A DNA stretch of 64,000 nucleotides from a virus (lineage: Duplodnaviria > Caudoviricetes), in the IMG/VR virus record IMGVR_UViG_3300027983_002388; one strand, 5' to 3'. Both the position numbers and the translations under genes were made by a program. Positions within the stretch are counted from its first letter, which is position 1, and each line of letters begins with the position of its first letter. This document shows, piece by piece, positions 1 through 64,000 of the stretch. The notes under the pieces are model-generated. The model was not told the DNA's origin. It worked only from the letters and a program-made list of their open reading frames with translations, and made no database searches.

Positions 1-21
1 GTTCGAGTCCCACCCGTGTCA
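1..21 (+). tRNA. 3' end of a tRNA cut by the window edge (T-arm and acceptor strand; isotype unknown)
   Basis: GTTCGAGTCC T-loop followed by CACCCGTGTC-A. Confidence 0.75.
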
Positions 22-37
22 CTTTCCTGGAAAACAA

Positions 38-123
38 GGGTTCTGTTCCTCATGCCTGACTGTAAATCAGGTGACAAAAAATTTTGAGGCGGCTGTCGAG
101 GGGTTCAACTCCCTCAGAACCCA
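38..123 (+). ncRNA. Atypical tRNA-Tyr(GTA)-like RNA lacking a normal D-arm
   Basis: Acceptor GGGTTCTG/CAGAACCC, anticodon arm CCTGA-CTGTAAA-TCAGG, T-loop GTTCAACTC; only about 10 nt between acceptor and anticodon stems. Confidence 0.7.
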
Positions 124-162
124 CTTCGGCTTTACAGCCGAATTTGATGGTGATAGAATCAT

Positions 163-239
163 GCCCAGGTGATGCAACCTTCGGTAGACATCCGATACTC
201 AAAATATCGGTTTTACGGGTTCGAGTCCCGTCCTGGGTA
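163..239 (+). tRNA. tRNA-Leu(CAA), short variable arm
   Basis: GCCCAGG/CCTGGGT-A, CCGATA-CTCAAAA-TATCGG, ACGGG-TTCGAGT-CCCGT; variable region only TTTT. Confidence 0.9.
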
Positions 240-255
240 CTTTGCGGAGAATGTG

Positions 256-786
256 ATGGAAGAGAAATGCACGGAGTTGACTCTCGAACAATGTGAATTT
301 GCTTGCAAGATGGTTTGCCAGTGGATGAATATTTGCGAGGACAATAAGCGTGGATCAAGTTCGGCTGATGTCGATCATTCTGCCCTTTTGCGAAGGATGT
401 TGATGGGTGGGACGGTTCATAAAAATCCTCCACCAAAAAGATTCAGTTATCCTTGTTGGGGATTGGTTGAACAAGAAGAGATCGAAATCCAAGACATGCA
501 CGAATATGACATAGACATTGAAGGCATGAAAGGAACTGTGGTTGTCGATCAACATCGTGAATACGAATGGGTGGATAAAGAAAATAAAATCATCAAACAC
601 ACACGATTGGGCATTGAGTATCAATATTCCGAACGTGAAGTAACACCAGATGCCAGACGTTTACGAAAGGGTTTGAACCCCGAAGACCATAAATACACTG
701 GTAAATTTTTGAAGAGATTGAATGATCCACCAACAGGAAAAGAAGAAGTGTGGAAAATGCAAGTGAGTGGCTTTTGTTCAGGATGA
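256..786 (+). CDS. Hypothetical phage protein
   Basis: ORF 169..786; start moved to ATG 256 (GGAGA SD) because the upstream part overlaps a tRNA. Confidence 0.7.
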   Translation: MEEKCTELTLEQCEFACKMVCQWMNICEDNKRGSSSADVDHSALLRRMLMGGTVHKNPPPKRFSYPCWGLVEQEEIEIQDMHEYDIDIEGMKGTVVVDQHREYEWVDKENKIIKHTRLGIEYQYSEREVTPDARRLRKGLNPEDHKYTGKFLKRLNDPPTGKEEVWKMQVSGFCSG

Positions 787-897
787 ACATCAGGCTGACC
801 CCGGTAGCGTAACTCGCCAATGATCGGTAAGTAACATCATCAAGGAAGATGAAACCACTAAGGAATAAAATGATGAAAAATAATCACGAAAGTTTGG

Positions 898-940
898 GTA
901 GCGTCTTTTAAGTGCATTCCGCACTTAGGAGAATCGCTAC
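898..940 (+). promoter_or_regulatory. Hairpin covering the SD of ORF 941, overlapped by a 13-aa uORF (870..911)
   Basis: GTAGCG/CGCTAC and TAAGTGC/GCACTTA stems enclose AGGAGA; uORF MMKNNHESLGSVF stops in the 5' arm. Confidence 0.45.
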
Positions 941-1393
941 ATGGCAAAAAAAAGATGGTTCTCGGCATTCCTTCGGTATCCGAGAACAACACAAGAACTA
1001 AGAGCAAACCAAGACCGCAATGATCCCTATGTCCGTGGAAAGAGACGAAACCTTCCCACGGCATGGGACGATCGGTTTGTTCGCAAGCAAAAATCATGGA
1101 AATATCTCGGTCGAGATCATCAATACCGAGAACAAGGTCATGGTTACGAGTGGCATGAATTCCAATACTCGTGGCGTGATACTGAACGGAGAATGATCGC
1201 CAGAACCATCATGGACTGGCTGGAACGACTTGGATGCTTCTACGAAACGATTCGTGGCGGCTTCCGTTGGTTTGGACCAGCATGGTGGATCAAAGGTCAT
1301 TGTCGCTGTTGTTATACACAATTGATTTCTGACACCCAATCCGAAGAGTTCGGAGATTGGTGTCCAAACCCGGACTGTTGCTTCCTTAACTAA
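941..1393 (+). CDS. Hypothetical phage protein
   Basis: ORF with AGGAGA SD; basic N-terminus, C-terminal CxxC pairs. Confidence 0.75.
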   Translation: MAKKRWFSAFLRYPRTTQELRANQDRNDPYVRGKRRNLPTAWDDRFVRKQKSWKYLGRDHQYREQGHGYEWHEFQYSWRDTERRMIARTIMDWLERLGCFYETIRGGFRWFGPAWWIKGHCRCCYTQLISDTQSEEFGDWCPNPDCCFLN

Positions 1394-1470
1394 GAGAAAA
1401 ACCATGAACAAATTCACTCAAATCCTTGGACTCATCAAACCTATTACCCAAACCCATTATGGAGGGAACG

Positions 1471-1770
1471 ATGAGAAGGTGGAACGAGGATTACAAGATC
1501 ACTCTGCGTGAGTGGAAAAAGCACCGTCGCTCTCATGTTGAGAGTAACAAAAGCTGGATAAATCGCATCGGAGTCAGCGCCTATGTCGTTGATTGTGAGC
1601 GTGATGAACAAAAAGGTCGATTCCGTAAGAAAGACGCTTTCGATTGTGGCAATACGCAGTGCAGAATTTGTCACAGCGACAAGTATCCCAAGCGGGAAAA
1701 ACACGAACACGAATTGAAGTCCGATGTGGACTTCAAAGAACAACTCAAAGAGTTGCGTGGTGAAGAGTAA
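1471..1770 (+). CDS. Hypothetical basic phage protein (DCGNTQCRICH motif)
   Basis: ORF; GGAGG SD before ATG 1471. Confidence 0.7.
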   Translation: MRRWNEDYKITLREWKKHRRSHVESNKSWINRIGVSAYVVDCERDEQKGRFRKKDAFDCGNTQCRICHSDKYPKREKHEHELKSDVDFKEQLKELRGEE

Positions 1771-1804
1771 AAGAAGACGAAGGTTTGAAAAAGCCTTCGT
1801 TTGA

Positions 1805-1881
1805 GTCCAAGTAGGCAAACCTCCGGCAAAGCCGCCAGATCGAGAGTCTGGTGTTTGTGGGTTCGACTCCCACCTTGGACA
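1805..1881 (+). tRNA. tRNA-Leu(GAG), short variable arm, C at position 33
   Basis: GTCCAAG/CTTGGAC-A, CCAGA-TCGAGAG-TCTGG, GTGGG-TTCGACT-CCCAC. Confidence 0.85.
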
Positions 1882-1958
1882 TTTTCTAAATCCTGTTCAA
1901 CAATCAACGAGAATTGGGAGTGTCAGACAATGCAGTTAGAAAACGGCAGTTAGAAAAC

Positions 1959-2032
1959 GGCTCAGTAGGCAATCGGCAGACCACCCAGGCTTAAACCCAG
2001 GGATGCTGTGAGTTCAAATCTCACCTGAGCCA
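1959..2032 (+). tRNA. tRNA-Leu(TAA), short variable arm
   Basis: GGCTCAG/CTGAGCC-A, loop CTTAAAC, GTGAG-TTCAAAT-CTCAC; A-A mismatch in anticodon stem. Confidence 0.85.
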
Positions 2033-2047
2033 CTTGATTTTTAATAC

Positions 2048-2129
2048 GGCTTTGTGGTGAAATTGGCAAACGCACAGCACTCAAAATGCTGCGTCGAAAG
2101 ACTTGTGGGTTCGAGTCCCACCAAAGCCA
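2048..2129 (+). tRNA. tRNA-Leu(CAA), canonical long variable arm
   Basis: GGCTTTG/CAAAGCC-A, CAGCA-CTCAAAA-TGCTG, variable arm GTC-GAAA-GAC. Confidence 0.95.
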
Positions 2130-2247
2130 CTGTTTCGATTTCTGGATCTGGCTCTTACTCGTTGTGAGTAGAAACACCTTTTTTTGGTGGGGTTATAGAA
2201 GTCAAACCTCCAACGGTGATCTCGTAAAGATCACAGGAGAAAGTAAA

Positions 2248-3420
2248 GTGAAGAAAGTCCACATCAATGTCGGAACGATTGGTCACATTGACCACGGGAA
2301 GACGACTCTGACAGCAGCAATTCTCGCTGTTCAGTCCGAGAAGGGTTACGCAAAAAAGAAAGCATACGGCGACATCGCCAAGGGCGGCACCGTTCGTGAC
2401 GTTACCAAAACGGTAACGATCACCACGTCGCACGTTGAGTATGAGACGGATACCCGTCACTATGCTCACATTGACTGCCCCGGTCACGCCGACTATGTAA
2501 AAAATATGATTACCGGGGCTGCTCAAATGGACGGCGCTGTATTGCTCGTCAATGCAGCAGACGGTCCTATGCCTCAGACGAAAGAGCATATTCTGCTCGC
2601 TCGTCAGGTGGGCGTGCCGGATATTGTAGTATTCCTCAATAAGTGCGATCTTGTCAAAGACGAAGAATTGCTGGAACTGGTCGAGATGGAAACAAGAGAC
2701 TTGCTGACGAAGTATGGCTTCGACGGCGAGAAGACTCCGTTTATCCGTGGAGCAGCAAAACCTGCCTTGGATAATCCTGCTGATCCCGCAGCAAGCAAGT
2801 GTATTGTAGAATTGTTGGCGGCTCTGGATTCTTATATTCCTGACCCCAGCCGTTCTATCGACCGTCCCTTCTTGATGCCCGTCGAAGGTGTTCACAATAT
2901 CGAAGGTCGTGGCTGCGTAGTCACGGGCAAGATCGAGCAAGGAACCATCACGGTCGGAACCAAAGTTGAAATCCTTGGGTTGACTGATATTCTGGAGTCA
3001 GTTGTCACCAGCGTCGAGGCTTTCAATAAGCAACTGGAATATGGAGAAGCTGGACAGAATGTCGGTTTGCTGCTGAGAGGCATCAAGGCCGATCAAGTTC
3101 AGCGTGGACAGGTTGTGGCACAACCACGAAGCATCAAGCCTCACACCAAGTTCAAGAGCGAAATTTACGTCTTGGGCAAGGATGAGGGCGGGCGTCACAC
3201 CCCGATCTTCAATGGTTACAAGCCACAGTTCTTCTTCAGAACTACCAACGTCACCGGCCTTGTCCAAATGCCGGAAGGAATTGAGTTGGTCATGCCGGGC
3301 GAGAACACTTGCCTGTTTATCACCCTGGATAAGCCGATTGCTATCGAAAAAGGTAGTCACTTCGCCATTCGTGAGGGTGGTATGACAGTCGGTTCTGGCG
3401 TCGTGACGGAATTGCTGTAA
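2248..3420 (+). CDS. tuf: Elongation factor Tu (Planctomycetes-type effector region)
   Basis: [40 protein letters not shown]; GTG start after AGGAGA. Confidence 0.97.
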
Positions 3421-3447
3421 AACGGCTGTAAAACGGCTGTAAAGCAA

Positions 3448-3485
3448 AGCGAAAGCGTGGTATAATCAAATACCACGCTTTCGCT
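3448..3485 (+). promoter_or_regulatory. 15-bp perfect inverted repeat with an extended -10 box (TGnTATAAT) at the stem-loop junction
   Basis: AGCGAAAGCGTGGTA-TAATCAAA-TACCACGCTTTCGCT. Confidence 0.55.
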
Positions 3486-3528
3486 GCAACGGTTAAGAAA
3501 TTTCCATTGGCACGCACCAGGCATAAAC

Positions 3529-3810
3529 ATGCGTCGAGAAACAACCATCATCGGCATGATAACAATCATTTTCATGATTGTCGTTTTCTTCATTTCAAGT
3601 GCCACTAATTCCAGCGATCAAGCCAAAATACAAAAATGGGCTAGTGACAACAAATATGTCATAGTCACATCTGAACGGTGTTTTTTCTACTCCGGCCCTT
3701 ATTGGACGACTAAAAACACTCGGATTTACAAAGTCGATTTGGAAAATAACAAAACCCATTGGTTCCGATTCGGACTTTGGGGAACCGACACCGACATCGA
3801 GGAATATTGA
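3529..3810 (+). CDS. Hypothetical membrane-anchored protein
   Basis: ORF with N-terminal hydrophobic helix. Confidence 0.7.
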   Translation: MRRETTIIGMITIIFMIVVFFISSATNSSDQAKIQKWASDNKYVIVTSERCFFYSGPYWTTKNTRIYKVDLENNKTHWFRFGLWGTDTDIEEY

Positions 3811-4181
3811 TGCGAAGACAAAGACCCACCGCTTGTGAAATCCGAAAACAAATGAACACTGCCGATAGCACCCACCAAAGGTGTGTGTCGGATTATTCAT
3901 TTGGTAAATTCAAAATGAAACCGGGAGAAGTAATTCTTACTTGGCACGACAAAGAAAACGACAAGCACAATAGAATGGTATTGACCCACCGTTCAACTGG
4001 CGTCCAAATATTTGGATATATCAAGCCAGGATACAACCCATCCAAAAAAGAGATCAGCGAAATGCGAAAGCATTTTATCAAAAAGAATTTGTCTTTACTT
4101 GAAAGCATGACGAGGCGACACCTTAGAGCGTGCATGGCAAGTCAGTATGGACCCATTCCAAAAGGACAGTTCGATGAGTAG
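3810..4181 (+). CDS. Hypothetical protein
   Basis: ORF coupled by TGATG overlap. Confidence 0.6.
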   Translation: MRRQRPTACEIRKQMNTADSTHQRCVSDYSFGKFKMKPGEVILTWHDKENDKHNRMVLTHRSTGVQIFGYIKPGYNPSKKEISEMRKHFIKKNLSLLESMTRRHLRACMASQYGPIPKGQFDE

Positions 4182-4407
4182 AAATCAAATCAAACGATGT
4201 GCCTGTGGGCTACCGCTTCATTATCGAGACAAAACCAAAGAAGCGGAAGTTCAAGGAGAGATCGACAAGCTCGGAGAATGGATACCATTCAGCATTGGTC
4301 AAAGTCGATATTTGGTGCAAAGACACTACAAAGAACTGCACGGCCTTAATCCAAATGAAGTTCCTGCTTTAATGAAGCAAGGAATTATCAGAATAAACAA
4401 GGATTAA
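4174..4407 (+). CDS. Hypothetical protein (CACG motif)
   Basis: ORF overlapping the upstream stop. Confidence 0.65.
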   Translation: MSRNQIKRCACGLPLHYRDKTKEAEVQGEIDKLGEWIPFSIGQSRYLVQRHYKELHGLNPNEVPALMKQGIIRINKD

Positions 4408-4597
4408 AGTCGATATGAACACCTACTCCAACGAACTCATGCAAAAACTGACAAATCAGTTTTAGGCGACATTTTACAATTGGTGCCAAACATTTGGAAG
4501 TTGCTAGTTTTTCGACCTTTTCATGAATTGGCAATAGCATCAATCACAGACAATGTTGCATCATCAGATATTGTCGCTAGAGCTTTGGGCAATTTTT

Positions 4598-4909
4598 TTA
4601 GCTCCCAAGATTTTCTTTGTTGGTTGGCAATAATTCAGACGCCCAATTATACATTTCAGATAATAAATCTCCAAATTGTTTGGCTCGACTTTGATTACAA
4701 AAATGTAAAGGATAATTGCTATGAGGAAAATGCCAATTAGAACAACCATCCCACTTAATGTGTCCAATTAACAATGGATCTTCATCAGAAACTTCTTGAT
4801 TTCCTTGGTAAATAAAAAAATTAACAATATGTCCATTTTTATGCAAGTCAGCCAACACCACATAAGGATCTTCTGATCCTTGAAAGAACTCTCTTAATGT
4901 ATTCGACAT
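4598..4909 (-). CDS. Hypothetical protein
   Basis: ORF track, 103 aa. Confidence 0.55.
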   Translation of the reverse strand: MSNTLREFFQGSEDPYVVLADLHKNGHIVNFFIYQGNQEVSDEDPLLIGHIKWDGCSNWHFPHSNYPLHFCNQSRAKQFGDLLSEMYNWASELLPTNKENLGS

Positions 4910-4947
4910 TTCATTGTCTTTCTAAATTTATTTTATTGTCTAATGGC

Positions 4948-5208
4948 TCATACAACAATTCTTACGTTTCCGGGTGGCTTTCTAGGAGCCATCTCTCCCT
5001 GTCCCAAAATCATTACAGAGTGTCCAACTTGTGTTAGGTGAAACTCTAAAGTCACATCCTCAACCATCCAAAGTCCCATGCCAGTTCCATTACAGTGTGG
5101 ACAAGGTCCATCAACCAAACCACTGCAATTACAATTTCCACAAGATTTCTTTACGAAAAAATCCATATCCATCTCCGCCACAAGTGTAACAAAAATCACA
5201 TGGCACAA
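4948..5208 (-). CDS. Small Zn-finger protein (DnaJ-like CxxCxGxG)
   Basis: CGNCNCSG and CPHCNGTG motifs. Confidence 0.55.
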   Translation of the reverse strand: MCHVIFVTLVAEMDMDFFVKKSCGNCNCSGLVDGPCPHCNGTGMGLWMVEDVTLEFHLTQVGHSVMILGQGEMAPRKPPGNVRIVV

Positions 5209-5481
5209 AATCGCTCAGTGGAAGAAAGAATGAACATTTTGGCTCTTATCCCAATTGGTGGGATTGCCGGTATGCCGCCATATACGCCACATGCAGGATC
5301 AGGAAAAATCGCCTGTGCTGGCTGTGGTATAGCTTGTTGGATCGGTCCTCGTCAAACCGTGATGAAGCTCGAAAAGCCTGAACTCCCGGCATTGTGCATG
5401 TTGTGTGCGTGCAAAGAAATACAAAAACAAAAAGAATCAGACGAAGAAGTAACTGCATCCGTGATTCCATTAGGTGATTGA
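5200..5481 (+). CDS. Small Zn-binding hypothetical protein
   Basis: CAGC and CMLC motifs. Confidence 0.6.
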   Translation: MAQNRSVEERMNILALIPIGGIAGMPPYTPHAGSGKIACAGCGIACWIGPRQTVMKLEKPELPALCMLCACKEIQKQKESDEEVTASVIPLGD

Positions 5482-5483
5482 AT

Positions 5484-6134
5484 ATGCAAAGAGATTATAG
5501 TTGGAAGCCATCCTGGAGTCCTATTCACAAAGAATGTGACGTTCACCCTCATGTCCCTGCGGAACGTGCTGATTTATTTGAGGTCGCCGATGGCGGCTCT
5601 ACTGAATATGAAGTCTTAAATTGGCTTCATTCCACAATCCGAGTATTGAAGCCACAACTGGTTCTTGAAACTGGTGCGTGGGAGGGTTTCGGAACAACCG
5701 CCCTAGCTCATGCTTGCAAACTCAATGGATTCGGCAAGGTGCATTCTCTTGAAGTTCTGCCGCCACAATGCGTGCGACTTCAGACGGTTCTTGAAGAAGA
5801 ACACTTGCTTAAATGGGTTGAAGTGCATTGCGTAGATTCGCTTGAATTCTTGCAACAATCTAATATTATCTTCGATATTGGATTCTTTGATAGCCTGACC
5901 GAGATCAGGCCCATCGAATGCGAGATAATGCTCAACAAAGGCACGTTGAGAAACCTTGCTGTCTTCCACGACACATCGCCTCATCGGTCTGAATCCGCTC
6001 CTGATTGGACCAGCACAGAAACTCAAAACACATACAGAGAAAAGGTCTTGGCCTTAGCCAAACATCCCCGATGTACTGGCTACTATGATTCCCCACTATC
6101 CAGAGGATTCATGGCCTTGTTCTTAAAAGGCTAA
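5484..6134 (+). CDS. Class I SAM-dependent methyltransferase (Methyltransf_24-like)
   Basis: [12 protein letters not shown] motif I, FFDS, VFHDT. Confidence 0.8.
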
Positions 6135-6135
6135 C

Positions 6136-6473
6136 ATGAAAAACGTAGTTGTAATGTTCCCATATCCATCGGGTGCCGGTTTACACTTGGGGCATTACTA
6201 TAATTATGCCATTATCGACAGCTATTGTCGATTTCTGCGATATGAGGGCGAAGAAGTCTTTCAGCCTTTTGGATATGACGCATTCGGACTGCCTGCCGAG
6301 ATCAAGGCTTGAAGAATTCAGTACGAAATTATTTGTTCTTTTGGAAAGTGAACAAGGTGGTCAGCACATTCATGACCTTCTATAACGACAACAAAGACAA
6401 AAAAGTCTCGCCCGCCAACGCCAAAGAGATTGTCCAGTTGCTTCAAAATTTTGCACCTGGATTTAATCTTTGA
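6136..6473 (+). pseudogene. leuS: Leucyl-tRNA synthetase relic: N-terminal HIGH region joined out of frame to the C-terminal anticodon-domain helices
   Basis: 6136..6312 reads [14 protein letters not shown]...[12 protein letters not shown]; a different frame from 6300 to 6473 reads ...KVNKVVSTFMTFYN...EIVQLLQNFAPGFNL*. Not in the ORF track. Confidence 0.85.
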
Positions 6474-7189
6474 AAATATCGTTCTGCACAACTTGTATGG
6501 GCAGGGTTCATCATCTAATGAGAACCCTGCCCATAAATATTCATGTCGCTCCAGATTGCGAATTTGTGTTGCTTAACTATGGCAGCAAAGATGGAATGCA
6601 CGAGTGGGTCCGAGACAATATGCGTCCTTGGATAAATCGAGGAACCATCAAGTATTATAGAACTCAGCTTCCTGAATACTTCGTGGCGACACATGCCAAA
6701 AACATTGCACATCGCCAAGCGACCGGCGATATTCTTTGCAATTTAGACGCAGACAATTTCTTGATTGACGGCTTTGTTGAATTGGTTAAAAAGACCATGA
6801 GCGACAAACAAAGCATTATGACTGCTCCTATATTTGATATGTTCAATATGTCGGGCAGTTGCGGAAAGATAGCAGTTCATCGAGAGCATTTCTATAGCGT
6901 AAATGGATACAACGAAGACATCAATTTGGGATGGGGGTGGGATGATATTGATTTTGAATTACGTGCAGCCATGCACAACAAATTGAAATACGCTCAAACT
7001 CCCGTGAAGTTTTGCCGAGTAATAGACCACGACGAATCAGATCGAGTCAAGAACTTTCGCACCAAAAACTTGAAGGATTCCCAACGGACAAATGGGGAAC
7101 TGTTGGAAACGGTGAAAAATACTAGAAATTACGTTGTCAACAAAAACAGAGAGTGGGGAGTTGCATTAGATTTATCCAGTGATATATAA
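6470..7189 (+). CDS. Glycosyltransferase (GT2/GT7-like)
   Basis: KISFCTTC, NLDADNF DxD motif, GYNEDINLGWGWDDIDF. Confidence 0.85.
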   Translation: MKISFCTTCMGRVHHLMRTLPINIHVAPDCEFVLLNYGSKDGMHEWVRDNMRPWINRGTIKYYRTQLPEYFVATHAKNIAHRQATGDILCNLDADNFLIDGFVELVKKTMSDKQSIMTAPIFDMFNMSGSCGKIAVHREHFYSVNGYNEDINLGWGWDDIDFELRAAMHNKLKYAQTPVKFCRVIDHDESDRVKNFRTKNLKDSQRTNGELLETVKNTRNYVVNKNREWGVALDLSSDI

Positions 7190-7192
7190 GAC

Positions 7193-7417
7193 ATGATTAA
7201 ATTCAAAGACTGGATGCAGACAAGAGAAGCCAAACTCCGAGAAATGGGGAGTGGTCCATATATTGGAAACTGCACTGACACCAGTGATTATCAAGTAATT
7301 GGTGCTTGTAGCGATCAAAATTCCGAAGAAAAGAACAAGGCGTATCGAAAAGGTGGCGTAGACCACAAAAAAGTCCACAAGCATTCCGACAAGATCAGAT
7401 CAAAAGTCGGTATATAA
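7193..7417 (+). CDS. Putative capsid-packaged protein (MIKFKDWMQTRE N-terminus)
   Basis: ATATATAA 3 nt upstream of ATG; CTS-like N-terminus. Confidence 0.65.
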   Translation: MIKFKDWMQTREAKLREMGSGPYIGNCTDTSDYQVIGACSDQNSEEKNKAYRKGGVDHKKVHKHSDKIRSKVGI

Positions 7418-7420
7418 GGT

Positions 7421-7840
7421 ATGATGACGTTCAAGGAATTCGTGGGATCGCAAGAAGTACAGCCGCAGGTGCAACAGCCTCAAGCGGCTGGTTCTCAGCA
7501 ATCATCCAAATGGAAGGCCACAAAAGATGAAATTGTGGGCTACTGGAAGAACTTACGTCCCGACACACCCGTCCAAATGCGAGCCATTGATTACACCCAT
7601 AAGGGATCAACATATGGCGAAGACGGAATGCGACTAACAGGCAGTCCGCAGTTTATTGCATCAATTTTAGCCAGAATGAAAGAGTTGTTGACTTACGAAA
7701 CTCCAACAACCAAACTCGCCGTTACATATCGACAAACAGAGTCCCCCAGCAAGATGGCAATGGGACAAAGTAAAACTTCCTACGTCTTTTACGTTGCTGC
7801 TCGTCAACGTGGCGGCAAAACTCAAATCGCACCCAACTAG
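7421..7840 (+). CDS. Putative capsid-packaged protein (MMTFKEFVGSQE N-terminus)
   Basis: TATATAA 3 nt upstream of ATG; CTS-like N-terminus. Confidence 0.7.
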   Translation: MMTFKEFVGSQEVQPQVQQPQAAGSQQSSKWKATKDEIVGYWKNLRPDTPVQMRAIDYTHKGSTYGEDGMRLTGSPQFIASILARMKELLTYETPTTKLAVTYRQTESPSKMAMGQSKTSYVFYVAARQRGGKTQIAPN

Positions 7841-7923
7841 ACTTGATTTTATCTTTCGTGATTGTATACTCATAACTTGTGTTGAGAACCAACCAAGGCC
7901 CCAAAGGAGAGTTTACAGTGAGT

Positions 7924-8370
7924 ATGAAAATTGCGTGGACGATTGCCGGAATTGTCGGAATTTCCGCTCTGTGTGTGGGATCAATGACGTGGCACGCCTG
8001 GAGTGTCCAGAAGGAAAACCAACGACTCTCGCTGGTGAATTACATCTATGTTGCGGAGCATCGTATTCTCAAGGATGAAATCTCTGAACTTGCATCTAAG
8101 CCAACATACGATCAGGGATATAAAGACGCTCTGATCCGCATCGGCGGACCACAAGTCCCTGGTGCATACCAAGATGGCTGGGACGACGCTCAGAAGCTCT
8201 GTGGTGCGGAAAACAATTACGCAGACGGGTATCACGCTGCAATCCAACAGTTTGGATATACTAAGACTACAACAATGGCTCGTTGGTTGGTTCCCGAACC
8301 AAAAGACAAGGCTATTGCTGCGGATAAGTCCAACAAGGAAGGCATCACGCCTGCTAAATTGGAAAAGTAA
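7924..8370 (+). CDS. Hypothetical membrane-anchored protein (repeated GYxDG motifs)
   Basis: N-terminal TM helix; TTGATT-N16-TATACT upstream at 7843..7870. Confidence 0.7.
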   Translation: MKIAWTIAGIVGISALCVGSMTWHAWSVQKENQRLSLVNYIYVAEHRILKDEISELASKPTYDQGYKDALIRIGGPQVPGAYQDGWDDAQKLCGAENNYADGYHAAIQQFGYTKTTTMARWLVPEPKDKAIAADKSNKEGITPAKLEK

Positions 8371-8450
8371 TCCAAACCGCTATAGAAAGCATTGGCTACA
8401 GTAAATCGGGTGATTTAGGGAAAGGTACGTCCTTTCCTTTGGGGAAACAA

Positions 8451-8555
8451 AGACAGCCAGGATGTTGGCCTAGAAGTAGCCAACATTCAAAGAGTAGGGT
8501 TACACAGGGACTTCCTGTTAACGGACCCTTTTGGTGTAATAACACACTGGCCGAG
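8451..8555 (+). ncRNA. Stand-alone mimic of the 23S rRNA GTPase-associated centre (H42-H44, L11-binding domain) with a 38-nt insertion; transcript may span about 8390..8636
   Basis: AGACAGCCAGGATGTTGGCCTAGAAGTAGCCAACATTCAAAGAGT [insert] GTGTAATAACACACTGGCCGAG aligns to 23S nt 1046-1112 (E. coli numbering, from memory) with compensatory changes. Confidence 0.88.
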
Positions 8556-8593
8556 CCACCCAACACTCGACACTGGCAATGCTGGTGCCTGGA

Positions 8594-8636
8594 GAGCATG
8601 TCGCCGACGAAGGCTTAGGCGACATGCTCATTTTTT
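8594..8636 (+). terminator. Intrinsic terminator
   Basis: GAGCATGTCGCC/GGCGACATGCTC 12-bp stem followed by ATTTTTT. Confidence 0.8.
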
Positions 8637-8651
8637 GAAAAGAAAGATGAA

Positions 8652-8834
8652 ATGATAGCTTGTATTTGCGGTGGATTTTTGGAACTAGGTTACATCCTAG
8701 TGATGGCAATTATTTCTATTTCGGGAGCAATATTTGGCACCAACTGGTACAATACAGCACGATATAAAAAGTACATAAAATACAAAGACAAACACAAAGG
8801 CTGTGGTTGCGACTGTCACAAAGAAGACGAGTAG
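8652..8834 (+). CDS. Small membrane protein
   Basis: One TM helix, Cys/His-rich tail. Confidence 0.6.
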   Translation: MIACICGGFLELGYILVMAIISISGAIFGTNWYNTARYKKYIKYKDKHKGCGCDCHKEDE

Positions 8835-8837
8835 TGC

Positions 8838-8919
8838 GGCCCTGTGGTGGAATTGGAATACACATGGGACTTAAAATCCCACGCCGAAAGGATTGCGGGT
8901 TCGAGTCCCGCCAGGGCTA
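8838..8919 (+). tRNA. tRNA-Leu(TAA), canonical long variable arm
   Basis: GGCCCTG/CAGGGCT-A, TGGGA-CTTAAAA-TCCCA, GCGGG-TTCGAGT-CCCGC. Confidence 0.95.
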
Positions 8920-8922
8920 CGT

Positions 8923-8951
8923 TTTACAAGATGCCTAAAACGTGGTAAAAC
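8923..8951 (+). promoter_or_regulatory. Sigma70-like promoter for tRNA-Leu(TAG)
   Basis: TTTACA-N17-TAAAAC with TG extension. Confidence 0.5.
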
Positions 8952-8952
8952 T

Positions 8953-9033
8953 GGCCGAGTGGTGGAATGGCATACACGATGGTTTTAGGAACCATTGCCG
9001 CAAGGCTTGCAGGTTCAAGTCCTGTCTCGGTCA
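8953..9033 (+). tRNA. tRNA-Leu(TAG), canonical long variable arm
   Basis: GGCCGAG/CTCGGTC-A, ATGGT-TTTAGGA-ACCAT, variable arm GCC-GCAA-GGC. Confidence 0.95.
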
Positions 9034-9061
9034 CTAATGAGGAATGAGGAATGAGGATACG

Positions 9062-9556
9062 ATGGAAGTTTCGGTTGGCGATTACGGTCGCATGATGTTC
9101 GAGATGATGGTTGCTGAAAAAGGCAATCTCCCGGAACACTGGCAAAGCATTCAAGTCCTTGCTGAACCTCTAGTTCGTCAGCTTATTGCCCTCAACGGTC
9201 AAATGACTAACGGTGGATATGAAATCCACGGTTATGTTGAACCGGGCAACAAGAAAATATTATCCAAACACGAACTGATCCAAGCCGCTCAAGAAAAAGC
9301 CCTAAAGTTCCCTGCCAATAAATTGAAGATAGGCGACCGTCTTTGGTTGATTGAAGATGGTGAGCTTGACATGAGTTTCGACCAAGACCCTGTGGCAGTA
9401 AGTGATATTGGCAATACAGGCAGCATCTATGTTGAAATGCAAGGCGGATACGTTGCCCAAATCCACCCTTCTAACCTTGTGTTGAAGGCACCAGACGATT
9501 GGGATGAAAACGAAGATCAATATCGTTCTGATGATTACTGGTTAAATGCAAAATGA
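9062..9556 (+). CDS. Hypothetical acidic protein
   Basis: ORF; GAGGA SD. Confidence 0.7.
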   Translation: MEVSVGDYGRMMFEMMVAEKGNLPEHWQSIQVLAEPLVRQLIALNGQMTNGGYEIHGYVEPGNKKILSKHELIQAAQEKALKFPANKLKIGDRLWLIEDGELDMSFDQDPVAVSDIGNTGSIYVEMQGGYVAQIHPSNLVLKAPDDWDENEDQYRSDDYWLNAK

Positions 9557-9652
9557 AAATTAAGCCTATTGATTCAACAAAAAAGAAGAAAAGCCTTTGG
9601 GCGTCGAAGTCATCTACTTGAAAAGAGAATCAGACGGCAACTGGAAAACCTT

Positions 9653-10537
9653 ATGAAAGTTTTTTACAACGAAAATCAGTCAGTGGAAAATAATCCAAGC
9701 ATTTCGCCAAGTGCCAAGAAGCCCACGGCAGTATTGAAGTCGTGGCAGGAAATTGTGCCTGTCGAGATCATGCCAGTTGTTCCTGTAACCGTTGCAGACT
9801 TGGAGTTGGTGCATGACAGAGAATACGTTAATGATGTTATCTCTTGTCGCATAGAAAATGGGTTCGGCAACAAACTGAAAACCATTGCTGATTCTTTGCT
9901 GTGGACAAATGGTAGTTTTCTTAGTGCTGCTAAATACGCAGTTGAAAACAAAACAAATACAGTTAGCCCAACAAGTGGTTTTCACCATGCAGGATATTAT
10001 GCTGGTAGTGGATTTTGTACATTTAATGGACTTATGTTGGCGGCAATAACGCTCAAAAATGCCATGCTGGTCAATCGAGTTGCCATTGCTGATTTAGATA
10101 TGCACTATGGCAATGGCACGGATTGCATCCTTGAGCAGTTATCCATTCGAGGAATGAAAGATTTCATCTCTCATTATACTTTTGGCGGGCATTTAGACAC
10201 TGTTGATCGTGGAGCTAAAAGTCGGCTTGCTTTTGGCCAAGCATACACAAAACTTTTGCCCGACATTATCACTAGGTTGCTTGATGATGCAGATGTTCTG
10301 TTCTATCAGGCTGGGGCTGACCCTCATGTGAATGATCCATATGGCGGCGTTCTCACGACTGAAGAGTTAAAAGAAAGAGATCGCATTGTTTTTACAATTG
10401 CGAAAGAAAGAGGAGTGCCGGTTGTTTGGAATTTAGCAGGCGGGTATCAAACCGACTTTTCTAAAGTCTTGGAAATCCACAACAACACAGCTTTGTTGCA
10501 CGTTGAGATATTCGAGAATGCACCGGAAACCTTGTGA
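9653..10537 (+). CDS. Histone deacetylase/AcuC/acetylpolyamine amidohydrolase family protein
   Basis: SGFHHA, GFCTFN, DLDMHYGNGT, YQAGADPH, AGGY. Confidence 0.92.
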   Translation: MKVFYNENQSVENNPSISPSAKKPTAVLKSWQEIVPVEIMPVVPVTVADLELVHDREYVNDVISCRIENGFGNKLKTIADSLLWTNGSFLSAAKYAVENKTNTVSPTSGFHHAGYYAGSGFCTFNGLMLAAITLKNAMLVNRVAIADLDMHYGNGTDCILEQLSIRGMKDFISHYTFGGHLDTVDRGAKSRLAFGQAYTKLLPDIITRLLDDADVLFYQAGADPHVNDPYGGVLTTEELKERDRIVFTIAKERGVPVVWNLAGGYQTDFSKVLEIHNNTALLHVEIFENAPETL

Positions 10538-10896
10538 GGCATTTAATTATGTGGGCTGTTCTTTGCACGGATGGACAATTGAACCTCAACGAAGTTCGCA
10601 ACGAATGTGTGCCCGGCAAATGGGTGCCATTATTCGTTTACAGAACGAACCCTGAAGACAATCCTGTTGTCCCTGTATTCCACGATGGGTTAACTACCAA
10701 GAAATTCGCCAAACGAAACATGCCTAAGAATTGGATGTGTGGCGGGGTAGAGCTTACCGACAGGGATGTTGAGTGGATGAAAGAAAAAGGATGGATCATC
10801 AAAGAAATGACTTATCCTCAAAAAGTTGACAACTTCATCTGTGGCTTTGAGGTTCTTGAGTTTGCCGAAGCCCCTGATTTCAGGACAAGTAGATGA
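10534..10896 (+). CDS. Hypothetical protein
   Basis: Coupled ORF. Confidence 0.7.
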   Translation: MRHLIMWAVLCTDGQLNLNEVRNECVPGKWVPLFVYRTNPEDNPVVPVFHDGLTTKKFAKRNMPKNWMCGGVELTDRDVEWMKEKGWIIKEMTYPQKVDNFICGFEVLEFAEAPDFRTSR

Positions 10897-11516
10897 AACG
10901 TGAAGTTGACGACATTCATGTTGCCGCCAAAAAGTTCGTGTCTCGATATATTCGAGGCCGCAAACCTCGTCGTTTACACACATCCAGCAGCAAGCTGGCT
11001 CTGAAGGATATTCATCTCACACCACAAATCACCGATCACAAACCTAAAGGCATTTGGTACGGAATTGCCGATTCATGGATTGATTGGTGTATTAGCGAAC
11101 ATTTTGGAGGCATCCACCAATACATCTACGAAGTCGTATTGGACGAAGGCAATATATTGACCATTGACAATATCCAAGACTTTGAAAAGTTCGAGGACGA
11201 ACACAAGGATATTCCTGAGTGGCGTAAAGAACTTCAGTCCGTCGATGGCTTCCCATTTGATCTGCCATTCGGAAGATCGAGATATTTTGACAGCATGAAC
11301 TACAGGAAGGTTTCTGAAACTTTCGGAGGGATTGAAATTACTCCCTATCAATGGGAAAAAAGACTTGAATCTATGTGGTATCATGGTTGGGACTGTGCCA
11401 GCGGGTGCATTTGGAATCCCAGCGTCATCAAGGATTTAAGGCTTTTTGCCTACTTTGATGCCCGAAAAGGTGAGTTCGTCAAAACGAGTTTACAACCCGA
11501 CAAAACCAAGGTATAA
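10893..11516 (+). CDS. Hypothetical phage protein (KPKGIWY...GWDCASGCIWN)
   Basis: Coupled ORF. Confidence 0.75.
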   Translation: MKREVDDIHVAAKKFVSRYIRGRKPRRLHTSSSKLALKDIHLTPQITDHKPKGIWYGIADSWIDWCISEHFGGIHQYIYEVVLDEGNILTIDNIQDFEKFEDEHKDIPEWRKELQSVDGFPFDLPFGRSRYFDSMNYRKVSETFGGIEITPYQWEKRLESMWYHGWDCASGCIWNPSVIKDLRLFAYFDARKGEFVKTSLQPDKTKV

Positions 11517-11517
11517 T
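11489..11517 (+). promoter_or_regulatory. Sigma70-like promoter
   Basis: TTTACA-N17-TATAAT. Confidence 0.75.
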
Positions 11518-11577
11518 CCTTTCGTTGCTTCTAAACCTTCAGTTCACAGTTCACAGTACACAAACAGGGGAGTTGAG

Positions 11578-11796
11578 ATGAATTTGCCAGAGAACTTTTG
11601 GATCGGTGTGTTTGGTTCTTTGATTTTCGGTTTCATGGGCATCGTGTTGTTGCTCGTTGGCTTCAAGATGTTCGACTGGCTTCTGCCCAAGGTCGATTTC
11701 CAGGCTGAAATGAGAGGAAACCCGCTCGCAACGTCCATCATCGTTGCCTCGTTTTTTCTGGCGTTAGCACACATCATCGCCTCGTGCGTACACTAA
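11578..11796 (+). CDS. DUF350-like small membrane protein
   Basis: Two TM helices, FKMFDWLLPKVDFQAEM..GN.LA pattern. Confidence 0.75.
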   Translation: MNLPENFWIGVFGSLIFGFMGIVLLLVGFKMFDWLLPKVDFQAEMRGNPLATSIIVASFFLALAHIIASCVH

Positions 11797-11819
11797 CGGT
11801 ATTCACGTTGCTCGATCAT

Positions 11820-11872
11820 AAGTCCGGCTAACGGCGAGCAGCAATTGCGGCTTGTCTAGTCGGACTTTTTCT
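11820..11872 (+). terminator. Terminator-like hairpin with a competing pairing
   Basis: AAGTCCGGCTA/TAGTCGGACTT followed by T-run; TGCTCG (11809) can pair with CGAGCA (11835). Confidence 0.5.
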
Positions 11873-11886
11873 TATGTGAGCGAGTC

Positions 11887-12249
11887 ATGCCAATAAGTCG
11901 ATTCATGAACAACAAGATGACTAAAAAGGTCGGACTTGTTCTGATCTCGTCATCTTTGATCCTCAATGGATGTTCACATCATGTGCCAGAGCAAGACCCT
12001 TCACAAGAGGGTCAACCGCAAATAATTCATGGTGGCGTTCATCCGTTTTGGTATTTCCATCACAGTGGCGGCTACGTTGGCGGAAGTGGATATAGTGGCG
12101 GGGGTTTCCATCCCGGCACTTATACGCATGGTGGCGGCATAGTCTCAAGCGGTGGAATTCGCAGTGGTGGAGGATTCAAAGCATCGCCATCAGTTAGCGC
12201 CCGTGGCGGCTTTGGTGCTTCCAGTCATGCCTTTGGTGGAGGATCATAA
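11887..12249 (+). CDS. Gly/Ser-rich lipoprotein (YgiB-like)
   Basis: LILNGC lipobox; C-terminal SARGGFG. Confidence 0.7.
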   Translation: MPISRFMNNKMTKKVGLVLISSSLILNGCSHHVPEQDPSQEGQPQIIHGGVHPFWYFHHSGGYVGGSGYSGGGFHPGTYTHGGGIVSSGGIRSGGGFKASPSVSARGGFGASSHAFGGGS

Positions 12250-12250
12250 C

Positions 12251-12472
12251 ATGGCAGTTGAAACAGATATTACAAAGCGTTGGGAACAAGGGATAGATCA
12301 CCATCCCAAAAGCATCGCTTTGTTCAAAAAACTAGCAGAAATCGACTTCAAATTCGGTGGAGATTTCTTCGACTGGTCATCAGGTGGCGATGGAGACAAT
12401 GGCGAACATTTAATGTACGAAATGGACATTATGTTCGAGAAAGAAGATGCTGAAATAGGAGCTTCATCATGA
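12251..12472 (+). CDS. Hypothetical protein
   Basis: ORF; GGDGDNGE motif. Confidence 0.65.
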   Translation: MAVETDITKRWEQGIDHHPKSIALFKKLAEIDFKFGGDFFDWSSGGDGDNGEHLMYEMDIMFEKEDAEIGASS

Positions 12473-13614
12473 AGCGACACACAACCGATCTTAGGCATGA
12501 TTGGAAAAAGACCATTGAAGGTCAGGGAATGTTATTTCATACATTTGATGGCGATATTTATTGGGACGAGTCAGCATACTACGAGTTAAACAGTCCTGAA
12601 GTAGACACCATAGAGGCGGCTACTTACGAACTGAATGATCGTTGTCTTGAAGCTGTTCAACACGTCATCGACAATGATCTGTTAGATGCTTTCTTGATCC
12701 CGCCCGAATTCCATCAGTTTATCCAAGACAGTTGGGAGAGAGACGAACACACCATTTATGGTCGGTTTGACTTTTCCTATGACGGAAAAACCCAACCAAA
12801 GATGTTGGAGTTCAATGCCGACACGCCTACCGGCCTGATAGAAGCTGCTGTTACCCAATGGTATTGGGCAAAAGACAAGTTTCCAAATCGGAACCAATTC
12901 AACTCAATACACGAGCGGCTAATTAAGGTTTGGAAAGAACTGAAGTCCGTGACGCCAGGAGTATTGTATTTTACGGCACTCGCTGGCAATCTCGAAGATT
13001 ACATGAACGTCAATTATCTTCGAGACACTGCCATCCAAGCCGGGTGGGATACTGAATATATTGACATTGAAAACATCGGATGGAACGAAGGTCGCCGTAC
13101 ATTCACCGACCTGAACGAAAATCCAATACAGACATGCTTCAAGCTGTATCCTTGGGAATGGATGCAGACCGACGAGTTTGGCAGAAAACTATTCCTCAAG
13201 ACCACCAAATGGCTTGAGGCTCCGTGGAAGGCAATCCTTAGCAACAAGGCCATTCTGCCTATATTGTGGGAGTTGTTTCCCGATCATCCAAACTTATTAG
13301 AAGCATCGTTTCAACCAATTCGCACAAAACCTTACGTTCAGAAGCCAATTCTGAGTCGTGAGGGAGCTAATGTGCAAATATTTGAGCATGGCGAATTGCT
13401 GCTTAAAACTGATGGTCCTTACGATGGACCATGTGTATATCAACAACTATGGGAACTTCCCAACTTTGATGGCAATCACGCCTGCATTGGTAGTTGGTTG
13501 GTCAACGGCTGGGCTTGTGGAATAGGCATTCGAGAAGACAAAACCATTGTAACGGGGAACCTGAGTCGGTTCGTACCGCACATTTTCGGTGTTCGACCAA
13601 AATACGGGAGTTAA
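12469..13614 (+). CDS. Glutathionylspermidine synthase-like ATP-grasp ligase (YgiC/YjfC family)
   Basis: GRFDF, LEFNADTPTGLIE, FKLYPWEW, SNKAIL, KPILSREGANV. Confidence 0.93.
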   Translation: MKRHTTDLRHDWKKTIEGQGMLFHTFDGDIYWDESAYYELNSPEVDTIEAATYELNDRCLEAVQHVIDNDLLDAFLIPPEFHQFIQDSWERDEHTIYGRFDFSYDGKTQPKMLEFNADTPTGLIEAAVTQWYWAKDKFPNRNQFNSIHERLIKVWKELKSVTPGVLYFTALAGNLEDYMNVNYLRDTAIQAGWDTEYIDIENIGWNEGRRTFTDLNENPIQTCFKLYPWEWMQTDEFGRKLFLKTTKWLEAPWKAILSNKAILPILWELFPDHPNLLEASFQPIRTKPYVQKPILSREGANVQIFEHGELLLKTDGPYDGPCVYQQLWELPNFDGNHACIGSWLVNGWACGIGIREDKTIVTGNLSRFVPHIFGVRPKYGS

Positions 13615-13618
13615 GATC

Positions 13619-14872
13619 ATGGCTGCAAACAAAAAGATTCACATCATCGGTGGTGGAACGGTCGCACAAATTGGCCCGCACTTGGCTTTGTGCGCCCCAG
13701 CTTATGGTGGCACTGCAAAGAGACTACATCACTTGTGCTGGCAGCAGTGCCACACTCTGGACTCTGAACTCCATCTCACCAAGATGGCTGGCGGAAATGA
13801 ACTGGAAACCAATGCTGATATTGCAAAATTGGTGAACGAAATCGTTGCCGATCCAGCATCAAAGATCGTGTTTTTGAATGCTGCTCTGGTTGATTTTCAA
13901 TACGATGGTGTTGCCGACAAATACGGCGAGCGAATTAAATCTCGTGAAACTCCACACCTTCAGTTGAACTTTGTTCCAGCGGATAAAGTCGTTGGCAATA
14001 TCCGCAAGAATCGTAAGGATATTTTTGCCGTCGCATTCAAAACGACTTCAGGAGCAACGCCAGAAGAACAATACATCGCTGGCTTAAATCTCCTGAAAGA
14101 GTCCAGCCTGAATTTGGTTTTTGCCAACGATGTGAAAACTCGATTGAACATGGTCATTACGCCTGAAGAGGCTCGTTATCACGAAACCACAGATCGTGAT
14201 GAAGCCCTGGAAGGCTTGGTCGAAATGACTTTGCTTCGATCTCATTTGACCTTCACTAGATCAACCGTCGTAGACGGTCAACCTGTGCCTTGGGACTCGG
14301 AATTGGTGCCTGAAGCACTCCGCACGGTTGTCGATCACTGCATCAGTGCTGGTGCCTACAAGCCATTCCGAGGGGCGACTGTGGGGCATTTTGCTTGTAA
14401 GGTAAACGACACAACTTTCCTTACAAGTATTCGCAAGTCGAACTTCAACGATCTACCCAATACTGGTCTGGTTCGTATTGTGACTGATGGGCCAGACAGC
14501 GTGATCGCTTATGGTGCCAAACCGAGTGTCGGTGGGCAAAGTCAACGTATTGTGTTCCACGATCATCAGGAATACGACTGCATTGTTCACTTCCATTGCC
14601 CGATTAAACCGGGATCAGAAGTACCAGAAGTCTCACAGCGGGAATACGAGTGTGGGTCGCATCAATGTGGAGAGAACACCAGCAAAGGACTGAAGCAGTT
14701 CGGAAACTTGAGCGCCGTTTATCTTCAAGAGCATGGACCCAATATTGTTTTCAATCGCTCGATCAATCCGCAAGAAGTGATCGACTTCATTGATGCCAAC
14801 TTCGATCTGAGCGATAAGACTGGCGGTTATGTGAGCTTGGGGCAAATCCTCACGACTCCTCACGACTCCTGA
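13619..14872 (+). CDS. CoaB/DFP-like domain fused to a class II aldolase-like domain
   Basis: IIGGGT...APAYGG, NAALVDF, VAFKTT, LVFAND; C-terminal VHFH and HGP motifs. Confidence 0.7.
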   Translation: MAANKKIHIIGGGTVAQIGPHLALCAPAYGGTAKRLHHLCWQQCHTLDSELHLTKMAGGNELETNADIAKLVNEIVADPASKIVFLNAALVDFQYDGVADKYGERIKSRETPHLQLNFVPADKVVGNIRKNRKDIFAVAFKTTSGATPEEQYIAGLNLLKESSLNLVFANDVKTRLNMVITPEEARYHETTDRDEALEGLVEMTLLRSHLTFTRSTVVDGQPVPWDSELVPEALRTVVDHCISAGAYKPFRGATVGHFACKVNDTTFLTSIRKSNFNDLPNTGLVRIVTDGPDSVIAYGAKPSVGGQSQRIVFHDHQEYDCIVHFHCPIKPGSEVPEVSQREYECGSHQCGENTSKGLKQFGNLSAVYLQEHGPNIVFNRSINPQEVIDFIDANFDLSDKTGGYVSLGQILTTPHDS

Positions 14873-14908
14873 CACTGTGGATTTTCTACGCTTTTCCTAT
14901 GAGGGGCA

Positions 14909-15661
14909 ATGATGAAGAAGGTTGTGCTTTTTGCTTGTTTGTTAATGATTGGATGTAGCAAATCCACCGAAACAGTTGCCGAGGCACAAGTGTCGGTACA
15001 GACAGAGCCGACAATGCTTCAAAGGTTTTTTGGAGGCCCCACCAAAGAAGAGATTGCCACACAGCAAGAACTATTGGCTCAACAGCAAGAGTTGCACGCT
15101 CAACAACTCAAGGCCAAACAAGAGTTGCAGGCTCAACAGCTTAAAGACGGAGACGCATTGGTTGCTAAGTGGGCTGATAAGATTCAAGAAACAGCAACTA
15201 AAGACAGCTTCGGATATGAGCGAATGGAAGGTTTGACGGAAGCTGATCCCTGGGGTCAGCAAATTAAGGTGAACTATCGCCAAGAATGGTTCAAAGAAAT
15301 TGCAACTATTCAATCTGCTGGACCTGATGGTGTTTTTGGAAATACCGATGACTTGATTAGAACAAGATCAGCCAAGAATCCCGCTGGAATCATTGAGGGA
15401 ATTTCTTCATTAGGTTGGGTTGTATTGGCTTGGTTGTTTTGTGGTGGATTGGCATTGGCATTCTCGTCGGGAATTGGTCATCGCCGAGTCACTAAAGGCA
15501 AATCAAAAAATCATCGTCGTCCACTTGTGTTCGGCGTGACAACTGTATTATTTGCTCCTGTGGCGGTGTTGATTTACGGATTGCAATTCATTGGCGGGGC
15601 TTTGGGTGCAAACGGTGAATTCTTCGATGGATTTGACTTCGACTTCGACATTGACCTATGA
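14909..15661 (+). CDS. Lipoprotein/membrane protein with a GspG pseudopilin-like motif
   Basis: LLMIGC lipobox; DPWGQ...SAGPDGVFGNTDDL; two C-terminal TM helices. Confidence 0.65.
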   Translation: MMKKVVLFACLLMIGCSKSTETVAEAQVSVQTEPTMLQRFFGGPTKEEIATQQELLAQQQELHAQQLKAKQELQAQQLKDGDALVAKWADKIQETATKDSFGYERMEGLTEADPWGQQIKVNYRQEWFKEIATIQSAGPDGVFGNTDDLIRTRSAKNPAGIIEGISSLGWVVLAWLFCGGLALAFSSGIGHRRVTKGKSKNHRRPLVFGVTTVLFAPVAVLIYGLQFIGGALGANGEFFDGFDFDFDIDL

Positions 15662-15827
15662 GGATGAATATGAGCAACTGTCCACAAGAAGAACGTTACC
15701 AGGATATTTTACAAAAGAATACCTCCACGATGAACTTGCTCAATAACATTGAGCGGTCACAAAGGCGACGAAGATTCAACGCCTGGGTCAAACGATGGTG
15801 GTATAAACTAACCTTCCGAGGTTAAAA

Positions 15828-16370
15828 ATGAGCGAAAAAAAGTCAACAAGGGATGATTTTCGTAATGCCGTATTCAAACGGGATGGCTATGCCTGCGCTA
15901 TGTGCGGGCATAAACCAGAAAACGTCAATGAATTAGACGCCCACCACATTACAGATAGAACCTACATGCCATTCGGTGGATATTGTGCCGCCAATGGCAT
16001 TTCGCTTTGTACAGATCGCTGCAAGAAGGAATCTTGGCTGGGTTCTTCGCTCGATTGTCACCAGAAGGCAGAACACCTTCACGCTACCGGAATTGAATTT
16101 CCGGGATATGCTCCAGTGAACCTTTATGCTAGAATCAAGTCTTCCTATAAACAGGCTTATTCGCACAGTCTCAAGCTAGAGATCACAGCCAATAGAGCCG
16201 ACGCAATGATGGCCGTCATTGACGTAATCTCCAAAAAAGAATTGGAGGTATGTCTTCGCTTGTGTGAAAACACCAGCCCGGAGACATGGGAGTTAACTTG
16301 TGACGAACTAAGTGAGTGGGAACCCCTCAATAGAACTTACGGAAAAGGTCGCTATGTCCCTGACAAATGA
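15828..16370 (+). CDS. HNH endonuclease-like protein
   Basis: VFKRDGYACAMCG, LDAHHI, NGISLC. Confidence 0.75.
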   Translation: MSEKKSTRDDFRNAVFKRDGYACAMCGHKPENVNELDAHHITDRTYMPFGGYCAANGISLCTDRCKKESWLGSSLDCHQKAEHLHATGIEFPGYAPVNLYARIKSSYKQAYSHSLKLEITANRADAMMAVIDVISKKELEVCLRLCENTSPETWELTCDELSEWEPLNRTYGKGRYVPDK

Positions 16371-17445
16371 ACAGAAAGATGTCCTGAAGCTCTTAGTGGG
16401 CAATATGGACAACCACCAGCAGCAAACTCTTGGTGGATATGCGGGGACAGGAAAATCAACAATTATTCGAGTGATGCTCGACGCCCTTCAACGAAAAGGG
16501 CGATATTTTTGCGCAGCCGCATTTACCGGCAAAGCCACGAACGTATTGCGCAAAAAGGGAATGAATGCCAATACGATTCACAGCACGATATACCAGCCGT
16601 ACAAAGACGAGCATGGCGAAACCGTGTGGTTCTTAGCTGACAAAACTGACTTAGTGTCCAAGGGCATTGACGGCTTCATTATTGATGAAGCGTCTATGGT
16701 GAGCAAGGAAATACACGACGATCTTATGTCGTTTGGCCTGCCAATTATCTATGTTGGCGATCACGGTCAACTTGAGCCTATTGGCACCAAATTCAACCTT
16801 ATGCAAAAGCCAATGTATAAGCTGGAGACGGTTCATCGAAATGCTGGTGAGATTGCATATTTTGCCGAGCATCTTCGCAAGGGCAATTCTGCCAATTCCT
16901 TCATGGGAGCAACGAAGGTTCAGATTGTTCAAGAAAAAGCAATTGAGGATCGACACCTTGCTGCCGTCGATCAAATCATCTGCGCCTTCAATAAGACTCG
17001 TGTGCAACTCAACGAGCGTGTGCGTATCGAGAAAAAGATTCAATATACATTCATTGCCAAAGGCGAGAAGGTCATTTGTTTAAGGAACAATAAGAAGCAG
17101 GGTTTGTTTAATGGGATGCAAGGCGTTGTCCAGAAAATCCACAAGAACGACCGCTTTGACTTTATATCGGATGGCAACTTCTTCGAGAAGGTCCATTACG
17201 ATCCTGACCAGTTTGGAAAAGACTCAAATAAGTTTGAGTTTTCCCAGGCAGCAAATCCATTCGATTACGCATACGCCATCACTTGCCATAAGGCTCAAGG
17301 CGACGAATGGGGCAATGTGATCGTATACGAACAGCGATGCGATAAATGGGATAACGTGCGATGGTCTTATACAGCAGCCAGTCGTGCAAAAAACGGACTG
17401 ATCTGGATCGCTGTAGAAGAGTTCCGACCCAACTATCTAGGGTAA
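16354..17445 (+). CDS. SF1B helicase (Dda/RecD-like)
   Basis: GYAGTGKS, IIDEASM, YVGDHGQL, TCHKAQG, YTAASRA. Confidence 0.9.
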   Translation: MSLTNEQKDVLKLLVGNMDNHQQQTLGGYAGTGKSTIIRVMLDALQRKGRYFCAAAFTGKATNVLRKKGMNANTIHSTIYQPYKDEHGETVWFLADKTDLVSKGIDGFIIDEASMVSKEIHDDLMSFGLPIIYVGDHGQLEPIGTKFNLMQKPMYKLETVHRNAGEIAYFAEHLRKGNSANSFMGATKVQIVQEKAIEDRHLAAVDQIICAFNKTRVQLNERVRIEKKIQYTFIAKGEKVICLRNNKKQGLFNGMQGVVQKIHKNDRFDFISDGNFFEKVHYDPDQFGKDSNKFEFSQAANPFDYAYAITCHKAQGDEWGNVIVYEQRCDKWDNVRWSYTAASRAKNGLIWIAVEEFRPNYLG

Positions 17446-17577
17446 TGTTAAAAGAACCAATCAGTAAATGTGCATCGCATTGGGCTGTGGGCGTACTCGA
17501 CACCAATCGTGCCGAATATTTCAAAGCCAAGAATTTGGAGATTAGTTTACAGATCGCCGAAATCGTGGTATCATCTA

Positions 17578-17606
17578 TCGCAAAAATCAAGCTCCACGAG
17601 TATGAT
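17578..17606 (+). promoter_or_regulatory. Sigma70-like promoter for RNase P RNA
   Basis: TCGCAA-N17-TATGAT, 4 nt upstream of P1. Confidence 0.5.
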
Positions 17607-17610
17607 ATAA

Positions 17611-17891
17611 GGGGATGCAACTTGTCGAGTCGTCGCTGTAATCCCCTCAAGGGGTTGTAGAGGAAGTTCTGGACACTACTGCTTTTAAGGTAGGAGCGAA
17701 AACCTCGAAAGGGGCTAATAGTGTTTGAACTACCGAGGGTGCAAGCCATACAGACCAAAATCTCGTAAGAGGTACGCCGGTGAGCAGGGCGTCATCATGG
17801 TCGGGTCGGTGCAGTCCGCAAGGACCGGGGGCAACTCCGAGATAAATGACGACATAGAACAGAATCCAGGCTATGGATAAGTTGCATCTCC
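17611..17891 (+). ncRNA. rnpB: RNase P RNA with a strongly reduced specificity domain
   Basis: P1 GATGCAACTTGTC/GATAAGTTGCATC, P2, P3, GAGGAAGTTCTGGA...ACAGAATCCAGGCT P4, P5 CAC/GTG, P6 CTGCT/AGCAG, P7 GGTAG/CTACC, P15-P18, AGATAAATGACGAC. Confidence 0.92.
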
Positions 17892-17915
17892 TTTTCAAGT
17901 CAAAAAGGAGATGTC

Positions 17916-18707
17916 ATGCGTGCCGAAATTGTCCACGTTACGGACCACGCTTTGTTGCGATGGAAAGAACGTGCGTCGAAAACAGGTGAAGTCAACGTAG
18001 AAGAAATCGTTCAGGCTGTAAAAGAATCCAAGGTCATCAAAAAAAACGAACCTTTGCCTTACCCGATGCCTCGTTTAGATGGATCAGTTTACAGCTTCAA
18101 TGCCGGAGTGTTGTTCATTCTCGAATCAGTAACCATTGATGAATATCGACTCGTCACAGTTATCGCCGACGAGCCGACCTATCAACGGATTGCTCGACCG
18201 CCGAAGAAACAACTTAATCCTCGAAAGAGACAGAAATACGAGGAAGTTCAAAAGGTGCAAATCGACATTCCTTGCTTTGAAAGTTTCATCGAAGAACGTC
18301 AATGGTTGACCGACGAGAAACGAAAACTCGAAAGTGAACTGGCAACAACAGCGAAGAAATCTTCCACTCGCAAAGAAATATTGAAGGTGTGGGGCGAGAT
18401 TGAAGCCCGACTCACCGAGAACAAACCTCAATATCTCGAAGAGCGGAAAAAATCAGGAGACGGATATGTTGACTATGGTTCTCTTCTTTTGCAAATTATC
18501 AGAGAGTTAAAAGAAATACGCTCTGAACAACAGGAATTACGTAACCTAATCGAAGGCTCCAATGGACAACAACCGAGATCACCGAGCAATCGGAAAAAAG
18601 CTAGACCTCTTCATGTTCAGCCCTCTATCGCCGGGTTGTCCGATCTGGCTCCCGAAGGGAGTTGTGCTTTATCAGTCTTTGCTGAACCGCATTCGTCAAC
18701 TCAATGA
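17916..18707 (+). CDS. Hypothetical protein (VTDHALLRWKER motif, coiled coil)
   Basis: ORF with AGGAG SD; 3' end overlaps thrS. Confidence 0.7.
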   Translation: MRAEIVHVTDHALLRWKERASKTGEVNVEEIVQAVKESKVIKKNEPLPYPMPRLDGSVYSFNAGVLFILESVTIDEYRLVTVIADEPTYQRIARPPKKQLNPRKRQKYEEVQKVQIDIPCFESFIEERQWLTDEKRKLESELATTAKKSSTRKEILKVWGEIEARLTENKPQYLEERKKSGDGYVDYGSLLLQIIRELKEIRSEQQELRNLIEGSNGQQPRSPSNRKKARPLHVQPSIAGLSDLAPEGSCALSVFAEPHSSTQ

Positions 18708-19785
18708 AGCCAATGGTTGCCAAGAAGTTCGGACCCCACTTATATGGAAGTCCGAACTTTATGCAACCAGCGGACACCTGGATCACTATGCAAAAAATAT
18801 GTTCTTCGTCAGTGATAAGCCTGCTGGCGAGTCCCACGAAGAAGGACATGAAGATCAGTGCTTAAAACCAATGAATTGTCCTGGGCATATGGAGATATTC
18901 CGCTCGAAACAGTGGAGCTATCGAGACTTGCCTGTTCGATTCGCTGAATATGGTCCTTTACACCGCAATGAAGTTTCTGGTGCCTTGGGTGGGCTAACTC
19001 GCTGTCGTGCATTCTGCCAGGATGACGCCCACATTTTCGTTTCGCCGGACAACCTACAAAGCGAAATCAAACGAATCCTTGTCATGATCGAAAGAGTTTA
19101 CGGATGGTTTGGAATGAAGTTCCGATCCGTACTCAGCACTCGTCCTTATAACTTCATGGGCGAGAAGTTGGTTTGGGATAATGCTGAGGCGAACCTCGAA
19201 GATGCTTTATGCGAAAATGGATTGAAGTTCGAGATTGCCCATAAAGACGGTGCGTTTTATGGTCCAAAAATAGACTTCATTGTGACTGATTCCCTTGGAC
19301 GTGATTGGCAAACAGCAACAATCCAATTGGACTTCCAGTTGCCTCAAAGATTCGGTTGTACCTATACCGACAAGGACGACAAAGAGCAAACTCCAATTGT
19401 CATTCACAGAGCAATATACGGCAGCTTTGAAAGATTCATTGGTGTATTGTTGGAACATACTGACGGGCATCTACCATTATGGTTGGCTCCTGTTGGTGTA
19501 ACCATTGCACCAATCAGCGACAAAGTTGCTGAATACGCTGATGAGATCAAAGAGGTTTTGCTTGCTCATGGAATTCGGTGTGAATGCGATCACTCGAATC
19601 GAACTCTGCAACAGAAGATTGCCATCGGGTACGATAAAAAAGTACCCTACATGGTCATCTTGGGAGAGAAAGAAAAATCCGCAAGAACCGTTACCCTCAA
19701 ACAAATGAGATCAACTGCTGTCGCACAGGAAACCTTATCTTTGGAAGTATTCCTTCCTCAGATGGTCGCACTGGCGAAAGAGTAA
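18562..19785 (+). CDS. thrS: Threonyl-tRNA synthetase, catalytic and anticodon domains only
   Basis: RDHRAIG, LKPMNCPGH, HRNEVSGALGGLTRCR, AFYGPKID, TIQLDF, VIHRAIYGSFERF. Confidence 0.95.
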   Translation: MDNNRDHRAIGKKLDLFMFSPLSPGCPIWLPKGVVLYQSLLNRIRQLNEANGCQEVRTPLIWKSELYATSGHLDHYAKNMFFVSDKPAGESHEEGHEDQCLKPMNCPGHMEIFRSKQWSYRDLPVRFAEYGPLHRNEVSGALGGLTRCRAFCQDDAHIFVSPDNLQSEIKRILVMIERVYGWFGMKFRSVLSTRPYNFMGEKLVWDNAEANLEDALCENGLKFEIAHKDGAFYGPKIDFIVTDSLGRDWQTATIQLDFQLPQRFGCTYTDKDDKEQTPIVIHRAIYGSFERFIGVLLEHTDGHLPLWLAPVGVTIAPISDKVAEYADEIKEVLLAHGIRCECDHSNRTLQQKIAIGYDKKVPYMVILGEKEKSARTVTLKQMRSTAVAQETLSLEVFLPQMVALAKE

Positions 19786-19868
19786 GCCAAGGATGAGTGA
19801 TACATAATGTTGTATGAGGTACGACATTATTCAAAATTTACCCTTCCGAATATATTTGTTGGAAGTAG

Positions 19869-20084
19869 ATGGAACTACACAATATTGGATACATCGATGA
19901 CGATTTCCGAACGGACCTGCGTACATTCAGTGCCACGTCCAAAAATTCAAGCCCTGATTCAATCATCAAGGGCTTGAACGCTTTCCTGGAAAGTGAAGGA
20001 TACATCAACGTCGCCGAGTTGGTTTCCGAAGAATACAAAGCTGGCGTCGTCAGCATTCGATCACGACTCATAGAAAGAGACTAA
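19869..20084 (+). CDS. Hypothetical protein
   Basis: ORF track. Confidence 0.55.
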   Translation: MELHNIGYIDDDFRTDLRTFSATSKNSSPDSIIKGLNAFLESEGYINVAELVSEEYKAGVVSIRSRLIERD

Positions 20085-20086
20085 TC

Positions 20087-21043
20087 ATGTCAGAGCATAT
20101 TGAGTTCACGCCCAATGGACTCGTGCTTCATAAGTGGAACGGCAACAAGCGTAAGTTTGTTCGCAAGCGTCCCAAGAAACTGAGCATCATTACTCATCTT
20201 AGATCTCGCTGCGAGATTGCCGAAGGCACTACCCTGAAGCAAATCTTCGAGACGGTTGACAAATACAAGTTTCTGAAATTGGTGATTTCCCAATATTCAT
20301 GGTGCCGTCAATTGGACGCATTCCACGCACAGGCTCAAGAACCTATGCGTGACGATCCAGATGATACTGATCCGCTTGAATATCTGGAACTCTATCATCA
20401 TCCCGAAGTTTACAAGTTAACGGAAAAGAAGAAACACCCTGGTGGTATGCGTGAACGCACCATTACCGTTGACTTCGACACGTCAGTTGGGTTCCACGGC
20501 ATTGGTCCCACCAAAGAAGAAGACGGTTTAGCCAACCGTACAGACGGGAAGACCAATTATTCCGTGTCTTATAGTCCCATGTGGAAGTTGGCTGATTTGC
20601 CGGTCAAACTCAACAAGACATTTGACGTATATGAACCTTTCGATACCAACAACCCTCGCAAAAAACCCGAAAAGCTGCTGACTGCTACTCGTGAATATAC
20701 TCTCCTGGAAGTCCTCGATGCCATCTATTGGGACATTTCCTTTATGGGCGGTCCCGAAGATAACGCTAATTTTCTGGATAACATGAAAGAAACGGTGGAT
20801 CAAATCAAAAACGGCGAAGTGCCGATGATCCCCATTGAACAAGTTTTCACCGACATGAAAGAAGACATGTCGGAAGAAGGCGAACCCAAACCGATGAAAA
20901 TTTTGATGCACCCGGATGTTGCCAGATTCTTCGGCTGCGACCCCGATAGCATCCCGTTGGATGACAAAGAAATCATTCGCAACGAAATCATTCGCAACGA
21001 AATCATTCGCAACGAAATCATTCGCAACGACGATGAGTCTTGA
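20087..21043 (+). CDS. Hypothetical phage protein with a C-terminal (EIIRN)x4 repeat
   Basis: 318-aa ORF. Confidence 0.75.
   Translation: MSEHIEFTPNGLVLHKWNGNKRKFVRKRPKKLSIITHLRSRCEIAEGTTLKQIFETVDKYKFLKLVISQYSWCRQLDAFHAQAQEPMRDDPDDTDPLEYLELYHHPEVYKLTEKKKHPGGMRERTITVDFDTSVGFHGIGPTKEEDGLANRTDGKTNYSVSYSPMWKLADLPVKLNKTFDVYEPFDTNNPRKKPEKLLTATREYTLLEVLDAIYWDISFMGGPEDNANFLDNMKETVDQIKNGEVPMIPIEQVFTDMKEDMSEEGEPKPMKILMHPDVARFFGCDPDSIPLDDKEIIRNEIIRNEIIRNEIIRNDDES
20969..21030 (+). repeat. 15-bp tandem repeat x4
   Basis: GAAATCATTCGCAAC, four identical copies. Confidence 0.95.
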
Positions 21044-21068
21044 CACTTCTTTTTGTTTGCTGTACAGT
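21040..21068 (+). promoter_or_regulatory. Sigma70-like promoter
   Basis: TTGACA-N17-TACAGT. Confidence 0.6.
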
Positions 21069-21088
21069 GACTTCAAGAAAGGAAGCGT

Positions 21089-21460
21089 GTCATCGTAGTC
21101 AAAGAAATTCTAAATGCTGGCGGCGTTTGTCCTTTCTAGGTCGAAGGAAAAACAGATAAAGGTGAAGAGATATACGCCCGTTATCGCTGGGGTCGATTAA
21201 GAGTCGAGGTTACTCATGGTGACGGTGAACGTGAAGTCATTTTCACCAAGCAGGTTGGCGAAGACCAAGACGACGAAGAAATAAACAAAATGCGAGCAGC
21301 CGGAATGAGCGAGGAGCGTCTCACTCAAATGGCTGAAACTTTCAAAAACGTACGTGCCTATTCCGAAGGTGAGCCTCTTTGTTTCGACGGATATATGGAC
21401 ATGGACAAACTCCGTGTTGCTACCGAAGGCGAAATAGAGTGGCCAGATTTTGAGGAATAA
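21089..21460 (+). pseudogene. Phage hypothetical gene interrupted by an in-frame TAG
   Basis: ...GGVCPF*VEGKTDKGEEIYARYRWGRL... open for 124 codons except TAG at 21137; no in-frame start. Confidence 0.55.
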
Positions 21461-21489
21461 CTAATGTGGCCTTTCACCAGGAGAAAAAA

Positions 21490-21999
21490 ATGGGTGGTAT
21501 TAACGAGTCTGTTCTTGAGTCCGACGATAAGGGTGGAAAGAAGAAAAAAGATGCTGGTGCTGCTAGTCCCAGCATGGACGGAACAATCCTTGCACCTGAC
21601 CACGTTCAACCGCCTACGAACGTGGTCCCGCCGTTGTTGAGGCGGAAACCGCCGTCCTGGCCAAGGCGGAAACCGCCGTTAAACTTGCATGACGAGCAAG
21701 AAACTGGCGTTCCAATGCAGACTCAGGCTATTCGACAACATATGAATAATGGACAAGTCCATTTGCATGTAGATTTGCCACAGCCTCTCAAAGCTGCTGT
21801 GCCAGTTGCCGAATGGTTCGTCATCATGCGACATCTGCGTTCCTTGAACCCATTCACCTTTGTCGATGCAGAAAACAAGTGCGTGGCGTATTTACGCCCT
21901 TACGTTCATGGCGGTCTATTCGAGGTCGTCATTGAATTGGCTCCAATTGAAATTGGGCCTCGTTTCAACGATATGAATGCCGTCACTGGCAAGAGATAA
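21490..21999 (+). CDS. Hypothetical protein
   Basis: ORF; AGGAG SD before ATG 21490. Confidence 0.7.
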   Translation: MGGINESVLESDDKGGKKKKDAGAASPSMDGTILAPDHVQPPTNVVPPLLRRKPPSWPRRKPPLNLHDEQETGVPMQTQAIRQHMNNGQVHLHVDLPQPLKAAVPVAEWFVIMRHLRSLNPFTFVDAENKCVAYLRPYVHGGLFEVVIELAPIEIGPRFNDMNAVTGKR

Positions 22000-22007
22000 G
22001 GTGACTA

Positions 22008-22385
22008 ATGGACAACAAAATATGGCAGGAATTTTACTGCGGCGAGTGTTCGGGCTATTTCCGTGTCAGATTGAACATGGCCCTGACTATCGGCGTAGAA
22101 ATCGTTTGCCCCAAGTGCAAACATAAACACCATCGCTTCATTAAGGATGGAACGATATACGAAAATGGTCGCAGAGAAAATGGGGCCAAGGAAGAAATCT
22201 GCCCGCCTTTGTCGGCTTACAGCAAAGAACCACTGACGGCCAAGATGAGATCGGCCACGGGGTATAGTGGTCGCAGGGACGGAGTGAAGATTGAGAAAGA
22301 AGAAGACCTCAACGAACGCAGTCCCATTGCCGATGCAATGATTAAAGAACGATGGTTCGAGTTATATGGAGGTAACATCAATTGA
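22008..22385 (+). CDS. Zn-ribbon protein
   Basis: CGEC and CPKC motifs. Confidence 0.7.
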   Translation: MDNKIWQEFYCGECSGYFRVRLNMALTIGVEIVCPKCKHKHHRFIKDGTIYENGRRENGAKEEICPPLSAYSKEPLTAKMRSATGYSGRRDGVKIEKEEDLNERSPIADAMIKERWFELYGGNIN

Positions 22386-22660
22386 AAAAGTTCTACGACC
22401 CTCATCCTGGTGCGAGCATAGCATTGCCAGAAATTATTTCCCTTGTAGCCAAGGGAATCAGCGGCAAAGAAATGGAAATTGCCGATGTTGTCAGAATCAT
22501 TCAAGATGCTGCCGATACTTTGGTGGCAGACGGTTCTTTTGGTGACGCCAAAGTCGAAGACCAAAAAGACTACATCAGTCTTACCCTGGTTGAAGGAGAA
22601 GGTGGTGCCGAGGACTTTCCGAGGCACTCATTCAGAGTCATTCGATATAAGGAAAAGTAA
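22382..22660 (+). CDS. Hypothetical protein
   Basis: Coupled ORF. Confidence 0.65.
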   Translation: MKKFYDPHPGASIALPEIISLVAKGISGKEMEIADVVRIIQDAADTLVADGSFGDAKVEDQKDYISLTLVEGEGGAEDFPRHSFRVIRYKEK

Positions 22661-23035
22661 ATGACCGCCACAGTAGATCGTGAAATCGACGCTGCAATGC
22701 TTCGAGTAGGCAATAAACCCGGCAATCTGTCGGCCAAGATCAGGATTCCCGACATTTTGGGAATCATGGATGATCCATCACAAAAGGCACCCGAAGGGTT
22801 CGGTTGTTTCCGCATCATGACGCCAAAAGACGGCGACAAGCGTGTGGTGTGGGATAGCCGAGACTTCGCTCAAATCAGTGAAGCAAAAACAATGTTCGAC
22901 GAACTGGTCGTCCAAGGACTTGTTCCATATTGTGTGGGAGTAAACGGTCGAGCTTCATCAGAAGTCATGGCTGAGTTCGATCCTTACGCCGAAGAGATCA
23001 TCTTTCTCCCCGTAGCAATGGTTGCAGGAGGTTAA
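22661..23035 (+). CDS. Hypothetical protein
   Basis: Coupled ORF. Confidence 0.7.
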   Translation: MTATVDREIDAAMLRVGNKPGNLSAKIRIPDILGIMDDPSQKAPEGFGCFRIMTPKDGDKRVVWDSRDFAQISEAKTMFDELVVQGLVPYCVGVNGRASSEVMAEFDPYAEEIIFLPVAMVAGG

Positions 23036-23036
23036 T

Positions 23037-23870
23037 ATGGCCACAAGTGGATACTTGATACTCGGTAACAACAAATACACTGTAGGTAGTTGTGAAATCA
23101 CCTACGATTGTAATCCTGCTGCAACCTCCAGTTGTAATTCTTGGGTCAATTACGATTATGGCACCGGAACAGCCAGCCCTCGCATCAAAGTGAAGGCATA
23201 CCGTGCTGACCCTTGGTCTACTGGAAATGTCTATCGTGTTGCTTCGACAGCTACTACGGCGTGTACCATTCAATTGAATAATTGGGGCTGGAGCGATAAC
23301 GATTGCTCTGTTGAATACGAATACGAATGGTATGGAGTTGCCGCCAAGCCGATGTCGGCTGAAGAAAAGAAAGCCTATGAGGAAAAACGGCTCAAAGAAC
23401 GGTTTTCTCAAATCATCCAAGGTCGGTGTGCGCCGAATATCGCTATTCGGCAAAATACAAAACGGCAACCCTTGCCGTTGCCTGCGGATATTCGAGAACA
23501 ACGAGCGAGAGAAACGCTGCGAAGGGTTATTGGAGATCAGAAGTACGTCAACTTCATCAAGCACGGGTTTATCTCAGTGAAGGGTAGAAGTGGATTGGTC
23601 TACCAAATCTTCACTGGACAAGGTATAACCCATGTGTTCGACCAGGGCAACTTGGTTGAACGATTGTGCGTCGTACTTCAGGGCAGCTTCCCACCCACTG
23701 ACTCGCTTATTATGAGATATCTACTCATCCTAAATAATGAGCAGCAGTTCCGATCCCTCGCCATCAAGCACTCGATCTCTGGATACGAGCGCTCCCGCCA
23801 AGTTAATGGCCCTGCGGAAATTAAGCCGCTTGCGGAACTCTTCAAGGAATTGAAGTCCAAAGTTGCATAA
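23037..23870 (+). CDS. Hypothetical phage protein
   Basis: GGAGG SD; 277-aa ORF. Confidence 0.75.
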   Translation: MATSGYLILGNNKYTVGSCEITYDCNPAATSSCNSWVNYDYGTGTASPRIKVKAYRADPWSTGNVYRVASTATTACTIQLNNWGWSDNDCSVEYEYEWYGVAAKPMSAEEKKAYEEKRLKERFSQIIQGRCAPNIAIRQNTKRQPLPLPADIREQRARETLRRVIGDQKYVNFIKHGFISVKGRSGLVYQIFTGQGITHVFDQGNLVERLCVVLQGSFPPTDSLIMRYLLILNNEQQFRSLAIKHSISGYERSRQVNGPAEIKPLAELFKELKSKVA

Positions 23871-23888
23871 CTCTGAAGATGAAACACG

Positions 23889-23920
23889 AAATAGCCAGGG
23901 ATAAAACCCTGGCTATTTTT
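23889..23920 (+). terminator. Intrinsic terminator
   Basis: AAATAGCCAGGG/CCCTGGCTATTT followed by T-run. Confidence 0.8.
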
Positions 23921-23931
23921 ATATATAAGGC

Positions 23932-24390
23932 ATGAATTTTAAGAAATGGCTCCTCATAGAGCATGAACAAAATGTCAATCTACAGCAAGCAATCCAAATT
24001 GCTACGGCTCATAATGGACCTATTTCTGCAAAAGAAATGCGTATAGACACATTGCAGAATGCCGCTCGTTTAGAGAAGTCGATATCATTTGATTCAGAAT
24101 TCGCCGTAGCTAATATCGGCAGAAGAATTCAAGGATATGACATGCAACGAGTAATGCAGATGATTGGGGTCATGTTTCAAGCATTGAACCTACCTGCTCC
24201 CCAAGACCCACGACAGATCGACAAGCAAGTGGTTCAACAGCATGTTCCTAAAATCAAAGAGATGTTGCCACCGATCATTGTTAGCGTAATGCCAGATGAA
24301 TCCTATGATCTGGATGACGGCAACCACAGATTAGGCTGTGCGAGAGTTTTGGGGCTTCTAACCATGAAAGCCTTTGTAATCCGTGATTAG
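23932..24390 (+). CDS. ParB/Srx-like domain protein with a CTS-like N-terminus (MNFKKWLLIEHE)
   Basis: PIIVS...DLDDGNHRL; ATATATAA 3 nt upstream. Confidence 0.7.
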   Translation: MNFKKWLLIEHEQNVNLQQAIQIATAHNGPISAKEMRIDTLQNAARLEKSISFDSEFAVANIGRRIQGYDMQRVMQMIGVMFQALNLPAPQDPRQIDKQVVQQHVPKIKEMLPPIIVSVMPDESYDLDDGNHRLGCARVLGLLTMKAFVIRD

Positions 24391-24405
24391 AAACATTAAA
24401 GCACG

Positions 24406-24437
24406 AAAAAGTCAGGGATGTATCCCTGACTTTTTTT
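24406..24437. terminator. Intrinsic terminator (possibly bidirectional)
   Basis: AAAAAGTCAGGGA-TGTA-TCCCTGACTTTTTTT. Confidence 0.8.
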
Positions 24438-24520
24438 ATTGGTCGTCCAAACTAATTTAGTCAGCATATAAATTAGAAGCCCAATTACGGATCAAAATCG
24501 AGGAAAATATGGCAACCGGC

Positions 24521-24575
24521 TATTGTTATTGTTATTGTTATTGTTATTGATCTTGATCTTGATCTTGATCTTGAT
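24521..24575. repeat. Compound hexamer microsatellite (TATTGT)n-(ATCTTG)n
   Basis: Seen directly; intergenic. Confidence 0.9.
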
Positions 24576-24597
24576 TTTATATTTTTGATCCGATAAG

Positions 24598-25017
24598 ATG
24601 GGATTTTTCGCCACCATCGCAATTTTCAATGAGACCGACATGCCAACCAAATACTCAGAACGACTGATTCTCCCCTCTGATGGCTCCGAAGAAATTGTAT
24701 TCAAAACAAAAAATGGCTTGACAATCGCCACTGGCTACAGAAAAGTGAATTTTAGCGAAAAAAAGCCACTTATCGAGTTTGTAGACTCAATGATTGAAAA
24801 AGAAAATATCTTCATGCCGCTGAACCAGCAGTGGAAAGAGAAAAACCCATCTATCCAATATGCTGAATATCGCAGCCGGGATTATTGCAATATCAGGATT
24901 TTGAGAGATAAAACAAATGGCAGGTTTTACATCTCGCCCTTTGATCTCATTTCTGATGAAATCCCCGTATTGATCTCACCACTGCGGCGTAAAAAAACCA
25001 TTCTCGCCATAGCCTAA
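24598..25017 (+). CDS. Hypothetical protein
   Basis: ORF track. Confidence 0.65.
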   Translation: MGFFATIAIFNETDMPTKYSERLILPSDGSEEIVFKTKNGLTIATGYRKVNFSEKKPLIEFVDSMIEKENIFMPLNQQWKEKNPSIQYAEYRSRDYCNIRILRDKTNGRFYISPFDLISDEIPVLISPLRRKKTILAIA

Positions 25018-25072
25018 CCAGCATGATTTACGATGCCAGAAAGAAAACTGATGTTGGAATCATAAATACAGC

Positions 25073-25411
25073 ATGGCAGACTTTGAATATATCGGAAGTG
25101 GTGGCGCTGAAACACTTGGCTGTGCCGAATACAGTATGCAGGTGTACTACACCTACGCATTTGAAGTAGGTTCTATCGTATATCTTAAACATAAAGCAAA
25201 AAAAGGAATTTTGGAACGTGTTGCCATCAAACGAATATTCATTCGTCAAAACAAGGCAACTTGGGGACAACCAATATTCATTTATCAAGACACCTTAAAC
25301 TCGTTGTATAACGAAGCAGACCTAGTGACTCATCAGCAGGCCGTCGATTTGACATTGATCTACCATGAAAATATTCAACTCAACACCCTGGCCGCTCTAA
25401 GATTGTGCTAG
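25073..25411 (+). CDS. Hypothetical protein, possibly late
   Basis: CATAAATACAGC-ATG upstream. Confidence 0.65.
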   Translation: MADFEYIGSGGAETLGCAEYSMQVYYTYAFEVGSIVYLKHKAKKGILERVAIKRIFIRQNKATWGQPIFIYQDTLNSLYNEADLVTHQQAVDLTLIYHENIQLNTLAALRLC

Positions 25412-25465
25412 ACCGACATCCATCTTCAAGTTACAATACAATATCCATTTTGACAACTTCAGGAG

Positions 25466-26077
25466 ATGAACATGCTTTATTGCTCAATCGACATTGAAAC
25501 AACAGGACTCAATCCAAAAACTTGCGATATTGTGCAGTTTGCGGCAATAATTGATGATCTGTCTAATCCGCAGCCACTCGAAAAGCTGCCGAAGTTTCAA
25601 ACTCATTTCGCACAGCCAACATATACTGGCGAGCCATACGCCTTGGGGATGCACCCTCAAATATTCAAGAAAATCGCCGATGCTCAAAAGAAGCGAATTG
25701 AAGAGAATGAATTCGGCGACCGATTCATGAATATTCTCGACCTGCCTTCTGCATTCAAGAACTTCTTAACACAGAATGGCGTCCCAGAAGACCCAAAGAG
25801 CGGTCGGGTCAGAATTACTATGGCAGGCAAGAATGTAGCTATGTTCGATCTTCCATTTTTGAACAAGAAGCTCAAAAAGCATTGGGGCGACATCACGATT
25901 TTACATCGTGTGATTGACCCGGCAATCCTTTATTATCAACCTGGAGATAAAAACCTGCCTGACTCGGCAACATGCCTGGAGCGAGCAGGATACGCTGGAG
26001 AAGTGGCTCACACGGCTCTGGAAGACGCCTTAATGGTCGTCAAGCTGGTACGACACAAGTTGCTGCCAAAGACTTAA
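25466..26077 (+). CDS. DEDDh 3'-5' exonuclease (DnaQ-like)
   Basis: SIDIETTGL, GKNVAMFDLPFL, HTALEDA. Confidence 0.88.
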   Translation: MNMLYCSIDIETTGLNPKTCDIVQFAAIIDDLSNPQPLEKLPKFQTHFAQPTYTGEPYALGMHPQIFKKIADAQKKRIEENEFGDRFMNILDLPSAFKNFLTQNGVPEDPKSGRVRITMAGKNVAMFDLPFLNKKLKKHWGDITILHRVIDPAILYYQPGDKNLPDSATCLERAGYAGEVAHTALEDALMVVKLVRHKLLPKT

Positions 26078-26400
26078 TCGAACCGTGAAACCTCCCATTC
26101 TGCGTCGATGGGTCTTGGAACAATCCTCTTTTTTCGGTTTTTGAATCGCACCTCGGCTTCGGCAGAAATTCTGAACGAATCAGTTGAACCATTACGAGCT
26201 AGGTCTTCAAGGATTTCCTTGTCGATCTCGCTCGCAATTTCTTGCGCTATAATATCAGCCAATGATTTTGCTGCATCTATGTTGTACAAATCTTGTGCGG
26301 CTTCCATGCTCCATACGGCTTTTAGCTTGCGTTGGACTGGAACAATTTCCTGGGACTCTATGCCCAACACGATTTCAGGGGCATACATACTTGTTGACAT
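26074..26400 (-). CDS. Short T4 gp23 major-capsid-like fragment
   Basis: RKLKAVWSMEAAQDL...IIAQEIASEIDKEIL matches the gp23 core motif. Confidence 0.7.
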   Translation of the reverse strand: MSTSMYAPEIVLGIESQEIVPVQRKLKAVWSMEAAQDLYNIDAAKSLADIIAQEIASEIDKEILEDLARNGSTDSFRISAEAEVRFKNRKKRIVPRPIDAEWEVSRFD

Positions 26401-26522
26401 ATTTTTTAATTGAGGAAATGCCATGTGTTGTGGTTCAAAACGGAGTGGTACAAGAGGCAGTAAATCTGGTAGAATAACCCGTGCCAGGAAGATCATACAA
26501 ACTCAGGCAATAGATACAAACA

Positions 26523-27965
26523 ATGAGCAACCTACTGAGAATAGAGAACGATTACTCGTACTTCCTGTCGGAAGACCTACAGACGAAACACGAGATTTGG
26601 GATCGTCTGAGATTCAGGGACAAGAACTACTTCCATAACCGTGCATACAAAATGCGGAAGTGGGATGGTTATATCCAATTCTTCGCTATGGAAACAGGCA
26701 AATTTCTCACAGGGTTGCTTCCTGAAGTCACGGCTGTTCTACGACATTTCAAAATTGATTTTGTTGTAGAAGACAACCGGAAGAAAACCTCTTTTATTTA
26801 TGAAGAAGTAGATCAAAATTTCTTAAATCAATGGCTTCCAGCTAAAACATTGGGCGGCGATCCAATGAAGCCGGTTACACTACATGATTATCAAGTTGAA
26901 CTCATCAATCAAGTCCTGAAGCATCGAAGGGGCGTTATTTATGCTCCCACCAGTGCCGGTAAAACTTTCATCATGTTGGGAATCCTGAAGTCGATCCCAC
27001 CAGGAACTCCCACTCTTGTTCTTCAAAACAGAGTAACGCTCGCCCAACAGAATTATGATGAAATCAACAATTGGGGTTTCAATAATGTAGGCACTCTTTG
27101 GGGTGGTGCGGTAAAACCAAATGTTATCACTGTTGCCAGCGTCCAAAGTGTTGCAAAAATTGAAAAACTTTTGCCTAAAATAAAAGTCCTCATCGTCGAT
27201 GAAATCCACGATATGATGAGTGCTTTACCAAAAGCTGTATATCGTCGCTTGAAGGCTTGTGATATACGAGTTGCAGTCAGTGCTACACCATTCAAATTTG
27301 GCGGCACAGACAACGTACAGAAGTTCCACGTTCGAGGATTCTTTGGTCCTATCCTCAAAGTGAAGAGTGCAGCAACCGGCGTATTGACGACTGCCGAGCT
27401 TCAAGGGCGAGGCATTCTATCATCCAGCAAGTGTACATTCTATCCTATTTATGAACCGATGATCCCGCACGACATCTATATCGATGCCGTGACCAGAGGA
27501 ATTGCGGAGTCCTATCATTTCCATAGAATTGTAACCAGACTGGCAAAGTTACAAACCGGACGAACTTTAATTTTGGTAGATCGAGTAGCACATGGAGATG
27601 CTTTACATAATTTACTACCAGGAAGTTTATGGGTGCAAGGAAAAGACACCCAAGCCACTCGCAAGGGAGTAATTAAACAACTACAAAAAGATGAACATTG
27701 TATTGCTATTGCGACACAACAGATATTCAACACAGGAGTGAATTGTCACATCCACAATCTTATCAACTGCGCAGGAGGTTCTGCCGAACATATGATAATT
27801 CAAAGAATGGGTAGAGGACTACGAACCGCTGCTGATAAAGCAGTTTTGAACTATTACGATTTTCTTTTCAAGATCAACGATTATCTTGAAAAACACAGCA
27901 ATGATCGTATAGCCATATTAAAAAGAGAAGGTCATGAAATTATCGTAAAAGAAATTGATTTCTAG
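26523..27965 (+). CDS. uvsW: SF2 DNA helicase, T4 UvsW-like
   Basis: LHDYQ, APTSAGKT, IVDEIH, SATP, QRMGRGLR. Confidence 0.85.
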   Translation: MSNLLRIENDYSYFLSEDLQTKHEIWDRLRFRDKNYFHNRAYKMRKWDGYIQFFAMETGKFLTGLLPEVTAVLRHFKIDFVVEDNRKKTSFIYEEVDQNFLNQWLPAKTLGGDPMKPVTLHDYQVELINQVLKHRRGVIYAPTSAGKTFIMLGILKSIPPGTPTLVLQNRVTLAQQNYDEINNWGFNNVGTLWGGAVKPNVITVASVQSVAKIEKLLPKIKVLIVDEIHDMMSALPKAVYRRLKACDIRVAVSATPFKFGGTDNVQKFHVRGFFGPILKVKSAATGVLTTAELQGRGILSSSKCTFYPIYEPMIPHDIYIDAVTRGIAESYHFHRIVTRLAKLQTGRTLILVDRVAHGDALHNLLPGSLWVQGKDTQATRKGVIKQLQKDEHCIAIATQQIFNTGVNCHIHNLINCAGGSAEHMIIQRMGRGLRTAADKAVLNYYDFLFKINDYLEKHSNDRIAILKREGHEIIVKEIDF

Positions 27966-28318
27966 TCAACTCAAGCATACGGGCTACAACAAAATATTGC
28001 TCAAGGAAATGCAAAGGCATAGACAAACGAAAAATCAAAAATGAAGGAATTAGACAGTGCAACAAATGCAAAGAAATATTGCCTATGTCAAACTTTGGAA
28101 ACAAAAAATGTCATTATTGCTTTGATGATCTCAATCCAACTGGAACAGGACTTGATAGAAAAGATAATGACAAAGGATACTTAATCGATAATGTGGTTTC
28201 TTGTTGTTGTACTTGCAACAGAATGAGATCGGATAAATTCAGCTACGAAGAAATGCTTGTGCTGTCTGTGACAATTAGAGCAATCAAGGAAAAAAGAGTT
28301 TCTAATGGACACTCCTGA
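27966..28318 (+). pseudogene. Degenerate HNH homing endonuclease remnant
   Basis: Frame reads KYCSRKCKG...CNKC...CHYC...GLDRKDNDKGYLIDNVVSCCCTCN with no proper start. Confidence 0.6.
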
Positions 28319-28610
28319 TTACGAACCAGAATTCTATGAGAAACAGATCAAGATGATGGAGGACAGATACTCCAAATTGTTCAAGAAATGGAATCTCAGT
28401 TGGGATGCGTATCACAACCATGTTATCGAAAAACTCAGAAACAAACGATATTGGGTGTGGTGCTACCTGTGCGGCTTCGAGAAGTTTGTACAGGAACAAG
28501 GTGATACAAAACGGGGTCGCTGTGATCGCCTTTACAAAGATGCCGACGAACGTATCAGACGTATCGTTGGCGATTACTTCAAAATACAATATTATGTGAA
28601 ATCATTATGA
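28305..28610 (+). CDS. Hypothetical protein (CYLC, CDRL)
   Basis: Coupled ORF. Confidence 0.65.
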   Translation: MDTPDYEPEFYEKQIKMMEDRYSKLFKKWNLSWDAYHNHVIEKLRNKRYWVWCYLCGFEKFVQEQGDTKRGRCDRLYKDADERIRRIVGDYFKIQYYVKSL

Positions 28611-28813
28611 TTGCATTCATTAAAAAAATACCTTCGGTGCTGTTGTTCCTTCTCCTTGCCCTTGTGTACATCACTTGTGGTTACGTGATTGGCTATCACC
28701 AAGGATATAAAGCCGGACAAGAAGATTACATCGTTTACATCAACAAGGTATTAGAAAATGCCGATGTGGGTAAAATTGATAACGCACCAGTTGATGTCAA
28801 AAAACAACCTTAA
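28607..28813 (+). CDS. Small membrane protein
   Basis: TM helix followed by GYHQGYKAG. Confidence 0.65.
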   Translation: MIAFIKKIPSVLLFLLLALVYITCGYVIGYHQGYKAGQEDYIVYINKVLENADVGKIDNAPVDVKKQP

Positions 28814-30762
28814 ACAATAGTAAAAATGTCCCCTTGGAATCCTTGCAAGCCCCGACTGTTTTGAGCGCCTTGAGGGCCTTGGAATCCCTGGAATCCAATC
28901 GTCGCCACTCCCAAACTAACAACCTGACCATTGGAAAATAAAGTTCCGATGTCAGATAAGTAGCCAACGGAAAAGTTATAGTCGCCTGCGTTTTTTACAA
29001 CACTATTTGCCTCGAAAAACACATATTGAACTGCCGATCCCTCAGATGTTATGTACAACAGCGTTCCTATGCCTAAGCGATCAAGAACTCCTTGTTGTCC
29101 AACTCCATTTCTATCTGTTCTTGAAATATCCACATTAGTCACCGAAGACTTAGTGGCATGGTTGAATCTAATTTCACCTGAAGCCGCTGCCATTGTTGTG
29201 CTAGTGTTAAATGTATATGGAACGACAAATCCAACCATGACGGTGCCTTGGAAGCCTTGTGTTCCCTGACTGCCTTTCGTTGCTTGATTACCCTGAAATC
29301 CTTGGTTACCCTGCGGTCCTTGATGTCCTTGACGACCTTGGCTCCCAATAAACCCTTGTAATCCTTGTGATCCCGCTAGACCCTGATTGCCTTGGCTTCC
29401 TTGGCTTCCTTGATTACCTTGCCGACCTTGGTTGCCTTGAGAGCCTTGCGACCCTTGAGGACTACTGCCCTGGTTCCCCTGGTTCCCCTGGTTTCCTTGA
29501 CGACCTTGGTTGCCTTGAGAGCCTGTGGCTCCGATAACGCCTTGGTTGCCTTGAGAGCCTTGCGACCCTTGAGGACTGCTGCCCTGGTTTCCTTGTGAAC
29601 CTTGATTTCCCTGAGTTCCCTGGTTGCCTTGAAAGCCACGGTTGCCTTGATTTCCCTGAAAACCTTGGTTTCCCTGAGAATCTACTCCTTGGTTTCCTAC
29701 AAAACCTTGATTGCCTTGGTTGCCCTGATTGCCAATGTTACCCGCACTACCAACTGCTCCCTGCAATCCTGTCGGGCCATTGATCCATTCGAGTTGGGTA
29801 GTATCGGAATTCGTCTGCATATAGATATCGCCGCTATCGACACAAGCATAAACATTACCGTTTGCAGTGGCAGTCATACCAATCCAATTTCTCGAAGTTT
29901 GGCTTAGTGCAACGAAGTTCCCTGCTCCATTTGTCTGCATATAGATATCGCCAACCCAAACAGCAGCGTAAACATTGCCGTTTGGAGCGGTAGTCATGCC
30001 GTCCCAACCTCTAGTAGTCTGGCTTAGCGTAACGAAGCTACCTACTCCACCAGTCTGCATATAAATATCGCCGTTAAAGACACAAGCATAAACATTACCG
30101 TTTGAAGCGGTAGTCATGGCATACCAATTTCTAGTAGTCTGGCTTAGTGCAACGAAGTTCCCTGCTCCACCAGTCTGCATAAAAATATCGCCGCCCCAGA
30201 CACAAGCATAAACATTACCGTTTGGAGCCGTAGTCATGCCGAACCAAGCTCTCGCAGTCTGGCTTAGAGCAACGAAGTTCCCTACTCCGCCAGTCTGCAT
30301 ATAGATATCGCCGTTGTTGACACCAGCATAAACATTGCCGTTTGGAGCGGCAGTCAGAACAGTCCACTGCCTAGTAGTCTGGCTTAGCGTAACGAAGTTG
30401 CCTGCTCCACCAGTCTGCATAAAGATATCGTCATTATAGACGCAAGCATAAACATTACCGTTTGGAGCGGTAGTCATGCCATACCACCGCCTAGTAGTCT
30501 GGCTTAGTCCATCGAAAACAATGCTTCCGGGATAGCCCATAACTTGGCCAGGACTACCAACTGTGTTTGCAAATTGATATTGACTCTGAACCCCTAAAGT
30601 CACTGCTTGGAAATTGCCCATAGAGACAATATTGCCAAATCTAACAGCCACATTAGACGGACTTGGAGAATCAACACTTAGGTCCGGGTCATACCAATAC
30701 TGCACCTTATATTGATTGATTAAACTGGCTTCGGAATCAAATATAGATACAGATAATGTCAT
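28810..30762 (-). CDS. Collagen-like fibre protein with a 6-repeat beta-propeller
   Basis: Six 40-aa repeats (SQTTRxWxGMTTAPNGNVYACVxxxDIYMQT), long G-X-Q triplets, PYTFN...GEIRFN C-terminal domain. Confidence 0.85.
   Translation of the reverse strand: MTLSVSIFDSEASLINQYKVQYWYDPDLSVDSPSPSNVAVRFGNIVSMGNFQAVTLGVQSQYQFANTVGSPGQVMGYPGSIVFDGLSQTTRRWYGMTTAPNGNVYACVYNDDIFMQTGGAGNFVTLSQTTRQWTVLTAAPNGNVYAGVNNGDIYMQTGGVGNFVALSQTARAWFGMTTAPNGNVYACVWGGDIFMQTGGAGNFVALSQTTRNWYAMTTASNGNVYACVFNGDIYMQTGGVGSFVTLSQTTRGWDGMTTAPNGNVYAAVWVGDIYMQTNGAGNFVALSQTSRNWIGMTATANGNVYACVDSGDIYMQTNSDTTQLEWINGPTGLQGAVGSAGNIGNQGNQGNQGFVGNQGVDSQGNQGFQGNQGNRGFQGNQGTQGNQGSQGNQGSSPQGSQGSQGNQGVIGATGSQGNQGRQGNQGNQGNQGSSPQGSQGSQGNQGRQGNQGSQGSQGNQGLAGSQGLQGFIGSQGRQGHQGPQGNQGFQGNQATKGSQGTQGFQGTVMVGFVVPYTFNTSTTMAAASGEIRFNHATKSSVTNVDISRTDRNGVGQQGVLDRLGIGTLLYITSEGSAVQYVFFEANSVVKNAGDYNFSVGYLSDIGTLFSNGQVVSLGVATIGFQGFQGPQGAQNSRGLQGFQGDIFTIV
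29790..30507 (-). repeat. 120-bp coding tandem repeat x6
   Basis: GGCTTAG...AACGAAG recurs every 120 bp. Confidence 0.9.
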
Positions 30763-31718
30763 GCGTTGTTGTTATCCAGCAACAATAAAGGAAAGCCGCC
30801 CACCCATGCTGCTTGCGCCGCAATTGTTGCTGCTGGGTTGGTCAAAGCACCGGCAGACACGGCGAATTGGGCATATCCACCATCCATGAAGCCATTATCA
30901 ATGTTAATCGAACCGGGCCATGCTTTGGGCAATACTACTATTTGTCCCGTGGTTGCAGCAAGGCTCGGTCCACAACACAACATGCCTGCTGTTGTGCTTG
31001 TTGTGCTGGCCGACACGGCCATAAAATACAATTGGTCCTTGGACAGCGTTAGAGCAAGATCATCGCCAACTTTGCCCCATGTGCTCGCCGTTGTGGTAAT
31101 CGACATTTGCCCCGTCAATCTTTCCAACGTATCGCCGTTGTAGATCGCAGTTTGGTAAATTCCTGTGACATTACCAACGCCATAGAATCGAATCGTGTTT
31201 ACTATAATATTTTTTGGCGGTCTAAAATAGCTAATTCGGGCAATGGTGTTTGTTATATTGGTGGGTGTTGCTGCGATAGTGCCAGACATCTGAGCCATGC
31301 GCATGCCTTGCTGTGGATCGCTCCTGCCATAAGTCCAATGCAATTGTCCTTGCCAAGAATCGACAACGGATAAACCAGTATCAGATAAGTTGAAACCACT
31401 CTCAGCAAAATAGGTTATTGTGCCACTGGGTCCAATAGATATTTCTTTATACAGATTTTTTGAATTTGTCCCGTCATGGTGTAGGATTGTGACCACCACC
31501 GATGTCGTGTCGTCATTTGATATAATCAAACTTTTGACATTTCTTGTGCCTGATGATGGGCTGCTAACAACTGTTGTTGTTGTAGCACTTGAAATCGTTG
31601 TTGTTTGTCGTCCTGGAACAACCGTAGTATCATAATCCATGTAGCTTGAGTAAACACTCAAGCTAGTGGTGGTTGCCGTAGTGATCCGAATAGTATCAGT
31701 AGTTGCTAGGATAATCAT
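30759..31718 (-). CDS. Putative virion structural protein (Thr/Ser-rich, beta-rich)
   Basis: Lies between the collagen genes; TATAGATACAGC-ATG upstream. Confidence 0.65.
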   Translation of the reverse strand: MIILATTDTIRITTATTTSLSVYSSYMDYDTTVVPGRQTTTISSATTTTVVSSPSSGTRNVKSLIISNDDTTSVVVTILHHDGTNSKNLYKEISIGPSGTITYFAESGFNLSDTGLSVVDSWQGQLHWTYGRSDPQQGMRMAQMSGTIAATPTNITNTIARISYFRPPKNIIVNTIRFYGVGNVTGIYQTAIYNGDTLERLTGQMSITTTASTWGKVGDDLALTLSKDQLYFMAVSASTTSTTAGMLCCGPSLAATTGQIVVLPKAWPGSINIDNGFMDGGYAQFAVSAGALTNPAATIAAQAAWVGGFPLLLLDNNNA

Positions 31719-31762
31719 GCTGTATCTATATGCCCTTCAAAATTTTGTGAAATACAATCTTA

Positions 31763-33070
31763 TTATGGTCCGCACCATTCGCCTTGGTGTCCTTGGTAGC
31801 CCTTATCGCCCTGGAAGCCTTGGTAACCTTGGTAGCCCTGATGACCTTGGTATCCAATAATTGCGACACCTAATCCAATATTGGCCGAGTTTGAAAACAA
31901 CGAGCCTCCATTTGATAGGTATCCAACAGAAAAGTTATATTCTGTTGCGTTTTTCGTAACACTATTCGCCTGGAAAAAAGCGTGCTGCGTTGCAGTGATT
32001 TCAGAAGAAAATCTCATTAAAGTCCCAGACGCCATTCTATCGAGAATAGATTGATGACCAATTCCATTGCGGTCAGTTCTGGATACGTCGATATTAGTGA
32101 CAGCGGCTACTGTGGAATTATTGAATCGAATTTCACCTGTTGCCGATGACATCGCTGTGTTAGTGTTAAAGGTGTATGGCAAGCCAAAACCCAATCCAGA
32201 TATACCTTGGTTGCCCTGATTTCCGGTTAACCCTTGATTGCCTTGGAATCCTTGATTGCCTTGTAATCCTTGACTGCCTTGATTCCCCTGGTTGCCTTGT
32301 AACCCTTGATTTCCGGTCAACCCTTGGTTTCCTTGATTTCCTTGATTGCCTTGGTTTCCTTGATTTCCTTGATTGCCTTGATTGCCTTGAAAACCCTGTG
32401 AACCAGTTACACCAGCCGTGCCTTGATTGCCTTGTGAACCTTGATTTCCTTGGTTTCCTTGATTTCCTTGATTGCCTTGGTTTCCTTGATTTCCTTGATT
32501 GCCTTGATTACCCTGAAAGCCAACTGTTCCTGACGCTCCTTGATTTCCCTGAAAGCCTTGATTGCCCTGATTTCCTTGCGTTCCTTGATTTCCCTGATTT
32601 CCTTGTAAACCTTGTAAACCTTGATTACCCTGAAAGCCAACTGTTCCTGACGCTCCCTGAAAGCCTTGATTGCCCTGATCTCCTTGCGTTCCTTGATTTT
32701 TTCCTTGTAAACCTTGTGCGCCAATGCTGGTATCGACCCAAGCTAATTGACTGACGCCTTGATAACCAATGGCTTGTCCTGCGGTGCCTACAGTTGTAGG
32801 AAATTGATACTGGCTCTGTACGCCAATTGATGCTGCTTGAACATTGCCCAAAGAAATCATCGCACCAGTGCGCATCAACATATGCACTTCGGTAGTGGTT
32901 AGTTCAAGGCTGTCTTTAGCCATCACTAAGTCACTGAGAGCTTGTATAAAGCCATCAGCGTCTACTGAATCAATCTCTATGTTCTGGGGGTGAGTCGAAA
33001 CGACGGTGCCATTCTCGTCAACCACCAAGTAGGTTGCTGTTAGCACTGGTTTAGTTATTACAATTGGCAT
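31763..33070 (-). CDS. Collagen-like fibre protein, paralog of 28810..30762 without the propeller
   Basis: G-N-Q triplets; shared GVQSQYQF and PYTFN...GEIRFN...DRNG domains; TATATAAA upstream at 33114..33121. Confidence 0.85.
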   Translation of the reverse strand: MPIVITKPVLTATYLVVDENGTVVSTHPQNIEIDSVDADGFIQALSDLVMAKDSLELTTTEVHMLMRTGAMISLGNVQAASIGVQSQYQFPTTVGTAGQAIGYQGVSQLAWVDTSIGAQGLQGKNQGTQGDQGNQGFQGASGTVGFQGNQGLQGLQGNQGNQGTQGNQGNQGFQGNQGASGTVGFQGNQGNQGNQGNQGNQGNQGNQGNQGSQGNQGTAGVTGSQGFQGNQGNQGNQGNQGNQGNQGNQGLTGNQGLQGNQGNQGSQGLQGNQGFQGNQGLTGNQGNQGISGLGFGLPYTFNTNTAMSSATGEIRFNNSTVAAVTNIDVSRTDRNGIGHQSILDRMASGTLMRFSSEITATQHAFFQANSVTKNATEYNFSVGYLSNGGSLFSNSANIGLGVAIIGYQGHQGYQGYQGFQGDKGYQGHQGEWCGP

Positions 33071-33137
33071 TCTATGATTTCTCCACTCTCTTAAAGCAGC
33101 GTCAAGCAGTCGTTTTATATAGTGGAGTTCGGAAAAA

Positions 33138-34034
33138 ATGATGCCAAATTACGATCCTGAACATTTATGGTGGGAACCATACAAGCAGCACCCGAAAAAA
33201 AGCAGGATAATCCCGAAAATTATTCATCAGATGTGGATTGGAGAAAATCCACCAATGAATCTTATAAACACCTGGAAAGAGCAAAATCCTGAGTGGCGGC
33301 ACATATTGTGGACGGACAAAACACTCAAAGAGTGGAAATTTCGTAATCAAGACAAACTTGACCATATGTCCGAACCTAACGGCAAATGTGATATTATGCG
33401 ATATGAAATACTTTATCGCATGGGTGGTTTTTTCGTGGACGCCGACACAATTTGTATTAGGCCGTTAGAGGAAAAGCTGTTCGAGTACGATTGTGTGTCG
33501 GTATATGAAGGCGAAAAACAACGTGGTGGCTTGATCGCTTGCGGTTTCATGGCTTGTCAGCCTCGATGCGAACTAATGAAACTCTGCATTGAAGGAATCG
33601 AAAAAGTCGCAAGTCCGGCGTGGTGGCATGTGGGTCCAGCTTATTTCACCCACATTGTAAAAATCCACAAATATCCAATCAGAATCTATCCATCTCATTA
33701 TTTCATACCAAAACACTACGCTGGTCCAATGTACAAAGGCCCTGGACCTGTTTTTTGCGATCACCTTTGGGGAGTAACCTATGAAGGAGGATATGAGCGA
33801 TTTGTTGGTCTTATGCCAAAGAATCGGACAATCCAAGTTCAGCAGCCAAAAGTTCAGCAGCGTCAGCCAAGGCTTCAAATGGCTGGTATTTGCCGTCGTA
33901 TGGGTATTTTATGTCAATCCCGATACATGATACAGGATCATACATCAAATCAATCTCTTGAGCATGATGGTCAACCGTGTAGCCGAGTGCCAAACTCTGC
34001 AACTCAGGTAATGAAGGTGCGATCCCCTTCTTAG
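33138..34034 (+). CDS. Glycosyltransferase GT32 (DxD, Och1-like)
   Basis: IPKIIHQMWIG, CDIMRYEILYRMGGFFVDAD, GPAYF. Confidence 0.88.
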   Translation: MMPNYDPEHLWWEPYKQHPKKSRIIPKIIHQMWIGENPPMNLINTWKEQNPEWRHILWTDKTLKEWKFRNQDKLDHMSEPNGKCDIMRYEILYRMGGFFVDADTICIRPLEEKLFEYDCVSVYEGEKQRGGLIACGFMACQPRCELMKLCIEGIEKVASPAWWHVGPAYFTHIVKIHKYPIRIYPSHYFIPKHYAGPMYKGPGPVFCDHLWGVTYEGGYERFVGLMPKNRTIQVQQPKVQQRQPRLQMAGICRRMGILCQSRYMIQDHTSNQSLEHDGQPCSRVPNSATQVMKVRSPS

Positions 34035-34728
34035 CACGATCAAAGAACATTTTCCAATGCGACCAATCTGGTCGTAGCCCTCTATTTGCTGGATTGGCTA
34101 ATTTTGCTGTCCATCCAACGAGGGCTTTTTTCATGAATTGGTCTGCTGACCGAATGGGAAAATGAGCCAGATGCAGATGTGGTGAAATCACCATTCGCAA
34201 TACGCCGTCTCCCAAATAAACCTCGTGACACCCCTCTCGCATATGTGTATTCATGTCCAATATTGGACCTGGAATCATTGTTTTGTGCTGATTAGGATTG
34301 ATGTGTTTATTGCGATAGCAGATGTCCCTCAAAATATGAAAATTATCCTCTTTGGTCGGAGCATAGTTCCACCACAATGCCGAAAGAGTGCATGGATAGT
34401 TTTTTGGCAAATCATGAGCAGCCTGTCGAATGTCTCCCACAACGAACTCATCAGCGTCTATTGCCATCAACACAGAAGGCTTGTGTTTCTCTCGAACCTC
34501 TTTAAGAAGACTTGTCATGGCCTCGCCCTGAGCGTGGTAAAAAGAAGTTGACTGAGTCACCGTCAGTGGCAGTCCCTCTTTAACCAAGGCGGCAAGGATG
34601 TCTGAAGTGCCGTCTTTGCTTAGATGGTCGATGATAAACACATGATCGAAAATTATAGCATGATACCTGACAAACAATTCAATGATGTCAGCTTCGTTGC
34701 GAACAATACTTATAACAGCACTTTTCAT
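33811..34728 (-). CDS. Glycosyltransferase (GT2-like)
   Basis: IVRNEADII, IIDHLSKDGT, AIDADEF, LAHFPIRS. Confidence 0.85.
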   Translation of the reverse strand: MKSAVISIVRNEADIIELFVRYHAIIFDHVFIIDHLSKDGTSDILAALVKEGLPLTVTQSTSFYHAQGEAMTSLLKEVREKHKPSVLMAIDADEFVVGDIRQAAHDLPKNYPCTLSALWWNYAPTKEDNFHILRDICYRNKHINPNQHKTMIPGPILDMNTHMREGCHEVYLGDGVLRMVISPHLHLAHFPIRSADQFMKKALVGWTAKLANPANRGLRPDWSHWKMFFDRAKKGIAPSLPELQSLALGYTVDHHAQEIDLMYDPVSCIGIDIKYPYDGKYQPFEALADAAELLAAELGLSDSLA

Positions 34729-35738
34729 GGTAGCTTAATGCCCTTCTTTTTCAACAATGATTGTTGAATGAAATGACCCCAATGCTGGGACATAAACTTA
34801 TCATGCCACGGCAATATTTCTTTGCTAATTCCCCGTGACATATTAAAAAGAATCTCTGGATTATCTTTTAAGAAAAGAATCTTCTCTGCACAGGCTTCGG
34901 CATTGCGATCAATGATGAATAAATTTTTGAAGTAATCGCAATAACCAACCTTAGTCATAATAGGAACACACCCACATGCGGCAGCTTCGTGTAGAGTGCA
35001 TGGACCACCTTCAGAAATAGACAAGCAAACGAACACCTGACATTCATTGTACAATGAATTCATTTCTTCTGGAGTCCGCTTGTTGTTGAATGAATCGGTA
35101 AGAATCTCAACAAATTCAATGTCGGTTCGATGGGCGAGTAATTCTTTAACCCGTTGCCAGATCGGATAACCCTTGTGATCCAATCGAACAATGCTCGACG
35201 AAAAGAAAACCTTGAACTTTCTTTTCTGAATTGGCATGTCAGGACCAAATACATGCAAATCTACACCATCAAATGTTGTGTAGATATTGCTGAATCCTGC
35301 TTTGGAAAAATTTTCGTATGCCCAAGGATTGTTGACAGACAAGGCATTGAATACAGCATATCTTCTCAGATCGTTTTGAATCAACTCCAAAGGAGTAACC
35401 TCGTTCTGAGTCAGAATAAACTGCGTGCCTTTTTTGTTTTGGTCGGCAACAAAAGCAAACCAACGATCATAACCAGGGACGTTATAGCCGTGAAGATGCC
35501 AAATCACATCGTACTTTTTTTGTCTCATCATATCTTCCCAATAACCAAATTCAGGGGCGAGATCACAACGAGCGTAGCCGATGTCTATTTCAAATTGTGG
35601 CAGATACTTTCTGTATTGATGTCCTTTAATGTCGAAGCTCCAGTTGGGAACATCAGCAACATAAAGCACTTTTGGCTTAATGGAATATTCAAATAAATGA
35701 GGCGGATTTAGATTGAATAAAGTGGTTTCTTGACTCAT
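34725..35738 (-). CDS. Glycosyltransferase GT4
   Basis: GVDLHVF, DHKG, SISEGGPCTLHEAAACG. Confidence 0.85.
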   Translation of the reverse strand: MSQETTLFNLNPPHLFEYSIKPKVLYVADVPNWSFDIKGHQYRKYLPQFEIDIGYARCDLAPEFGYWEDMMRQKKYDVIWHLHGYNVPGYDRWFAFVADQNKKGTQFILTQNEVTPLELIQNDLRRYAVFNALSVNNPWAYENFSKAGFSNIYTTFDGVDLHVFGPDMPIQKRKFKVFFSSSIVRLDHKGYPIWQRVKELLAHRTDIEFVEILTDSFNNKRTPEEMNSLYNECQVFVCLSISEGGPCTLHEAAACGCVPIMTKVGYCDYFKNLFIIDRNAEACAEKILFLKDNPEILFNMSRGISKEILPWHDKFMSQHWGHFIQQSLLKKKGIKLP

Positions 35739-36444
35739 TAGGTTCAAAGCCCTTTTTCTTTGGCGCAGAAGCCAGTGCTGGCGGTAATTCAAACGGATAT
35801 TCTACATCCGGCATGTGATTGTACCCCTTCATGTCTTTCAAGAAGGAATCAACTTGCTGGTCTGTGTAACCGAGTAGTTCTCCAATTCTTTTGTGAATTG
35901 GTTTACAATTCATACCGCCATAGCCTCGTTTACAAAACACATCGCACCTACCATGCAGCATTTGATTGACACGGCCTATGATTTCTGGAGCGACATTGCC
36001 GTGATCGGCAGAAGTGAGGAAATCCAAATAATATTGACATTGATAGACCTTCCACAATTCTTCGGCGGCTGCACGTCCTCCAACTATGATATTTGTTCTT
36101 GAATATCCTGGCAAATTCATGTGAATAATATGAAAATCAGGCCGCACTTTAATGCCATGCGTCAATAATTCTGCCTGAATGCGACCAAGGTTGCCAAAAT
36201 CCTTCTTGATCGCATCAGCGACAACGGATGAGGCGGGACTTTCGGGATGATAGTCATAACGCACAATAGCGGCTGGTTTAAGCCCCAATATGGCAGCGAT
36301 TAGATGATCGCCAGAATGCGGCCCAGGCTTGTAGGTTGCCTGAGTATGGTAAATGCGTGCCTGAGCCTCTGGAGAAAGTTCCAGGGCTTCTGCAAAGGTT
36401 ACGACATGACCCTGATCGAGTCTGAAGACCTCGCTGACAACCAA
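35689..36444 (-). CDS. Hypothetical protein; CTS-like start (DFSKWLVVSE) separated from its ATG by a frameshift
   Basis: TTG start in track; upstream in-frame DFSKW preceded by TAA. Confidence 0.6.
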   Translation of the reverse strand: MVVSEVFRLDQGHVVTFAEALELSPEAQARIYHTQATYKPGPHSGDHLIAAILGLKPAAIVRYDYHPESPASSVVADAIKKDFGNLGRIQAELLTHGIKVRPDFHIIHMNLPGYSRTNIIVGGRAAAEELWKVYQCQYYLDFLTSADHGNVAPEIIGRVNQMLHGRCDVFCKRGYGGMNCKPIHKRIGELLGYTDQQVDSFLKDMKGYNHMPDVEYPFELPPALASAPKKKGFEPNESRNHFIQSKSASFI

Positions 36445-36454
36445 CCATTTAGAA

Positions 36455-36500
36455 AAATCTTAATCCCATGCGGTATTTAAGCCGCATGGGATTAAGATTT
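36455..36500. repeat. 19-bp perfect inverted repeat
   Basis: AAATCTTAATCCCATGCGG-TATTTAAG-CCGCATGGGATTAAGATTT. Confidence 0.95.
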
Positions 36501-36714
36501 ATATAACTTCAAGCACGGTTTCGATTTGAGCAAATTCTTCAATTTTGAACGCTGGAATGGAGATGAGAGCCGTCAATCCACCATCATACTTGAGTTCGCC
36601 ACCCAATTCATTCAATTTTTGAATATCTTCAGGCGAAAGAGAAGTCGTCAAAAACAGCTTGAAATGAGTCGGCTCCAAGCTATTAGGGTCAAAAGTCGCC
36701 TTTATTTTGCTCAT
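36499..36714 (-). CDS. Hypothetical protein
   Basis: Coupled ORF. Confidence 0.6.
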   Translation of the reverse strand: MSKIKATFDPNSLEPTHFKLFLTTSLSPEDIQKLNELGGELKYDGGLTALISIPAFKIEEFAQIETVLEVI

Positions 36715-37298
36715 GACTCATCCTTTGGCATCCCGGCATTACGGGCATAAATAGTTGCCAATTGCTCAACGGTGACGTTGTAGTGATACCGAAACAACAT
36801 CTTCTTGATGCTTTCCAAAGGAACCTTGTGGGACAATTGATTCTTCTCCCACAGGGACTTGCACATCTTTTCCAAATGTTTCCGGTTCTTTTCCTTATCG
36901 TCCAAATATGGAGCAATATCGTTGACCCACCAAGGCGAAGTTGCCTCTTCGATCTGAACTCGATATTGATACTGAAATGCCATCTCAAAGTATGGCATCA
37001 ACTCCCGGACCATCGTGTTGGTGTTGTCCACAATCGCCAAAGGAAGCTGCCGCTGCATTCGCATACGAATATTCTTATGGCACTGCTTGTGAGCCATGCC
37101 CAGCTTTTCGATGGACCAGTTGGCGACATACTCTTCAGGGGTATTGCCAAAGAAGTGGTCGGCAGAGTGAATCACAGAAGGATCATCACCAGCCAATTCC
37201 ATCGCACGATAGCTCTTGCCTGATGAGGGAACCCCTCGCATCAAGATCAATACCTTATCGTTGTTCGGATCGAACATCCACTGGAATGCGCTGTTCAT
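36711..37298 (-). CDS. P-loop kinase (AAA_33/N4BP2-like)
   Basis: LMRGVPSSGKS, SADHFF, IVDNTN, HKVP. Confidence 0.82.
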   Translation of the reverse strand: MNSAFQWMFDPNNDKVLILMRGVPSSGKSYRAMELAGDDPSVIHSADHFFGNTPEEYVANWSIEKLGMAHKQCHKNIRMRMQRQLPLAIVDNTNTMVRELMPYFEMAFQYQYRVQIEEATSPWWVNDIAPYLDDKEKNRKHLEKMCKSLWEKNQLSHKVPLESIKKMLFRYHYNVTVEQLATIYARNAGMPKDES

Positions 37299-37594
37299 TT
37301 TCTGCTTTCTTTATCGCCTCGTTAAAAGCCCCGCCTGCGATACCAGCACAAGCTATTGCCGCAATTATCAGGAATGTAACAAAATCCTCTTCACGATACT
37401 TTATCGCAAGAATTACAAAAAGCAATACGCCCAGGGTGCAAACTAGCGACCCACGGATTCATCCTTGACGGAAGACAAAACAATATCCGCTGCTTGCCCT
37501 GTAGCGAACGATCCATCTTCGTGTCGAATTTCAAACGGAGAATTACATTCAATGGTCCAGCCGTTTGATTCCAATATTTTTTCATCTTGCGTTT

Positions 37595-38542
37595 TCATCG
37601 GAAAAACTCCGTGTGATCCACGAATTTGAAGCCGCAACGGGCGGCAAAGGTCTTGTCGGTCGTCATGTCACCGACGTAAGTGCATTTACGAGGATCGAGC
37701 TTGTATTTGTAGATCAACTCCACGCCCATTCCAGGACCGGGCTTCCGACAATAACAAGTAATCGGAGGAACCTTGTGAGGACAATACAAGATTTCCTTGA
37801 ATTCCACGCCCAACTGCTTTGTGGTTTCTGCAAAACAGGCTTCGGCATCTGCCGCTGTGAGTTTTCCTTTGGCGATGCCTGACTGATTGCTGGCCCCCAG
37901 GATTAAGACTCCCTGAAGACCTACGATTCGTTTGAGTCGAACAGACCGCTGTTTAATGGCTCGAACTTGATCCGGCGAAACCGGATATTTCTCTTCACCA
38001 ACATGGGTTCGGAGTGTGCCATCAAAATCAAAAATGGCAGCTTCATTGACCCAATCAGCGGGATAAATCCGCACGAACTTTTCAGATTTTACCGAAGCGA
38101 ATCCCTCTGCAACCGTGGGCTTTTCAAAGTCTTTGCGATATTTGTAGAGAACGGCGACAGGGAAAAGATTCGGGTCGTCTTTGTACGGAGCCAACTTGTG
38201 GTCGTCGGGATGAAGAATCTTTCCGCAGCGTTCCATCATGCGACAACAAGCGTTGAATTGAGCGTCTTCAAGCGACGTATCCATCAGCACAAAATGGACA
38301 TCAACTCCAACGTCTTTTGCGGCTTTGAGAACTTCGGCCCGGCTCGTTTTGGTCGCATATAGATTGTCCATGACGACATTCTTGCCTGCCCGAAGTGCGG
38401 CCAGCATGGGCGAAATGAGGTCATTCACCTTGCCGCCCAAAGTATCCCGATTCAATCGGGTGTATCCCTGGTCAACAAAACGCTTTGTGACCGTTGTTTT
38501 CCCACCCGCAGGCATTCCGCCAACCAAAACGACTTCTGCCAT
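37595..38542 (-). CDS. Polynucleotide kinase-phosphatase-like (AAA_33 kinase plus HAD/GmhB-type phosphatase)
   Basis: GGMPAGGKTT, LNRD, VMDN; DFDGTL, SNQSG, CRKPGPGM, YVGD. Confidence 0.85.
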   Translation of the reverse strand: MAEVVLVGGMPAGGKTTVTKRFVDQGYTRLNRDTLGGKVNDLISPMLAALRAGKNVVMDNLYATKTSRAEVLKAAKDVGVDVHFVLMDTSLEDAQFNACCRMMERCGKILHPDDHKLAPYKDDPNLFPVAVLYKYRKDFEKPTVAEGFASVKSEKFVRIYPADWVNEAAIFDFDGTLRTHVGEEKYPVSPDQVRAIKQRSVRLKRIVGLQGVLILGASNQSGIAKGKLTAADAEACFAETTKQLGVEFKEILYCPHKVPPITCYCRKPGPGMGVELIYKYKLDPRKCTYVGDMTTDKTFAARCGFKFVDHTEFFR

Positions 38543-38575
38543 GAGTTGCTCCTTTTGAAGTTGTAAAGACCAGAA

Positions 38576-38604
38576 ACTATACCACAGAAGACTTCTTGTG
38601 TAAA
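38576..38604 (-). promoter_or_regulatory. Sigma70-like promoter
   Basis: Minus strand TTTACA-N17-TATAGT with TG extension. Confidence 0.7.
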
Positions 38605-38611
38605 GCAACAA

Positions 38612-38718
38612 CAAAAAGGCTTCAAAGTATCTCTTTTACAGCGACAGAATATGAGGAAAAGACCAAAAAGGCTTCAAAGTATCTCTTTTACAGCGACAGA
38701 ATATGAGGAAAAGACCAA
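38612..38718 (+). repeat. 52-bp tandem duplication covering the leader and SD of the GT2 gene
   Basis: CAAAAAGGCTTCAAAGTATCTCTTTTACAGCGACAGAATATGAGGAAAAGAC, two copies. Confidence 0.95.
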
Positions 38719-38719
38719 T

Positions 38720-39778
38720 ATGACCCCAAAAGTAAGCATCGTAGTTCCCGTATGGAACGAAGAAAAATACCTAGAAAAATCCTTAGACACAATACGCTGC
38801 CAGACCTTTGAAGATTTCGAGGTCATTATCGTTGATGACTGTTCCACTGATCGAACCCCTAAAATCATCAAATATTTTGAAACACTCGATCCTCGCTTCA
38901 GAAGCATAAGGCTGTCAAAGAACTCCGGAACTGGCACGGCTTTGAATGCGGGATTCAAAGAAGCAGTTGGAAAATATCAAACATGGTTAAGTGGTGACAG
39001 TTGGGTCATGGATGATGCTATTGAAAAACTTACGACGGCTTTGGATAAAACGGGACCAGAAATTGTTCTGGTGTACGCTGATTGGCTGCAAGTTGACGAT
39101 GTGTTTGGCGTTGTAGAAGAACGTAAAAACCCAGAATACAACAAAAAAGCACTGCAAGACTTTTGCTACCTGGGACCAAGTTGGCTTTGGCGGAAAGAAG
39201 CCAAGGACAAGGCAGGCGAATATTGTGCAGAAATCTGTGAGGACTATTACATGCACTTGCTTTTGTCTGAGCAGGGCGATTTTCAACACGTCCCGAAGAC
39301 ATTAGGGATTTGGCGAAATCACGCAGAAAACTTAACCAATAAAGTTAACAATCCAGAGGGATGGACTCAATCGGTCGTGGCACGAGCGATGGCTCGCTGG
39401 ACATTCTGCAAATACAGAGCGGCGTACATCTCCCAAACTTATACTTCAGAAGGATGGAAGTTCGTCGATATGATGAACAAAATTACTGACGACTTTTCTT
39501 ATAGGCACATTACCTATGAACAAAGGCATGACTTCACCATCGGTGAACATGATGAAAAGATAGAAGAAATCCTCAAGGAATGTGATGTGGTGATTCTCTG
39601 GGGTGTAATGCCAGATTGCCTAAAAGATAAAATACATTGTCCAATTGTCGGTGACAAATGGACCAATGACCAAAACTTAGTTCCAGAATACGAACAACGA
39701 TATAAGGATGCAATCAATGGAACCATACGCAAGCAACAAAGCAAGCCTACACTTAAACCAACTGGTTCAACTGCGTGA
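38720..39778 (+). CDS. Glycosyltransferase GT2
   Basis: VSIVVPVWN, IIVDDCSTDRT, NSGTGTALNAG, WLSGD, CEDY. Confidence 0.9.
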   Translation: MTPKVSIVVPVWNEEKYLEKSLDTIRCQTFEDFEVIIVDDCSTDRTPKIIKYFETLDPRFRSIRLSKNSGTGTALNAGFKEAVGKYQTWLSGDSWVMDDAIEKLTTALDKTGPEIVLVYADWLQVDDVFGVVEERKNPEYNKKALQDFCYLGPSWLWRKEAKDKAGEYCAEICEDYYMHLLLSEQGDFQHVPKTLGIWRNHAENLTNKVNNPEGWTQSVVARAMARWTFCKYRAAYISQTYTSEGWKFVDMMNKITDDFSYRHITYEQRHDFTIGEHDEKIEEILKECDVVILWGVMPDCLKDKIHCPIVGDKWTNDQNLVPEYEQRYKDAINGTIRKQQSKPTLKPTGSTA

Positions 39779-40802
39779 CAGCAAGCAACCCTATCCTATT
39801 CACGTTCAATTGATTGTTTCTGATTACTGTAATCAGGATTGCAGCTTTTGCGCATACCGAACAAGTGGGTATAGCAGTAATGAACTATTCAAAATCATCG
39901 ACGACAATGGTGGCGTAAACAATAATCCCCGTCGTATGATTCCTTGGGAGAAATTACAAGAGGTAGTGGAAGACTGCCACAAGATGGGTGTGAGAGCCAT
40001 TCAAATTACAGGTGGCGGTGAACCGACGCTGCACCCAAACTTCAATGAACTGTGCGAGATGATTCTCTCAAAAAACATTGACTTGGCTCTTGTCAGCAAT
40101 GGATTGCTGTTAAACAAAAAACGTGCTGAAATCATTGCCAGAGCAACATGGGCCAGGATTTCAATTGATGCGGGAACTCCAGAAACTTATTCAGGAATCA
40201 GAAATGTTCCCAAGCAAGAGTTGGGAATTGTAGAAAAAAACATTCGTTATCTCACTTCAATCCCTGATCGTAAAGCCACGGTCGGCATCGGCTTTGTTGT
40301 GACAAAAGAAAACTACAAAGAGATAGCAATTGGTTGCAGACAATTCAAAGAATGGGGTGCAGATAACGTAAGATTATCGGCTGTATTCCAGAATGATGAA
40401 GAAAGGTTCTATGATGGAATCCATGATGAAATCATGGAACAAATTGAAACCATTTCTTATTTGAACGATAAGAAGTTCAGAATATTCAACAACTACAACT
40501 CTCGATACGCAGACCTAGAACAAGGCAAACCGGATTACGAGAAATGCGGTTACATGAACTTCACAACTTACATTGGTGGCGACCAACACGTCTACACCTG
40601 CTGTGTGAATGCTTATAACCAAAAAGGTCAAATCGGCAGCATCAAAGAAATGAGTTTCAAAGACCTCTGGGACAGCAAACACAAACAAGAATTCTTTGGC
40701 GAATTTGATGCTCGCAACTGCACTCGTTGCATGTTCAACGACAAAAACAGAGCAATCAATCAGTTGCTTGTTGAGCCTCAATCACACGATAATTTCGTTT
40801 AG
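39708..40802 (+). CDS. Radical SAM/SPASM enzyme
   Basis: CNQDCSFC, ITGGGEPTLHP, ISIDAG, C-terminal C...CC...CTRC. Confidence 0.9.
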   Translation: MQSMEPYASNKASLHLNQLVQLRDSKQPYPIHVQLIVSDYCNQDCSFCAYRTSGYSSNELFKIIDDNGGVNNNPRRMIPWEKLQEVVEDCHKMGVRAIQITGGGEPTLHPNFNELCEMILSKNIDLALVSNGLLLNKKRAEIIARATWARISIDAGTPETYSGIRNVPKQELGIVEKNIRYLTSIPDRKATVGIGFVVTKENYKEIAIGCRQFKEWGADNVRLSAVFQNDEERFYDGIHDEIMEQIETISYLNDKKFRIFNNYNSRYADLEQGKPDYEKCGYMNFTTYIGGDQHVYTCCVNAYNQKGQIGSIKEMSFKDLWDSKHKQEFFGEFDARNCTRCMFNDKNRAINQLLVEPQSHDNFV

Positions 40803-43140
40803 CATTAGACTGCCCGTGGTACAAGTGGATGACATCTACATCTATTTGTACCATGTGAGCGGCTGATTGGTCTAAACCTCTTCGATAAGCCAAAACATAA
40901 GGCTTATCGAAACAATCAAAATTATCACGAAAGACAAAAATTTGCTTGTCTTTTTTTACATAATTCAATGAACCAAAGTTATCGTTCAATTCTTTTAACA
41001 AAACTCCGTCAATGTCGTCAACAACATGAGTCGTTGCAACCGCAGTGGGATCGTATTGAACTGACTTTATCAAGCGGTCCAAAATATCACGTTGAGGCAT
41101 GAATATATCTGCTCCGATAACCACAATGGTTTGTCCTACTGCTTGATTAAGCCCTTTTTCCAACGCCTGATTTGCTCCCTGGTGTATGAGCTTGCGAGCT
41201 AAAATGCCGTTGTTTCTCTGACCAGAGAATAGATGCCTAATATTCAGTCGCTTGTTATACAAACTACAAATGTTTTGTGTTTCGTCATATTCAAATCCAT
41301 CGTTGATTACAATAACTTCAAAATCAAAATCAGTTTGTTGATTAGCCAAAGAAAACAAATTCCATCTTAGTTGTTCAGTACGCTTAAAAGATGGAATTAA
41401 AACTGATACTGGTTTAGATTCTCTTTTAACATCAATATACTTCATGATGGTGTTGGACAACGTGCTGTTGCCGTAAGCCACGTTGTTTGGCGTGATTCTT
41501 TGATTGAATTGTTGAGCAATCAGATCGCCTGCGTACCAGTGGATACCAATCGTGTCTTGCTCCAGAGGAACATTATTGATGAAAATATCTTTGGTGCGAC
41601 TCCAATCCAAAGCATACACAGTGTCTTTCGAGATCAACCCCACGTTGATTGGGAACTTCATGAGATTCATCTCAGGAAGAAAAAACAGATCAGCCCCAAT
41701 GGATTGATATTTCTTGAGATTCAATCGTTGTTTCGCTAATACTTCTAGTTTGGCATAAACAGGGTTGCCAGCACAGCTAAACAAGAATCCAATAGGGACC
41801 AGACCATCTTCAAAGATGCAGATACCTGTGTCTACATTGCCATTCTCTCTCTTGTTGATAGAAACAGAATTCATGGGACGAAAATACAAAATATCAAAAT
41901 CAGACCATACGCCGCCTTCTGTGGAAAGCAACAAATAGCGAAGATAGTCAGATTTGTATGTTTCAGGAATGTTGTTCTTGAAACCGTATTTTTCAAAGTC
42001 GTGACCTACAAACTCCACATAATATTCTTCTAGTTTTTCTATGTAAGCGTATTCGCCAGCAGTAGCTAAACCCTTTTCAGAATGCGGCAAATCTCCCCAG
42101 GTAATATCGCCATCATAAGGAAAAAGCGGACGGTGAATTTTTATTTTCCAATCAGGGTTGTGCTGCCTGAATGAAACAACAGTAAGGTATCTCAGGTAAG
42201 AAAGATTCTGACCGCCCCAATAAAGATGCAACACCTTGGGTATCTTGGTTAGATGCCATTGAGGCAAATGAGTCACTGAATAATCAATTCCTAAATTCAA
42301 AGCCTTAACAATAATCTTGCACAACGTATTGTCGAATATGAATACATTTTCAACAGTGATGCGTGAGTCAAAATCTTGAGAAATAGGAGTTCCAGCAAAC
42401 CAATGAATGCCTACGGCATCATCTGGATATGACACTTCACTAATGAATACATCTGAAAGACGCTTCCACTCAAAATAGTAAATTGAATTCTTATCAATCT
42501 TACACAACTTAATGGGCAATTGATCGATTTGCATGTCTGGCAATGCGAATAAATCAGCACCAATAGACTGATAACTTGTAAGGTCAAGTTTCTCTTTAGC
42601 TAGAGCCTCTAGCTTGATGTACATAGGATTGTTTGCACTGCTGAACAGAAACGATATGTGAGGCAACCCATCTTCGATGTACAATCCTGTATCTGCTTCG
42701 CTGTTTTCTGCGTTGTTAAATGCAGTCATAGTCATTGGGCGAAAATACAAAATATCAAAATCAGACCACACACCACCTTCTGTGGAAAGTAGTCTGTATC
42801 GCAGGTAGTCAGCTTTGAATGTTTCAGGGATATCGCTGCGAAACCCGTACGATTCAAAGTCATGTTCTACAAATTCTACATCGTAGTTTTTCAATTCATC
42901 CTGGTATCGCCCAGCCATTTTGAAGCTGCGAGAATATTCCGGGGAGTCCCAAGTCGGCTTGCCTTTGTAGGCATTCTTAGGGATATGCACTTTAATTTGC
43001 CAATCAGGGTTGTATTGGCGAAAAGAGACGGCGGTGAGATGTCTTAAAAAAGACATATTCTCACCGCCCCAATAAAGGTGCAATACCTTTGGGACTTTAT
43101 GAAGATGCCACAAGCCGATGGGTCGTTGAGAAAACAACAT
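40756..43140 (-). CDS. Multi-domain glycosyltransferase (two GT32-like domains plus GT2)
   Basis: Twice PKVLHLYWGG...KxDYLRY..L...GGVWSDFDILY; C-terminal SVLIPSFKR...VINDG. Confidence 0.85.
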   Translation of the reverse strand: MLFSQRPIGLWHLHKVPKVLHLYWGGENMSFLRHLTAVSFRQYNPDWQIKVHIPKNAYKGKPTWDSPEYSRSFKMAGRYQDELKNYDVEFVEHDFESYGFRSDIPETFKADYLRYRLLSTEGGVWSDFDILYFRPMTMTAFNNAENSEADTGLYIEDGLPHISFLFSSANNPMYIKLEALAKEKLDLTSYQSIGADLFALPDMQIDQLPIKLCKIDKNSIYYFEWKRLSDVFISEVSYPDDAVGIHWFAGTPISQDFDSRITVENVFIFDNTLCKIIVKALNLGIDYSVTHLPQWHLTKIPKVLHLYWGGQNLSYLRYLTVVSFRQHNPDWKIKIHRPLFPYDGDITWGDLPHSEKGLATAGEYAYIEKLEEYYVEFVGHDFEKYGFKNNIPETYKSDYLRYLLLSTEGGVWSDFDILYFRPMNSVSINKRENGNVDTGICIFEDGLVPIGFLFSCAGNPVYAKLEVLAKQRLNLKKYQSIGADLFFLPEMNLMKFPINVGLISKDTVYALDWSRTKDIFINNVPLEQDTIGIHWYAGDLIAQQFNQRITPNNVAYGNSTLSNTIMKYIDVKRESKPVSVLIPSFKRTEQLRWNLFSLANQQTDFDFEVIVINDGFEYDETQNICSLYNKRLNIRHLFSGQRNNGILARKLIHQGANQALEKGLNQAVGQTIVVIGADIFMPQRDILDRLIKSVQYDPTAVATTHVVDDIDGVLLKELNDNFGSLNYVKKDKQIFVFRDNFDCFDKPYVLAYRRGLDQSAAHMVQIDVDVIHLYHGQSNAKRNYRVIEAQQATD

Positions 43141-43712
43141 TACTCTTCGTACACTACCTTCCCGAACCAAATGCCTTCTCCATTACGGACATAGCTGAGA
43201 GAGCAGTTTTTTACAAAGTTAATTGTATCTGCGCCGCCGTTTAATCCAACAGCAAATTCGTACATCGTATTAACTGGCGTGCCATGTGAGATAACCACGA
43301 GCTTTTCGTGTTTCAAACTGTCATGGAATGCCTTCATTCGAGCAACAAATTGCTTGTCAGATTCTTGAGTGAAGAACAAGTCGTCGCTGTGATTCCAAAT
43401 AAATTCTGGAAATTTCTCTTGGTGATTTTTGACTTCCGCCGCCTGATATTTCATCATGATTTCCCGTGGTCCGGGATTCACAGTGAACTCTAAACCAGTT
43501 TCTTCTCGTATTATCCGAGAAGTTTGCAAACATCGCATGTATGGCGACGTAATGCCAACAAAGTTGTTGATGTGACCAAATTGTTCCTTGAGGAATTTAC
43601 CTGTCGTGCGAGCTTGTTCAATGCCTTTAGGAGTAAGCTCGCTATCCAGATGATCCGTCAAATAAGCGTTGTATTGGCTTTCCCCGTGACGAACTAAAAT
43701 CAATTCTTTCAT
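43140..43712 (-). CDS. Histidine phosphatase (PGM family)
   Basis: LVRHGES, SPYMRCLQT, ISHG. Confidence 0.9.
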   Translation of the reverse strand: MKELILVRHGESQYNAYLTDHLDSELTPKGIEQARTTGKFLKEQFGHINNFVGITSPYMRCLQTSRIIREETGLEFTVNPGPREIMMKYQAAEVKNHQEKFPEFIWNHSDDLFFTQESDKQFVARMKAFHDSLKHEKLVVISHGTPVNTMYEFAVGLNGGADTINFVKNCSLSYVRNGEGIWFGKVVYEE

Positions 43713-44521
43713 TCCAACCTCAAAGTTAAGCATTTACAGGCACCACCCGCTTTGATGAATTCGCTCATATCAGTATCGAATACCTCAAAACCCGCACTCA
43801 CCAAAAGAGCTTTTGTCGCCTCGCATCCGGCTGGAATGACAACTAGATTGCCAATAGCAACAGCATTGCAGGCGAACTTGCGAGCATCCTCTTCTGGTAC
43901 TCTGAGTAATTCTAGTCCGGCTTCCAGTGAAGAAACCGTATCTTTGTCAAAAGCTCCAGTCCAAATCAAAGCATAATCATCTTTGAGAGGACAAAAACAG
44001 GTATCCAAGTGGTAAAAATATGGATCAATCAATTTTAGATATTGAGCGTTTTCTGTCCTGAAAATTCCCCAATGTGAATTGGTGTCATAATCGCTACGAA
44101 ATCCATAGCCTAAATAAAGTTTTTTTTCAAAATCACTAGATTCTTCTTTGAATAAAGCATCGCCAGCACCCTCGAAATTAAACTCAGACGAAAATTGCAT
44201 AGTCTCAAAGCCGTTGGCCTCGAACCACATTTGATAATGTTTCTTTTCTGCCTGTCGTTCGGGATGTTTGAAATTAGAGAGCATGACTAGATTTTGATCT
44301 CGAAACACAAGTCCCGCATTTGCGGTAAATACCATGTCTGGAAGTCCAGGTTGTCCTGGCATGGTCATGATAGTAGCACCTAATTGATTTAATATATCAA
44401 TTAGGTCGTGCCATTGGCGAATAGCCAATTCTCGATCCGCTTGATTTTGGATACTCATCCAAGGATTGATTTCATATTCAATTCCATAATACGTTGGGTC
44501 GCAAACAAGTATTTTGTTCAT
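43709..44521 (-). CDS. Amidinotransferase/dimethylarginine dimethylaminohydrolase family protein
   Basis: YEINPWM, PDMVFTANAG, FEGAGD, YHLDTCF, EFIKAGGACKCLTL. Confidence 0.9.
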   Translation of the reverse strand: MNKILVCDPTYYGIEYEINPWMSIQNQADRELAIRQWHDLIDILNQLGATIMTMPGQPGLPDMVFTANAGLVFRDQNLVMLSNFKHPERQAEKKHYQMWFEANGFETMQFSSEFNFEGAGDALFKEESSDFEKKLYLGYGFRSDYDTNSHWGIFRTENAQYLKLIDPYFYHLDTCFCPLKDDYALIWTGAFDKDTVSSLEAGLELLRVPEEDARKFACNAVAIGNLVVIPAGCEATKALLVSAGFEVFDTDMSEFIKAGGACKCLTLRLE

Positions 44522-44802
44522 CCATTGGTGCCTAAAGTTGGTGATGAAGACATGATACGGATGAGATCGCCAAGCGTACCCATCCGGCTTCTAATTTGTC
44601 CAACAACTTGATCTTGGACTTGTTGCCGCAATCCTTTGAACTCGCCGAGTCCATTAAGAATATTGATTAACTGCTCTGGTTCCCATGTGTCAATTCCTTG
44701 GGATAGACCGTGGGTTCGATCAAGGTTCAGTTTGCCAAGAAGGATATTCTTGTAAAAGTCATAACCTTTATCTTCCATTTCGGCAAGCCAAACCTTGAAC
44801 AT
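44518..44802 (-). CDS. Putative capsid-packaged protein (MFKVWLAEME)
   Basis: ATAAATA upstream; CTS-like N-terminus. Confidence 0.65.
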   Translation of the reverse strand: MFKVWLAEMEDKGYDFYKNILLGKLNLDRTHGLSQGIDTWEPEQLINILNGLGEFKGLRQQVQDQVVGQIRSRMGTLGDLIRIMSSSPTLGTNG

Positions 44803-44857
44803 TATTTACCACCTATATTTATTCTAAAGGAGTTGAGTCTATTCCATATATAAAGTC

Positions 44858-45667
44858 ATGAACCGATTACTTTTCAAACAATGGATGTTATCCGAAATGG
44901 CCGATTTCGGATTTGACCAGGACCAACAAGGCCAGCCAAAAGGCGGCACGGAGGAAATGGAAGGAGACAGTCCGTTCAAAAATTTAGACGGTAGCAAAAT
45001 CATTACAGAACTGGCTAGTTTTCCAGCTTTAGGCCCAAATCAACCGCTTCGACGCTGGAACGATGTGGTCGAGTGGGGGAGTGGCCCAGGGGCAATTCAA
45101 GTTGGCGTGACTCCATTGGGATCAATGAGAGTCGTAATTCGCAGAATGACCAAAGACCTTTGCGGAGAGAATACCTGGATATGCACCAAGGTCATTCCTC
45201 TGAGTGACAATGCCGCCGAGAGCAAAGAAACATCTATAGCTCATGATGTGTACGACATGATAACGGAATCATCCAATGAAATGATTCCTGGTCCCGCTAA
45301 AGAGTTCGACGAACTAGAACGATTGTCTTGGAAGCTGTGGGCGGCAACAAAGCGAGATCATCCTTCATATTGCATGTTCCCTATCGGGATGCGTCAGCAA
45401 AATGAGAACTACTACAAGCTCGTGTTCGAGTTTCGTGGACACGGAGTTCAAAAAATCGGTAGTGGTGCCCGTGCCGAACAATTCAATATCGACATGGTAT
45501 GGGAACCAAAACGTGGTTTGATTCGTTGCTTGGGATATGATATTGATTCAAGTCTAGGACAACACTCCTGGAAAGTTCAGCCATCTGAATTCAACGAATA
45601 TTTTTCGCCCCAACAAAAACATGAAACTATCATTGCCAGCATAGTTCAGACTTTCTTGCAGTATTGA
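44858..45667 (+). CDS. Putative capsid-packaged protein (MNRLLFKQWMLSEM)
   Basis: ATATATAA 4 nt upstream; CTS-like N-terminus. Confidence 0.7.
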   Translation: MNRLLFKQWMLSEMADFGFDQDQQGQPKGGTEEMEGDSPFKNLDGSKIITELASFPALGPNQPLRRWNDVVEWGSGPGAIQVGVTPLGSMRVVIRRMTKDLCGENTWICTKVIPLSDNAAESKETSIAHDVYDMITESSNEMIPGPAKEFDELERLSWKLWAATKRDHPSYCMFPIGMRQQNENYYKLVFEFRGHGVQKIGSGARAEQFNIDMVWEPKRGLIRCLGYDIDSSLGQHSWKVQPSEFNEYFSPQQKHETIIASIVQTFLQY

Positions 45668-45721
45668 CCAACCTATAATAAAACGATAGTTGATCTAATC
45701 ATTTACTTTACAGAGGATATT

Positions 45722-46279
45722 ATGGACGCAAAAAAAGTCTTGGTTGCTGTGTTACTTCTCGTTGGAGCCGGTGCCTTGTATGTCAAATTCGGCAAACACA
45801 TTGTTGCGCCAGTCAAACCACCAGTAGAGATGAATGATCCCATCATTACTCCACCAGTTGCGCCGCCTGTAGTGCCAGACGTGGCGAAGCCACCTATTAT
45901 ACCTGAAATACCTGAAATATCTGAAATACTGGCCAGCTTCAGCAATTATCAAGAAGCCATAGCAGCAGCAAAAAAGCACAACCGACCATTGTTCTTGTAT
46001 TTTGGTGCCGAGTGGTGTGGCTGGTGCAAGAAGATGAAAGAAACACTTTCCAGTCCAGAAGTCAAAGACAAGCTAGGCAAGGAATATGTCACTTGCCTCA
46101 TTGACACCGACAAAGATCGTGCAACCGCCAGAAAATACAAAGTCTCAGGCATCCCGGCCTATATGGTCGTAGATGGCTCTGAGACTGTTGTGATTCGAGA
46201 TTCTGGGTTTAAGAGCAAAGACGACATGCTGGTTTGGTTGCGACCAAAGAATGTATCTTTGCTTGAGCTTAAAGACTAA
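45722..46279 (+). CDS. Membrane-anchored thioredoxin-like protein
   Basis: TM helix, Pro-rich linker, FGAEWCGWCKKM, SGIPA. Confidence 0.85.
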   Translation: MDAKKVLVAVLLLVGAGALYVKFGKHIVAPVKPPVEMNDPIITPPVAPPVVPDVAKPPIIPEIPEISEILASFSNYQEAIAAAKKHNRPLFLYFGAEWCGWCKKMKETLSSPEVKDKLGKEYVTCLIDTDKDRATARKYKVSGIPAYMVVDGSETVVIRDSGFKSKDDMLVWLRPKNVSLLELKD

Positions 46280-46617
46280 GCTGCTTTATTTTCTTGTAGT
46301 TTTTCGTACAACACTTCCTCGGTGGCCTCTAAAAGATCATCGAGACGATTTCGTGTATAGAACTTGCCTTTAATGCCACGAGTGTTGTAGACCTTATATC
46401 CAAGTTCAGTCAATGTGCCGAACACCTTCTCATGGGAGGGGTCCGGCATTTTTTCATTCAACCCCAAGGCGATTGCCAAGGGACAAAACTTGCCGTCTTC
46501 GTAGTTGTAAGTATCCAGGACCATTGGATCGGGATGCAGAAACACTCGCAGCAATTCCTCTACGTTCAATTGACGCAGGCCATTCTTGAGTCCAGTCTTG
46601 CGAGCATCTTCACACAT
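46276..46617 (-). CDS. Hypothetical protein
   Basis: ORF track. Confidence 0.65.
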   Translation of the reverse strand: MCEDARKTGLKNGLRQLNVEELLRVFLHPDPMVLDTYNYEDGKFCPLAIALGLNEKMPDPSHEKVFGTLTELGYKVYNTRGIKGKFYTRNRLDDLLEATEEVLYEKLQENKAA

Positions 46618-46626
46618 TTCATTTCC

Positions 46627-47196
46627 TTACTGGAGATAACTAAGGTCAATTTCAGGAGTGGGCTTTGGCTTGATTAAAATCCATTTATCATGCAATTCAA
46701 AAAAATAACCTTGACCAACACATGGATCAAAAAAAGGTTCTTTTTCCCCATTTCTGTTTCTAGGTCGGCATATTATTATCCTAGATTTCAAAACAATCGC
46801 ACGCTTGATGATAAAGGCTCTTTTGAAATCACCACCAATCATCATATGATGAGTAACCATTTCCCTAGTGGCAGAGCCTCTTTTGCGATATGGGAAGTGG
46901 GCCGTTGAATAAGGAAAAGGGAACGCTTTTTCAAGCCATCCCATTTTTTGGTTTGGATGATCTTCAAACCAAACGGTTCCCCAATCTTCCTTGACTTCTA
47001 CTTCAACGATTATCCTTTTTCCATCTTTCCACGCTTCTAAATCAAATATGTTAACAAACCCATTTAGCCATTCTTTGTTTTCTTTAATGTTAGTATAACC
47101 CATTCGCTCCAACAATTGAATGGCAGCTAGTTTACCGGGTCTATCATATTTATCGTTTACTATTTGTTCAAACGGCTTGTCGTTAGCTTGTGTCAT
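46627..47196 (-). CDS. Hypothetical protein, possible PD-(D/E)XK nuclease fold
   Basis: FDLEAW...IVEVEVK. Confidence 0.5.
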   Translation of the reverse strand: MTQANDKPFEQIVNDKYDRPGKLAAIQLLERMGYTNIKENKEWLNGFVNIFDLEAWKDGKRIIVEVEVKEDWGTVWFEDHPNQKMGWLEKAFPFPYSTAHFPYRKRGSATREMVTHHMMIGGDFKRAFIIKRAIVLKSRIIICRPRNRNGEKEPFFDPCVGQGYFFELHDKWILIKPKPTPEIDLSYLQ

Positions 47197-47200
47197 TCGA

Positions 47201-47968
47201 TCACCCCATCAAAATGGATTTTGCAGAAAGCAGTCTTGGAGTAGTGCAATATGTTCTTGGAGTATTTGTAACTCCAAAAGCCGCCAATGTTTCTTGATGT
47301 TCATCCCAAGGTGTTTTGCCGTTTGAAAAAACACTAGAAATAGAAACACACGGTCTGGTGTGTTCAACGCTCAGTGAGTTGATGACGCCCACATTGGACT
47401 TCTTGCTATTACTAACGATCATTGGCCAAACGAAATCTAAGCCCCATGCAGAATAAGACAAAGAAAATGTCCATAGACATGACATCATTGCTTTACGAGA
47501 AAATATTGGACACATTGGCTCAATCAAATTCATGTGTCTAATCAATATGTTTCTATTTTCAATCGGAGCTAAAGACGGATGGTTGAGATGGCCGGTAATG
47601 GAAGGTTGACATAAATCCAAATCATATAACTTGGCCATAGCAAACAACTTGTTGATGTCTTCCACTCTGATCTTCAAGTCGGGATCAGGACACATCACAT
47701 AGTTATATTTGCCAATAACTTTGAATTGTTCGCTGTAGAGCTTCACCAATGTGCGAAACTTATGTTCTTTGATTTGAAAGTAAAACTCTGGATTCCTATC
47801 TTGGAAGAATCCAGAGTCGCCCCAATTGTTCACCAGGATGTCGTAATTTCTGCCCTCGCCGAACCAAAGATCGGCGAGGTCACAATTGGTTCTGCTAAGA
47901 GGCAAGTAGACCAAACAATTATTCAAAGTCAGCCTCTTGAATTTGAATAATGATTTCCATGACATCAT
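47201..47968 (-). CDS. DUF707-like glycosyltransferase
   Basis: YNYVMCPDPDL, LDLCQPSI, IEPMCPIFS, AWGLDFVW. Confidence 0.75.
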   Translation of the reverse strand: MMSWKSLFKFKRLTLNNCLVYLPLSRTNCDLADLWFGEGRNYDILVNNWGDSGFFQDRNPEFYFQIKEHKFRTLVKLYSEQFKVIGKYNYVMCPDPDLKIRVEDINKLFAMAKLYDLDLCQPSITGHLNHPSLAPIENRNILIRHMNLIEPMCPIFSRKAMMSCLWTFSLSYSAWGLDFVWPMIVSNSKKSNVGVINSLSVEHTRPCVSISSVFSNGKTPWDEHQETLAAFGVTNTPRTYCTTPRLLSAKSILMG

Positions 47969-48173
47969 TCATCTCATCAGGGGTCATCTCAATTCCACTC
48001 TCGGCGGCATGAAGTCTTAAATCAAACTTTTCCTTATTTGACATAAGACCAACGGGCTTGCGATTGAGATTTCTCTTCAAACTGCGTAGTCTTTTAAGAA
48101 TGCCGAGAGCCTGCTTGGGCGTATATTCTTTGCCCAATTCAGCCAACCTATTGCGAAGTTCATTCTCGTTCAT
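47919..48173 (-). CDS. Hypothetical protein
   Basis: Coupled ORF. Confidence 0.6.
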   Translation of the reverse strand: MNENELRNRLAELGKEYTPKQALGILKRLRSLKRNLNRKPVGLMSNKEKFDLRLHAAESGIEMTPDEMNDVMEIIIQIQEADFE

Positions 48174-48910
48174 TGGACTTCCTCGAACTCGTGTGGGAAC
48201 ATATCTCTAAATGTACGGACAACTAAGTCCGTAATGCACGGTTTATAGAGATCAGGATCGAAATTCATTCTTTTATAATCTTCCGGCTTCAGAATTGCCG
48301 CAATATGCGGCGACATCGCAATATAGTACGGACTGATTTTGCCGAAATTAACCCAGCGAAAGATGTTGTTGTTGATGTAGGACTCCCGGTACTTTTCAAG
48401 ACTTGGACTGGCACCAAAAGTTTTGGCAAAGAACTCTTTGGTTCGCTCAAGTCCTTCGATGGCTTTGATAACGCCGGGACCAATAGGCTGGGATATTTCG
48501 GACGGTTTCGCAGAGATGGCATCATATTTTCTTTTCCATAGTTTCCACCGCTTCCAGGCTTTTTCTCCCACCAAACAATTGGTATCGATGAGAGGATGAC
48601 CTTTGCCGGTATTGATGTGTCGGAGAACATCAAGCTGCGCCCGGACATAAAAGGGATATTCTTTTTCTTCGAGTACGCCCTGTGTTTCACGAGCCAGCTT
48701 GTAGCAGACTTTGAATATCAGGGACTTCCGAGGATCGCCCTGCTTCATGGTCGTATGCTGATATTCAGGGAATACTTTACGACTTCTATCGAGCCAGAGC
48801 AAGCACAATTTATATGCTTTCGCCTCAAGTTCATCCATTTCGTAGTCAACAATTGCATCGAGACGCATATCTTTGATCTCCGGGAGTTCTTCTTTTTTGT
48901 TTTCAGTCAT
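48170..48910 (-). CDS. Hypothetical phage protein
   Basis: 246-aa ORF. Confidence 0.75.
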   Translation of the reverse strand: MTENKKEELPEIKDMRLDAIVDYEMDELEAKAYKLCLLWLDRSRKVFPEYQHTTMKQGDPRKSLIFKVCYKLARETQGVLEEKEYPFYVRAQLDVLRHINTGKGHPLIDTNCLVGEKAWKRWKLWKRKYDAISAKPSEISQPIGPGVIKAIEGLERTKEFFAKTFGASPSLEKYRESYINNNIFRWVNFGKISPYYIAMSPHIAAILKPEDYKRMNFDPDLYKPCITDLVVRTFRDMFPHEFEEVQ

Positions 48911-48954
48911 TTTACCTCACATCTAAATGGTAGCCAAGCCCAATATATAAATCC

Positions 48955-48984
48955 ATGAACTTCAGAGAATGGCTCTCACAATAG
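48955..48984 (+). pseudogene. 9-aa stub of a CTS-family gene (MNFREWLSQ*)
   Basis: ATATATAA 4 nt upstream; stop after 9 codons where the antisense oxidase fragment begins. Confidence 0.55.
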
Positions 48985-49924
48985 CAGAATAATCAGTTTG
49001 ATCCTGACCTTCTGTGCCATTCCAAGTTTCATTGATTTTTCTATCACCCTTTGCATTCTGCGACACATTTTTGTCGATCCAATATTTGCTCTCAACTGCC
49101 GAGAGATGCTTAATATTCATGCCCATTTGCGGAGCAAAATCAGCAGGCAACTCTGGCGTGAAACAAATCGTAGACCACAATGAAGGAGGAATTGCCAATA
49201 CGACAATATCAGCTTCGTGGATCGAACCATGAGCATCAACAACAACGACGGATGGCTCGGTGATGATGTGAACTACGGGGCAATTCAAGATCAATCGAGT
49301 GCCTAATTTTTGAGCAAACTTCAAAGCGAATTGCTGATTGCCGCCCTTTGTGCGATAGCTCTCTGTATCGGCCCAAAATTTATCGAAACCACCGCCTCTG
49401 ACGAGTACGATATTGCCCAACAAACTTTGTTTATCGGTAGAGACGCCGTTGTCACTTGACACTTGAATATCAAACAAATATTTGGCAATAGACGAAGCAT
49501 CTTGAGTGTGAATCCACTCTCGCATGGATATATTGTCCAAATATTCAGCTTGTGGCGACAGCCAAGGTTGATTTACGTCTATGTTTTCAGCCAATACCGA
49601 TAATGCAATTTGCATTTTGAATATTTCTGATTTGATATTTTCGTATTCACCTTGCGTCAACTTTTGATTTTGCAAAATGATCGGCGTTTCCGCTTCACTA
49701 TCTTCGGCAAGGAGAAACTCCAAACCAAATTCACGAGCGTATTCGATCAAGCAATGGTGATGAGAGCCAATAAGCTCTCCACCGAATTCGACGTTCATGC
49801 CAGAGATGAAATCGTCTCGACTGTATACTCGGCCACCAACTCGATTACGAGCTTCCAAGATTTCGACAGTGTGACCAGCGGTCATAAGCTCGTATGCACA
49901 AGCAAGACCGGAGAATCCTTCCAT
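48962..49924 (-). pseudogene. Flavin-dependent amine oxidase fragment (both ends missing)
   Basis: GFSGLACAYEL...EARNRVGGR, FGGELIG, GGNQQF, ADIVVLAIP; no first Rossmann strand and no C-terminal FAGE motif. Confidence 0.75.
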
Positions 49925-50226
49925 AGTAAAAAAATAACACTACCGTATTTATGCGCAACAACCAAACTATAACAAAAAACAACGATGCGAATGAATGGAA
50001 GCGGTAAAAATACACGAAATCAGGCTTGATCTGCATGAGCTTCAGGTCTAGGATATTCACGTTCGGTGAAATAAGCGTGTCCAAATAACCGAACATAAAA
50101 CCTAAAAAGGCATACAGGTAATCGCTGTCGAGGGTAAAACTTCTTCAGATTTCGGAAAGCCTTAGACACTACAGCCCCAATACCCCAGATTGGTTCGAGG
50201 GCCTGATTTACTGGATAGGGTTTCTT

Positions 50227-50550
50227 CCTCAACAGAGGTCTTAGGTGGCAATGGGCCGACGTGTAGCGGCTAATCGGAGAGCAATCTCCGAGGATTGAAA
50301 AGAGCTAGGATTCAACACCCACCAACGGCGTGCCTCGTCGCTCAGATAAATCGAGGCTGGGATAAATCACAAAGAAACCGATATAATCCGCTGAACCTAT
50401 ATTACGCCTACCCGGAAGGGTGAGTGTAAATCAGAAAGAGCTTAGAGCTAACTTATTGTTGGGATTACAGCCGACTTTTCGGCTATTGTATAAGTGACTA
50501 ATTTCAGTTACTTCTACAATAGATAATCCCAATAATAAGAAGGCTCTTTT
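50227..50550 (+). ncRNA. Candidate structured non-coding region upstream of the polA-like gene
   Basis: Multibranch GGTGG/CCACC, CGGAGA-GCAA-TCTCCG, CCC-GGAA-GGG, and a 16-bp stem enclosing two hairpins. Confidence 0.4.
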
Positions 50551-50620
50551 TGTATTATAAACTAATTTACAAGAAGCGCTTGTTGTACAACAAACAAAGA
50601 GGCAACGTGACAGAACAGTC

Positions 50621-50649
50621 TTGCAATCAAAGGGTTTGCGTCTTATACT
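50621..50649 (+). promoter_or_regulatory. Sigma70-like promoter
   Basis: TTGCAA-N17-TATACT. Confidence 0.7.
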
Positions 50650-50710
50650 TAAAATGAAATGTGCCTCCCGTTGGCACGCACGCACGCACTAAACCGCATG
50701 ATTGAGGCAC

Positions 50711-52021
50711 ATGGATCACTCTCAACTGGCAAAGGCTCTATCAGATTCGATGGGGCCAAATGTGTATATCTGTTGTAAGCCGGAAGTTCTTGACTTCACG
50801 GATCGGGTAGTTGTTCCTGAACTGCAAATATTCAGCCAGAGTGGGCTAGTCACGATTATGCTCACGGATGAAATATTGCCGATGCTTTTGCCTATGCTTC
50901 GATTGAGCGTATTTGGCAAGGGCAACAAGATTGTCACTTGGAATTGGAAGAACTTTGTAAGTTTCGTTCTGGCCAAGACTGGCAAGTCGTATTCCATTGA
51001 TGGGGCTATTATCGACTTGAAGATAATCGAAACTTATTGTGGGCGCAAGTTCAAAGCTCCCAAAACACTGATCGAGGCCATGAACAGGTTGAAAGATTTA
51101 ATCACCACAGGTATGTGGAAAGAGGTTGAGTCTGTATATCGCAAGGTTCATATTCCCCTCATCACCACGGTTATCCCGCATCTTGAAACCACAGGTATTC
51201 TCAACACTCAGTTGGGCAATAAGGTTTATGCCTATTACGAGATCAATGGCCAGGAGAATGGCCGTCTGAAGTGTTCTGGCGAGTATCAGCAGGGCTATGT
51301 GCCGCACGCCATGAAGCCAGAAACGAGGCAAATTCTAAAGCCTCGCACAGCCGATGAGTTGTTCATGGTCTTTGACTACAAGGGCATGGAAGTCTTCATG
51401 TTGGCTTGGATGAGCCAAGACCCGCTCTTGATGGAGCTTTGTCGTGAACCGGATGTTTATTTTGCCTTGTTCGAGAAGATTACCGGCAAAAAGTGCGAAG
51501 GAAAAAATGATCGTGAAATGGCGAAAAAATTCTTTCTGCCGGTTATATATGGACAGTCGGCTTATTCATTAAGTCAACGCTGCGGTGTCGCTTTAGATCT
51601 CGCAGAGATTATTACAGAACGCATTGACGCTTTGTTTCCGGCTGCTTTGGCCTTCATCGAGGGTTATCAGAAGCAGCTTCAAGAACTCGGATATGCCAAA
51701 GACATATTTGGCAAACGCCGCTCTAGCTTCGAGGAAGGCAAAGAATATTCTGTCAGAAATTTTGCAGTTCAGTCACCAGCATCCGTTGTGTGCCTGGAAA
51801 AGTTAGCCCACCTATATTTCGCCCTCAAAGATAAAACCGATCTCGCCTACACCGTCCATGACGGTTACGCTGTGTATGCAACGAAGGAGAACTGGAAGAC
51901 CATATACAAAATTGGTCGTGATGTTCTTACTGGCGATTCCGATTTTTGTCCCGGTTTACGACTTAGAGTAACTTGTCGTGCCGGTCGCAATCTTGATGAC
52001 CTGAAGTTACTCCGCACCTAG
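50711..52021 (+). CDS. Divergent family A DNA polymerase-like protein
   Basis: FDYKGMEV (motif A), REMAKK..LPVIYG (motif B), NFAVQS, VHDG (motif C). Confidence 0.8.
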   Translation: MDHSQLAKALSDSMGPNVYICCKPEVLDFTDRVVVPELQIFSQSGLVTIMLTDEILPMLLPMLRLSVFGKGNKIVTWNWKNFVSFVLAKTGKSYSIDGAIIDLKIIETYCGRKFKAPKTLIEAMNRLKDLITTGMWKEVESVYRKVHIPLITTVIPHLETTGILNTQLGNKVYAYYEINGQENGRLKCSGEYQQGYVPHAMKPETRQILKPRTADELFMVFDYKGMEVFMLAWMSQDPLLMELCREPDVYFALFEKITGKKCEGKNDREMAKKFFLPVIYGQSAYSLSQRCGVALDLAEIITERIDALFPAALAFIEGYQKQLQELGYAKDIFGKRRSSFEEGKEYSVRNFAVQSPASVVCLEKLAHLYFALKDKTDLAYTVHDGYAVYATKENWKTIYKIGRDVLTGDSDFCPGLRLRVTCRAGRNLDDLKLLRT

Positions 52022-52028
52022 AGGACCA

Positions 52029-52586
52029 ATGTTAGACATTTGCATAAATTACAGTATCAACGAAGAAGAGTACCTAGAGCTTGAACATCGTTTCGGTCGT
52101 CTCTGTTGGCACGCCGCTCACGAACTCAAGAAAAAGAACTCTCGCAACAACTACACCGATGATCCCGAAGATATTAAGCAAGAACTCCAGATGTCTATGC
52201 TTCGGGCCGGTAGCTATTACAAGCGACAGATATACATTGAAAAATGTCTTGCCGTTACAAAAAAATATGCTACTGACCCTCTCATGCAACATATCATAGA
52301 AGAGTTAGAGAGCTTATGGGCGAACCGAACTCGACATGGCGCAAATCGCCAAAAGTTTGGGACGTTTCAAGAGCAGCTACTCCAAAAAATCGTTCGGGAG
52401 ATTGTCCCGAAGGATGAGCGGCCCAATAAGAAAGAAAACTTGAAGATCGACGCCAAGTTTGCTACTTATTGCAAAGCTATTGTTTGGAATGGCCAGAAAA
52501 GCATGGGCAAAAAGATAACCAGAGAGAAAGCAATCCGATCTGGCCAAGTAAGCCTTTCCGAATTCGATTACTTGGGTACGGTTTGA
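52029..52586 (+). CDS. Possible sigma-factor region-2-like protein lacking region 4
   Basis: EDIKQELQMSMLRA...KFATYCKAIVWN...REK..VSL. Confidence 0.4.
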   Translation: MLDICINYSINEEEYLELEHRFGRLCWHAAHELKKKNSRNNYTDDPEDIKQELQMSMLRAGSYYKRQIYIEKCLAVTKKYATDPLMQHIIEELESLWANRTRHGANRQKFGTFQEQLLQKIVREIVPKDERPNKKENLKIDAKFATYCKAIVWNGQKSMGKKITREKAIRSGQVSLSEFDYLGTV

Positions 52587-52738
52587 TCGGTTTCTAATAT
52601 GAAATAGGGAACGGTGTAGTCTGTCGCCGAAGGCATACAACTTGATAGTTATAGATAGATAGATTTTGTTTTTTGATAAAAAACATGCTTTAGTAATGCG
52701 ACACGCTGTTTCCTATTTCTTTTTTATAAAGTGTTCCG

Positions 52739-53308
52739 ATGGAGTTGAATTCAGTAAGAGCCAAAATAACAACTGGATACGGCGATGATGGATGGACTCA
52801 TGCTGGAATCCATAAACAATGTTCAAAAGACGATCTTGTTATTGATACCGTGGGTGACCTGGATGAACTTAATTGTTGGTTGGGTCGCACTAGAGAGTTA
52901 CATCCACAATTCGATGAGGAATTGAAGACGATCCAAGGCAAGATTTTTGAGCTTGGTGTATTTGTCATTCAATATCGACTTTCATTATCTCTTGAAGATG
53001 TCCGTTGGTTGGAAATCAAGTCTTTAGAACTCGAAAAACACCTGCCTGACCTCAAGAACTTCATTCTTCCTCATTATCCATCCGAAGTTCACATTGCACG
53101 AGCGGTATGTCGTCGTGTAGAACGTAAGCTCTGCTCTTTCATGCGTAAGGATGGTGCGCAGAACGATTTTATCGTGCAGAACGATTTCATCGTGCCTTAC
53201 ATCAATCGCTTGAGCGATTATTTGTTCATTATGGCTCGCCATATCTGTCATACGGCAGGTAAGTCAGAGACTATTTGGCAAGGCGAAAAACCGGAGGCAA
53301 GTAAGTGA
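52739..53308 (+). CDS. ATP:cob(I)alamin adenosyltransferase (PduO-type)
   Basis: TTGYGDDG, GDLDELN, HIARAVCRRVER, YINRLSDYLFIMAR. Confidence 0.9.
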   Translation: MELNSVRAKITTGYGDDGWTHAGIHKQCSKDDLVIDTVGDLDELNCWLGRTRELHPQFDEELKTIQGKIFELGVFVIQYRLSLSLEDVRWLEIKSLELEKHLPDLKNFILPHYPSEVHIARAVCRRVERKLCSFMRKDGAQNDFIVQNDFIVPYINRLSDYLFIMARHICHTAGKSETIWQGEKPEASK

Positions 53309-53805
53309 AAAATTATGTCATCGTTCATGCTCGACATCCTGATGGGAAAATTTTGTTGGTCCTCAAGGACCGTCCCGAATGGCAAAAGGGTCGATTGAAT
53401 CTTGTCGGTGGCAAAATTGAAAAAGGCGAGACGCCGGGTCATGCCGCCATGCGAGAGTTGCAAGAAGAAGCCGGACTAATTGGAATCTCACCAGAATACG
53501 GCACTCCAATTATTCCCAAGTTGTGCGGCGCAATCAAGGGAGTCGATTGTGTTGTTTATTGTTTTTCTGTGGATGTAAATGAAAAAATAATCAAGCCACG
53601 AGAAGGCGAGACTGAAAAAGTTGATTGGTATTCTCTGGATGTGCTTGACGATTCAAGGCTTATGCCTAATTTAAGGCTTGTAGTTCCACTGTTGCAAATG
53701 GGCGTCACGGATTGGGTTATTACCGATCACAAGTCGTCTTTGGGTGTACCAACTCATGAGGTTATGGTATCCTTGGGGATAGATAAACCTTTTGTAAATG
53801 GATGA
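53305..53805 (+). CDS. NUDIX hydrolase
   Basis: GGKIEKGETPGHAAMRELQEEAG. Confidence 0.92.
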   Translation: MKNYVIVHARHPDGKILLVLKDRPEWQKGRLNLVGGKIEKGETPGHAAMRELQEEAGLIGISPEYGTPIIPKLCGAIKGVDCVVYCFSVDVNEKIIKPREGETEKVDWYSLDVLDDSRLMPNLRLVVPLLQMGVTDWVITDHKSSLGVPTHEVMVSLGIDKPFVNG

Positions 53806-53811
53806 CATTAC

Positions 53812-55359
53812 ATGCGTGATCTGACCCCAGAGGAGCAAGCGAAACTTGAAGCGATTTCCGACCCACAGGCTAATGCCAAAGTAAAATTTGCCTGGGACGA
53901 CACCTTTCAGCGAAAGCTGATGGGAATGTTGTTGACCGACCAATATATGCTCATCCAAGCAATGGATAAGCTAGAGTCGGGATACTTCAGCAACGAAGCA
54001 CACGTTTTGATTTGTGATATATTGTTGAAGCATTTTGCCGTTCATAAGGCAATCCCTGAAAAATGGATCATTGAAAATGATCTCAAAGAAAAACTTAAAG
54101 ACCGTGACGCCAGTGTTCAATTGCACTTCTTGGCAGAACTCCATTCTGTTTATGACTACTATGTTCCCGGTTTAGAAACACGGGAATATTTGATTGATAA
54201 AATCACGTTTTTTGCAAAAGTACAAGCTGTAAAAAAGGCATTTGGTACGTCTCTCGAACTGATGGCAGAAGCCCCTGAGTCTGAAAAAACCTGGGCTGCT
54301 GTTTATGAAGAAATGCGAAAAGCAATGCTTATCGACCGGAGTTATGAGCCGGGCGTTGAATACTTCATGAACTTGGATGAGATGTTTTTAAGAATGGATC
54401 AAGTCTTTGAAGGCAAAGATAGATTCACTTCTGGTTTCGCTCCCATTGATGAAGCACTCACTGGTGGCGGGCTATTCAACGGACAGATCGCTTCGTGGAT
54501 TGGATTGCCCGGAACAGGTAAATCACTTGCGCTTGTGCGTGGGGCCGTTCAGAATGTCATTCTGGGGCATAAGGTTCTCTATCTCACGATGGAAATGGAT
54601 GAGCTTGGCATCATGCAGCGATTCACATCGCAGTTCGCCAAGTTGGACATCAATAATCTGCGTGGCGTCAAAGACGAAGTATATCGCACAGTAGAGGAAT
54701 TTAAGAAGGGTTGGGACGATCCCAACTTACTTCACGTCAAGCAGTTCCCTGGTGGCGAAATGGATGTGAACGGCATCCGTGCATATATCGCTCAACTCGA
54801 ACTACGAAAATTCAAACCCAACTTGGTCATTATTGACTATGTTGGCGAAATGAAAGACGACCCGAATGTCAAAAAATATGAATCGGCATATAAAATCCTT
54901 CGTGATTTGCGTGGTTTTGGTGTCAGCCGTGGGCATTGCACTATGACTTGCGTACAACCGAACGCTTCAGCGGCAAAACTTGAAGTAGGCCAATATATCG
55001 ACGAGTCTAACATCGGCACTTCGTTTGACCAGTTCAAGCCTTTGGATGCTTTCTGGAGCATCAACCAGCAGGTTATCGAGAAGGATGCTGAAGTCGGTCG
55101 AGTGTTCGTCATCAAACATCGTAATGGTCGCTCAAGATTTCCATTTAAGATCGGCTTTGACTATAAGCTGGGAACGCTGGATATGTTCTCTATCTCGAAG
55201 GAGAGTTATCGAGAACGCATGAATCTGGTTCAGGAAAAGAAGGCTGATGAAGTCACGATGGACAACATTGATACTGGTGCGCCGCAGCCTGGGAAAAAAC
55301 AAAGAAGCAAAAGAGGATTCAAAGGTGACGATCCGATGGAAGATACTTACGAGGCTTAA
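53812..55359 (+). CDS. Replicative helicase (DnaB/T4 gp41-like)
   Basis: GLPGTGKS, YLTMEM, VIIDYV, KHRNG. Confidence 0.9.
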   Translation: MRDLTPEEQAKLEAISDPQANAKVKFAWDDTFQRKLMGMLLTDQYMLIQAMDKLESGYFSNEAHVLICDILLKHFAVHKAIPEKWIIENDLKEKLKDRDASVQLHFLAELHSVYDYYVPGLETREYLIDKITFFAKVQAVKKAFGTSLELMAEAPESEKTWAAVYEEMRKAMLIDRSYEPGVEYFMNLDEMFLRMDQVFEGKDRFTSGFAPIDEALTGGGLFNGQIASWIGLPGTGKSLALVRGAVQNVILGHKVLYLTMEMDELGIMQRFTSQFAKLDINNLRGVKDEVYRTVEEFKKGWDDPNLLHVKQFPGGEMDVNGIRAYIAQLELRKFKPNLVIIDYVGEMKDDPNVKKYESAYKILRDLRGFGVSRGHCTMTCVQPNASAAKLEVGQYIDESNIGTSFDQFKPLDAFWSINQQVIEKDAEVGRVFVIKHRNGRSRFPFKIGFDYKLGTLDMFSISKESYRERMNLVQEKKADEVTMDNIDTGAPQPGKKQRSKRGFKGDDPMEDTYEA

Positions 55360-55450
55360 CTCCAACCGAACTCCAATTGTTTATTTCGTAAACAAAGGTA
55401 GACTTCAATCTTTGGCAATCTAAAACAACGCAATCGAAGGATGAAATGAA

Positions 55451-56071
55451 ATGGACGACTCAAACGATTTGAAATTTGAAAATATGAATTTTGATGATAG
55501 AGGTAGCAATGCTTGGAGCCGCAAGGATCGTTGTGCTTTTCATTTGAAAGTTGAAAAATTTATATTTCAGAGGCTTAGTCAAGAGTTGCCCGGAAAACTT
55601 GAACGAGCATCTGAAATTGTTGATAAATATGAAAAAGTTGATTGGTTTTGGAATGATGCTTTGTGTGCCATCAAAACTCGTCAAATGAATAGTGGACCTG
55701 ATTTATTGATAGATGTTTACGAGCCATTTAGTGGTTTTTTGTCTGATGAAAATGTCTTGGCAAGAGATATGCAAAAGGCATATGCGGCGATAGCTCATTT
55801 GGAAAACACAAAAACAACTCTGAGTGTTGTGTGCGGACTTGAAGTTCACAGTATCATTAAAAACATAATACAAGAAAACGAAGAGAAAATTTCAGATGGA
55901 GAAATCTCTAATTCTCATGAACCCAAAAGAGTATTTTCATCGGATATACATTCGGATTGTCATTTTAAGGTTGTTATTGATGCCTACTCGAATAAGAAAA
56001 AATTAGTTGCAATTCTTCCTATTTCTTATTTGACCATAATCAAACAAATACCACTAAATCCTAATACATAG
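55451..56071 (+). CDS. Hypothetical protein
   Basis: 206-aa ORF. Confidence 0.65.
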   Translation: MDDSNDLKFENMNFDDRGSNAWSRKDRCAFHLKVEKFIFQRLSQELPGKLERASEIVDKYEKVDWFWNDALCAIKTRQMNSGPDLLIDVYEPFSGFLSDENVLARDMQKAYAAIAHLENTKTTLSVVCGLEVHSIIKNIIQENEEKISDGEISNSHEPKRVFSSDIHSDCHFKVVIDAYSNKKKLVAILPISYLTIIKQIPLNPNT

Positions 56072-56317
56072 GGCATGTTTCAATATTAAACGGCCATTAA
56101 AAGCCGACCGATATTGGGAGTTTTCCGGCAGGCTGCTCGCCAAGGTGCGAGTGGACGACCCACAAGTTGGAAAAATGGATAGTCATATTCCCTGATGGGG
56201 AGACGTTCAACTGAGCAGCAACATAACGCTCAAGCGATTCATCCTTGGTTTATGACAGGTCAAGTCCGCAACCGAGCAATTTGTGTCGAAAATGGAATCT
56301 ACTTTGAGGAATCTAAA

Positions 56318-56494
56318 ATGAAATATCGTATTTGCGAAATGACGCTCAATGAGTATGTCAATCATCCCACTGAAGTTAAAATTGATGAAGTCGAGGCCAA
56401 CTCGATGGAAGAAGCTCGTAAGGTTGCCGCCATGCGGTGGCCAAATAGAGAAATTAAAGTGATCGCAGAGAATAACTCTGTTGATTGCAACTGA
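56318..56494 (+). CDS. Small hypothetical protein
   Basis: GAGGA SD; VEANSMEEA motif. Confidence 0.6.
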   Translation: MKYRICEMTLNEYVNHPTEVKIDEVEANSMEEARKVAAMRWPNREIKVIAENNSVDCN

Positions 56495-56540
56495 GAGAAA
56501 TGTTAAAGTAATCTCCAAAGGTCAACTATCACTACCCTAA

Positions 56541-56575
56541 AGAAGTTTGGGTCGGAGTACCGACCCAAACTTTCT
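56541..56575. terminator. Hairpin/terminator
   Basis: AAGTTTGGGTCGG-AGTA-CCGACCCAAACTT. Confidence 0.65.
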
Positions 56576-56603
56576 ACGCCTGCTCGCTCTTAGGTGAAAA
56601 ACT

Positions 56604-57092
56604 ATGTCACAAGATGCACCCGTTGAAATTGTCAAGGTTATTGTTCAAGGTCGAGAGATCGAACTCAACCCTAAGAACATGAAGTACAACGAAAACACCT
56701 TGGGCGAATACATGGGCAAGGAGTATGGGTGGGTCGATTATCTCGGCAAGCAGCTTGAGTACGCTCAAAAAGAAGTTTTGTTTGCCGACATAGAAGTTGA
56801 TCGCCTTTTTAGTCTCCGTTACATAGAGGCGAAAGAAAAAGGAGAATCAGAAGGCTATTCAAAGGCTTTCGCCCTTTCTCGTGACGACGTGGTTGCAGCT
56901 AAGAAATATTTAGCTGAACGTAAGGAAGCTGTTGGACATATCAAGGCACACCTGAAAGCCTTTGATAAGAACCACGAGAATGCTCAGAATCGAGGACATA
57001 CGCTTCGTAAAGAATTGGACAAGCTCAATCGAGACATCTATGTATCGCCGGATGATGCCACTTGTACCTTTGAAGATGTGTTGAAGGAGTAG
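56604..57092 (+). CDS. Possible UvsY-like recombination mediator
   Basis: All-helical 162 aa with T4 UvsY-like layout, near replication genes. Confidence 0.45.
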   Translation: MSQDAPVEIVKVIVQGREIELNPKNMKYNENTLGEYMGKEYGWVDYLGKQLEYAQKEVLFADIEVDRLFSLRYIEAKEKGESEGYSKAFALSRDDVVAAKKYLAERKEAVGHIKAHLKAFDKNHENAQNRGHTLRKELDKLNRDIYVSPDDATCTFEDVLKE

Positions 57093-57095
57093 TAT

Positions 57096-57686
57096 GTGGT
57101 CGATCCTACCAAGATTACCAATTATCATCTCACGCACGCACAGACAGAGGAAGTTCTTCTGTTTTGGGTTTGTGCAGCAGGCAAAAATGGCGTCACCGCC
57201 GCCAGATGCTTAGAGAGACTTCTCTCAACTTGGCGGGAGAGGGCGTCCAAACTCAAAGCAAATCCATCGCCGTTTGATATTGTTCAATACATTTCTGACA
57301 TTGGCGATCTTGCTGATGAAATGAAAAATCATGGCATTGGTTGTTACAACGCCAAGGCAAAAACTTTTTTGGCACTTGCTCTAAGTGCTATGAATTTCAA
57401 AAAATGTTCAGTTGAAGATTTGGAATCTTTTCCTGGCATCGGTCCCAAGACTGCCCGGTGTTTTTTAATTCATAGCCGTCCTAATCAGCAATATGCTGGT
57501 CTTGATACGCACGTTCTCAAGTTTCTTCGTGACAAAGGACATGAAGTTCCTAAAACAACTCCCACTGGCAAAAAATATCGTGATTTGGAAGCGGTGTTTT
57601 TGAAATATGTGGCCGAGTCCGGCATGAACGTGGCGGACTTTGATTTGATGATTTGGAACGACTATAGGAACAGGAAAGCGGCATGA
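57096..57686 (+). CDS. HhH-GPD DNA glycosylase-like protein
   Basis: LESFPGIGPKTA HhH motif, GLDTHV. Confidence 0.75.
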   Translation: MVDPTKITNYHLTHAQTEEVLLFWVCAAGKNGVTAARCLERLLSTWRERASKLKANPSPFDIVQYISDIGDLADEMKNHGIGCYNAKAKTFLALALSAMNFKKCSVEDLESFPGIGPKTARCFLIHSRPNQQYAGLDTHVLKFLRDKGHEVPKTTPTGKKYRDLEAVFLKYVAESGMNVADFDLMIWNDYRNRKAA

Positions 57687-57778
57687 GTAATTTCAAATCT
57701 CTGGTTGGTTTGAAAATTGGAAAACTTTTAATTCTTGAAGAGTTCAAAGATACAAGATGGAAGGTTCATTGTGGATGA
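57683..57778 (+). pseudogene. N-terminal remnant of a homing endonuclease
   Basis: MSNFKSLVGLKIGKLLILEE...RWKVHCG* resembles DLTGxxFGxLTV...WxCxCxCG. Confidence 0.5.
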
Positions 57779-58211
57779 AAAATGGGATAAGAGGTTTATT
57801 GATCTTGCAAAACATTTTGCCAAATGGAGCAAAGACCCAAGCACTCAAGTCGGTGCAGTTATCTTTGATAAAGATAATCGAATTATTTCTGTAGGCTACA
57901 ATGGGCTACCGGCAGGTGTTTCTGATGTTGGTTTAGAAGATAGAGATAGAAAGTATAAAACAATAATACACGCCGAGATGAATGCTATTATATTTGCAAA
58001 TAGAAGTTTGGATGGTTGCCAAATTGCAACGTGGCCTTTCATGCCTTGCTCTAATTGTTCATCTGCAATTATTCAATCGGGGATTGTTAGGTGTGTTTAC
58101 CCCAAAGCAACTGGTGAAAGAGCGATTAGATGGCAGGAATCTTTTAATTTGTCTAAGAGTCAATTTGATGAGGCTGGAGTTGTAACTAAAGAATATGACG
58201 AAATTGATTGA
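57771..58211 (+). CDS. dCMP deaminase
   Basis: SKDPSTQVGA, GYNG, HAEMNAI, PCSNC. Confidence 0.92.
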   Translation: MDEKWDKRFIDLAKHFAKWSKDPSTQVGAVIFDKDNRIISVGYNGLPAGVSDVGLEDRDRKYKTIIHAEMNAIIFANRSLDGCQIATWPFMPCSNCSSAIIQSGIVRCVYPKATGERAIRWQESFNLSKSQFDEAGVVTKEYDEID

Positions 58212-58247
58212 AGCTAAGTTGGTTCTTTTGCATGGCTGATTGGGCAA

Positions 58248-59105
58248 ATGAAATTATCGTTCACTTTAGGTGGTGGTCTTGGGGATTATATCCTCAATTA
58301 TTTAGGCGATCCGGGCAATCGGCTTGCCTACATAATGATGGCTGTCCAGGATATTGAGTTCAGAGTTTCTGCTCAGTGTCCGGCTGGTATTGATCTTGTG
58401 AAGAATTCGCCATATTTCAAATTCCAGCATGTCTATCAAGAAAAGAAGTTCGCTCAGAATAGACTTAAAGATGACATTTCTAACATCGGTAATCTTGCCG
58501 AATATCTAAAAGTTATTCCTCCTCTTTGGCTTTCTTCAGAAGAAGAGGATATTTTGGTCAATGTGGTGCGACCATATGCTGTCTTCCATCCATTTGCCTC
58601 TCACGGGCCTCGCAACCTTACTGCGGCGTTCAATACGACCAACATGGTGCAATGGATCGCAGATGCGTCTGGGATTAACGTAGTCGTTTTGGGGCAAGAG
58701 GATTTTGGATATGAATCTGCTAACGTGAGACACATCAAGGGTAGTCCTCGGTTGGCAACAAAATTGGTGGAGCATTCATCCTTTTTTGTCGGTAGTCATA
58801 GTTCAATGCAGTGTGCTGCGTGGGTTCATGACATACCATCATTCTGCATAGGTCCAAGCCATTTGTTGTTTCACAATTTGTATTCACCGAGCAACAACGA
58901 CTTGTATTTGAAACCCTTATTTAAGGGCAAGAACATATTCATGATGTATGACCAAGCAGATCGGTTCTCTTATTTCTTAGACTATTTTTTAAGGACGGCC
59001 ACTTCTCTACAGCCTCAGCGAACCCCCGAAGAATGTCGGAGGAGGATAGCTCTGTCAGGCATGGCTTCTGAGCTTCTTTTGACTTCGGACAAGCAATCAT
59101 GTTGA
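58248..59105 (+). CDS. GT9-like glycosyltransferase
   Basis: GGGLGD, VFHPFAS, FVGSHSS. Confidence 0.65.
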   Translation: MKLSFTLGGGLGDYILNYLGDPGNRLAYIMMAVQDIEFRVSAQCPAGIDLVKNSPYFKFQHVYQEKKFAQNRLKDDISNIGNLAEYLKVIPPLWLSSEEEDILVNVVRPYAVFHPFASHGPRNLTAAFNTTNMVQWIADASGINVVVLGQEDFGYESANVRHIKGSPRLATKLVEHSSFFVGSHSSMQCAAWVHDIPSFCIGPSHLLFHNLYSPSNNDLYLKPLFKGKNIFMMYDQADRFSYFLDYFLRTATSLQPQRTPEECRRRIALSGMASELLLTSDKQSC

Positions 59106-59952
59106 AACAAGGTCCGCAGTCCCAATCCCCATTGTCTCGATGCTTTTGAACCAGAACAAAATCGTAGTATTTGCCATACAATTTGCCATTGGTGAAAGAG
59201 AATATCCCGATTAAGGGCTTTTTAAGTCCTGCTGCAATATGAAATGTTCCGGTGTCCACCGAGATGACAGCATCGGCCAATTCAACCATAGCGATCCAGG
59301 CTTGTTGGTGAATACTGAATATTTGGTCTACGCCCAAGTTGTCATAGACCACTTGTTTGTCGCTGTGGATGGTAAACACATAGCACCCTATATCTCGCAG
59401 TGCTTTGACGACATCGCTTATTTGATTGTATGTGAGGCTTTTAGCTATTCCACATTGATCGTCACTGGAAGCGGAAGCTACTAATATAGCTGGTTTGCCT
59501 TCTTTGTTGTATCGCTTAAATGCTTCTCGGCATTGGTCTAGTACATTGGCATCTGGTTTCAGCATCATGTTGTGATTGGTCAATGTCACTCCGCAGTGCG
59601 CCGCCCAAATATCGCTGCGATTATCTTTGTTGTCGATTCCTTGGCGGTTTTCATGGACCCGGCAGGCTGTTGAAAGATCGTAAACTACGCCATATTCATC
59701 TTCGTTTACAGACCCCAGATCAATTGCTGTGGCGAATGGGTGGTTTTTGGCCATTTCGACGTATTGTGCAGGACAGGCGAATGTGATCTCGGCTCCAGGA
59801 AAAGCCTGGGAGAAGTCTTCAAACAGCATTCTTTGCACAAGGATGTCACCGTAGCCGCCGCTGCGTCTTTTGATGAGAATCTTGTTGCGTCTTTCTTGGT
59901 GGTCTTTCAACGAAACAGGCTTCTTTACCTTCTTTTTCACCAACTTGAGCAT
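58939..59952 (-). CDS. GT9 (heptosyltransferase-like) glycosyltransferase
   Basis: RRSGGYGDIL, ISVDTGTFHIAAGLKKPLIGIF, CGPCF. Confidence 0.85.
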   Translation of the reverse strand: MLKLVKKKVKKPVSLKDHQERRNKILIKRRSGGYGDILVQRMLFEDFSQAFPGAEITFACPAQYVEMAKNHPFATAIDLGSVNEDEYGVVYDLSTACRVHENRQGIDNKDNRSDIWAAHCGVTLTNHNMMLKPDANVLDQCREAFKRYNKEGKPAILVASASSDDQCGIAKSLTYNQISDVVKALRDIGCYVFTIHSDKQVVYDNLGVDQIFSIHQQAWIAMVELADAVISVDTGTFHIAAGLKKPLIGIFSFTNGKLYGKYYDFVLVQKHRDNGDWDCGPCFNMIACPKSKEAQKPCLTELSSSDILRGFAEAVEKWPSLKNSLRNKRTDLLGHTS

Positions 59953-60007
59953 ATATTTTTCTCGTGTTCTTTCATAACAACCAGATATACAGTTTCTATC
60001 TTCTTCA

Positions 60008-60724
60008 TTATTCCTCCAAGCTCGTGTCTCTTGGCCGGACATATCTGGTGTCATCGGAAAGCAATATTGGCTTAATGGTACGACCACCAGAAGTCGCTAC
60101 GGCAAATTCGTAAATGCTTCGCTTTGGACCGCATACATGCTTTGTTCCAATTGCGTTAAGTTCGATGAGAGCCGTGATTTTTGTCGCAGCTTCACTGGCC
60201 GTTAGTCTGGTAGAGAACTGGTCTTGGTAGGCTTGTTCATGTGGAAATATGTCTGGGAAGAACGACAAGCGGATTATCAGGTGGTCTTTTACACTCTTTG
60301 CAACGTATTCCCCAGCCAATTTGGTTTCGGCATAGTAGTTCATTGGACCCACTTCGTCGCCAACTTTGTAGTTTCCTCGATCTCCTCGAAACACATAATC
60401 CGTGCTGATATAGACCATTTTTGCACCAATGTCATGGCAGAAAGTAGACACATTTGCGGTGCCTACGACATTTGTGAGCATTCCTTCGATTGGCCCGCTG
60501 GTACAGGGTTCCATTTTGAGAGCGGCACAGTGGATGACTGTCGATATGGGGTTTGGGTTTATTTGCTTTATGTATAGAGAGTCTTTTAGTGGTTGACGAA
60601 TATCCATTTCGTGATGTCTTGGCCGGTGTGCATTCGGAAAAAGCCGATGCAGGGCTTCTCCCAATAATCCATGACCGCCAGTGATTAAAACAGCAGAGGT
60701 TGATAATGATTTCGTATTGTCCAT
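60008..60724 (-). CDS. rmlD: dTDP-4-dehydrorhamnose reductase-like SDR (RmlD-like)
   Basis: LITGGHGLLG, IHCAA, YISTDYVF, YYAETK; AGGAG SD before ATG 60724. Confidence 0.8.
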   Translation of the reverse strand: MDNTKSLSTSAVLITGGHGLLGEALHRLFPNAHRPRHHEMDIRQPLKDSLYIKQINPNPISTVIHCAALKMEPCTSGPIEGMLTNVVGTANVSTFCHDIGAKMVYISTDYVFRGDRGNYKVGDEVGPMNYYAETKLAGEYVAKSVKDHLIIRLSFFPDIFPHEQAYQDQFSTRLTASEAATKITALIELNAIGTKHVCGPKRSIYEFAVATSGGRTIKPILLSDDTRYVRPRDTSLEE

Positions 60725-60764
60725 TCGTCTACTCCTGGTACTCTTCTGATAGAGTGATGCTATT

Positions 60765-60935
60765 TTATTTATTGTCAATGCCATATCGACTCTCGTGGAC
60801 CCGGCAGGCTGTTGAAAGATCGTAAACTACGCCATATTCATCGCTACGTCTTTTGATGAGAATCTTGTTGCGTCGTTCTTGGTGGTCTTTCAACGAAACA
60901 GGCTTCTTTACCTTCTTTTTCACCAACTTGAGCAT
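60765..60935 (-). pseudogene. Internally deleted duplicate of the GT9 gene 5' region
   Basis: 56-aa ORF MLKLVKKKV...IKRRS|DEYGVVYDLSTACRVHE...GIDNK*, near-identical to 59952-59860 joined to 59700-59630. Confidence 0.85.
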
Positions 60936-60982
60936 ATTTTTCCTCGTGTTCTAAAATTTCTTCCTCAGTATTATAGATACTG

Positions 60983-61150
60983 TGTCCTTGACTGACTCCC
61001 TAACTTCAGTCCGTGACGCTAACGTAGTTCCGACTGTCTGCATGGAAGTTTGATCTATGGTTGCGAGTGGGAATAGCCAATGCAGGATCAGGATGCTTTA
61101 AGGCACTGATTAGGCGAAAACCAATAGAGGCAAAACCTCGACCAAGGATA
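60983..61150 (+). ncRNA. Candidate structured ncRNA
   Basis: Closing helix TGTCCTTG/CAAGGATA, internal hairpins, possible CTGCAT/ATGCAG pseudoknot; TATAGATA upstream and terminator downstream. Confidence 0.45.
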
Positions 61151-61189
61151 AGGGAACCATTACTCGTATAGTATTGGTTCCCTTTTTTT
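61151..61189 (+). terminator. Intrinsic terminator
   Basis: AGGGAACCA/TGGTTCCCT followed by T-run. Confidence 0.75.
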
Positions 61190-61211
61190 ATGCGATTACA
61201 GAGGATAAATT

Positions 61212-62375
61212 ATGGATCATCAAAAATTGATTTTGTTGCTAGAGCAAGCCATTGAAATTATAAAAGAGGCAGCAGTAGCAATTGAACCGGCAGTAGCAAT
61301 TGAACCGGCAGTAGCAATTGAACCGGCAGTAGCAATTGAACCGGCAGTAGCAATTGAACCGGCAGTAGCAATTGAACCGGCAGTAGCAATTGAACCGGCA
61401 GTAGCAATTGAACCGGCAGTAGCAATTGAACCGGCAGTAGCAATTGAACCGGCAGTAGCAATTGAACCGGCAGTAGCAATTGAACCGGCAGTAGCAATTG
61501 AAACGGCAGTAGCAATTGAACCGGCAGTAGCAATTGAACCGGCAGTAGCAATTGAACTGGCAGTAGCAATTGAACTGGCAGTAGCAATTGAACCGGCAGT
61601 AGCAATTGAACTGGCACTAGCAATTGAACTATTAAAAAGTGAAGAGTGGCCTGAAGCTGTTCCAGATTTTTTGATTTGTGAAGACACAGAATTAGATAAA
61701 ATGGAAAGAGGCGAAGGAATTCTGAGTTACATCAGTGAAAATTTGGAGAATAAAACATTTTTAGATTTCGGATGTGGCGAAGGGCATGTTTCGCACCTAG
61801 CATCCAGCATGACATCTAAAAGTGTAGGATACGATTTATCTCAGTTGGGTTCATTGGGTTGGGAAAAGGAAACGGAATCAAAATTTTTATTGACTACAGA
61901 TTTCAATAAAGTTCTAAACTATGCGCCCTATGATTTAATTCTTTTATATGACGTTTTAGATCATTGTCAAGATGTTTTAATTTTGCTTAACCAACTCAAA
62001 TCTATATGTGGACCAAAAACTAAGGTTTACGTGCGATGCCATAGCTGGATGAGTCGTCACGGCACTCACTTGTACAGAAAATTAAATAAGGCTTGGGTAC
62101 ATTTGTTCTTCACAGATGAAGAACTTAGTGCAATGGGATTGAAACCAGAATATACTAGGAAGTATTTTTTTCCAATAAATACTCAAAAAAAATGGTTTTC
62201 TGATTCTGGGTTTGAAATAATTCATTCAAGCATAGTTAAAACTGAAGTCGAGTCGTTTTTTTCCAAACCGGAGTTAATTTCAAGACTTCCAATTGAGTTC
62301 AAAGATTGTACATACTTACCACCAGAATTTCAAATGAGTCAAGTTTTTAATGATTATGTATTAAAGGTAATTTAA
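61212..62375 (+). CDS. Class I SAM methyltransferase with an N-terminal (AVAIEP)x20 repeat
   Basis: FLDFGCGEGH, VGYDLS, YDLILLYDVLDH. Confidence 0.85.
   Translation: MDHQKLILLLEQAIEIIKEAAVAIEPAVAIEPAVAIEPAVAIEPAVAIEPAVAIEPAVAIEPAVAIEPAVAIEPAVAIEPAVAIEPAVAIEPAVAIETAVAIEPAVAIEPAVAIELAVAIELAVAIEPAVAIELALAIELLKSEEWPEAVPDFLICEDTELDKMERGEGILSYISENLENKTFLDFGCGEGHVSHLASSMTSKSVGYDLSQLGSLGWEKETESKFLLTTDFNKVLNYAPYDLILLYDVLDHCQDVLILLNQLKSICGPKTKVYVRCHSWMSRHGTHLYRKLNKAWVHLFFTDEELSAMGLKPEYTRKYFFPINTQKKWFSDSGFEIIHSSIVKTEVESFFSKPELISRLPIEFKDCTYLPPEFQMSQVFNDYVLKVI
61272..61631 (+). repeat. 18-bp coding tandem repeat x20
   Basis: GCAGTAGCAATTGAACCG; first 12 copies identical. Confidence 0.97.
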
Positions 62376-63274
62376 TGAAATTGATATATGGTATGACGTG
62401 GGATCATCATTATAGTGGCTGGGCAGGTTGCTTGAATTCTCTTCAACAACATTTTGAATGCCTTCCAAATATAGATTTGGTTGGATGTTTAGACCATGCA
62501 ATGGCTCACAATAATTATTTTATTAGTCCGTGGGTTGGTTTTTTACACAATGTTCCAAAGCACCCTCTGCACATGAAAGATATTTATGGAATTTTCGATT
62601 TAGATTTAGAAAGAATGGTTGAGTCTGATTCTTGGAAAGAAAGCATAATTCATTGTAAAAAAATATTCGTATTGTCTCAGTATTCTAAGAATTTTTTAAT
62701 TGATAAAACAAATGTTCCAATTTGCGTTTTGAAACATCCTACTTTTTTCCCCGATGTGAAATTTGATATTGATGGATTTACAAATAGTGACGAAAAGTGT
62801 TTGATTTTAGTAGGGCAATGGCTGAGGGATTTTCAGGCAATTTTCGATATAGAAACTCCATACAAGAAAAAAATTCTTGTTGCAGAGTCATTTCTAAATG
62901 AAGCTATTCATAGAGTTTTCAGAGTTAATGACGATGTCGAGTTTGTAAATTGGTTGCCGAAGGAAGAGTACGATAGACTACTTTCTTCTAATTTGGTTTT
63001 TTGTCCTTTGTTTGACTGTAGTGCTTGCAATACACTCGTCGAGTGTATTGCAAGGAATACTCCAATTGTGTTGCCAAGATTGCCAGCAGCAGAAGAATAT
63101 CTAGGTTCAGACTATCCCTTGTTTTATGATTCTCTTCAAGATGCTTCTGCGTTGATAGAAAATCATGAAAACGTAGTAAAGGCACATTTGTATTTGGTCG
63201 CTATGAATAAACAGGATTTAACATTTGATTATTTTTCTAATTCTTTTTTGAAAAAATTCGTACGCTTCATTTAG
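62375..63274 (+). CDS. GT4-like glycosyltransferase
   Basis: LVGQWLR, ACNTLVECIARNTPIV, EEYLGSDYPLFY. Confidence 0.6.
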   Translation: MKLIYGMTWDHHYSGWAGCLNSLQQHFECLPNIDLVGCLDHAMAHNNYFISPWVGFLHNVPKHPLHMKDIYGIFDLDLERMVESDSWKESIIHCKKIFVLSQYSKNFLIDKTNVPICVLKHPTFFPDVKFDIDGFTNSDEKCLILVGQWLRDFQAIFDIETPYKKKILVAESFLNEAIHRVFRVNDDVEFVNWLPKEEYDRLLSSNLVFCPLFDCSACNTLVECIARNTPIVLPRLPAAEEYLGSDYPLFYDSLQDASALIENHENVVKAHLYLVAMNKQDLTFDYFSNSFLKKFVRFI

Positions 63275-63280
63275 GTTTTT

Positions 63281-64000
63281 ATGTTGCACAATTTCAATCC
63301 TTACAAACTAAATCCTAGTTGGATTCTATGCACTCCAAGAACGGGATCGACTTATCTTTGTAGTCTGCTCAATAACTTAAATGTTTTTCCTTCTTATGAA
63401 ATTCTTCATCCTTCTATGCGAGAAATTCAAATTGAGCATATGGGCATCATGAGTAAAAATCATACATTTGGAGAATGGTTGCGGTTTTATACTTCTGAAC
63501 AAATAGTGGAATCTCCACCACGTTTTACCAAAGCTCTTTTTTATCAATTTTCAAACATTGCTCCCAAGCACTTTAGCTTTCAGACTGTATTGCCTAATAT
63601 TAGGCTTATCGTACTTAAACGATCGAATTTGTTAGATCATACTTCATCTTTGTATTTGGCAAAAAAACTTCAAAGATGGCATTTGCGAAATGAAGAAGAT
63701 TTACGAAATTACGTGAATACAAAAGTTGAAGTTGATGAATCAGAACTTATAAAAACTTATGAAGAAACTATTTCACATTTTAATGTTTGGGATAGTCATC
63801 TAAAAAATGTTACTTATTTAGAAGTGTACTATGAAGACCTATTATCTGATCCGTTCGGTTTCATGAAAAAAATATTGATATTTTTAGAAGTATATGCTTC
63901 TACTAAATTGATTGAAGAAAGTATATTAAATACAAATTTGGAGTTGGTTCCAACCAATCATCCCGCCAAGTACAAAATTATTTCATTTCTTGAAAATCTA
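63281..64000 (+). CDS. Sulfotransferase (Stf0-like), cut by the window end
   Basis: TPRTGSTYL PAPS-binding motif, LKRSNLLDH..SLYLA, VYYEDL; no stop before 64000, so absent from the track. Confidence 0.8.
   Translation, partial: MLHNFNPYKLNPSWILCTPRTGSTYLCSLLNNLNVFPSYEILHPSMREIQIEHMGIMSKNHTFGEWLRFYTSEQIVESPPRFTKALFYQFSNIAPKHFSFQTVLPNIRLIVLKRSNLLDHTSSLYLAKKLQRWHLRNEEDLRNYVNTKVEVDESELIKTYEETISHFNVWDSHLKNVTYLEVYYEDLLSDPFGFMKKILIFLEVYASTKLIEESILNTNLELVPTNHPAKYKIISFLENL

Follow-up and report, generated by a model that had tools for sequence, protein, structure and literature searches.

Huge bacteriophages carry genes for EF-Tu, aminoacyl-tRNA synthetases (aaRS) and tRNAs, which have been proposed to sustain or redirect translation (PMC7162821). 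The repertoires described in that study (Al-Shayeb et al. 2020) share with the locus analysed here an EF-Tu, host-related aaRS and large tRNA sets; however, RNase P and rRNA each have 0 mentions in its main text, while both RNA genes are present in our locus, and the host lineage here is probably Planctomycetota. Reduced RNase P RNAs are known from the Thermoproteaceae, whose Type T (minimal) RNA keeps the catalytic domain and has lost most of the specificity domain (PMC3579882), and from an engineered type-A RNA, in which the catalytic domain alone still cleaves pre-tRNA with reduced efficiency (PMC5839562). An extraribosomal mimic of rRNA is found in the B. subtilis rplJL mRNA leader, which is bound by L10(L12)4 and through which rplJL is regulated (PMC4538822). 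In the literature, we found neither an RNase P RNA nor a GAC mimic described for a phage.

The window, by which we mean the whole stretch of 64,000 nt that was analysed, holds the features collected in Table 1. The tRNAs, EF-Tu, LeuRS relic, GAC-like RNA, RNase P RNA and ThrRS announced in the preliminary description, all on one strand of one region, were recovered by Rfam, ARAGORN, Pfam and alignments to solved proteins, and the Pnk-phosphatase and second kinase were located further on by Pfam. The parts of the region are not chance matches: the E-values are low, and each of the two RNAs was found again in relatives, with covariation. In our view, this 20-kb region is likely to be a translation and RNA-gene island of a huge-phage clade.

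Table 1. Features of the window, in order of position.
Feature	Position	Strand	Evidence
Weak tRNA-like element	38..123	+	RF00005 24.3 bits, sub-threshold; no ARAGORN call
Non-canonical tRNA-like gene, anticodon ambiguous	163..239	+	RF00005 40.1 bits
Non-canonical tRNA-like gene	1805..1881	+	RF00005 51.2 bits; ARAGORN at lowered threshold, anticodon ambiguous
tRNA-Leu(UAA), 75 nt, short variable arm	1959..2033	+	ARAGORN; RF00005 43 bits (1959-2032)
tRNA-Leu(CAA), 83 nt, long variable arm	2048..2130	+	ARAGORN; RF00005 56.2 bits (2048-2129)
Intact EF-Tu gene (tuf)	2248..3420 (ORF 2086-3420)	+	Likely start GTG 2248
LeuRS pseudogene remnant, 58-codon N-terminus then stop	6136..6312	+	Translation 6136-6309; HIGH-type motif
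Free-standing look-alike of 23S rRNA H42(distal)-H43-H44 (GAC)	8440..8562	+	Extra hairpin after position 1088
Intrinsic terminator hairpin and T-run closing GAC-like RNA	8594..8637	+	Sequence and fold
tRNA-Leu(UAA), long variable arm	8838..8920	+	ARAGORN; RF00005 58 bits (8838-8919)
tRNA-Leu(UAG), long variable arm	8953..9034	+	ARAGORN; RF00005 52.3 bits (8953-9033)
RecD/PIF1-like helicase gene	16312..17445	+	Pfam AAA_30, UvrD_C_2, PIF1
Promoter-like site ahead of RNase P RNA	17546..17574	+	TTTACA-17-TATCAT, upstream TG, 10/12 matches; consensus match only
Reduced class-A RNase P RNA, 273 nt	17617..17889	+	RF00010 end to end (model 1-367)
ThrRS, catalytic and anticodon-binding domains only	18562..19785	+	Pfam tRNA-synt_2b and HGTP_anticodon
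P-loop kinase (AAA_33/KTI12-like)	36711..37298	-	Pfam
Pnk-type polynucleotide kinase-phosphatase	37595..38614	-	Pfam AAA_33 and PNK3P/HAD

All three Pfam domains of EF-Tu were found in the phage protein (E 2e-56, 6e-33 and 9e-14), which aligned end to end with a solved EF-Tu (E 1e-169) and has the G motifs. The phage EF-Tus formed a single clade with 98-99% support (99 and 98.3) inside the Planctomycetaceae and, judged from this placement, EF-Tu is host-derived, from a Planctomycetaceae-like lineage. The host of the phage clade is probably a member of the Planctomycetota; GC content is 44% in the phage against about 60% in the likely host. The divergent switch-I motif of the phage EF-Tu occurs mostly in Planctomycetota and Verrucomicrobiota. 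Switch I was considered as a phage-specific escape from Lit-type cleavage and this was rejected, because the motif is of the Planctomycetota type and the phage clade is nested inside the Planctomycetaceae. Those Planctomycetaceae genomes that come closest to the phage EF-Tu have tuf in a tRNA-Thr-Tyr-Gly-Thr-tuf-tRNA-Trp arrangement. The phage gene likewise lies among co-oriented tRNA genes, as in the cellular tufB-type operon (tRNA-Thr-Tyr-Gly-Thr-tuf); in contrast, however, it is flanked by Leu tRNAs (by Gly and Glu in the relative G002), and was therefore not simply captured along with its operon. To place tuf beside tRNA genes is a habit of cells as well.

The RNase P RNA scored 53.7 bits against RF00010 (E 4e-14; gathering score 100), a low score because 24 nt stand in place of about 110 specificity-domain positions of the model. 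Its catalytic domain is complete and its specificity domain is down to about 40 nt, while a Planctomycetaceae genome encodes a normal RNase P RNA of 407 nt and 292 bits. In the alignment of ten family members, 24 of 41 predicted pairs showed compensatory changes and all eight P4 pairs were kept in 10/10 sequences together with a constant bulged U, one P4 position occurring as three pair types (UA, GC and AU). The domain loss is similar to that of the Type T and engineered RNAs; unlike these, the phage RNA is phage-encoded and bacterial class-A in sequence (best model RF00010), keeps a short P7-like stem with a remnant of about 20-40 nt, and has no cognate protein gene that we could find in the phage. 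A RecD-like helicase gene is fixed upstream of it, also in G001, the L002 contig, G004, G006, L206 and L207.

Over 8442-8561, the GAC-like RNA aligned with the bacterial LSU model (positions 1078-1159; 38.6 bits, E 1e-8), with 49 nt inserted. No other rRNA was found around it, and in Rfam it matched neither L10_leader nor any other family; the 23S GAC of a Planctomycetaceae genome is normal. Its MFE fold recovered the architecture of the domain (z = -5.3). Among eight family members, 98% of cells were paired, the covariation score was reached by 0/500 shuffles, and the rRNA-like A1067, A1088 and A1095 were invariant. The RNA resembles the 58-nt GAC fragment of 23S rRNA (1051-1108) in H43/H44 sequence and in these three adenosines, and the 1072/1092/1099 base triple, which reads U/U/A in the window but C/C/G in all seven other members (a known swap), behaves as in the ribosomal domain. 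Variation is found at loop positions 1069/1070 and at two insertion sites, after 1088 (38-215 nt) and after 1077. The latter insertion, carried by L001 and L032, may be incompatible with uL11 binding, because its site lies near the uL11 footprint of L11-RNA structures. Terminators equivalent to that of the window follow the RNA in L001, L002, L004 and L032. The order of rRNA mimic and terminator is shared with the rplJL leader; unlike rplJL-type leaders, which are partial mimics, the phage RNA is near-identical to rRNA across the whole domain, carries lineage-specific hairpin insertions and lies upstream of no r-protein gene. The GAC-like RNA and the RNase P RNA are both under structural selection, as their alignments show. 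Genes for RnpA, uL11/L11 and uL10/L10 were not found in the phages, the complete 533-kb genome among them, in searches whose positive controls were detected, and therefore any protein partner of these RNAs would be the host's.

The Rfam tRNA model (RF00005, gathering score 29 bits) gave six matches above this score and one weak match below it. ARAGORN made four tRNA-Leu calls (taa, caa, taa and tag), the tRNA-Leu anticodons in the window being exactly UAA, CAA and UAG. The tRNA-like gene at 163..239, which follows a promoter-like TTTACA-17-TAGAAT at 131-159, was called by ARAGORN only at a lowered threshold and with its arms assigned differently. The codons read by the phage tRNA-Leu genes are rare in the likely hosts: UUA, CUA and UUG make up 13%, 8% and 31% of phage Leu codons against 1%, 2% and 16% in candidate hosts, and Tyr is used 36 times per 1000 codons against 14, the host table resting on crude ORFs taken from 8-kb MAG loci; these MAGs are only EF-Tu relatives and not proven hosts. 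Codon supply is enough by itself to account for the Leu anticodons, but does not explain the Leu/Ser/Tyr/Phe-only tRNA content or the short-arm Leu-like tRNAs. Arrays of Leu, Ser, Tyr and Phe tRNAs, or subsets of them, are present in relatives both with and without EF-Tu; the array of L204 has additional Met and Val tRNAs, and G002 is an exception, with its EF-Tu within an array of other tRNAs.

The phage ThrRS matched a solved ThrRS with E 2e-99 and aligned with residues 241-613 only of the E. coli enzyme, the TGS and editing domains being absent; the motifs with the zinc ligands of E. coli ThrRS can be seen in the alignment. The LeuRS relic matched residues 37-88 of T. thermophilus LeuRS (E 2e-14) and had no counterpart in the flanks of any relative, being present only in this genome. 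A putative frame-shifted C-terminal remnant of LeuRS is visible by eye. Although the synthetases had been counted as part of one module, aaRS genes are dispersed across the complete 533-kb relative and ThrRS is absent from the L002 contig, though its EF-Tu is 97% identical.

Both RNAs have conserved counterparts in related huge phages of 436-533 kb, one of them complete at 533 kb, and relatives whose EF-Tu is only 70-73% identical still show EF-Tu, GAC RNA and RNase P RNA (ThrRS) in this order. The co-location of the parts follows a conserved gene backbone (w7421 family, RecD-like helicase, w17916 and w20087), which is collinear in G001, G004 and G006; however, L205-L207 have this backbone without EF-Tu or GAC RNA. 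In G003 and G008 the neighbourhood of EF-Tu and RNase P RNA (12-25 kb apart) persists while the intervening protein genes have almost all turned over (tblastn, E 1e-5), which hints at selection for linkage beyond inheritance of the backbone. L206 and G022 have the RNase P RNA but lack both EF-Tu and the GAC RNA, G002 and G007 (40-117 kb of flank) have EF-Tu and neither RNA, and G016 has a divergent GAC-like RNA and no EF-Tu within 101 kb. Absences in relatives are soft, save those with long flanks or from nhmmer, because many of the relatives come as fragmentary contigs of 10-50% completeness and at least one true member (G016) escapes the RF00010 screen. The preliminary description had proposed one co-selected system, with co-occurrence and synteny among relatives as its check. 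Synteny held for the order of the three parts, along a backbone that stands beside the Leu/Ser/Tyr/Phe tRNA array; co-occurrence largely failed, as the parts were found independently of one another in L206, G022, G002, G007, G016 and L002. Related phages gain and lose the parts singly, and we thus think it fairly probable that the island is an accretion of add-ons, each acquired or lost separately, and not one interdependent system.

Against this accretion, the region could be read as an integrated counter-defence module, its parts co-selected under abortive-infection attack on EF-Tu, tRNAs, tRNA processing and the ribosomal factor-binding site, with EF-Tu, tRNAs, RNase P RNA and aaRS as resistant replacements, the GAC RNA as a decoy and Pnk-type repair helping. 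Phage tRNAs defeat tRNA-cleaving defences in published cases (PMC10264068, PMC11464382), and tRNA genes together with a Pnk-type enzyme in one phage genome recall T4 Pnk-Rnl against PrrC and the T5 tRNA against PARIS (PMC11464382; see also PMC10264068); unlike T4, however, no RNA ligase was found as a Pnk partner among the window ORFs scanned, and no sign of a tRNA-targeting host defence was seen. EF-Tu, GAC RNA and RNase P RNA stay close together and in the same order in five to six lineages, two with gene content otherwise turned over. The island tRNAs belong to the long-variable-arm class, to which are added Phe and further Leu-like copies with a short arm, and one might imagine such a set as a response to a nuclease recognising the long arm. 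The independence of the parts in relatives, the host-type switch I with no phage-specific change and the dispersal of aaRS genes nevertheless make such a module improbable; we found no defence targeting the GAC or RNase P in the literature, and know of none. Still less credible is the reading of both RNAs as non-functional passengers of the tRNA island, the GAC-like one as a captured piece of rRNA and the RNase P RNA as a decaying pseudogene. The RNase P RNA does lie below the Rfam gathering threshold with one domain missing, and the LeuRS remnant is a true relic in the same region, but both RNAs have persisted in lineages as far apart as about 70% EF-Tu identity, with invariant core nucleotides and compensatory changes in the helices and base triple, a pattern that neutral decay would not preserve.

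Host takeover by sequestration is likewise unlikely. Here both RNAs would act against the host and not as supplements, the RNase P RNA capturing the host's limited RnpA and redirecting it to phage precursors, and the GAC-like RNA soaking up new uL11 and uL10-L12, so blocking the assembly of new host ribosomes or disturbing autoregulation of the stalk operon. Phages without RnpA, uL11 and uL10 genes, the rRNA-domain nucleotides and tertiary triple kept in the GAC copy, and the regulation of rplJL by L10(L12)4 (PMC4538822) would suit it, but loop positions 1069/1070 vary, some members carry the insertion after 1077, and a phage equipped with tRNAs and EF-Tu of its own would gain little from a crippled ribosome supply late in a long infection. 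It is very unlikely that the GAC-like RNA is a cis-acting sensor, an r-protein-binding attenuator with a terminator that would control transcription of the tRNA-Leu genes further down in response to the free stalk-protein pool. Although an rRNA mimic is followed by an intrinsic terminator in 5/6 aligned members, as in the rplJL precedent (PMC4538822), and in the window it is followed after 200 nt by tRNA-Leu genes, we saw no convincing antiterminator pairing, the L004 terminator directly abuts the closing stem and leaves a switch no room, the G004 hairpin has no T-run, and the downstream genes differ between lineages. A processed stand-alone RNA is a better fit to its position 41-85 nt downstream of a tRNA-Leu gene in G003, G004 and G006.

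Under the accretion that we favour, the Leu/Ser/Tyr/Phe tRNA gene array and the conserved protein backbone would have formed the scaffold. A single capture from a Planctomycetaceae-like host may have placed tuf among the tRNA genes, a copy of 23S rRNA helices 42-44 may have become a terminator-closed small RNA among the tRNA-Leu genes, and a class-A RNase P RNA would have come to lie directly behind the RecD-like helicase gene, with nearly all of its specificity domain lost. Turnover of aaRS genes would have left an editing-less ThrRS and a decayed LeuRS here, and other aaRS elsewhere in relatives. The phage tRNAs would supply codons rare in the host, EF-Tu and ThrRS may increase the capacity for delivery and charging, the RNase P RNA would pair with host RnpA and process the many phage pre-tRNAs, and the GAC-like RNA, predicted to fold as the ribosomal domain, may bind host uL11 and/or the uL10-L12 stalk.

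Every component that the preliminary description had listed (EF-Tu, tRNAs, a LeuRS relic, a GAC-like RNA, an RNase P RNA and ThrRS) was recovered through profile, ARAGORN or alignment evidence, and all of them lie on the plus strand within the first 20 kb of the window. The Pnk-type kinase-phosphatase that it had placed beyond this region is likewise present, as is a second P-loop kinase. The remainder of the window encodes a split family-A DNA polymerase, a DnaB-like helicase, a Gp23-like capsid fragment, collagen-repeat proteins, many glycosyltransferases and polyamine enzymes. The window is a piece of a huge phage, since the IMG/VR records closest to it are contigs of 223, 436 and 533 kb, of which the largest is rated complete. 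Megablast of window 1-20000 against 50,697 phage records gave no match, and the tuf genes that tblastn of EF-Tu returned from the same records, at ~61% identity, were all host-like or contaminants. Genes of a polyamine/thiol metabolism set (deacetylase-family, glutathionylspermidine (GSP) synthase-like, DFP-like, DDAH-like amidinotransferase-fold and flavin amine oxidase proteins) are interleaved with the translation parts, and the GSP synthase is kept in the relatives G001, G004 and G006.

Features of the window and their positions
Feature	Position	Strand	Remarks
tRNA-like match	38-123	+	Below Rfam cut-off
tRNA genes (six)	163-239, 1805-1881, 1959-2032, 2048-2129, 8838-8919, 8953-9033	+	Above Rfam cut-off
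EF-Tu gene (tuf), complete	ORF 2086-3420, probable start GTG 2248	+	Three Pfam domains, end-to-end alignment
LeuRS relic, 58 residues	6136-6309	+	Matches LeuRS residues 37-88 with HIGH-type motif (E 2e-14), then stop
P0001, 139 aa	7421-7840	+	No Pfam or PHROG match; low-confidence Atlas model
GAC-like RNA	8442-8561	+	LSU model positions 1078-1159: helices 42 (distal), 43 and 44
HNH-endonuclease-like ORF	15828-16370	+	Directly 5' of the helicase preceding the RNase P RNA
Reduced class-A RNase P RNA, 273 nt	17617-17889	+	RF00010 first to last position, 53.7 bits
ThrRS, 407 aa	18562-19785	+	Aligns with E. coli residues 241-613 only
Polyamine/thiol metabolism set	9569-10537, 12469-13614, 13589-14872 (+); 43709-44521, 48962-49924 (-)		GSP synthase-like protein, E 7e-145
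Two collagen-triple-helix repeat proteins amid at least five glycosyltransferase genes	28810-30762, 31763-33070 (-), 33811-35792 (-), 38651-43170		
Pnk-type kinase-phosphatase and second P-loop kinase	36.7-38.6 kb	opposite to the first 20 kb	

The RNase P RNA scores low because its specificity domain is nearly gone; the window (53.7 bits) and its relatives (47-67 bits) fall short of the RF00010 gathering threshold of 100 bits, and a Planctomycetaceae genome carries an ordinary RNase P RNA of 407 nt at 292.5 bits. The specificity domain (P8-P14), which reads the T-loop/D-loop of tRNA, is cut from ~110 model positions to 24 nt in the window, and the remnant inside a P7-like stem measures ~20-40 nt across the family. 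The catalytic core is retained, with P4, its bulged U and the flanking GAGGAA..., AGAUAAAUGA... and ACAGAA... blocks aligning to the model. Among the ten homologues collected, all eight P4 pairs are kept in 10/10 sequences and the bulged U is constant; four of these pairs show compensatory changes, and one P4 position occurs as three pair types (U-A, G-C and A-U). Over the whole alignment compensatory changes fall in 24 of 41 predicted pairs, and the comparison indicates that this is a real folded RNA. It always lies directly 3' of a RecD/PIF1-like helicase gene and 5' of a gene of the w17916 family (families are named by the window coordinate of their ORF), and in the window a promoter-like site stands ahead of it. 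The RF00010 screen missed an RNase P RNA in the relative G016 that nhmmer detects, so that its negatives are weak. The HNH-like ORF preceding the helicase was considered as an RNA ligase and rejected, its 'RNA ligase' PHROG match resting only on the HNH-like N-terminus. In locus L203 this position is taken by a NUMOD3/TnsA-like gene, and the position may be a landing site for homing endonucleases.

The GAC-like RNA is not part of a large-subunit rRNA: only model positions 1078-1159 are matched, against 2653 in the true 23S rRNA of a Planctomycetaceae genome, and its surroundings consist of an ORF, a terminator and tRNA genes with no further rRNA nearby. In a Planctomycetaceae 23S rRNA the GAC domain is uninterrupted. 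Eight distinct members of the family were compared (the window, five IMG/VR contigs and two metagenome contigs), in which A1067, A1088 and A1095 are invariant and the other rRNA-like nucleotides almost so. The H43/H44 structure is preserved together with A1067 and A1095; its 19 canonical pairs are 98% paired over the eight members, compared with 23-44% when the partners are slid, and none of 500 shuffles reached the covariation score. The tertiary triple 1072/1092/1099 is also kept, reading U/U/A in the window and C/C/G in 7/7 of the other members. In rRNA comparisons the 1072/(1092-1099) triple covaries between C/C-G and U/U-A, and because the swap in the phage RNA matches the one known from rRNA, it argues for selection on the three-dimensional fold. 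Thus, as far as comparative analysis can tell, the GAC-like RNA is also a real folded RNA. This DNA occurs at freshwater and estuary sites. None of the sequencing runs listed for window 8001-18000 is of RNA type, and the 5-7% of words that window 8380-9040 shares with unrelated RNA runs are most likely ordinary 23S words.

Variable hairpins of 38 to ~60 nt follow position 1088, and two members carry a hairpin insertion after 1077. A divergent GAC-like RNA (L207:4657-4932, 23.5 bits), in which the hairpin after 1088 reaches 215 nt, lies on a 101-kb contig without EF-Tu; the L207 contig is G016 and the L205 contig G017 in IMG/VR, and both were searched as IMG/VR copies. Pattern scans of IMG/VR and JGI metagenomes found the insert-bearing form in this clade and two short contigs only, with patterns so strict that this is no sign of rarity. 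An intrinsic terminator lies 3' of the RNA in five of six aligned members. Since the RNA starts 41-85 nt past a tRNA-Leu gene in G003, G004 and G006, it is probably excised from a tRNA-containing transcript. P0001, a protein of the w7421 family, precedes the GAC-like RNA in four lineages, often just upstream, and was considered as its dedicated partner. This was rejected, as P0001 is a widespread gene that also occurs without the RNA; it has 101 homologous clusters in metagenomes, on contigs of up to 609 kb, with 16 invariant residues, and counts among the backbone genes of the phage group.

The Pfam models for RnpA, L11 and L10 gave no match in five related records, the complete 533-kb genome among them, while 10-14 of 14 control genomes were positive (10/14 for RnpA). 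Any protein partner of the two phage RNAs must therefore be supplied by the host. An isolated GAC domain of such sequence folds and binds uL11 in vitro. The L10(L12)4 complex has been found to bind rRNA-like leaders (PMC4538822). As a counterpart of the ribosomal domain, the GAC-like RNA would be expected to bind uL11, uL10-L12 and thiopeptides. A type-A RNase P RNA consisting of the catalytic domain only can cleave pre-tRNA (PMC5839562), and Thermoproteaceae hold natural RNase P RNAs poor in specificity domain (PMC3579882); the phage RNA together with RnpA would, in the same way, cleave 5' leaders from pre-tRNA.

The phage EF-Tu is full length, with PF00009, PF03144 and PF03143 (the GTPase domain and domains 2 and 3) all above cut-off, and residues 6-393 align with solved structures, the G motifs GHxDHGKT, DCPGH and NKCD being visible. 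Its switch I is unusual in that a 15-residue stretch replaces the ...PEEKARGITI-type sequence of most bacteria. When the back-translated pattern was scanned over prokaryotes, with one genome for each species, the motif turned up chiefly in Planctomycetota and Verrucomicrobiota. The phage EF-Tus form one clade (99 in FastTree with ten phage sequences; SH-aLRT 98.3 in an IQ-TREE subset with nine) nested inside Planctomycetaceae sequences, and this placement indicates a single acquisition of tuf from a planctomycete-like host. The odd switch I came with the host gene and is no phage-specific change at the site that Lit cleaves, so that an escape from Lit was rejected as its explanation. In the Planctomycetaceae near the phage EF-Tu, tuf stands in the classical tRNA-Thr-Tyr-Gly-Thr-tuf-tRNA-Trp arrangement.

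The ThrRS (PF00587 and PF03129, E 2e-99) comprises the class II catalytic core and the anticodon-binding domain, with the ...NCPGH..., ...DDAHIF... and ...HRA... motifs conserved and the zinc-ligand motifs intact; it lacks the TGS and editing domains found at the N-terminus in bacterial ThrRS. Its homologues are similarly short (407 aa in G001, 452 aa in G004). Read from its first ATG, the ORF shares 146 nt (18562-18707) with the 3' end of the w17916 ORF before it. As for LeuRS, the window retains 58 N-terminal codons of a gene that, if complete, would comprise a class I core with HIGH and KMSKS motifs, a CP1 editing domain and an anticodon-binding domain, and because a stop ends the frame there, it is read as a pseudogene. 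The relic has no counterpart among the relatives compared and is unique to the window. In the complete 533-kb genome G004 an uninterrupted 934-aa LeuRS-like ORF (G004:C1:37812-38072) and three further class II aaRS genes all lie far from the island. Perhaps the unusual tRNA-Leu genes formerly relied on a phage LeuRS.

tRNA genes were detected with the Rfam tRNA model and ARAGORN, the ARAGORN threshold being lowered for two non-canonical genes, 163-239 and 1805-1881, which are called only in this way and with conflicting arm assignments. The other four are called tRNA-Leu, with anticodons UAA, CAA, UAA and UAG. The phage has a GC content of 44%, against 60% in ORFs of the Planctomycetaceae loci nearest the phage EF-Tu, and in a crude comparison with these loci, which come from candidate hosts, larger shares of its Leu codons are UUA (13% vs 1%), CUA (8% vs 2%) and UUG (31% vs 16%). 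The four tRNA-Leu genes read precisely these codons. On this comparison, codon supply would be enough to account for the Leu tRNAs, and defence need not be invoked. It leaves unexplained the restriction of the island to Leu, Ser, Tyr and Phe. An array of tRNAs for these amino acids, or a subset of it, lies just upstream in nearly every lineage, with or without EF-Tu (L183, L186-L188, L191, L192, L197-L198, L203-L207; window 1-9034), and among its members are 'tRNA-Leu' genes of 74-77 nt whose variable arms are short; the L204 array additionally holds Met and Val tRNAs. Bacterial tRNAs with a long variable arm fall into three classes, Leu, Ser and Tyr. Schlafen nucleases were considered as support for targeting of long-arm tRNAs and gave none, the bacterial enzyme studied cleaving Lys, Met and Ala tRNAs. 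The exception among the lineages is G002, where EF-Tu lies between tRNA-Gly(GCC) and tRNA-Glu inside an array of ~43 tRNAs for other amino acids (L195:673-1840 and surroundings). In G004, a 91-nt ARAGORN tRNA with a CUA (amber-reading) anticodon adjoins tRNA-Leu(GAG) (L187:6736-6826) and may be a suppressor tRNA.

Presence (+) or absence (-) of the translation parts in the window and related records
Record	EF-Tu	GAC RNA	RNase P RNA	ThrRS
Window	+	+	+	+
G001	+	+	+	+
G004	+	+	+	+
L002 contig (EF-Tu 97% identical)	+	+	+	-
G003	+	+	+	-
G006	+	+	+	-
G008/G009	+	-	+	-
G002 (60-117 kb of flank; 188-kb contig)	+	-	-	-
G007 (39-52 kb of flank)	+	-	-	-
L206	- (20-kb locus only)	- (20-kb locus only)	+	
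G022	-	-	+	class II aaRS 9 kb from RNase P RNA, not identified as ThrRS
G016 (101 kb)	-	divergent	+	-

The preliminary description had proposed a co-selected system that replaces or decoys host translation components attacked during infection, in which case its parts should have been gained and lost together. The relatives did not bear this out. In a comparison that is qualitative, many records being fragments, every pairwise combination of presence and absence occurred save ThrRS without RNase P RNA, and EF-Tu, the RNAs and ThrRS are distributed independently. A protein backbone around the parts (w1426, w7421, w10893, w11887, GSP synthase, helicase, w17916 and w20087) is collinear in G001, G004 and G006, and is partly present in relatives that lack both EF-Tu and the GAC RNA. 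Since the parts distribute independently while the backbone and the tRNA arrays persist, the region reads, from its gene content, as a conserved island of RNA and translation genes which the individual parts joined and left singly. The spacing in G003 and G008 points the other way, as EF-Tu and the RNase P RNA remain 13-16 kb apart there though almost all protein genes between them have been replaced.

A bolder reading, which we consider unlikely, is that the two RNAs recruit host proteins to form particles programmed by the phage and, together with EF-Tu and the tRNAs of long-arm classes, answer a translation-targeting defence of Planctomycetota. The RNase P RNA would then borrow RnpA, and the relaxed holoenzyme would suit the short-arm, D-arm-poor tRNA-like genes. 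The free GAC would gather uL11 and the uL10-L12 stalk away from ribosomes, and would thereby lure or soak up a factor or toxin whose target is the ribosomal factor-binding site.

EF-Tu, aaRS and tRNA genes of huge phages have already been published (PMC7162821). No literature on a phage RNase P RNA or GAC mimic was found in an incomplete search, which amounts to absence of evidence, and two RNase P-wide papers, of 2021 and 2026, leave phages unmentioned. As far as we found, two things are thus new for phages: an RNase P RNA, the ribozyme subunit being naturally cut to its catalytic domain, and a free-standing copy of an rRNA functional centre that keeps its tertiary structure. Both RNAs are small and conserved, and lend themselves to direct tests in vitro. 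The region also assigns a Planctomycetaceae-like host to an uncultured phage clade with relatives of up to 436-533 kb, and it indicates that the 'translation modules' of giant phages are built piecemeal, which calls for caution in system-level readings of gene neighbourhoods.

Follow-up and report, generated by a model that had tools for sequence, protein, structure and literature searches.

What kind of RNA is made by a gene that has the anticodon arm of a tyrosine tRNA, perfect to the last base pair, and no room for a D hairpin? As the textbooks and recent papers have it, all bacterial tRNAs, outside organelles, are cloverleaves. The gene in question, a tRNA-Tyr(GUA)-like gene of 86 bases, occupies positions 38–123 on the plus strand of the window, by which we mean the whole 64,000-nucleotide stretch of viral DNA that was analyzed. 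It sits in a huge-phage tRNA cluster, and the window itself looks like part of a huge phage. The original prediction, made from this one sequence, saw in the gene a conserved alternative fold that acts as a tRNA decoy or as a noncanonical adaptor, and not a decayed tRNA.

In this paper, we ask what the relatives of this gene, in phages and in bacteria, have to say about that idea. Our answer, which draws on comparisons of sequences, is that the gene very probably encodes a functional tRNA for tyrosine, one whose core has been rebuilt and is no cloverleaf.

An RNA with No Space for a D Arm

At its ends and in its anticodon arm, the gene is familiar. The acceptor stem pairs 38–44 with 116–122, and G45–C115 extends it to 8 bp (5′ strand 38–45, 3′ strand 115–122). 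The T arm (100–114) has a 4-bp stem (100–103 with 111–114, including G100·U114) closed by the loop UUCAACU, and the eight-and-four (8/4) arrangement that had been proposed is, thus, present. The discriminator A73 is position 123; no CCA is encoded here, and CUU comes next. The anticodon arm (55–71) is as perfect as had been said, with a 5-bp stem (55–59 with 67–71), the loop CUGUAAA (60–66), and the tyrosine anticodon GUA at 62–64. Directly after the gene lies a 7-bp hairpin (125–142), possibly a processing or spacer element, that is kept with a different sequence in two related phage contigs, L001 and L002.

The unfamiliar part lies in between. The 8-bp acceptor stem and the anticodon stem are just 9 nt apart, which makes a D hairpin impossible; its absence was correctly called. 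The first of these nucleotides form a UU linker (46–47) at the place of U8 and U9 in bacterial tRNA-Tyr; it is TT in 112 of 116 distinct family members and TC in 4, a conservation that was partly imposed by our search pattern. The linker is followed by CCUCA and U53 (48–53, U53 being unpaired here) at the site that the 5′ strand of the D stem takes in a normal tRNA-Tyr. The complement of CCUCA (48–52) is UGAGG (85–89), which lies within the loop of the variable arm, and we call this pairing helix A. A single position-26-like nucleotide (54; G in 84 of 115 members) stands between helix A and the anticodon stem and could form a G·U pair with U72, as it does in the MFE fold.

After U72 comes GACA (73–76), the 5′ strand of the variable-arm stem, which pairs with UGUC (94–97) to make helix B. 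The loop of this arm holds an A/U-rich linker, AAAAAUUU (77–84; 6–14 nt long and A/T-rich in all members), then the 3′ strand of helix A, and directly after it CGG (90–92), an instance of a near-invariant YGG motif found in nearly all aligned rows; this is the GG that had been noticed behind the displaced helix. Since helices A and B cross, the fold is a pseudoknot, formed by the same two pairs of complementary strands (CCTCA with TGAGG and GACA with TGTC) that the original prediction had picked out. The YGG motif may make a contact to the T loop like that of G18–G19, or it may wobble with U46 and U47; neither side of the possible U46/U47 wobble with G91/G92 varies among relatives.

How does such a gene look to the standard tools? 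Rfam's tRNA model RF00005 (cmscan) gives it 24.3 bits against a gathering score of 29, aligning the acceptor, anticodon, and T arms while skipping 15 D-arm model positions and placing 7 nt there. By the standard of that model, it keeps the closing acceptor stem, the discriminator base, a T arm of the GUUCRANYC type, the 5-bp anticodon stem, the 7-nt loop, and U33, and it lacks the D stem–loop, a score at the gathering level, and detection by ARAGORN, which does not report a Tyr gene at 38–123 of the window. The fold z-score is only −2.6. Because of the low Rfam score, the ARAGORN miss, and this modest z-score, the window taken alone is weak evidence. The nested MFE fold already puts the CCUCA/UGAGG helix under the anticodon stem. 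It also contains the pair G45–C93, which we rejected, as position 8 does not track the base after YGG in relatives. An exact 22-mer pattern scan gave no match.

A skeptic might say at this point that we are admiring a decayed or truncated tRNA-Tyr pseudogene whose pairings arose by chance. The gene does fall below the Rfam threshold, ARAGORN does miss it, and short complementary words are common: 3- to 4-mers find a match in 67–87% of unrelated variable regions, which makes short-word tests without position constraints uninformative. What the skeptic has to contend with is the gene's relatives.

Relatives in Phages and Bacteria

Among contigs that have a similar EF-Tu, L001 and L002 carry the same region at 83–84% identity, and L004 carries a more distant copy; even by eye, these copies show compensatory substitutions in every helix. 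In IMG/VR, a pattern scan picked out 19 stretches, with 16 contigs beyond the three reached through EF-Tu, and a looser pattern returned at least 115 stretches. With R1, a covariance model built from 17 sequences, we found, among the matches listed from uncultured phage contigs, 96 copies, of which 88 are distinct, at scores of 54–95 bits, whereas ordinary tRNAs in the same 1.5 Mb reach 36 bits at most. Among 50,697 records of cultured phages, blastn found no match to the window gene or to a common member of the family.

Members of the family are 84–91 nt long and are always found within tRNA clusters. The distance from acceptor stem to anticodon stem is fixed at 9 nt in 113 of 115 members, and our search patterns did not impose this spacing. 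A scan that allowed any anticodon gained just one non-GUA member (loop CUUAUAA), so the design is essentially specific to tyrosine. Two members are odd, at L113:727–826 (−) and L165:7011–7096 (+): one adjoins a normal copy and carries, where the anticodon arm should be, a 6-bp stem closed by a loop of 17 nt, and the other has the loop CUUAUAA (anticodon UAU).

Bacteria have the gene, too. The GTDB species genomes contain at least 29 family members, scoring 62–97 bits, and among the 29 bacterial matches listed, 21 belong to Planctomycetota, several of them on megabase contigs. The carriers include two cultured strains, Thalassoglobus neptunius KOR42 and Neorhodopirellula pilleata Pla100. In Planctomycetota, the copies lie within dense tRNA arrays of 25–31 tRNA genes in 5–8 kb. 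Two of these arrays (L184 and L223), with 31 tRNA genes each, cover 19 amino acids, all but tyrosine, and in both of them, the pseudoknotted gene sits between a short tRNA-Leu(CAA) and a tRNA-Glu(CUC).

One contig binned as Planctomycetota, L237 (6.4 kb), has a pseudoknotted Tyr gene at 68–153 and an EF-Tu gene at 5110–6261 that has 65% DNA identity to the EF-Tu gene of the window. It may be a fragment of a huge phage and, as such, hint at host range.

Five Helices That Covary

All five helices covary across about 115 distinct sequences. In an unfitted MAFFT alignment of 17 sequences, 91.5% of the cells are paired (93% in helix A and 84% in helix B), against 68% after shuffling, and none of 500 shuffles reach the observed value. 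To avoid circularity, we left helix A out of a second model, R2, and kept helix B in it. In the R2 alignment of 87 distinct phage sequences, 95.5% of the cells are paired; shuffles, none of which in 500 come up to this figure, give 69%, and sliding the partners gives 39–52%. The bacterial copies alone (29 among the matches listed) give 95% pairing, which none of 500 shuffles reach.

The crossing helices matter most. Helix A is 95% paired in the R2 alignment, despite its absence from the R2 model, with four to six pair types at each of its pairs 3 to 6; in an alignment from a model with helix A and without helix B, it is 98.7% paired. The covariation of CCTCA with TGAGG, the check proposed with the original prediction, thus came out in its favor, at 95–99% pairing in the family and with four to six pair types at four positions. 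The 3-bp core of helix B is 98–100% paired in the R2 alignment, as GC, CG, UA, and AU. As for the remaining helices, the anticodon stem is 99.5% paired, with all 5 pairs covarying, and the acceptor stem is 99% paired, with all 8 covarying; in the T stem, G53–C61 and G52–C62 are invariant, and 51–63 covaries.

The eighth acceptor pair deserves a word of its own. In the phage sequences, position 8 goes with position 65 as GC (56), UG (14), UA (10), AU (6), or CG (1), and it is unpaired in 0 of 87; it is paired in 29 of 29 bacterial sequences among the matches listed. The rival pair, 49–65, is A·C in most members. These counts support the 8/4 arrangement, and the 12-bp acceptor/T arm is kept. We also tried a 7/5 arm with a bulged T stem, in which the GA before the T stem can pair with 64–65, and rejected it, given that 65 covaries with 8 without exception.

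One can also do without alignments. A variable 4-mer followed by GG, complementary to the 5′ strand of helix A, occurs in the sequence's own variable region in 100 of 115 cases, against 12.5% for other sequences; a strict Watson–Crick 3-mer partner for helix B directly precedes the T stem in 109 of 115, the rate for other sequences being 10.5%. That is, once position is constrained, own matches stand at 87–95% and the matches of other sequences at 10–13%.

These results leave little of the skeptic's case. Some 115 distinct sequences of one architecture, with compensatory changes in every helix and no shuffle in 500 that does as well, speak against a pseudogene, and because the helices covary, we regard that explanation as refuted, or as near to it as makes no difference. 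The original prediction of a conserved alternative fold in place of a decayed tRNA holds up: both crossing helices and the 8/4 arm covary in about 115 distinct sequences.

A subtler objection is that the gene encodes an ordinary tRNA-Tyr in interrupted or permuted form, which removal of an intron-like piece or rejoining would return to a normal cloverleaf. The length of 84–91 nt is that of a class II tRNA-Tyr, and the missing bases of the D arm seem to reappear in the variable region. As read from the sequence, however, no single contiguous deletion restores a D hairpin; the order of A-rich linker, 3′ strand, and GG is unlike that of a D loop; there are no splicing motifs; and the crossing helices covary in the very order in which they stand in the genome. 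We consider a permuted gene very improbable.

A Probable Tyrosine tRNA Beside an Ordinary One

If the fold is conserved, what is it conserved for? The identity set of a class II tRNA-Tyr is all there: G1–C72, A73, G34–U35–A36, and a long variable arm, whose stem is helix B. G1–C72 is found in 114 of 116 members, and A73 and GUA in 115 of 116 each; neither G1–C72 nor A73 was imposed by the search patterns. Those patterns did, in part, dictate the UU, the CC, and the anticodon and T loops, whose invariance, consequently, counts for less. Of 87 phage copies, 69 encode CCA, which is absent in the clade of the window and in most Planctomycetota copies.

The pseudoknotted gene does not stand alone. 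An ordinary tRNA-Tyr, which ARAGORN finds (83–85 nt, with a D arm and a UUCG-capped variable arm), lies 7 nt to 1.6 kb upstream of the pseudoknotted gene in L001, L002, L004, and L032; the corresponding site in the window falls beyond its left end. Each of the eight bacterial genomes tested also has one ordinary tRNA-Tyr elsewhere, and in L287, L288, L294, and L297, the ordinary gene adjoins tuf. Because the two forms coexist, the pseudoknotted gene is not strictly required for decoding. A bacterial-type TyrRS whose C-terminal domain is S4-like is found in a related phage contig of 532 kb; no TyrRS was seen among the window ORFs that were scanned nor in three of four related contigs.

Coexistence is what keeps the decoy half of the original prediction alive, because an ordinary tRNA-Tyr adjoins the pseudoknotted gene in the phage clade of the window. 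One can imagine a mimic of tRNA-Tyr that works outside translation, as a decoy or sponge for a nuclease or another tRNA-Tyr-binding protein or, once charged, as a donor off the ribosome. An ordinary tRNA-Tyr is present in that clade and in every bacterial genome tested; Septu and retron-Eco7 can be blunted simply by an excess of tRNA-Tyr (PMC13096335, PMC11555353); and the fold differs from what the ribosome and the modification enzymes normally meet. Against such a mimic, a decoy for a nuclease that attacks the variable arm would be expected to retain an ordinary variable arm and not to bury it. The anticodon loop, U33 and A37 included, is retained, as are the 12-bp acceptor/T arm, A73, and the encoded CCA, and the gene supplies the sole amino acid that the arrays are missing. 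We judge a role outside translation unlikely.

Of the two functions that had been proposed, then, the noncanonical adaptor appears to fit better than the decoy because conservation extends to the tyrosine marks, to the anticodon and T loops, and to the encoded CCA, and it is favored again because the pseudoknotted gene fills the one amino acid gap of the bacterial arrays.

The Neighborhood of the Gene

The window contains a loose tRNA cluster that includes three short, class I-like tRNA-Leu genes and three long ones. The short genes, with anticodons CAA (163–239), GAG (1805–1881), and TAA (1959–2033), all on the plus strand, are 75–77 nt long and have a short variable region and A73; the GAG gene has C33. 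ARAGORN misses the first two of them in the window. The long class II tRNA-Leu genes lie at 2048–2130, 8838–8920, and 8953–9034. Similar short Leu genes flank the pseudoknotted Tyr gene in Planctomycetota arrays and are also found in related huge phages. The resemblance of the neighboring tRNAs to those arrays is a hint to the host of the window phage.

Several protein genes concern translation or the handling of RNA. EF-Tu is encoded at 2086–3420 (+); its true start is probably later because the ORF overlaps the tRNA-Leu at 2048–2130 and homology begins near 2250. A ThrRS core of 407 aa (18562–19785, +), which matches positions 170–558 of TIGR00418, consists of the catalytic core and the anticodon-binding domain, without the N-terminal editing part. 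At 37595–38614 (−) is a Pnkp-like kinase/3′-phosphatase with AAA_33 kinase and PNK3P domains, an enzyme of the kind with which phage T4 repairs cleaved tRNA; the window ORFs that were scanned showed no RNA ligase. The window also encodes glutathionylspermidine synthase, a deacetylase, collagen-like tail fibers, helicases, a DnaB-like helicase, and a piece of a DNA polymerase. No homing endonucleases were found near the Tyr gene.

Other observations concern the relatives. L001 and L004 lie on contigs that IMG/VR counts as proviruses. In L004 (the 532-kb phage), ARAGORN finds a 91-nt tRNA with anticodon CUA at 5374–5464 (+), and in L178, a Bacteroidota-binned contig that carries the family, it finds a UUA-anticodon tRNA and a tRNA with a four-base anticodon (2274–2353 and 3703–3776, −). 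The odd anticodons of these tRNAs hint at suppression of stop codons or frameshifts.

Comparison with Known Systems

The nearest family is the canonical class II tRNA-Tyr(GUA), of which L001:2341–2425 and L004:9487–9571 are examples. At about 85 nt, the pseudoknotted RNAs match it in length, and they share with it G1–C72, A73, U8–U9–C10–C11, the CUGUAAA and T loops, and a variable-arm stem. They differ from it in having no D hairpin or D loop, in taking the partner of the D strand from the variable loop, in the pseudoknot itself, and in an 8/4 in place of a 7/5 arm.

The 8/4 arm has precedents. The (8/4) tRNA-Ser and tRNA-His of phages and the allo-tRNAs have the same 12-bp arm, as well as a long anticodon branch, a long variable arm, and a home in phage tRNA clusters (Mukai et al. 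2017, PMC5389517). Unlike the RNA of the window, they keep a tRNA-Sec-like D hairpin (a long stem with a tetraloop) and a nested cloverleaf, and they carry serine or histidine identity (G73/U73 or His marks), where our family has A73 and GUA. Neither a Tyr member nor a pseudoknot is described among the (8/4) tRNAs in that work (PMC5389517).

Loss of the D hairpin has its precedents, too, among mitochondrial tRNAs (metazoan tRNA-Ser(AGY) and nematode tRNA-Ser), which, likewise, have an extended anticodon stem. Those tRNAs are organellar, about 55–65 nt long, have neither variable arm nor pseudoknot, and need specialized factors. They delete the D stem, whereas the family described here, from phages and bacteria and of full length, replaces it with helix A.

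Work on antiphage defense also concerns tRNA-Tyr. Septu cuts the variable arm of Escherichia coli tRNA-Tyr at 48/49, and retron-Eco7 is reported to cut the variable loop (PMC13096335, PMC11555353). The tRNA-Tyr of phage T5 is reported to resist by means of a distinct variable loop, and extra tRNA-Tyr rescues phages (PMC13096335, PMC11555353). These anti-PtuAB/Septu and anti-retron-Eco7 tRNA-Tyr genes of T5 and T6 are phage borne like ours, but they are ordinary cloverleaves (PMC11555353, PMC13096335). The T5 variable loop differs from that of the host and is reported to be resistant; for the RNA of the window, resistance is a hypothesis.

Arrays of tRNA genes, dense in Planctomycetota and looser in the window phage, host the pseudoknotted gene in both settings. 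In Anabaena, the tRNAs encoded in an array become aminoacylated in vivo (PMC8421152). The surveys of such arrays (PMC4758250, PMC8421152) used standard tRNA finders, and tyrosine is among their rarest isotypes. The pseudoknotted form is absent from these surveys and from a review of noncanonical tRNAs (PMC7609411), and PMC11551756 states that all known bacterial tRNAs are cloverleaves. We found no description of a pseudoknotted tRNA-Tyr in open-access papers and preprints.

Discussion

How might an RNA of this shape do the work of a tRNA? The part of a tRNA that is gripped by EF-Tu and by the CCA enzyme is the 12-bp acceptor/T arm. Here, the acceptor stem of 8 bp and the T stem of 4 bp together keep an arm of just that length, and the anticodon arm is a normal one for UAY. 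Between the two, helix A (5–6 bp) joins the strand that normally starts the D stem to one from the variable loop, with helix B as the short stem of the variable arm. The variable loop would fold back to supply the second strand of a "D stem." Helix A, taking the place of the D stem, would stack on the anticodon stem to give 6 + 1 + 5, or about 12, layers, an anticodon branch that would resemble those of tRNA-Sec and allo-tRNA. At the elbow, the YGG after helix A could take over the role of G18–G19.

Such an RNA would presumably be cut by RNase P and be given its CCA where none is encoded; it would then be charged by a bacterial-type TyrRS by way of G1–C72, A73, and G34–U35 and be used on the ribosome.

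Why should anyone, phage or bacterium, go to the trouble of building such a thing beside a perfectly good tRNA-Tyr? We offer two thoughts, both of them tentative. By analogy with the defense systems above, it is possible, though we would not wager on it, that the fold evolved to escape cutting of the tRNA-Tyr variable arm by nucleases of the PtuAB/Septu and retron-Eco7 types. With its variable loop locked in a pseudoknot and no D loop to offer, the RNA might escape the nuclease and serve as a backup for tyrosine decoding next to the ordinary tRNA-Tyr; a nuclease-proof backup fits because the variable loop is buried in the pseudoknot and the ordinary copy is kept alongside. The second thought is more of a conjecture: the pseudoknotted tRNA-Tyr and the tRNA-Leu with a short variable arm could be parts of a mobile "shadow" class II set, shared by huge phages and Planctomycetota arrays, that evolved to keep translation going despite nucleases or toxins that recognize D or variable arms. 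If there is such a shadow set, then free-living bacteria and viruses would have a pseudoknotted, noncloverleaf tRNA that is active on the ribosome.

Because two cultured Planctomycetota carry the pseudoknotted gene, the question can be put directly to the test at the bench. A conserved, widespread tRNA with a pseudoknot at its core would break the cloverleaf rule and represent a second route to the L-shape. Such a tRNA would also account for the tyrosine that tRNA finders list as missing or rare in phage and array sets, and it would offer a natural chassis for the design of orthogonal tRNAs. For the phages that carry it, it could reveal a new move in their contest with the defenses that cut tRNA.

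What the first reader, a model, noticed from the sequence alone, without database searches (positions are those of the whole stretch)
6136..6473. Hidden LeuRS relic with a large internal deletion and no C-terminal domain
Seen: a 58-codon ORF below the track cutoff carries the LeuRS start ([24 protein letters not shown]). At about 6300 it joins, in the -1 frame, the anticodon-domain helices (NKVVSTFMTFYN...LLQNFAPGFNL*). The rest of the catalytic core, CP1 and KMSKS are gone, and the reading ends right after FAP, so the ancestor already lacked the CTD. Established: the bacterial LeuRS CTD contacts the tRNA elbow and variable-arm region. Inference: the ancestral phage had a compact LeuRS, possibly matched to the short-variable-arm tRNA-Leu genes nearby.
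Basis: partly seen in the sequence, partly recalled or inferred. Interest (0 to 1): 0.7.

Follow-up and report, generated by a model that had tools for sequence, protein, structure and literature searches.

The report
Decaying remnant of compact phage LeuRS
This 338-base stretch is the broken leftover of an unusually small leucyl-tRNA synthetase gene that many huge phages carry intact, and related phages show the leftover being whittled away step by step.

Summary
Window 6136-6300 encodes the first 55 residues of a LeuRS, including HLGH. Window 6300-6470, one frame back, encodes the last 57 residues. Both pieces map onto one ~420-aa protein family found in uncultured huge phages, for example the 422-aa protein of LR745206.1.

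A single deletion of about 925 nt (3n+1) removed residues ~56-365, including KMSKS. The ancestor also never had a CP1 editing domain, so the deletion did not remove one.

The remnant is decaying:
- A strain in another metagenome lacks a further 226 nt.
- The two closest sister phages lack the whole segment.
- Three other lineages carry differently truncated copies, two of them beside the same glycosyltransferase gene.

The proposed match to short-arm tRNA-Leu is not supported as a rule. Four of six near-complete genomes with an intact enzyme have short-arm tRNA-Leu, but two have only long-arm ones, including the relic's closest intact relative. The LeuRS-less window lineage keeps its short-arm tRNAs.

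I found no published description of the compact enzyme family. The scan had also noted this stretch in an overlapping window.

The parts
6136..6312 (+). N stub: a 58-codon ORF. Codons 1-55 (6136-6300) are residues 1-55 of the compact LeuRS. Codons 56-58 (IKA) and the stop TGA 6310-6312 are out-of-frame junction sequence.
6184..6195 (+). HLGH, the class I 'HIGH' signature. It is the only catalytic motif left.
6298..6306 (+). Deletion junction. N-frame homology ends at GAG 6298-6300. C-frame homology (DQGLK, aligned to DGFQK of the family) starts at 6300-6306. About 925 nt (3n+1), about 310 codons, are missing.
6300..6473 (+). C stub, in the -1 frame: the last 57 codons of the compact LeuRS (the last helices of the anticodon-binding domain) plus the stop TGA 6471-6473. 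The listed ORF starts at TTG 6309, which overlaps the N-stub stop.
6202..6427 (.). Segment missing from a near-identical strain. A 610-nt contig of run X5 (depth 16.5) joins 6201 directly to 6428. This is a further deletion inside the relic.
6135..6468 (.). The whole relic segment is absent from the syntenic sister phages L002 and L003 (L032 and L033 are the same phage as L003). There the methyltransferase stop TAA is followed directly by the glycosyltransferase start TTG. TGAAAA occurs at both edges in the window (6137-6142 and 6471-6476).
5478..6134 (+). Upstream neighbour: a Methyltransf_24-type methyltransferase. Its stop lies 1 nt before the N-stub ATG.
6470..7189 (+). Downstream neighbour: a family 2 glycosyltransferase. 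Its TTG start overlaps the C-stub stop (TTGA). The same stop/start overlap with a LeuRS 3' end is seen in L076 and L080.
1959..2033 (+). Context: short-arm tRNA-Leu(UAA), 75 nt. Further short-arm Leu genes lie at 163-239 (CAA) and 1805-1881 (GAG). Long-arm Leu genes lie at 2048-2130, 8838-8920 and 8953-9034.

Best explanation
Window 6136-6473 is a non-functional, still-shrinking remnant of a compact phage leucyl-tRNA synthetase gene. The intact gene encodes about 420 aa: the Rossmann core with HIGH and KMSKS, the zinc knuckle, and a short anticodon-binding helix bundle. It has no CP1 editing domain, no leucine-specific insertion and no C-terminal tRNA-binding domain.

One internal deletion of about 925 nt fused codon 55 to about codon 365 and shifted the frame by -1. 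It removed most of the active site, including KMSKS, so the locus cannot make a synthetase.

I infer that only the two gene ends survive because they carry the translation signals of the neighbours. The methyltransferase stop lies 1 nt before the relic's ATG. The N-stub stop overlaps TTG 6309. The C-stub stop overlaps the glycosyltransferase start. Only deletions that spare or recreate these junctions would persist.

Shown: the identity of both pieces, the architecture of the intact family, the reality of the junction, and further loss in strains and sister phages. Inferred: the gene once stood intact at this locus, and the ends are kept for translational coupling rather than as proteins.
For: - Both stubs map to the two ends of one family, each in its own frame and up to the shared stop.
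- The intact family is large and strongly conserved: 120 clusters at 72-86% identity to the LR745206.1 protein, HxGH in 118 of 120, a KMSKS-like motif in 104 of 120, on contigs up to 780 kb. It is also found in 39 IMG/VR contigs.
- The AlphaFold model has pLDDT 86.6. It aligns to T. thermophilus LeuRS at Z 35.8 over 414 residues, and the alignment ends before the C-terminal domain.
- The closest PDB sequence is the CP1-less Mycoplasma mobile LeuRS, E 4e-82.
- Decay series: a strain with a further 226-nt deletion; an F45S change at a nearly invariant residue in strain L079; complete absence in the syntenic L002 and L003.
- An independent relic in L074/L075 has a different junction (residues 1-83 fused to ~377-422) and an in-frame TAG after HLGH.
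- C-terminus-only relics lie directly upstream of the orthologous glycosyltransferase in L076/L077 and L080, with the same stop/start overlap.
- The junction is identical in independent assemblies.
Against: - No relative has been found with an intact LeuRS between this methyltransferase and glycosyltransferase, and intact homologs sit in other contexts. An intact ancestor at this exact locus is therefore inferred, not seen.
- The stubs look well conserved as proteins. The N stub of the window and that of L074 differ at 35 of 165 nt but at only 3 residues, plus L074's in-frame TAG (dN 0.028, dS saturated). The first 14 codons of the C stub show 11-12 nt changes and no amino-acid change between L074 and L076/L080. 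Either the breaks are all recent and independent, or the stubs are still under selection.
- Expression was not examined.
- The rest of this phage's genome could not be searched for a second, intact copy.
Confidence: 0.88

Rival explanations
1. The stubs are domesticated small proteins, or one ~112-aa fusion made by a programmed -1 shift. Selection keeps them for a function unrelated to aminoacylation.
For: - Amino-acid conservation is very high against saturated synonymous change between independently truncated copies.
- The C-terminal piece is kept next to the same glycosyltransferase in three diverged lineages (GT identity 49-57%, C stub 60-64%).
- Stop/start overlaps would allow coupled translation.
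Against: - A near-identical strain has deleted 226 nt, covering most of both stubs.
- The sister phages lack them entirely.
- L074 has a TAG inside the N stub, and TAG is used as a normal stop in that contig.
- No X XXY YYZ slippery site is present at 6290-6312 (read).
- The window's C stub has no ATG.
- The Met that starts the C-only ORFs of L076 and L080 is an ancestral internal residue also present in intact proteins.
Confidence: 0.07
2. The window lineage never had an intact gene here. An already truncated LeuRS fragment was inserted between the methyltransferase and the glycosyltransferase by illegitimate recombination.
For: - The two nearest syntenic relatives lack exactly the interval between the stop and the start.
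- With only three lineages the direction of the indel cannot be set from them alone.
- Intact homologs are never found next to these two genes.
Against: - L076/L077 and L080 carry a LeuRS 3' end fused to the orthologous glycosyltransferase start with the same overlap. LeuRS-to-GT adjacency is therefore older than the window lineage.
- The observed polymorphism is further loss, not gain.
- An insertion would have had to land exactly from start codon to stop codon.
Confidence: 0.05
3. Assembly or sequencing artefact: a collapsed or chimeric contig.
For: None found. This rival is considered only because the window comes from a metagenome.
Against: The same sequence is present in a 22-kb contig at depth 364 and an 11-kb contig from another study, in JGI contigs from two samples at 99.85-99.94% identity, and on 10 contigs overall.
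Confidence: 0.01

Closest known systems
Mycoplasma mobile LeuRS (PDB 3ZIU), a natural bacterial LeuRS without the CP1 editing domain
   Same: It is the best PDB sequence match of the intact phage family (E 4e-82). The structural match has Z 34.6 over 418 residues. Both lack CP1.
   Different: The M. mobile chain is 637 aa, and the model aligns only to its residues 37-551. The phage enzyme is about 215 aa shorter and ends at the anticodon-binding domain. M. mobile LeuRS is the cell's only LeuRS, whereas the phage enzyme is an accessory gene. The window holds only a broken copy.
Canonical bacterial LeuRS (T. thermophilus 1OBC/2BYT, E. coli 4AQ7; NCBIfam TIGR00396)
   Same: Same catalytic core, zinc knuckle, HIGH and KMSKS motifs and anticodon-binding helices. 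About 40% identity and Z about 35. TIGR00396 is the best family by a wide margin (398 bits against 161 for MetRS).
   Different: The intact phage form lacks T. thermophilus residues ~228-416 (CP1), ~437-486, ~579-636 (leucine-specific domain) and everything after ~790 (the C-terminal domain). It scores below the curated cut-off (398 against 548.4). From memory, and not tested here: deleting the C-terminal domain abolishes charging by E. coli LeuRS.
Divergent LeuRS paralogues with reduced or no charging: LeuRS-I of Sulfolobaceae and LeuRS2 of Halobacteria (reviewed in PMC9437257)
   Same: These are extra LeuRS copies with altered editing or C-terminal domains. Their role may lie outside bulk translation.
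   Different: They are archaeal-type, full-length proteins in cells. They are not half-size bacterial-type enzymes in phages.
Aminoacyl-tRNA synthetase genes of huge phages (Al-Shayeb et al. 2020, PMC7162821)
   Same: Same setting. That paper reports up to 15 synthetases per huge phage genome and suggests that they charge phage tRNA variants. LR745206.1 is an uncultured 634,780-bp phage record in the same size class.
   Different: The main text of that paper gives no domain analysis. I found no description of the compact LeuRS or of its decay.

Membership tests
Bacterial-type leucyl-tRNA synthetase (class Ia; TIGR00396 leuS_bact) | N-terminal Rossmann strand with the HIGH signature | tested here: met
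   HLGH at 6184-6195. The N stub matches LeuRS at E 2e-14 in PDB and E 4e-20 against TIGR00396.
Bacterial-type leucyl-tRNA synthetase (class Ia; TIGR00396 leuS_bact) | KMSKS loop and a complete catalytic core | tested here: not met
   Residues ~56-365 of the family, including KMSKS, are absent from the window. They are present in the intact homologs.
Bacterial-type leucyl-tRNA synthetase (class Ia; TIGR00396 leuS_bact) | CP1 editing domain | tested here: not met
   Not in the window, and not in the intact family either. The alignment to T. thermophilus LeuRS skips residues 228-416, and no other Pfam domain was reported up to E 0.1.
Bacterial-type leucyl-tRNA synthetase (class Ia; TIGR00396 leuS_bact) | C-terminal tRNA-binding domain after the anticodon-binding domain | tested here: not met
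   The relic and all 120 intact clusters end 1-22 residues after the last helix motif. The model aligns to T. thermophilus only up to 790 and to E. coli only up to 772.
Bacterial-type leucyl-tRNA synthetase (class Ia; TIGR00396 leuS_bact) | Whole-protein score at or above the curated cut-off (548.4 bits) | tested here: not met
   Intact P0053 scores 398.4 bits and the N stub 71.5 bits.
Bacterial-type leucyl-tRNA synthetase (class Ia; TIGR00396 leuS_bact) | Leucylation of tRNA-Leu | not testable with these tools
   This needs an enzyme assay of an intact homolog. The window copy lacks the active site.
Compact (~420 aa) LeuRS family of huge phages (alignment A2) | N terminus alignable to family residues 1-55 | tested here: met
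   Identity is 62-87% (median 75%), equal to the within-family median of 76%. One of 32 conserved columns differs.
Compact (~420 aa) LeuRS family of huge phages (alignment A2) | C terminus alignable to the last ~55 residues and ending at the same stop | tested here: met
   E 3e-8 in the pairwise comparison, and hhalign probability 98.75%. The closest intact C termini are L058 (54%) and L063 (56% over 41 aa).
Compact (~420 aa) LeuRS family of huge phages (alignment A2) | Uninterrupted ORF of 385-472 codons | tested here: not met
   Two ORFs of 58 and 54 codons in different frames, with about 925 nt missing.
Pseudogene (gene remnant) | Frame disruption and loss of essential motifs relative to intact homologs | tested here: met
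Pseudogene (gene remnant) | Dispensable: polymorphic for further loss, and absent in close relatives | tested here: met
   A 226-nt deletion variant. Absent in L002 and L003.
Pseudogene (gene remnant) | Neutral substitution pattern since inactivation | tested here: inconclusive
   Between independent relics dN is low and dS is saturated. This dates most of the divergence to before the breaks, or it means residual selection. No outgroup is close enough to decide.

The most novel reading that the evidence does not exclude
In some huge-phage lineages the compact LeuRS (no C-terminal domain, no editing domain) and the short-arm, class-I-shaped tRNA-Leu genes would form a phage-private leucylation pair. 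In L064 the nearest tRNA gene on each side of the enzyme gene is a short-arm tRNA-Leu, and in L060 short-arm tRNA-Leu genes lie within about 600 nt on both sides. Four of six near-complete genomes have both. On this reading the window shows a lineage that has dropped the enzyme but kept the tRNAs, because a host LeuRS can also charge them.
Probability: 0.15. Interest if true: 0.75.

Novelty: new variant of a known kind. Interest (0 to 1): 0.48.

Why it matters
The relic itself is an ordinary pseudogene, but it points to two things worth knowing.

First, huge phages widely carry a strongly conserved LeuRS about half the normal size. It lacks the editing domain, the leucine-specific insertion and the C-terminal tRNA-binding domain. 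The C-terminal domain is, from memory, required for charging in E. coli. If the compact enzyme charges tRNA, it becomes a natural test case for the minimal requirements of tRNA-Leu recognition and for translation without editing. It would also be a candidate compact part for orthogonal translation systems.

Second, the window, its strain variant, its sister phages and three other lineages together give an unusually complete series of how a phage sheds an accessory translation gene while protecting the expression signals of the neighbouring genes. The series shows that these 'translation modules' are evolutionarily labile. It also shows that the short-arm tRNA-Leu genes do not depend on the phage enzyme.

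Tried and rejected
- Megablast of 5000-9200 against the phage collection found no match.
- The C stub alone gave nothing against Pfam, PDB or NCBIfam.
- The word-index search for longer relatives of the C stub found 2 candidates, neither significant.
- The last word-index search, with the N stub at near lengths, gave mostly contig-edge or frameshifted N-terminal fragments. No further clear fused relic turned up apart from P0123.
- No whole genome is held for the window, and the 155-kb ENA contig with the same relic cannot be searched. A second, intact LeuRS elsewhere in this phage is therefore untested. None is present in the 64-kb window.
- The metagenome scan with the glycosyltransferase returned only the phage already known as L003, plus one distant hit.
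- I first read the C stub as decayed, with 5 of 16 conserved columns changed. I rejected this because those residues are the signature of its own sub-branch, which includes intact genes.
- The Met start shared by the C-only ORFs of L076 and L080 is not a derived start. Intact L063 and L073 have Met at that column.
- TAG recoding as a rescue of the L074 relic is rejected, because 2 of 16 genes there end in TAG.
- L074 is not syntenic with the intact locus L028.
- The sigma-70 promoter scan was no better than shuffles (4 sites found, 5.4 expected). Terminator-like sites (6 found, 2.7 expected) all lie outside the relic.
- No RNA holder was listed among the public runs.
- In the nearest-neighbour test, 8 of 22 flanking tRNAs are Leu, against a 23% background in the same flanks (p 0.12, not significant).
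- Among the Rfam-only tRNAs of G009 and G010 I saw no short-arm tRNA-Leu on reading their anticodon loops; a few are too odd or too long to read confidently.
- In the curated phage collection only LR745206.1 carries a true family member. LR756501 and LR756503 have a different ~500-aa form at 34% identity. The matches in 'Listeria', 'Staphylococcus' and similar phage records span about 2 kb in two pieces, as a full-length LeuRS with CP1 would; I suspect bacterial DNA but did not check.
- Complex prediction was not used, because no protein-protein claim is made.

Full report
**1. What is in the sequence**

On the + strand an ORF of 58 codons runs 6136-6312, and an ORF of 54 codons runs 6309-6473 in the -1 frame.

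The first ORF is clearly the N terminus of a bacterial-type LeuRS.
- It matches T. thermophilus LeuRS residues 37-88 at E 2e-14.
- It hits NCBIfam TIGR00396 at E 4e-20.
- It passes the Pfam cut-offs of the class I synthetase families.
- HLGH lies at 6184-6195.

The second ORF has no hit of its own in Pfam, PDB or NCBIfam, so its identity needed an intact relative.

**2. The intact relative**

A tblastn search of the phage collection placed both stubs in one record, LR745206.1, an uncultured 634,780-bp phage, about 1.1 kb apart. The ORF there encodes 422 aa.
- The N stub aligns to its residues 6-59 at 80% identity, E 7e-33.
- The C stub aligns to residues 370-422, up to the stop, at 42% identity, E 3e-8.

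This protein belongs to a large family.
- The 120 best clusters are 385-472 aa long (median 423).
- They are 72-86% identical to the LR745206.1 protein.
- They sit on contigs up to 780 kb.
- JGI often names them leucyl-tRNA synthetase.
- 39 IMG/VR contigs carry the gene. Some are complete genomes of 450-520 kb with terminal repeats.

Every one of the 120 clusters aligns to the two stubs at its two ends. A profile of C-stub relatives matches family columns 354-423 at 98.75% probability.

**3. Architecture of the family**

The best PDB sequence match is the CP1-less Mycoplasma mobile LeuRS (E 4e-82). Against T. thermophilus LeuRS the alignment skips residues 228-416 (CP1), 437-486 and 579-636.

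Pfam finds only class I catalytic-core families. It finds no editing-domain or Anticodon_1 hit.

An AlphaFold model of P0053, built from 51 sequences, has pLDDT 86.6 and pTM 0.87. It superposes on LeuRS structures at Z about 35 over about 414 residues. The alignment stops at T. thermophilus 790, E. coli 772 and M. mobile 551, which is the end of the anticodon-binding domain.

HxGH is present in 118 of 120 clusters and a KMSKS-like motif in 104 of 120. Tails after the last motif are 1-22 residues.

CP1, however, was never there to be lost. TIGR00396 is the best family by far (398 bits), but the score is below the curated cut-off of 548.4. I call the family LeuRS-derived and probably active. I do not call it a proven LeuRS.

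**4. The lesion**

N-frame homology ends at GAG 6298-6300. C-frame homology (DQGLK, aligned to DGFQK) begins at 6300-6306. The relic is 338 nt and the intact genes are about 1,260 nt, so about 925 nt (3n+1) are missing. That accounts for both the loss and the frame shift with a single event. What is left is the first strand-helix unit with HIGH and the last helices of the anticodon-binding domain (model helices 362-374 in part, 378-392 and 399-409).

**5. It is real, and it is still shrinking**

- Contigs of 22 kb (depth 364) and 11 kb from different studies cover 5400-7300 with no difference.
- JGI contigs from two samples are 99.85-99.94% identical and carry the same relic.
- The exact N-stub protein is on 10 contigs overall.
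- In run X5, a glacier metagenome, a contig at depth 16.5 joins 6201 to 6428. That strain has lost a further 226 nt.
- Strain L079 has F45S at a nearly invariant family residue.
- The two closest syntenic phages lack the whole segment. These are L002, a 223-kb contig, and L003, which is the same phage as L032 and L033. Both are about 84% identical to the window in DNA. In both, the methyltransferase stop TAA is followed at once by the glycosyltransferase start TTG.
- None of five related records contains a compact LeuRS, though all are incomplete.

**6. Other relics, and the direction of change**

An exhaustive search with the C stub returned mainly short proteins.

L074/L075 carry an independent collapse. 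Family residues 1-83 are fused in frame to about 377-422, and a TAG follows HLGH. TAG is a normal stop in that contig. Its deletion overlaps the window's but is not nested in it. The window keeps about 14 C-side residues that L074 lacks, and L074 keeps 28 N-side residues that the window lacks. The two events are therefore separate.

L076/L077 and L080 retain only the last ~70-76 residues. These lie directly upstream of the orthologous glycosyltransferase (49% and 57% identity to the window's) with the same stop/start overlap. LeuRS-to-glycosyltransferase adjacency therefore predates the window lineage. That makes loss in L002 and L003 more likely than a fragment insertion in the window. No relative with an intact gene at this locus was found, so this step remains an inference.

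The nearest intact C termini belong to L058, L056 and L063. This is a branch of 421-431 aa proteins that share the window's [14 protein letters not shown] and WKVNKVVS...FYN...FAPG signatures. The signatures explain why the C stub first looked decayed against the main family. I withdrew that reading.

**7. Why the ends survive**

The gene junctions are tight.
- The methyltransferase stop lies 1 nt before the ATG at 6136.
- The N-stub stop TGA 6310-6312 overlaps TTG 6309.
- The C-stub stop TGA 6471-6473 overlaps the glycosyltransferase TTG 6470.
- L076 has ATGA and L080 has TTGA at the same place.

I infer that deletions which break these coupling signals are removed by selection. Internal deletions, and exact stop-to-start deletions as in L002 and L003, are what remain.

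One observation does not fit this comfortably, and I leave it open. Independent relics are very similar as proteins although synonymous sites are saturated. For the N stub of the window against L074, dN is 0.028 with 35 of 165 nt changed. For the first 14 C-stub codons there are 11-12 nt changes and no amino-acid change. Either several breaks happened recently in lineages that had long kept the enzyme, or the stubs retain some function. The 226-nt deletion strain, the TAG in L074 and the clean absence in the sister phages argue against function in the window's phage.

**8. The tRNA link**

The window has three short-arm tRNA-Leu genes (163-239, 1805-1881, 1959-2033) and three long-arm ones. 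The scan had already noted this.

| Genome with intact enzyme | Short-arm tRNA-Leu | Long-arm tRNA-Leu |
|---|---|---|
| LR745206.1 | 3 | 2 |
| G008 | 3 | 2 |
| G007 | 1 | 5 |
| G006 | at least 1 | at least 1 |
| G009 | 0 | 4 |
| G010 | 0 | 5 |

In G009 and G010 I saw no short-arm tRNA-Leu among the tRNAs that only Rfam found. G010 holds one of the relic's closest intact relatives.

Conversely, short-arm tRNA-Leu persists in this window, where the enzyme is broken. It also persists in G001, where no enzyme is seen in 223 kb.

There is some physical linkage.
- tRNA-Leu genes make up 32 of 137 tRNAs within 10 kb of the enzyme, against roughly 27 of 290 genome-wide.
- In L064 the nearest tRNA gene on each side of the enzyme gene is a short-arm tRNA-Leu.
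- In L060 short-arm tRNA-Leu genes lie within about 600 nt on both sides, although the immediate neighbours there are tRNA-Val genes.
- The nearest-neighbour test is not significant.

Established knowledge weakens the need for a matched enzyme. E. coli LeuRS relies on A73 and the tertiary core, not on the long variable arm, and arm-less variants are still charged (PMC9976931). From memory, the bacterial C-terminal domain contacts the tRNA elbow rather than the variable arm. It is the archaeal enzyme that reads the arm. I rate the link as possible in some lineages and not as a rule.

**9. Novelty and verdict**

I found no description of a compact phage LeuRS or of its decay in the searchable literature. 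Al-Shayeb et al. report phage synthetases only in general terms. In the curated phage collection only LR745206.1 carries a family member, so no cultured phage is available.

The feature in the window is a pseudogene. Its value is that it exposes an undescribed minimal LeuRS architecture and a well-resolved loss series. I rate interest at about 0.5 and class it as a new variant of a known kind.

Noticed in passing
L017-L020 (LR745206.1); L083-L120 (G006-G010): These huge phages carry 82-95-nt versions of tRNAs that are normally class I, alongside normal 72-77-nt copies with the same anticodon. Examples are Asn-GTT 87-90 nt, Lys-TTT 84-88, Thr-TGT 85, Met-CAT 83-91, Glu, Gln, Ile, His, Trp, Arg and Cys. 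This is the mirror image of the short-arm tRNA-Leu genes. Whether the extra bases are long variable arms or small introns was not examined.
   Followed up: no
L028:7503-8000, L029:7431-8000, L030:5182-5751, L031:6062-6631: Directly upstream of an intact compact LeuRS lies a 165-189-aa ORF, abutting its start. The ORF hits only the class II synthetase core family PF00152 (Asp/Lys/Asn type). It is either a second miniaturised synthetase-like gene or another remnant.
   Followed up: no
L083-L101 (G008 and G010): Two tRNA genes with anticodon CTA (amber suppressor type, labelled tRNA-Pyl by ARAGORN) occur in each of two complete ~500-kb phage genomes. This hints at TAG read-through or recoding in those phages.
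   Followed up: no
LR756501.1 and LR756503.1, 191955-193460: The 735-kb phages carry a different compact LeuRS-like ORF. It is about 500 aa, 34% identical to the 420-aa family, and aligns in one piece covering 99% of the query. LeuRS miniaturisation may therefore have arisen more than once.
   Followed up: no
L080:1-198: The gene upstream of the C-terminus-only LeuRS relic encodes a C-terminal sequence that looked to me, from memory, like planctomycete-type DUF1549 proteins. Its stop overlaps the relic's ATG (ATGA). This would fit a planctomycete host or a prophage setting, but no domain search was run.
   Followed up: no
L002:5364-6654: The sister phage has two tandem copies of the methyltransferase (55% and 89% identical to the window's single copy) just upstream of the place where the relic is missing.
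   Followed up: no
L106:200-273 and L108:219-292 (G009): Two near-identical tRNA-like genes have an enlarged anticodon loop. ARAGORN reads a 4-base anticodon, AGAA. They could be frameshift-suppressor-like tRNAs or degenerate tRNAs.
   Followed up: no
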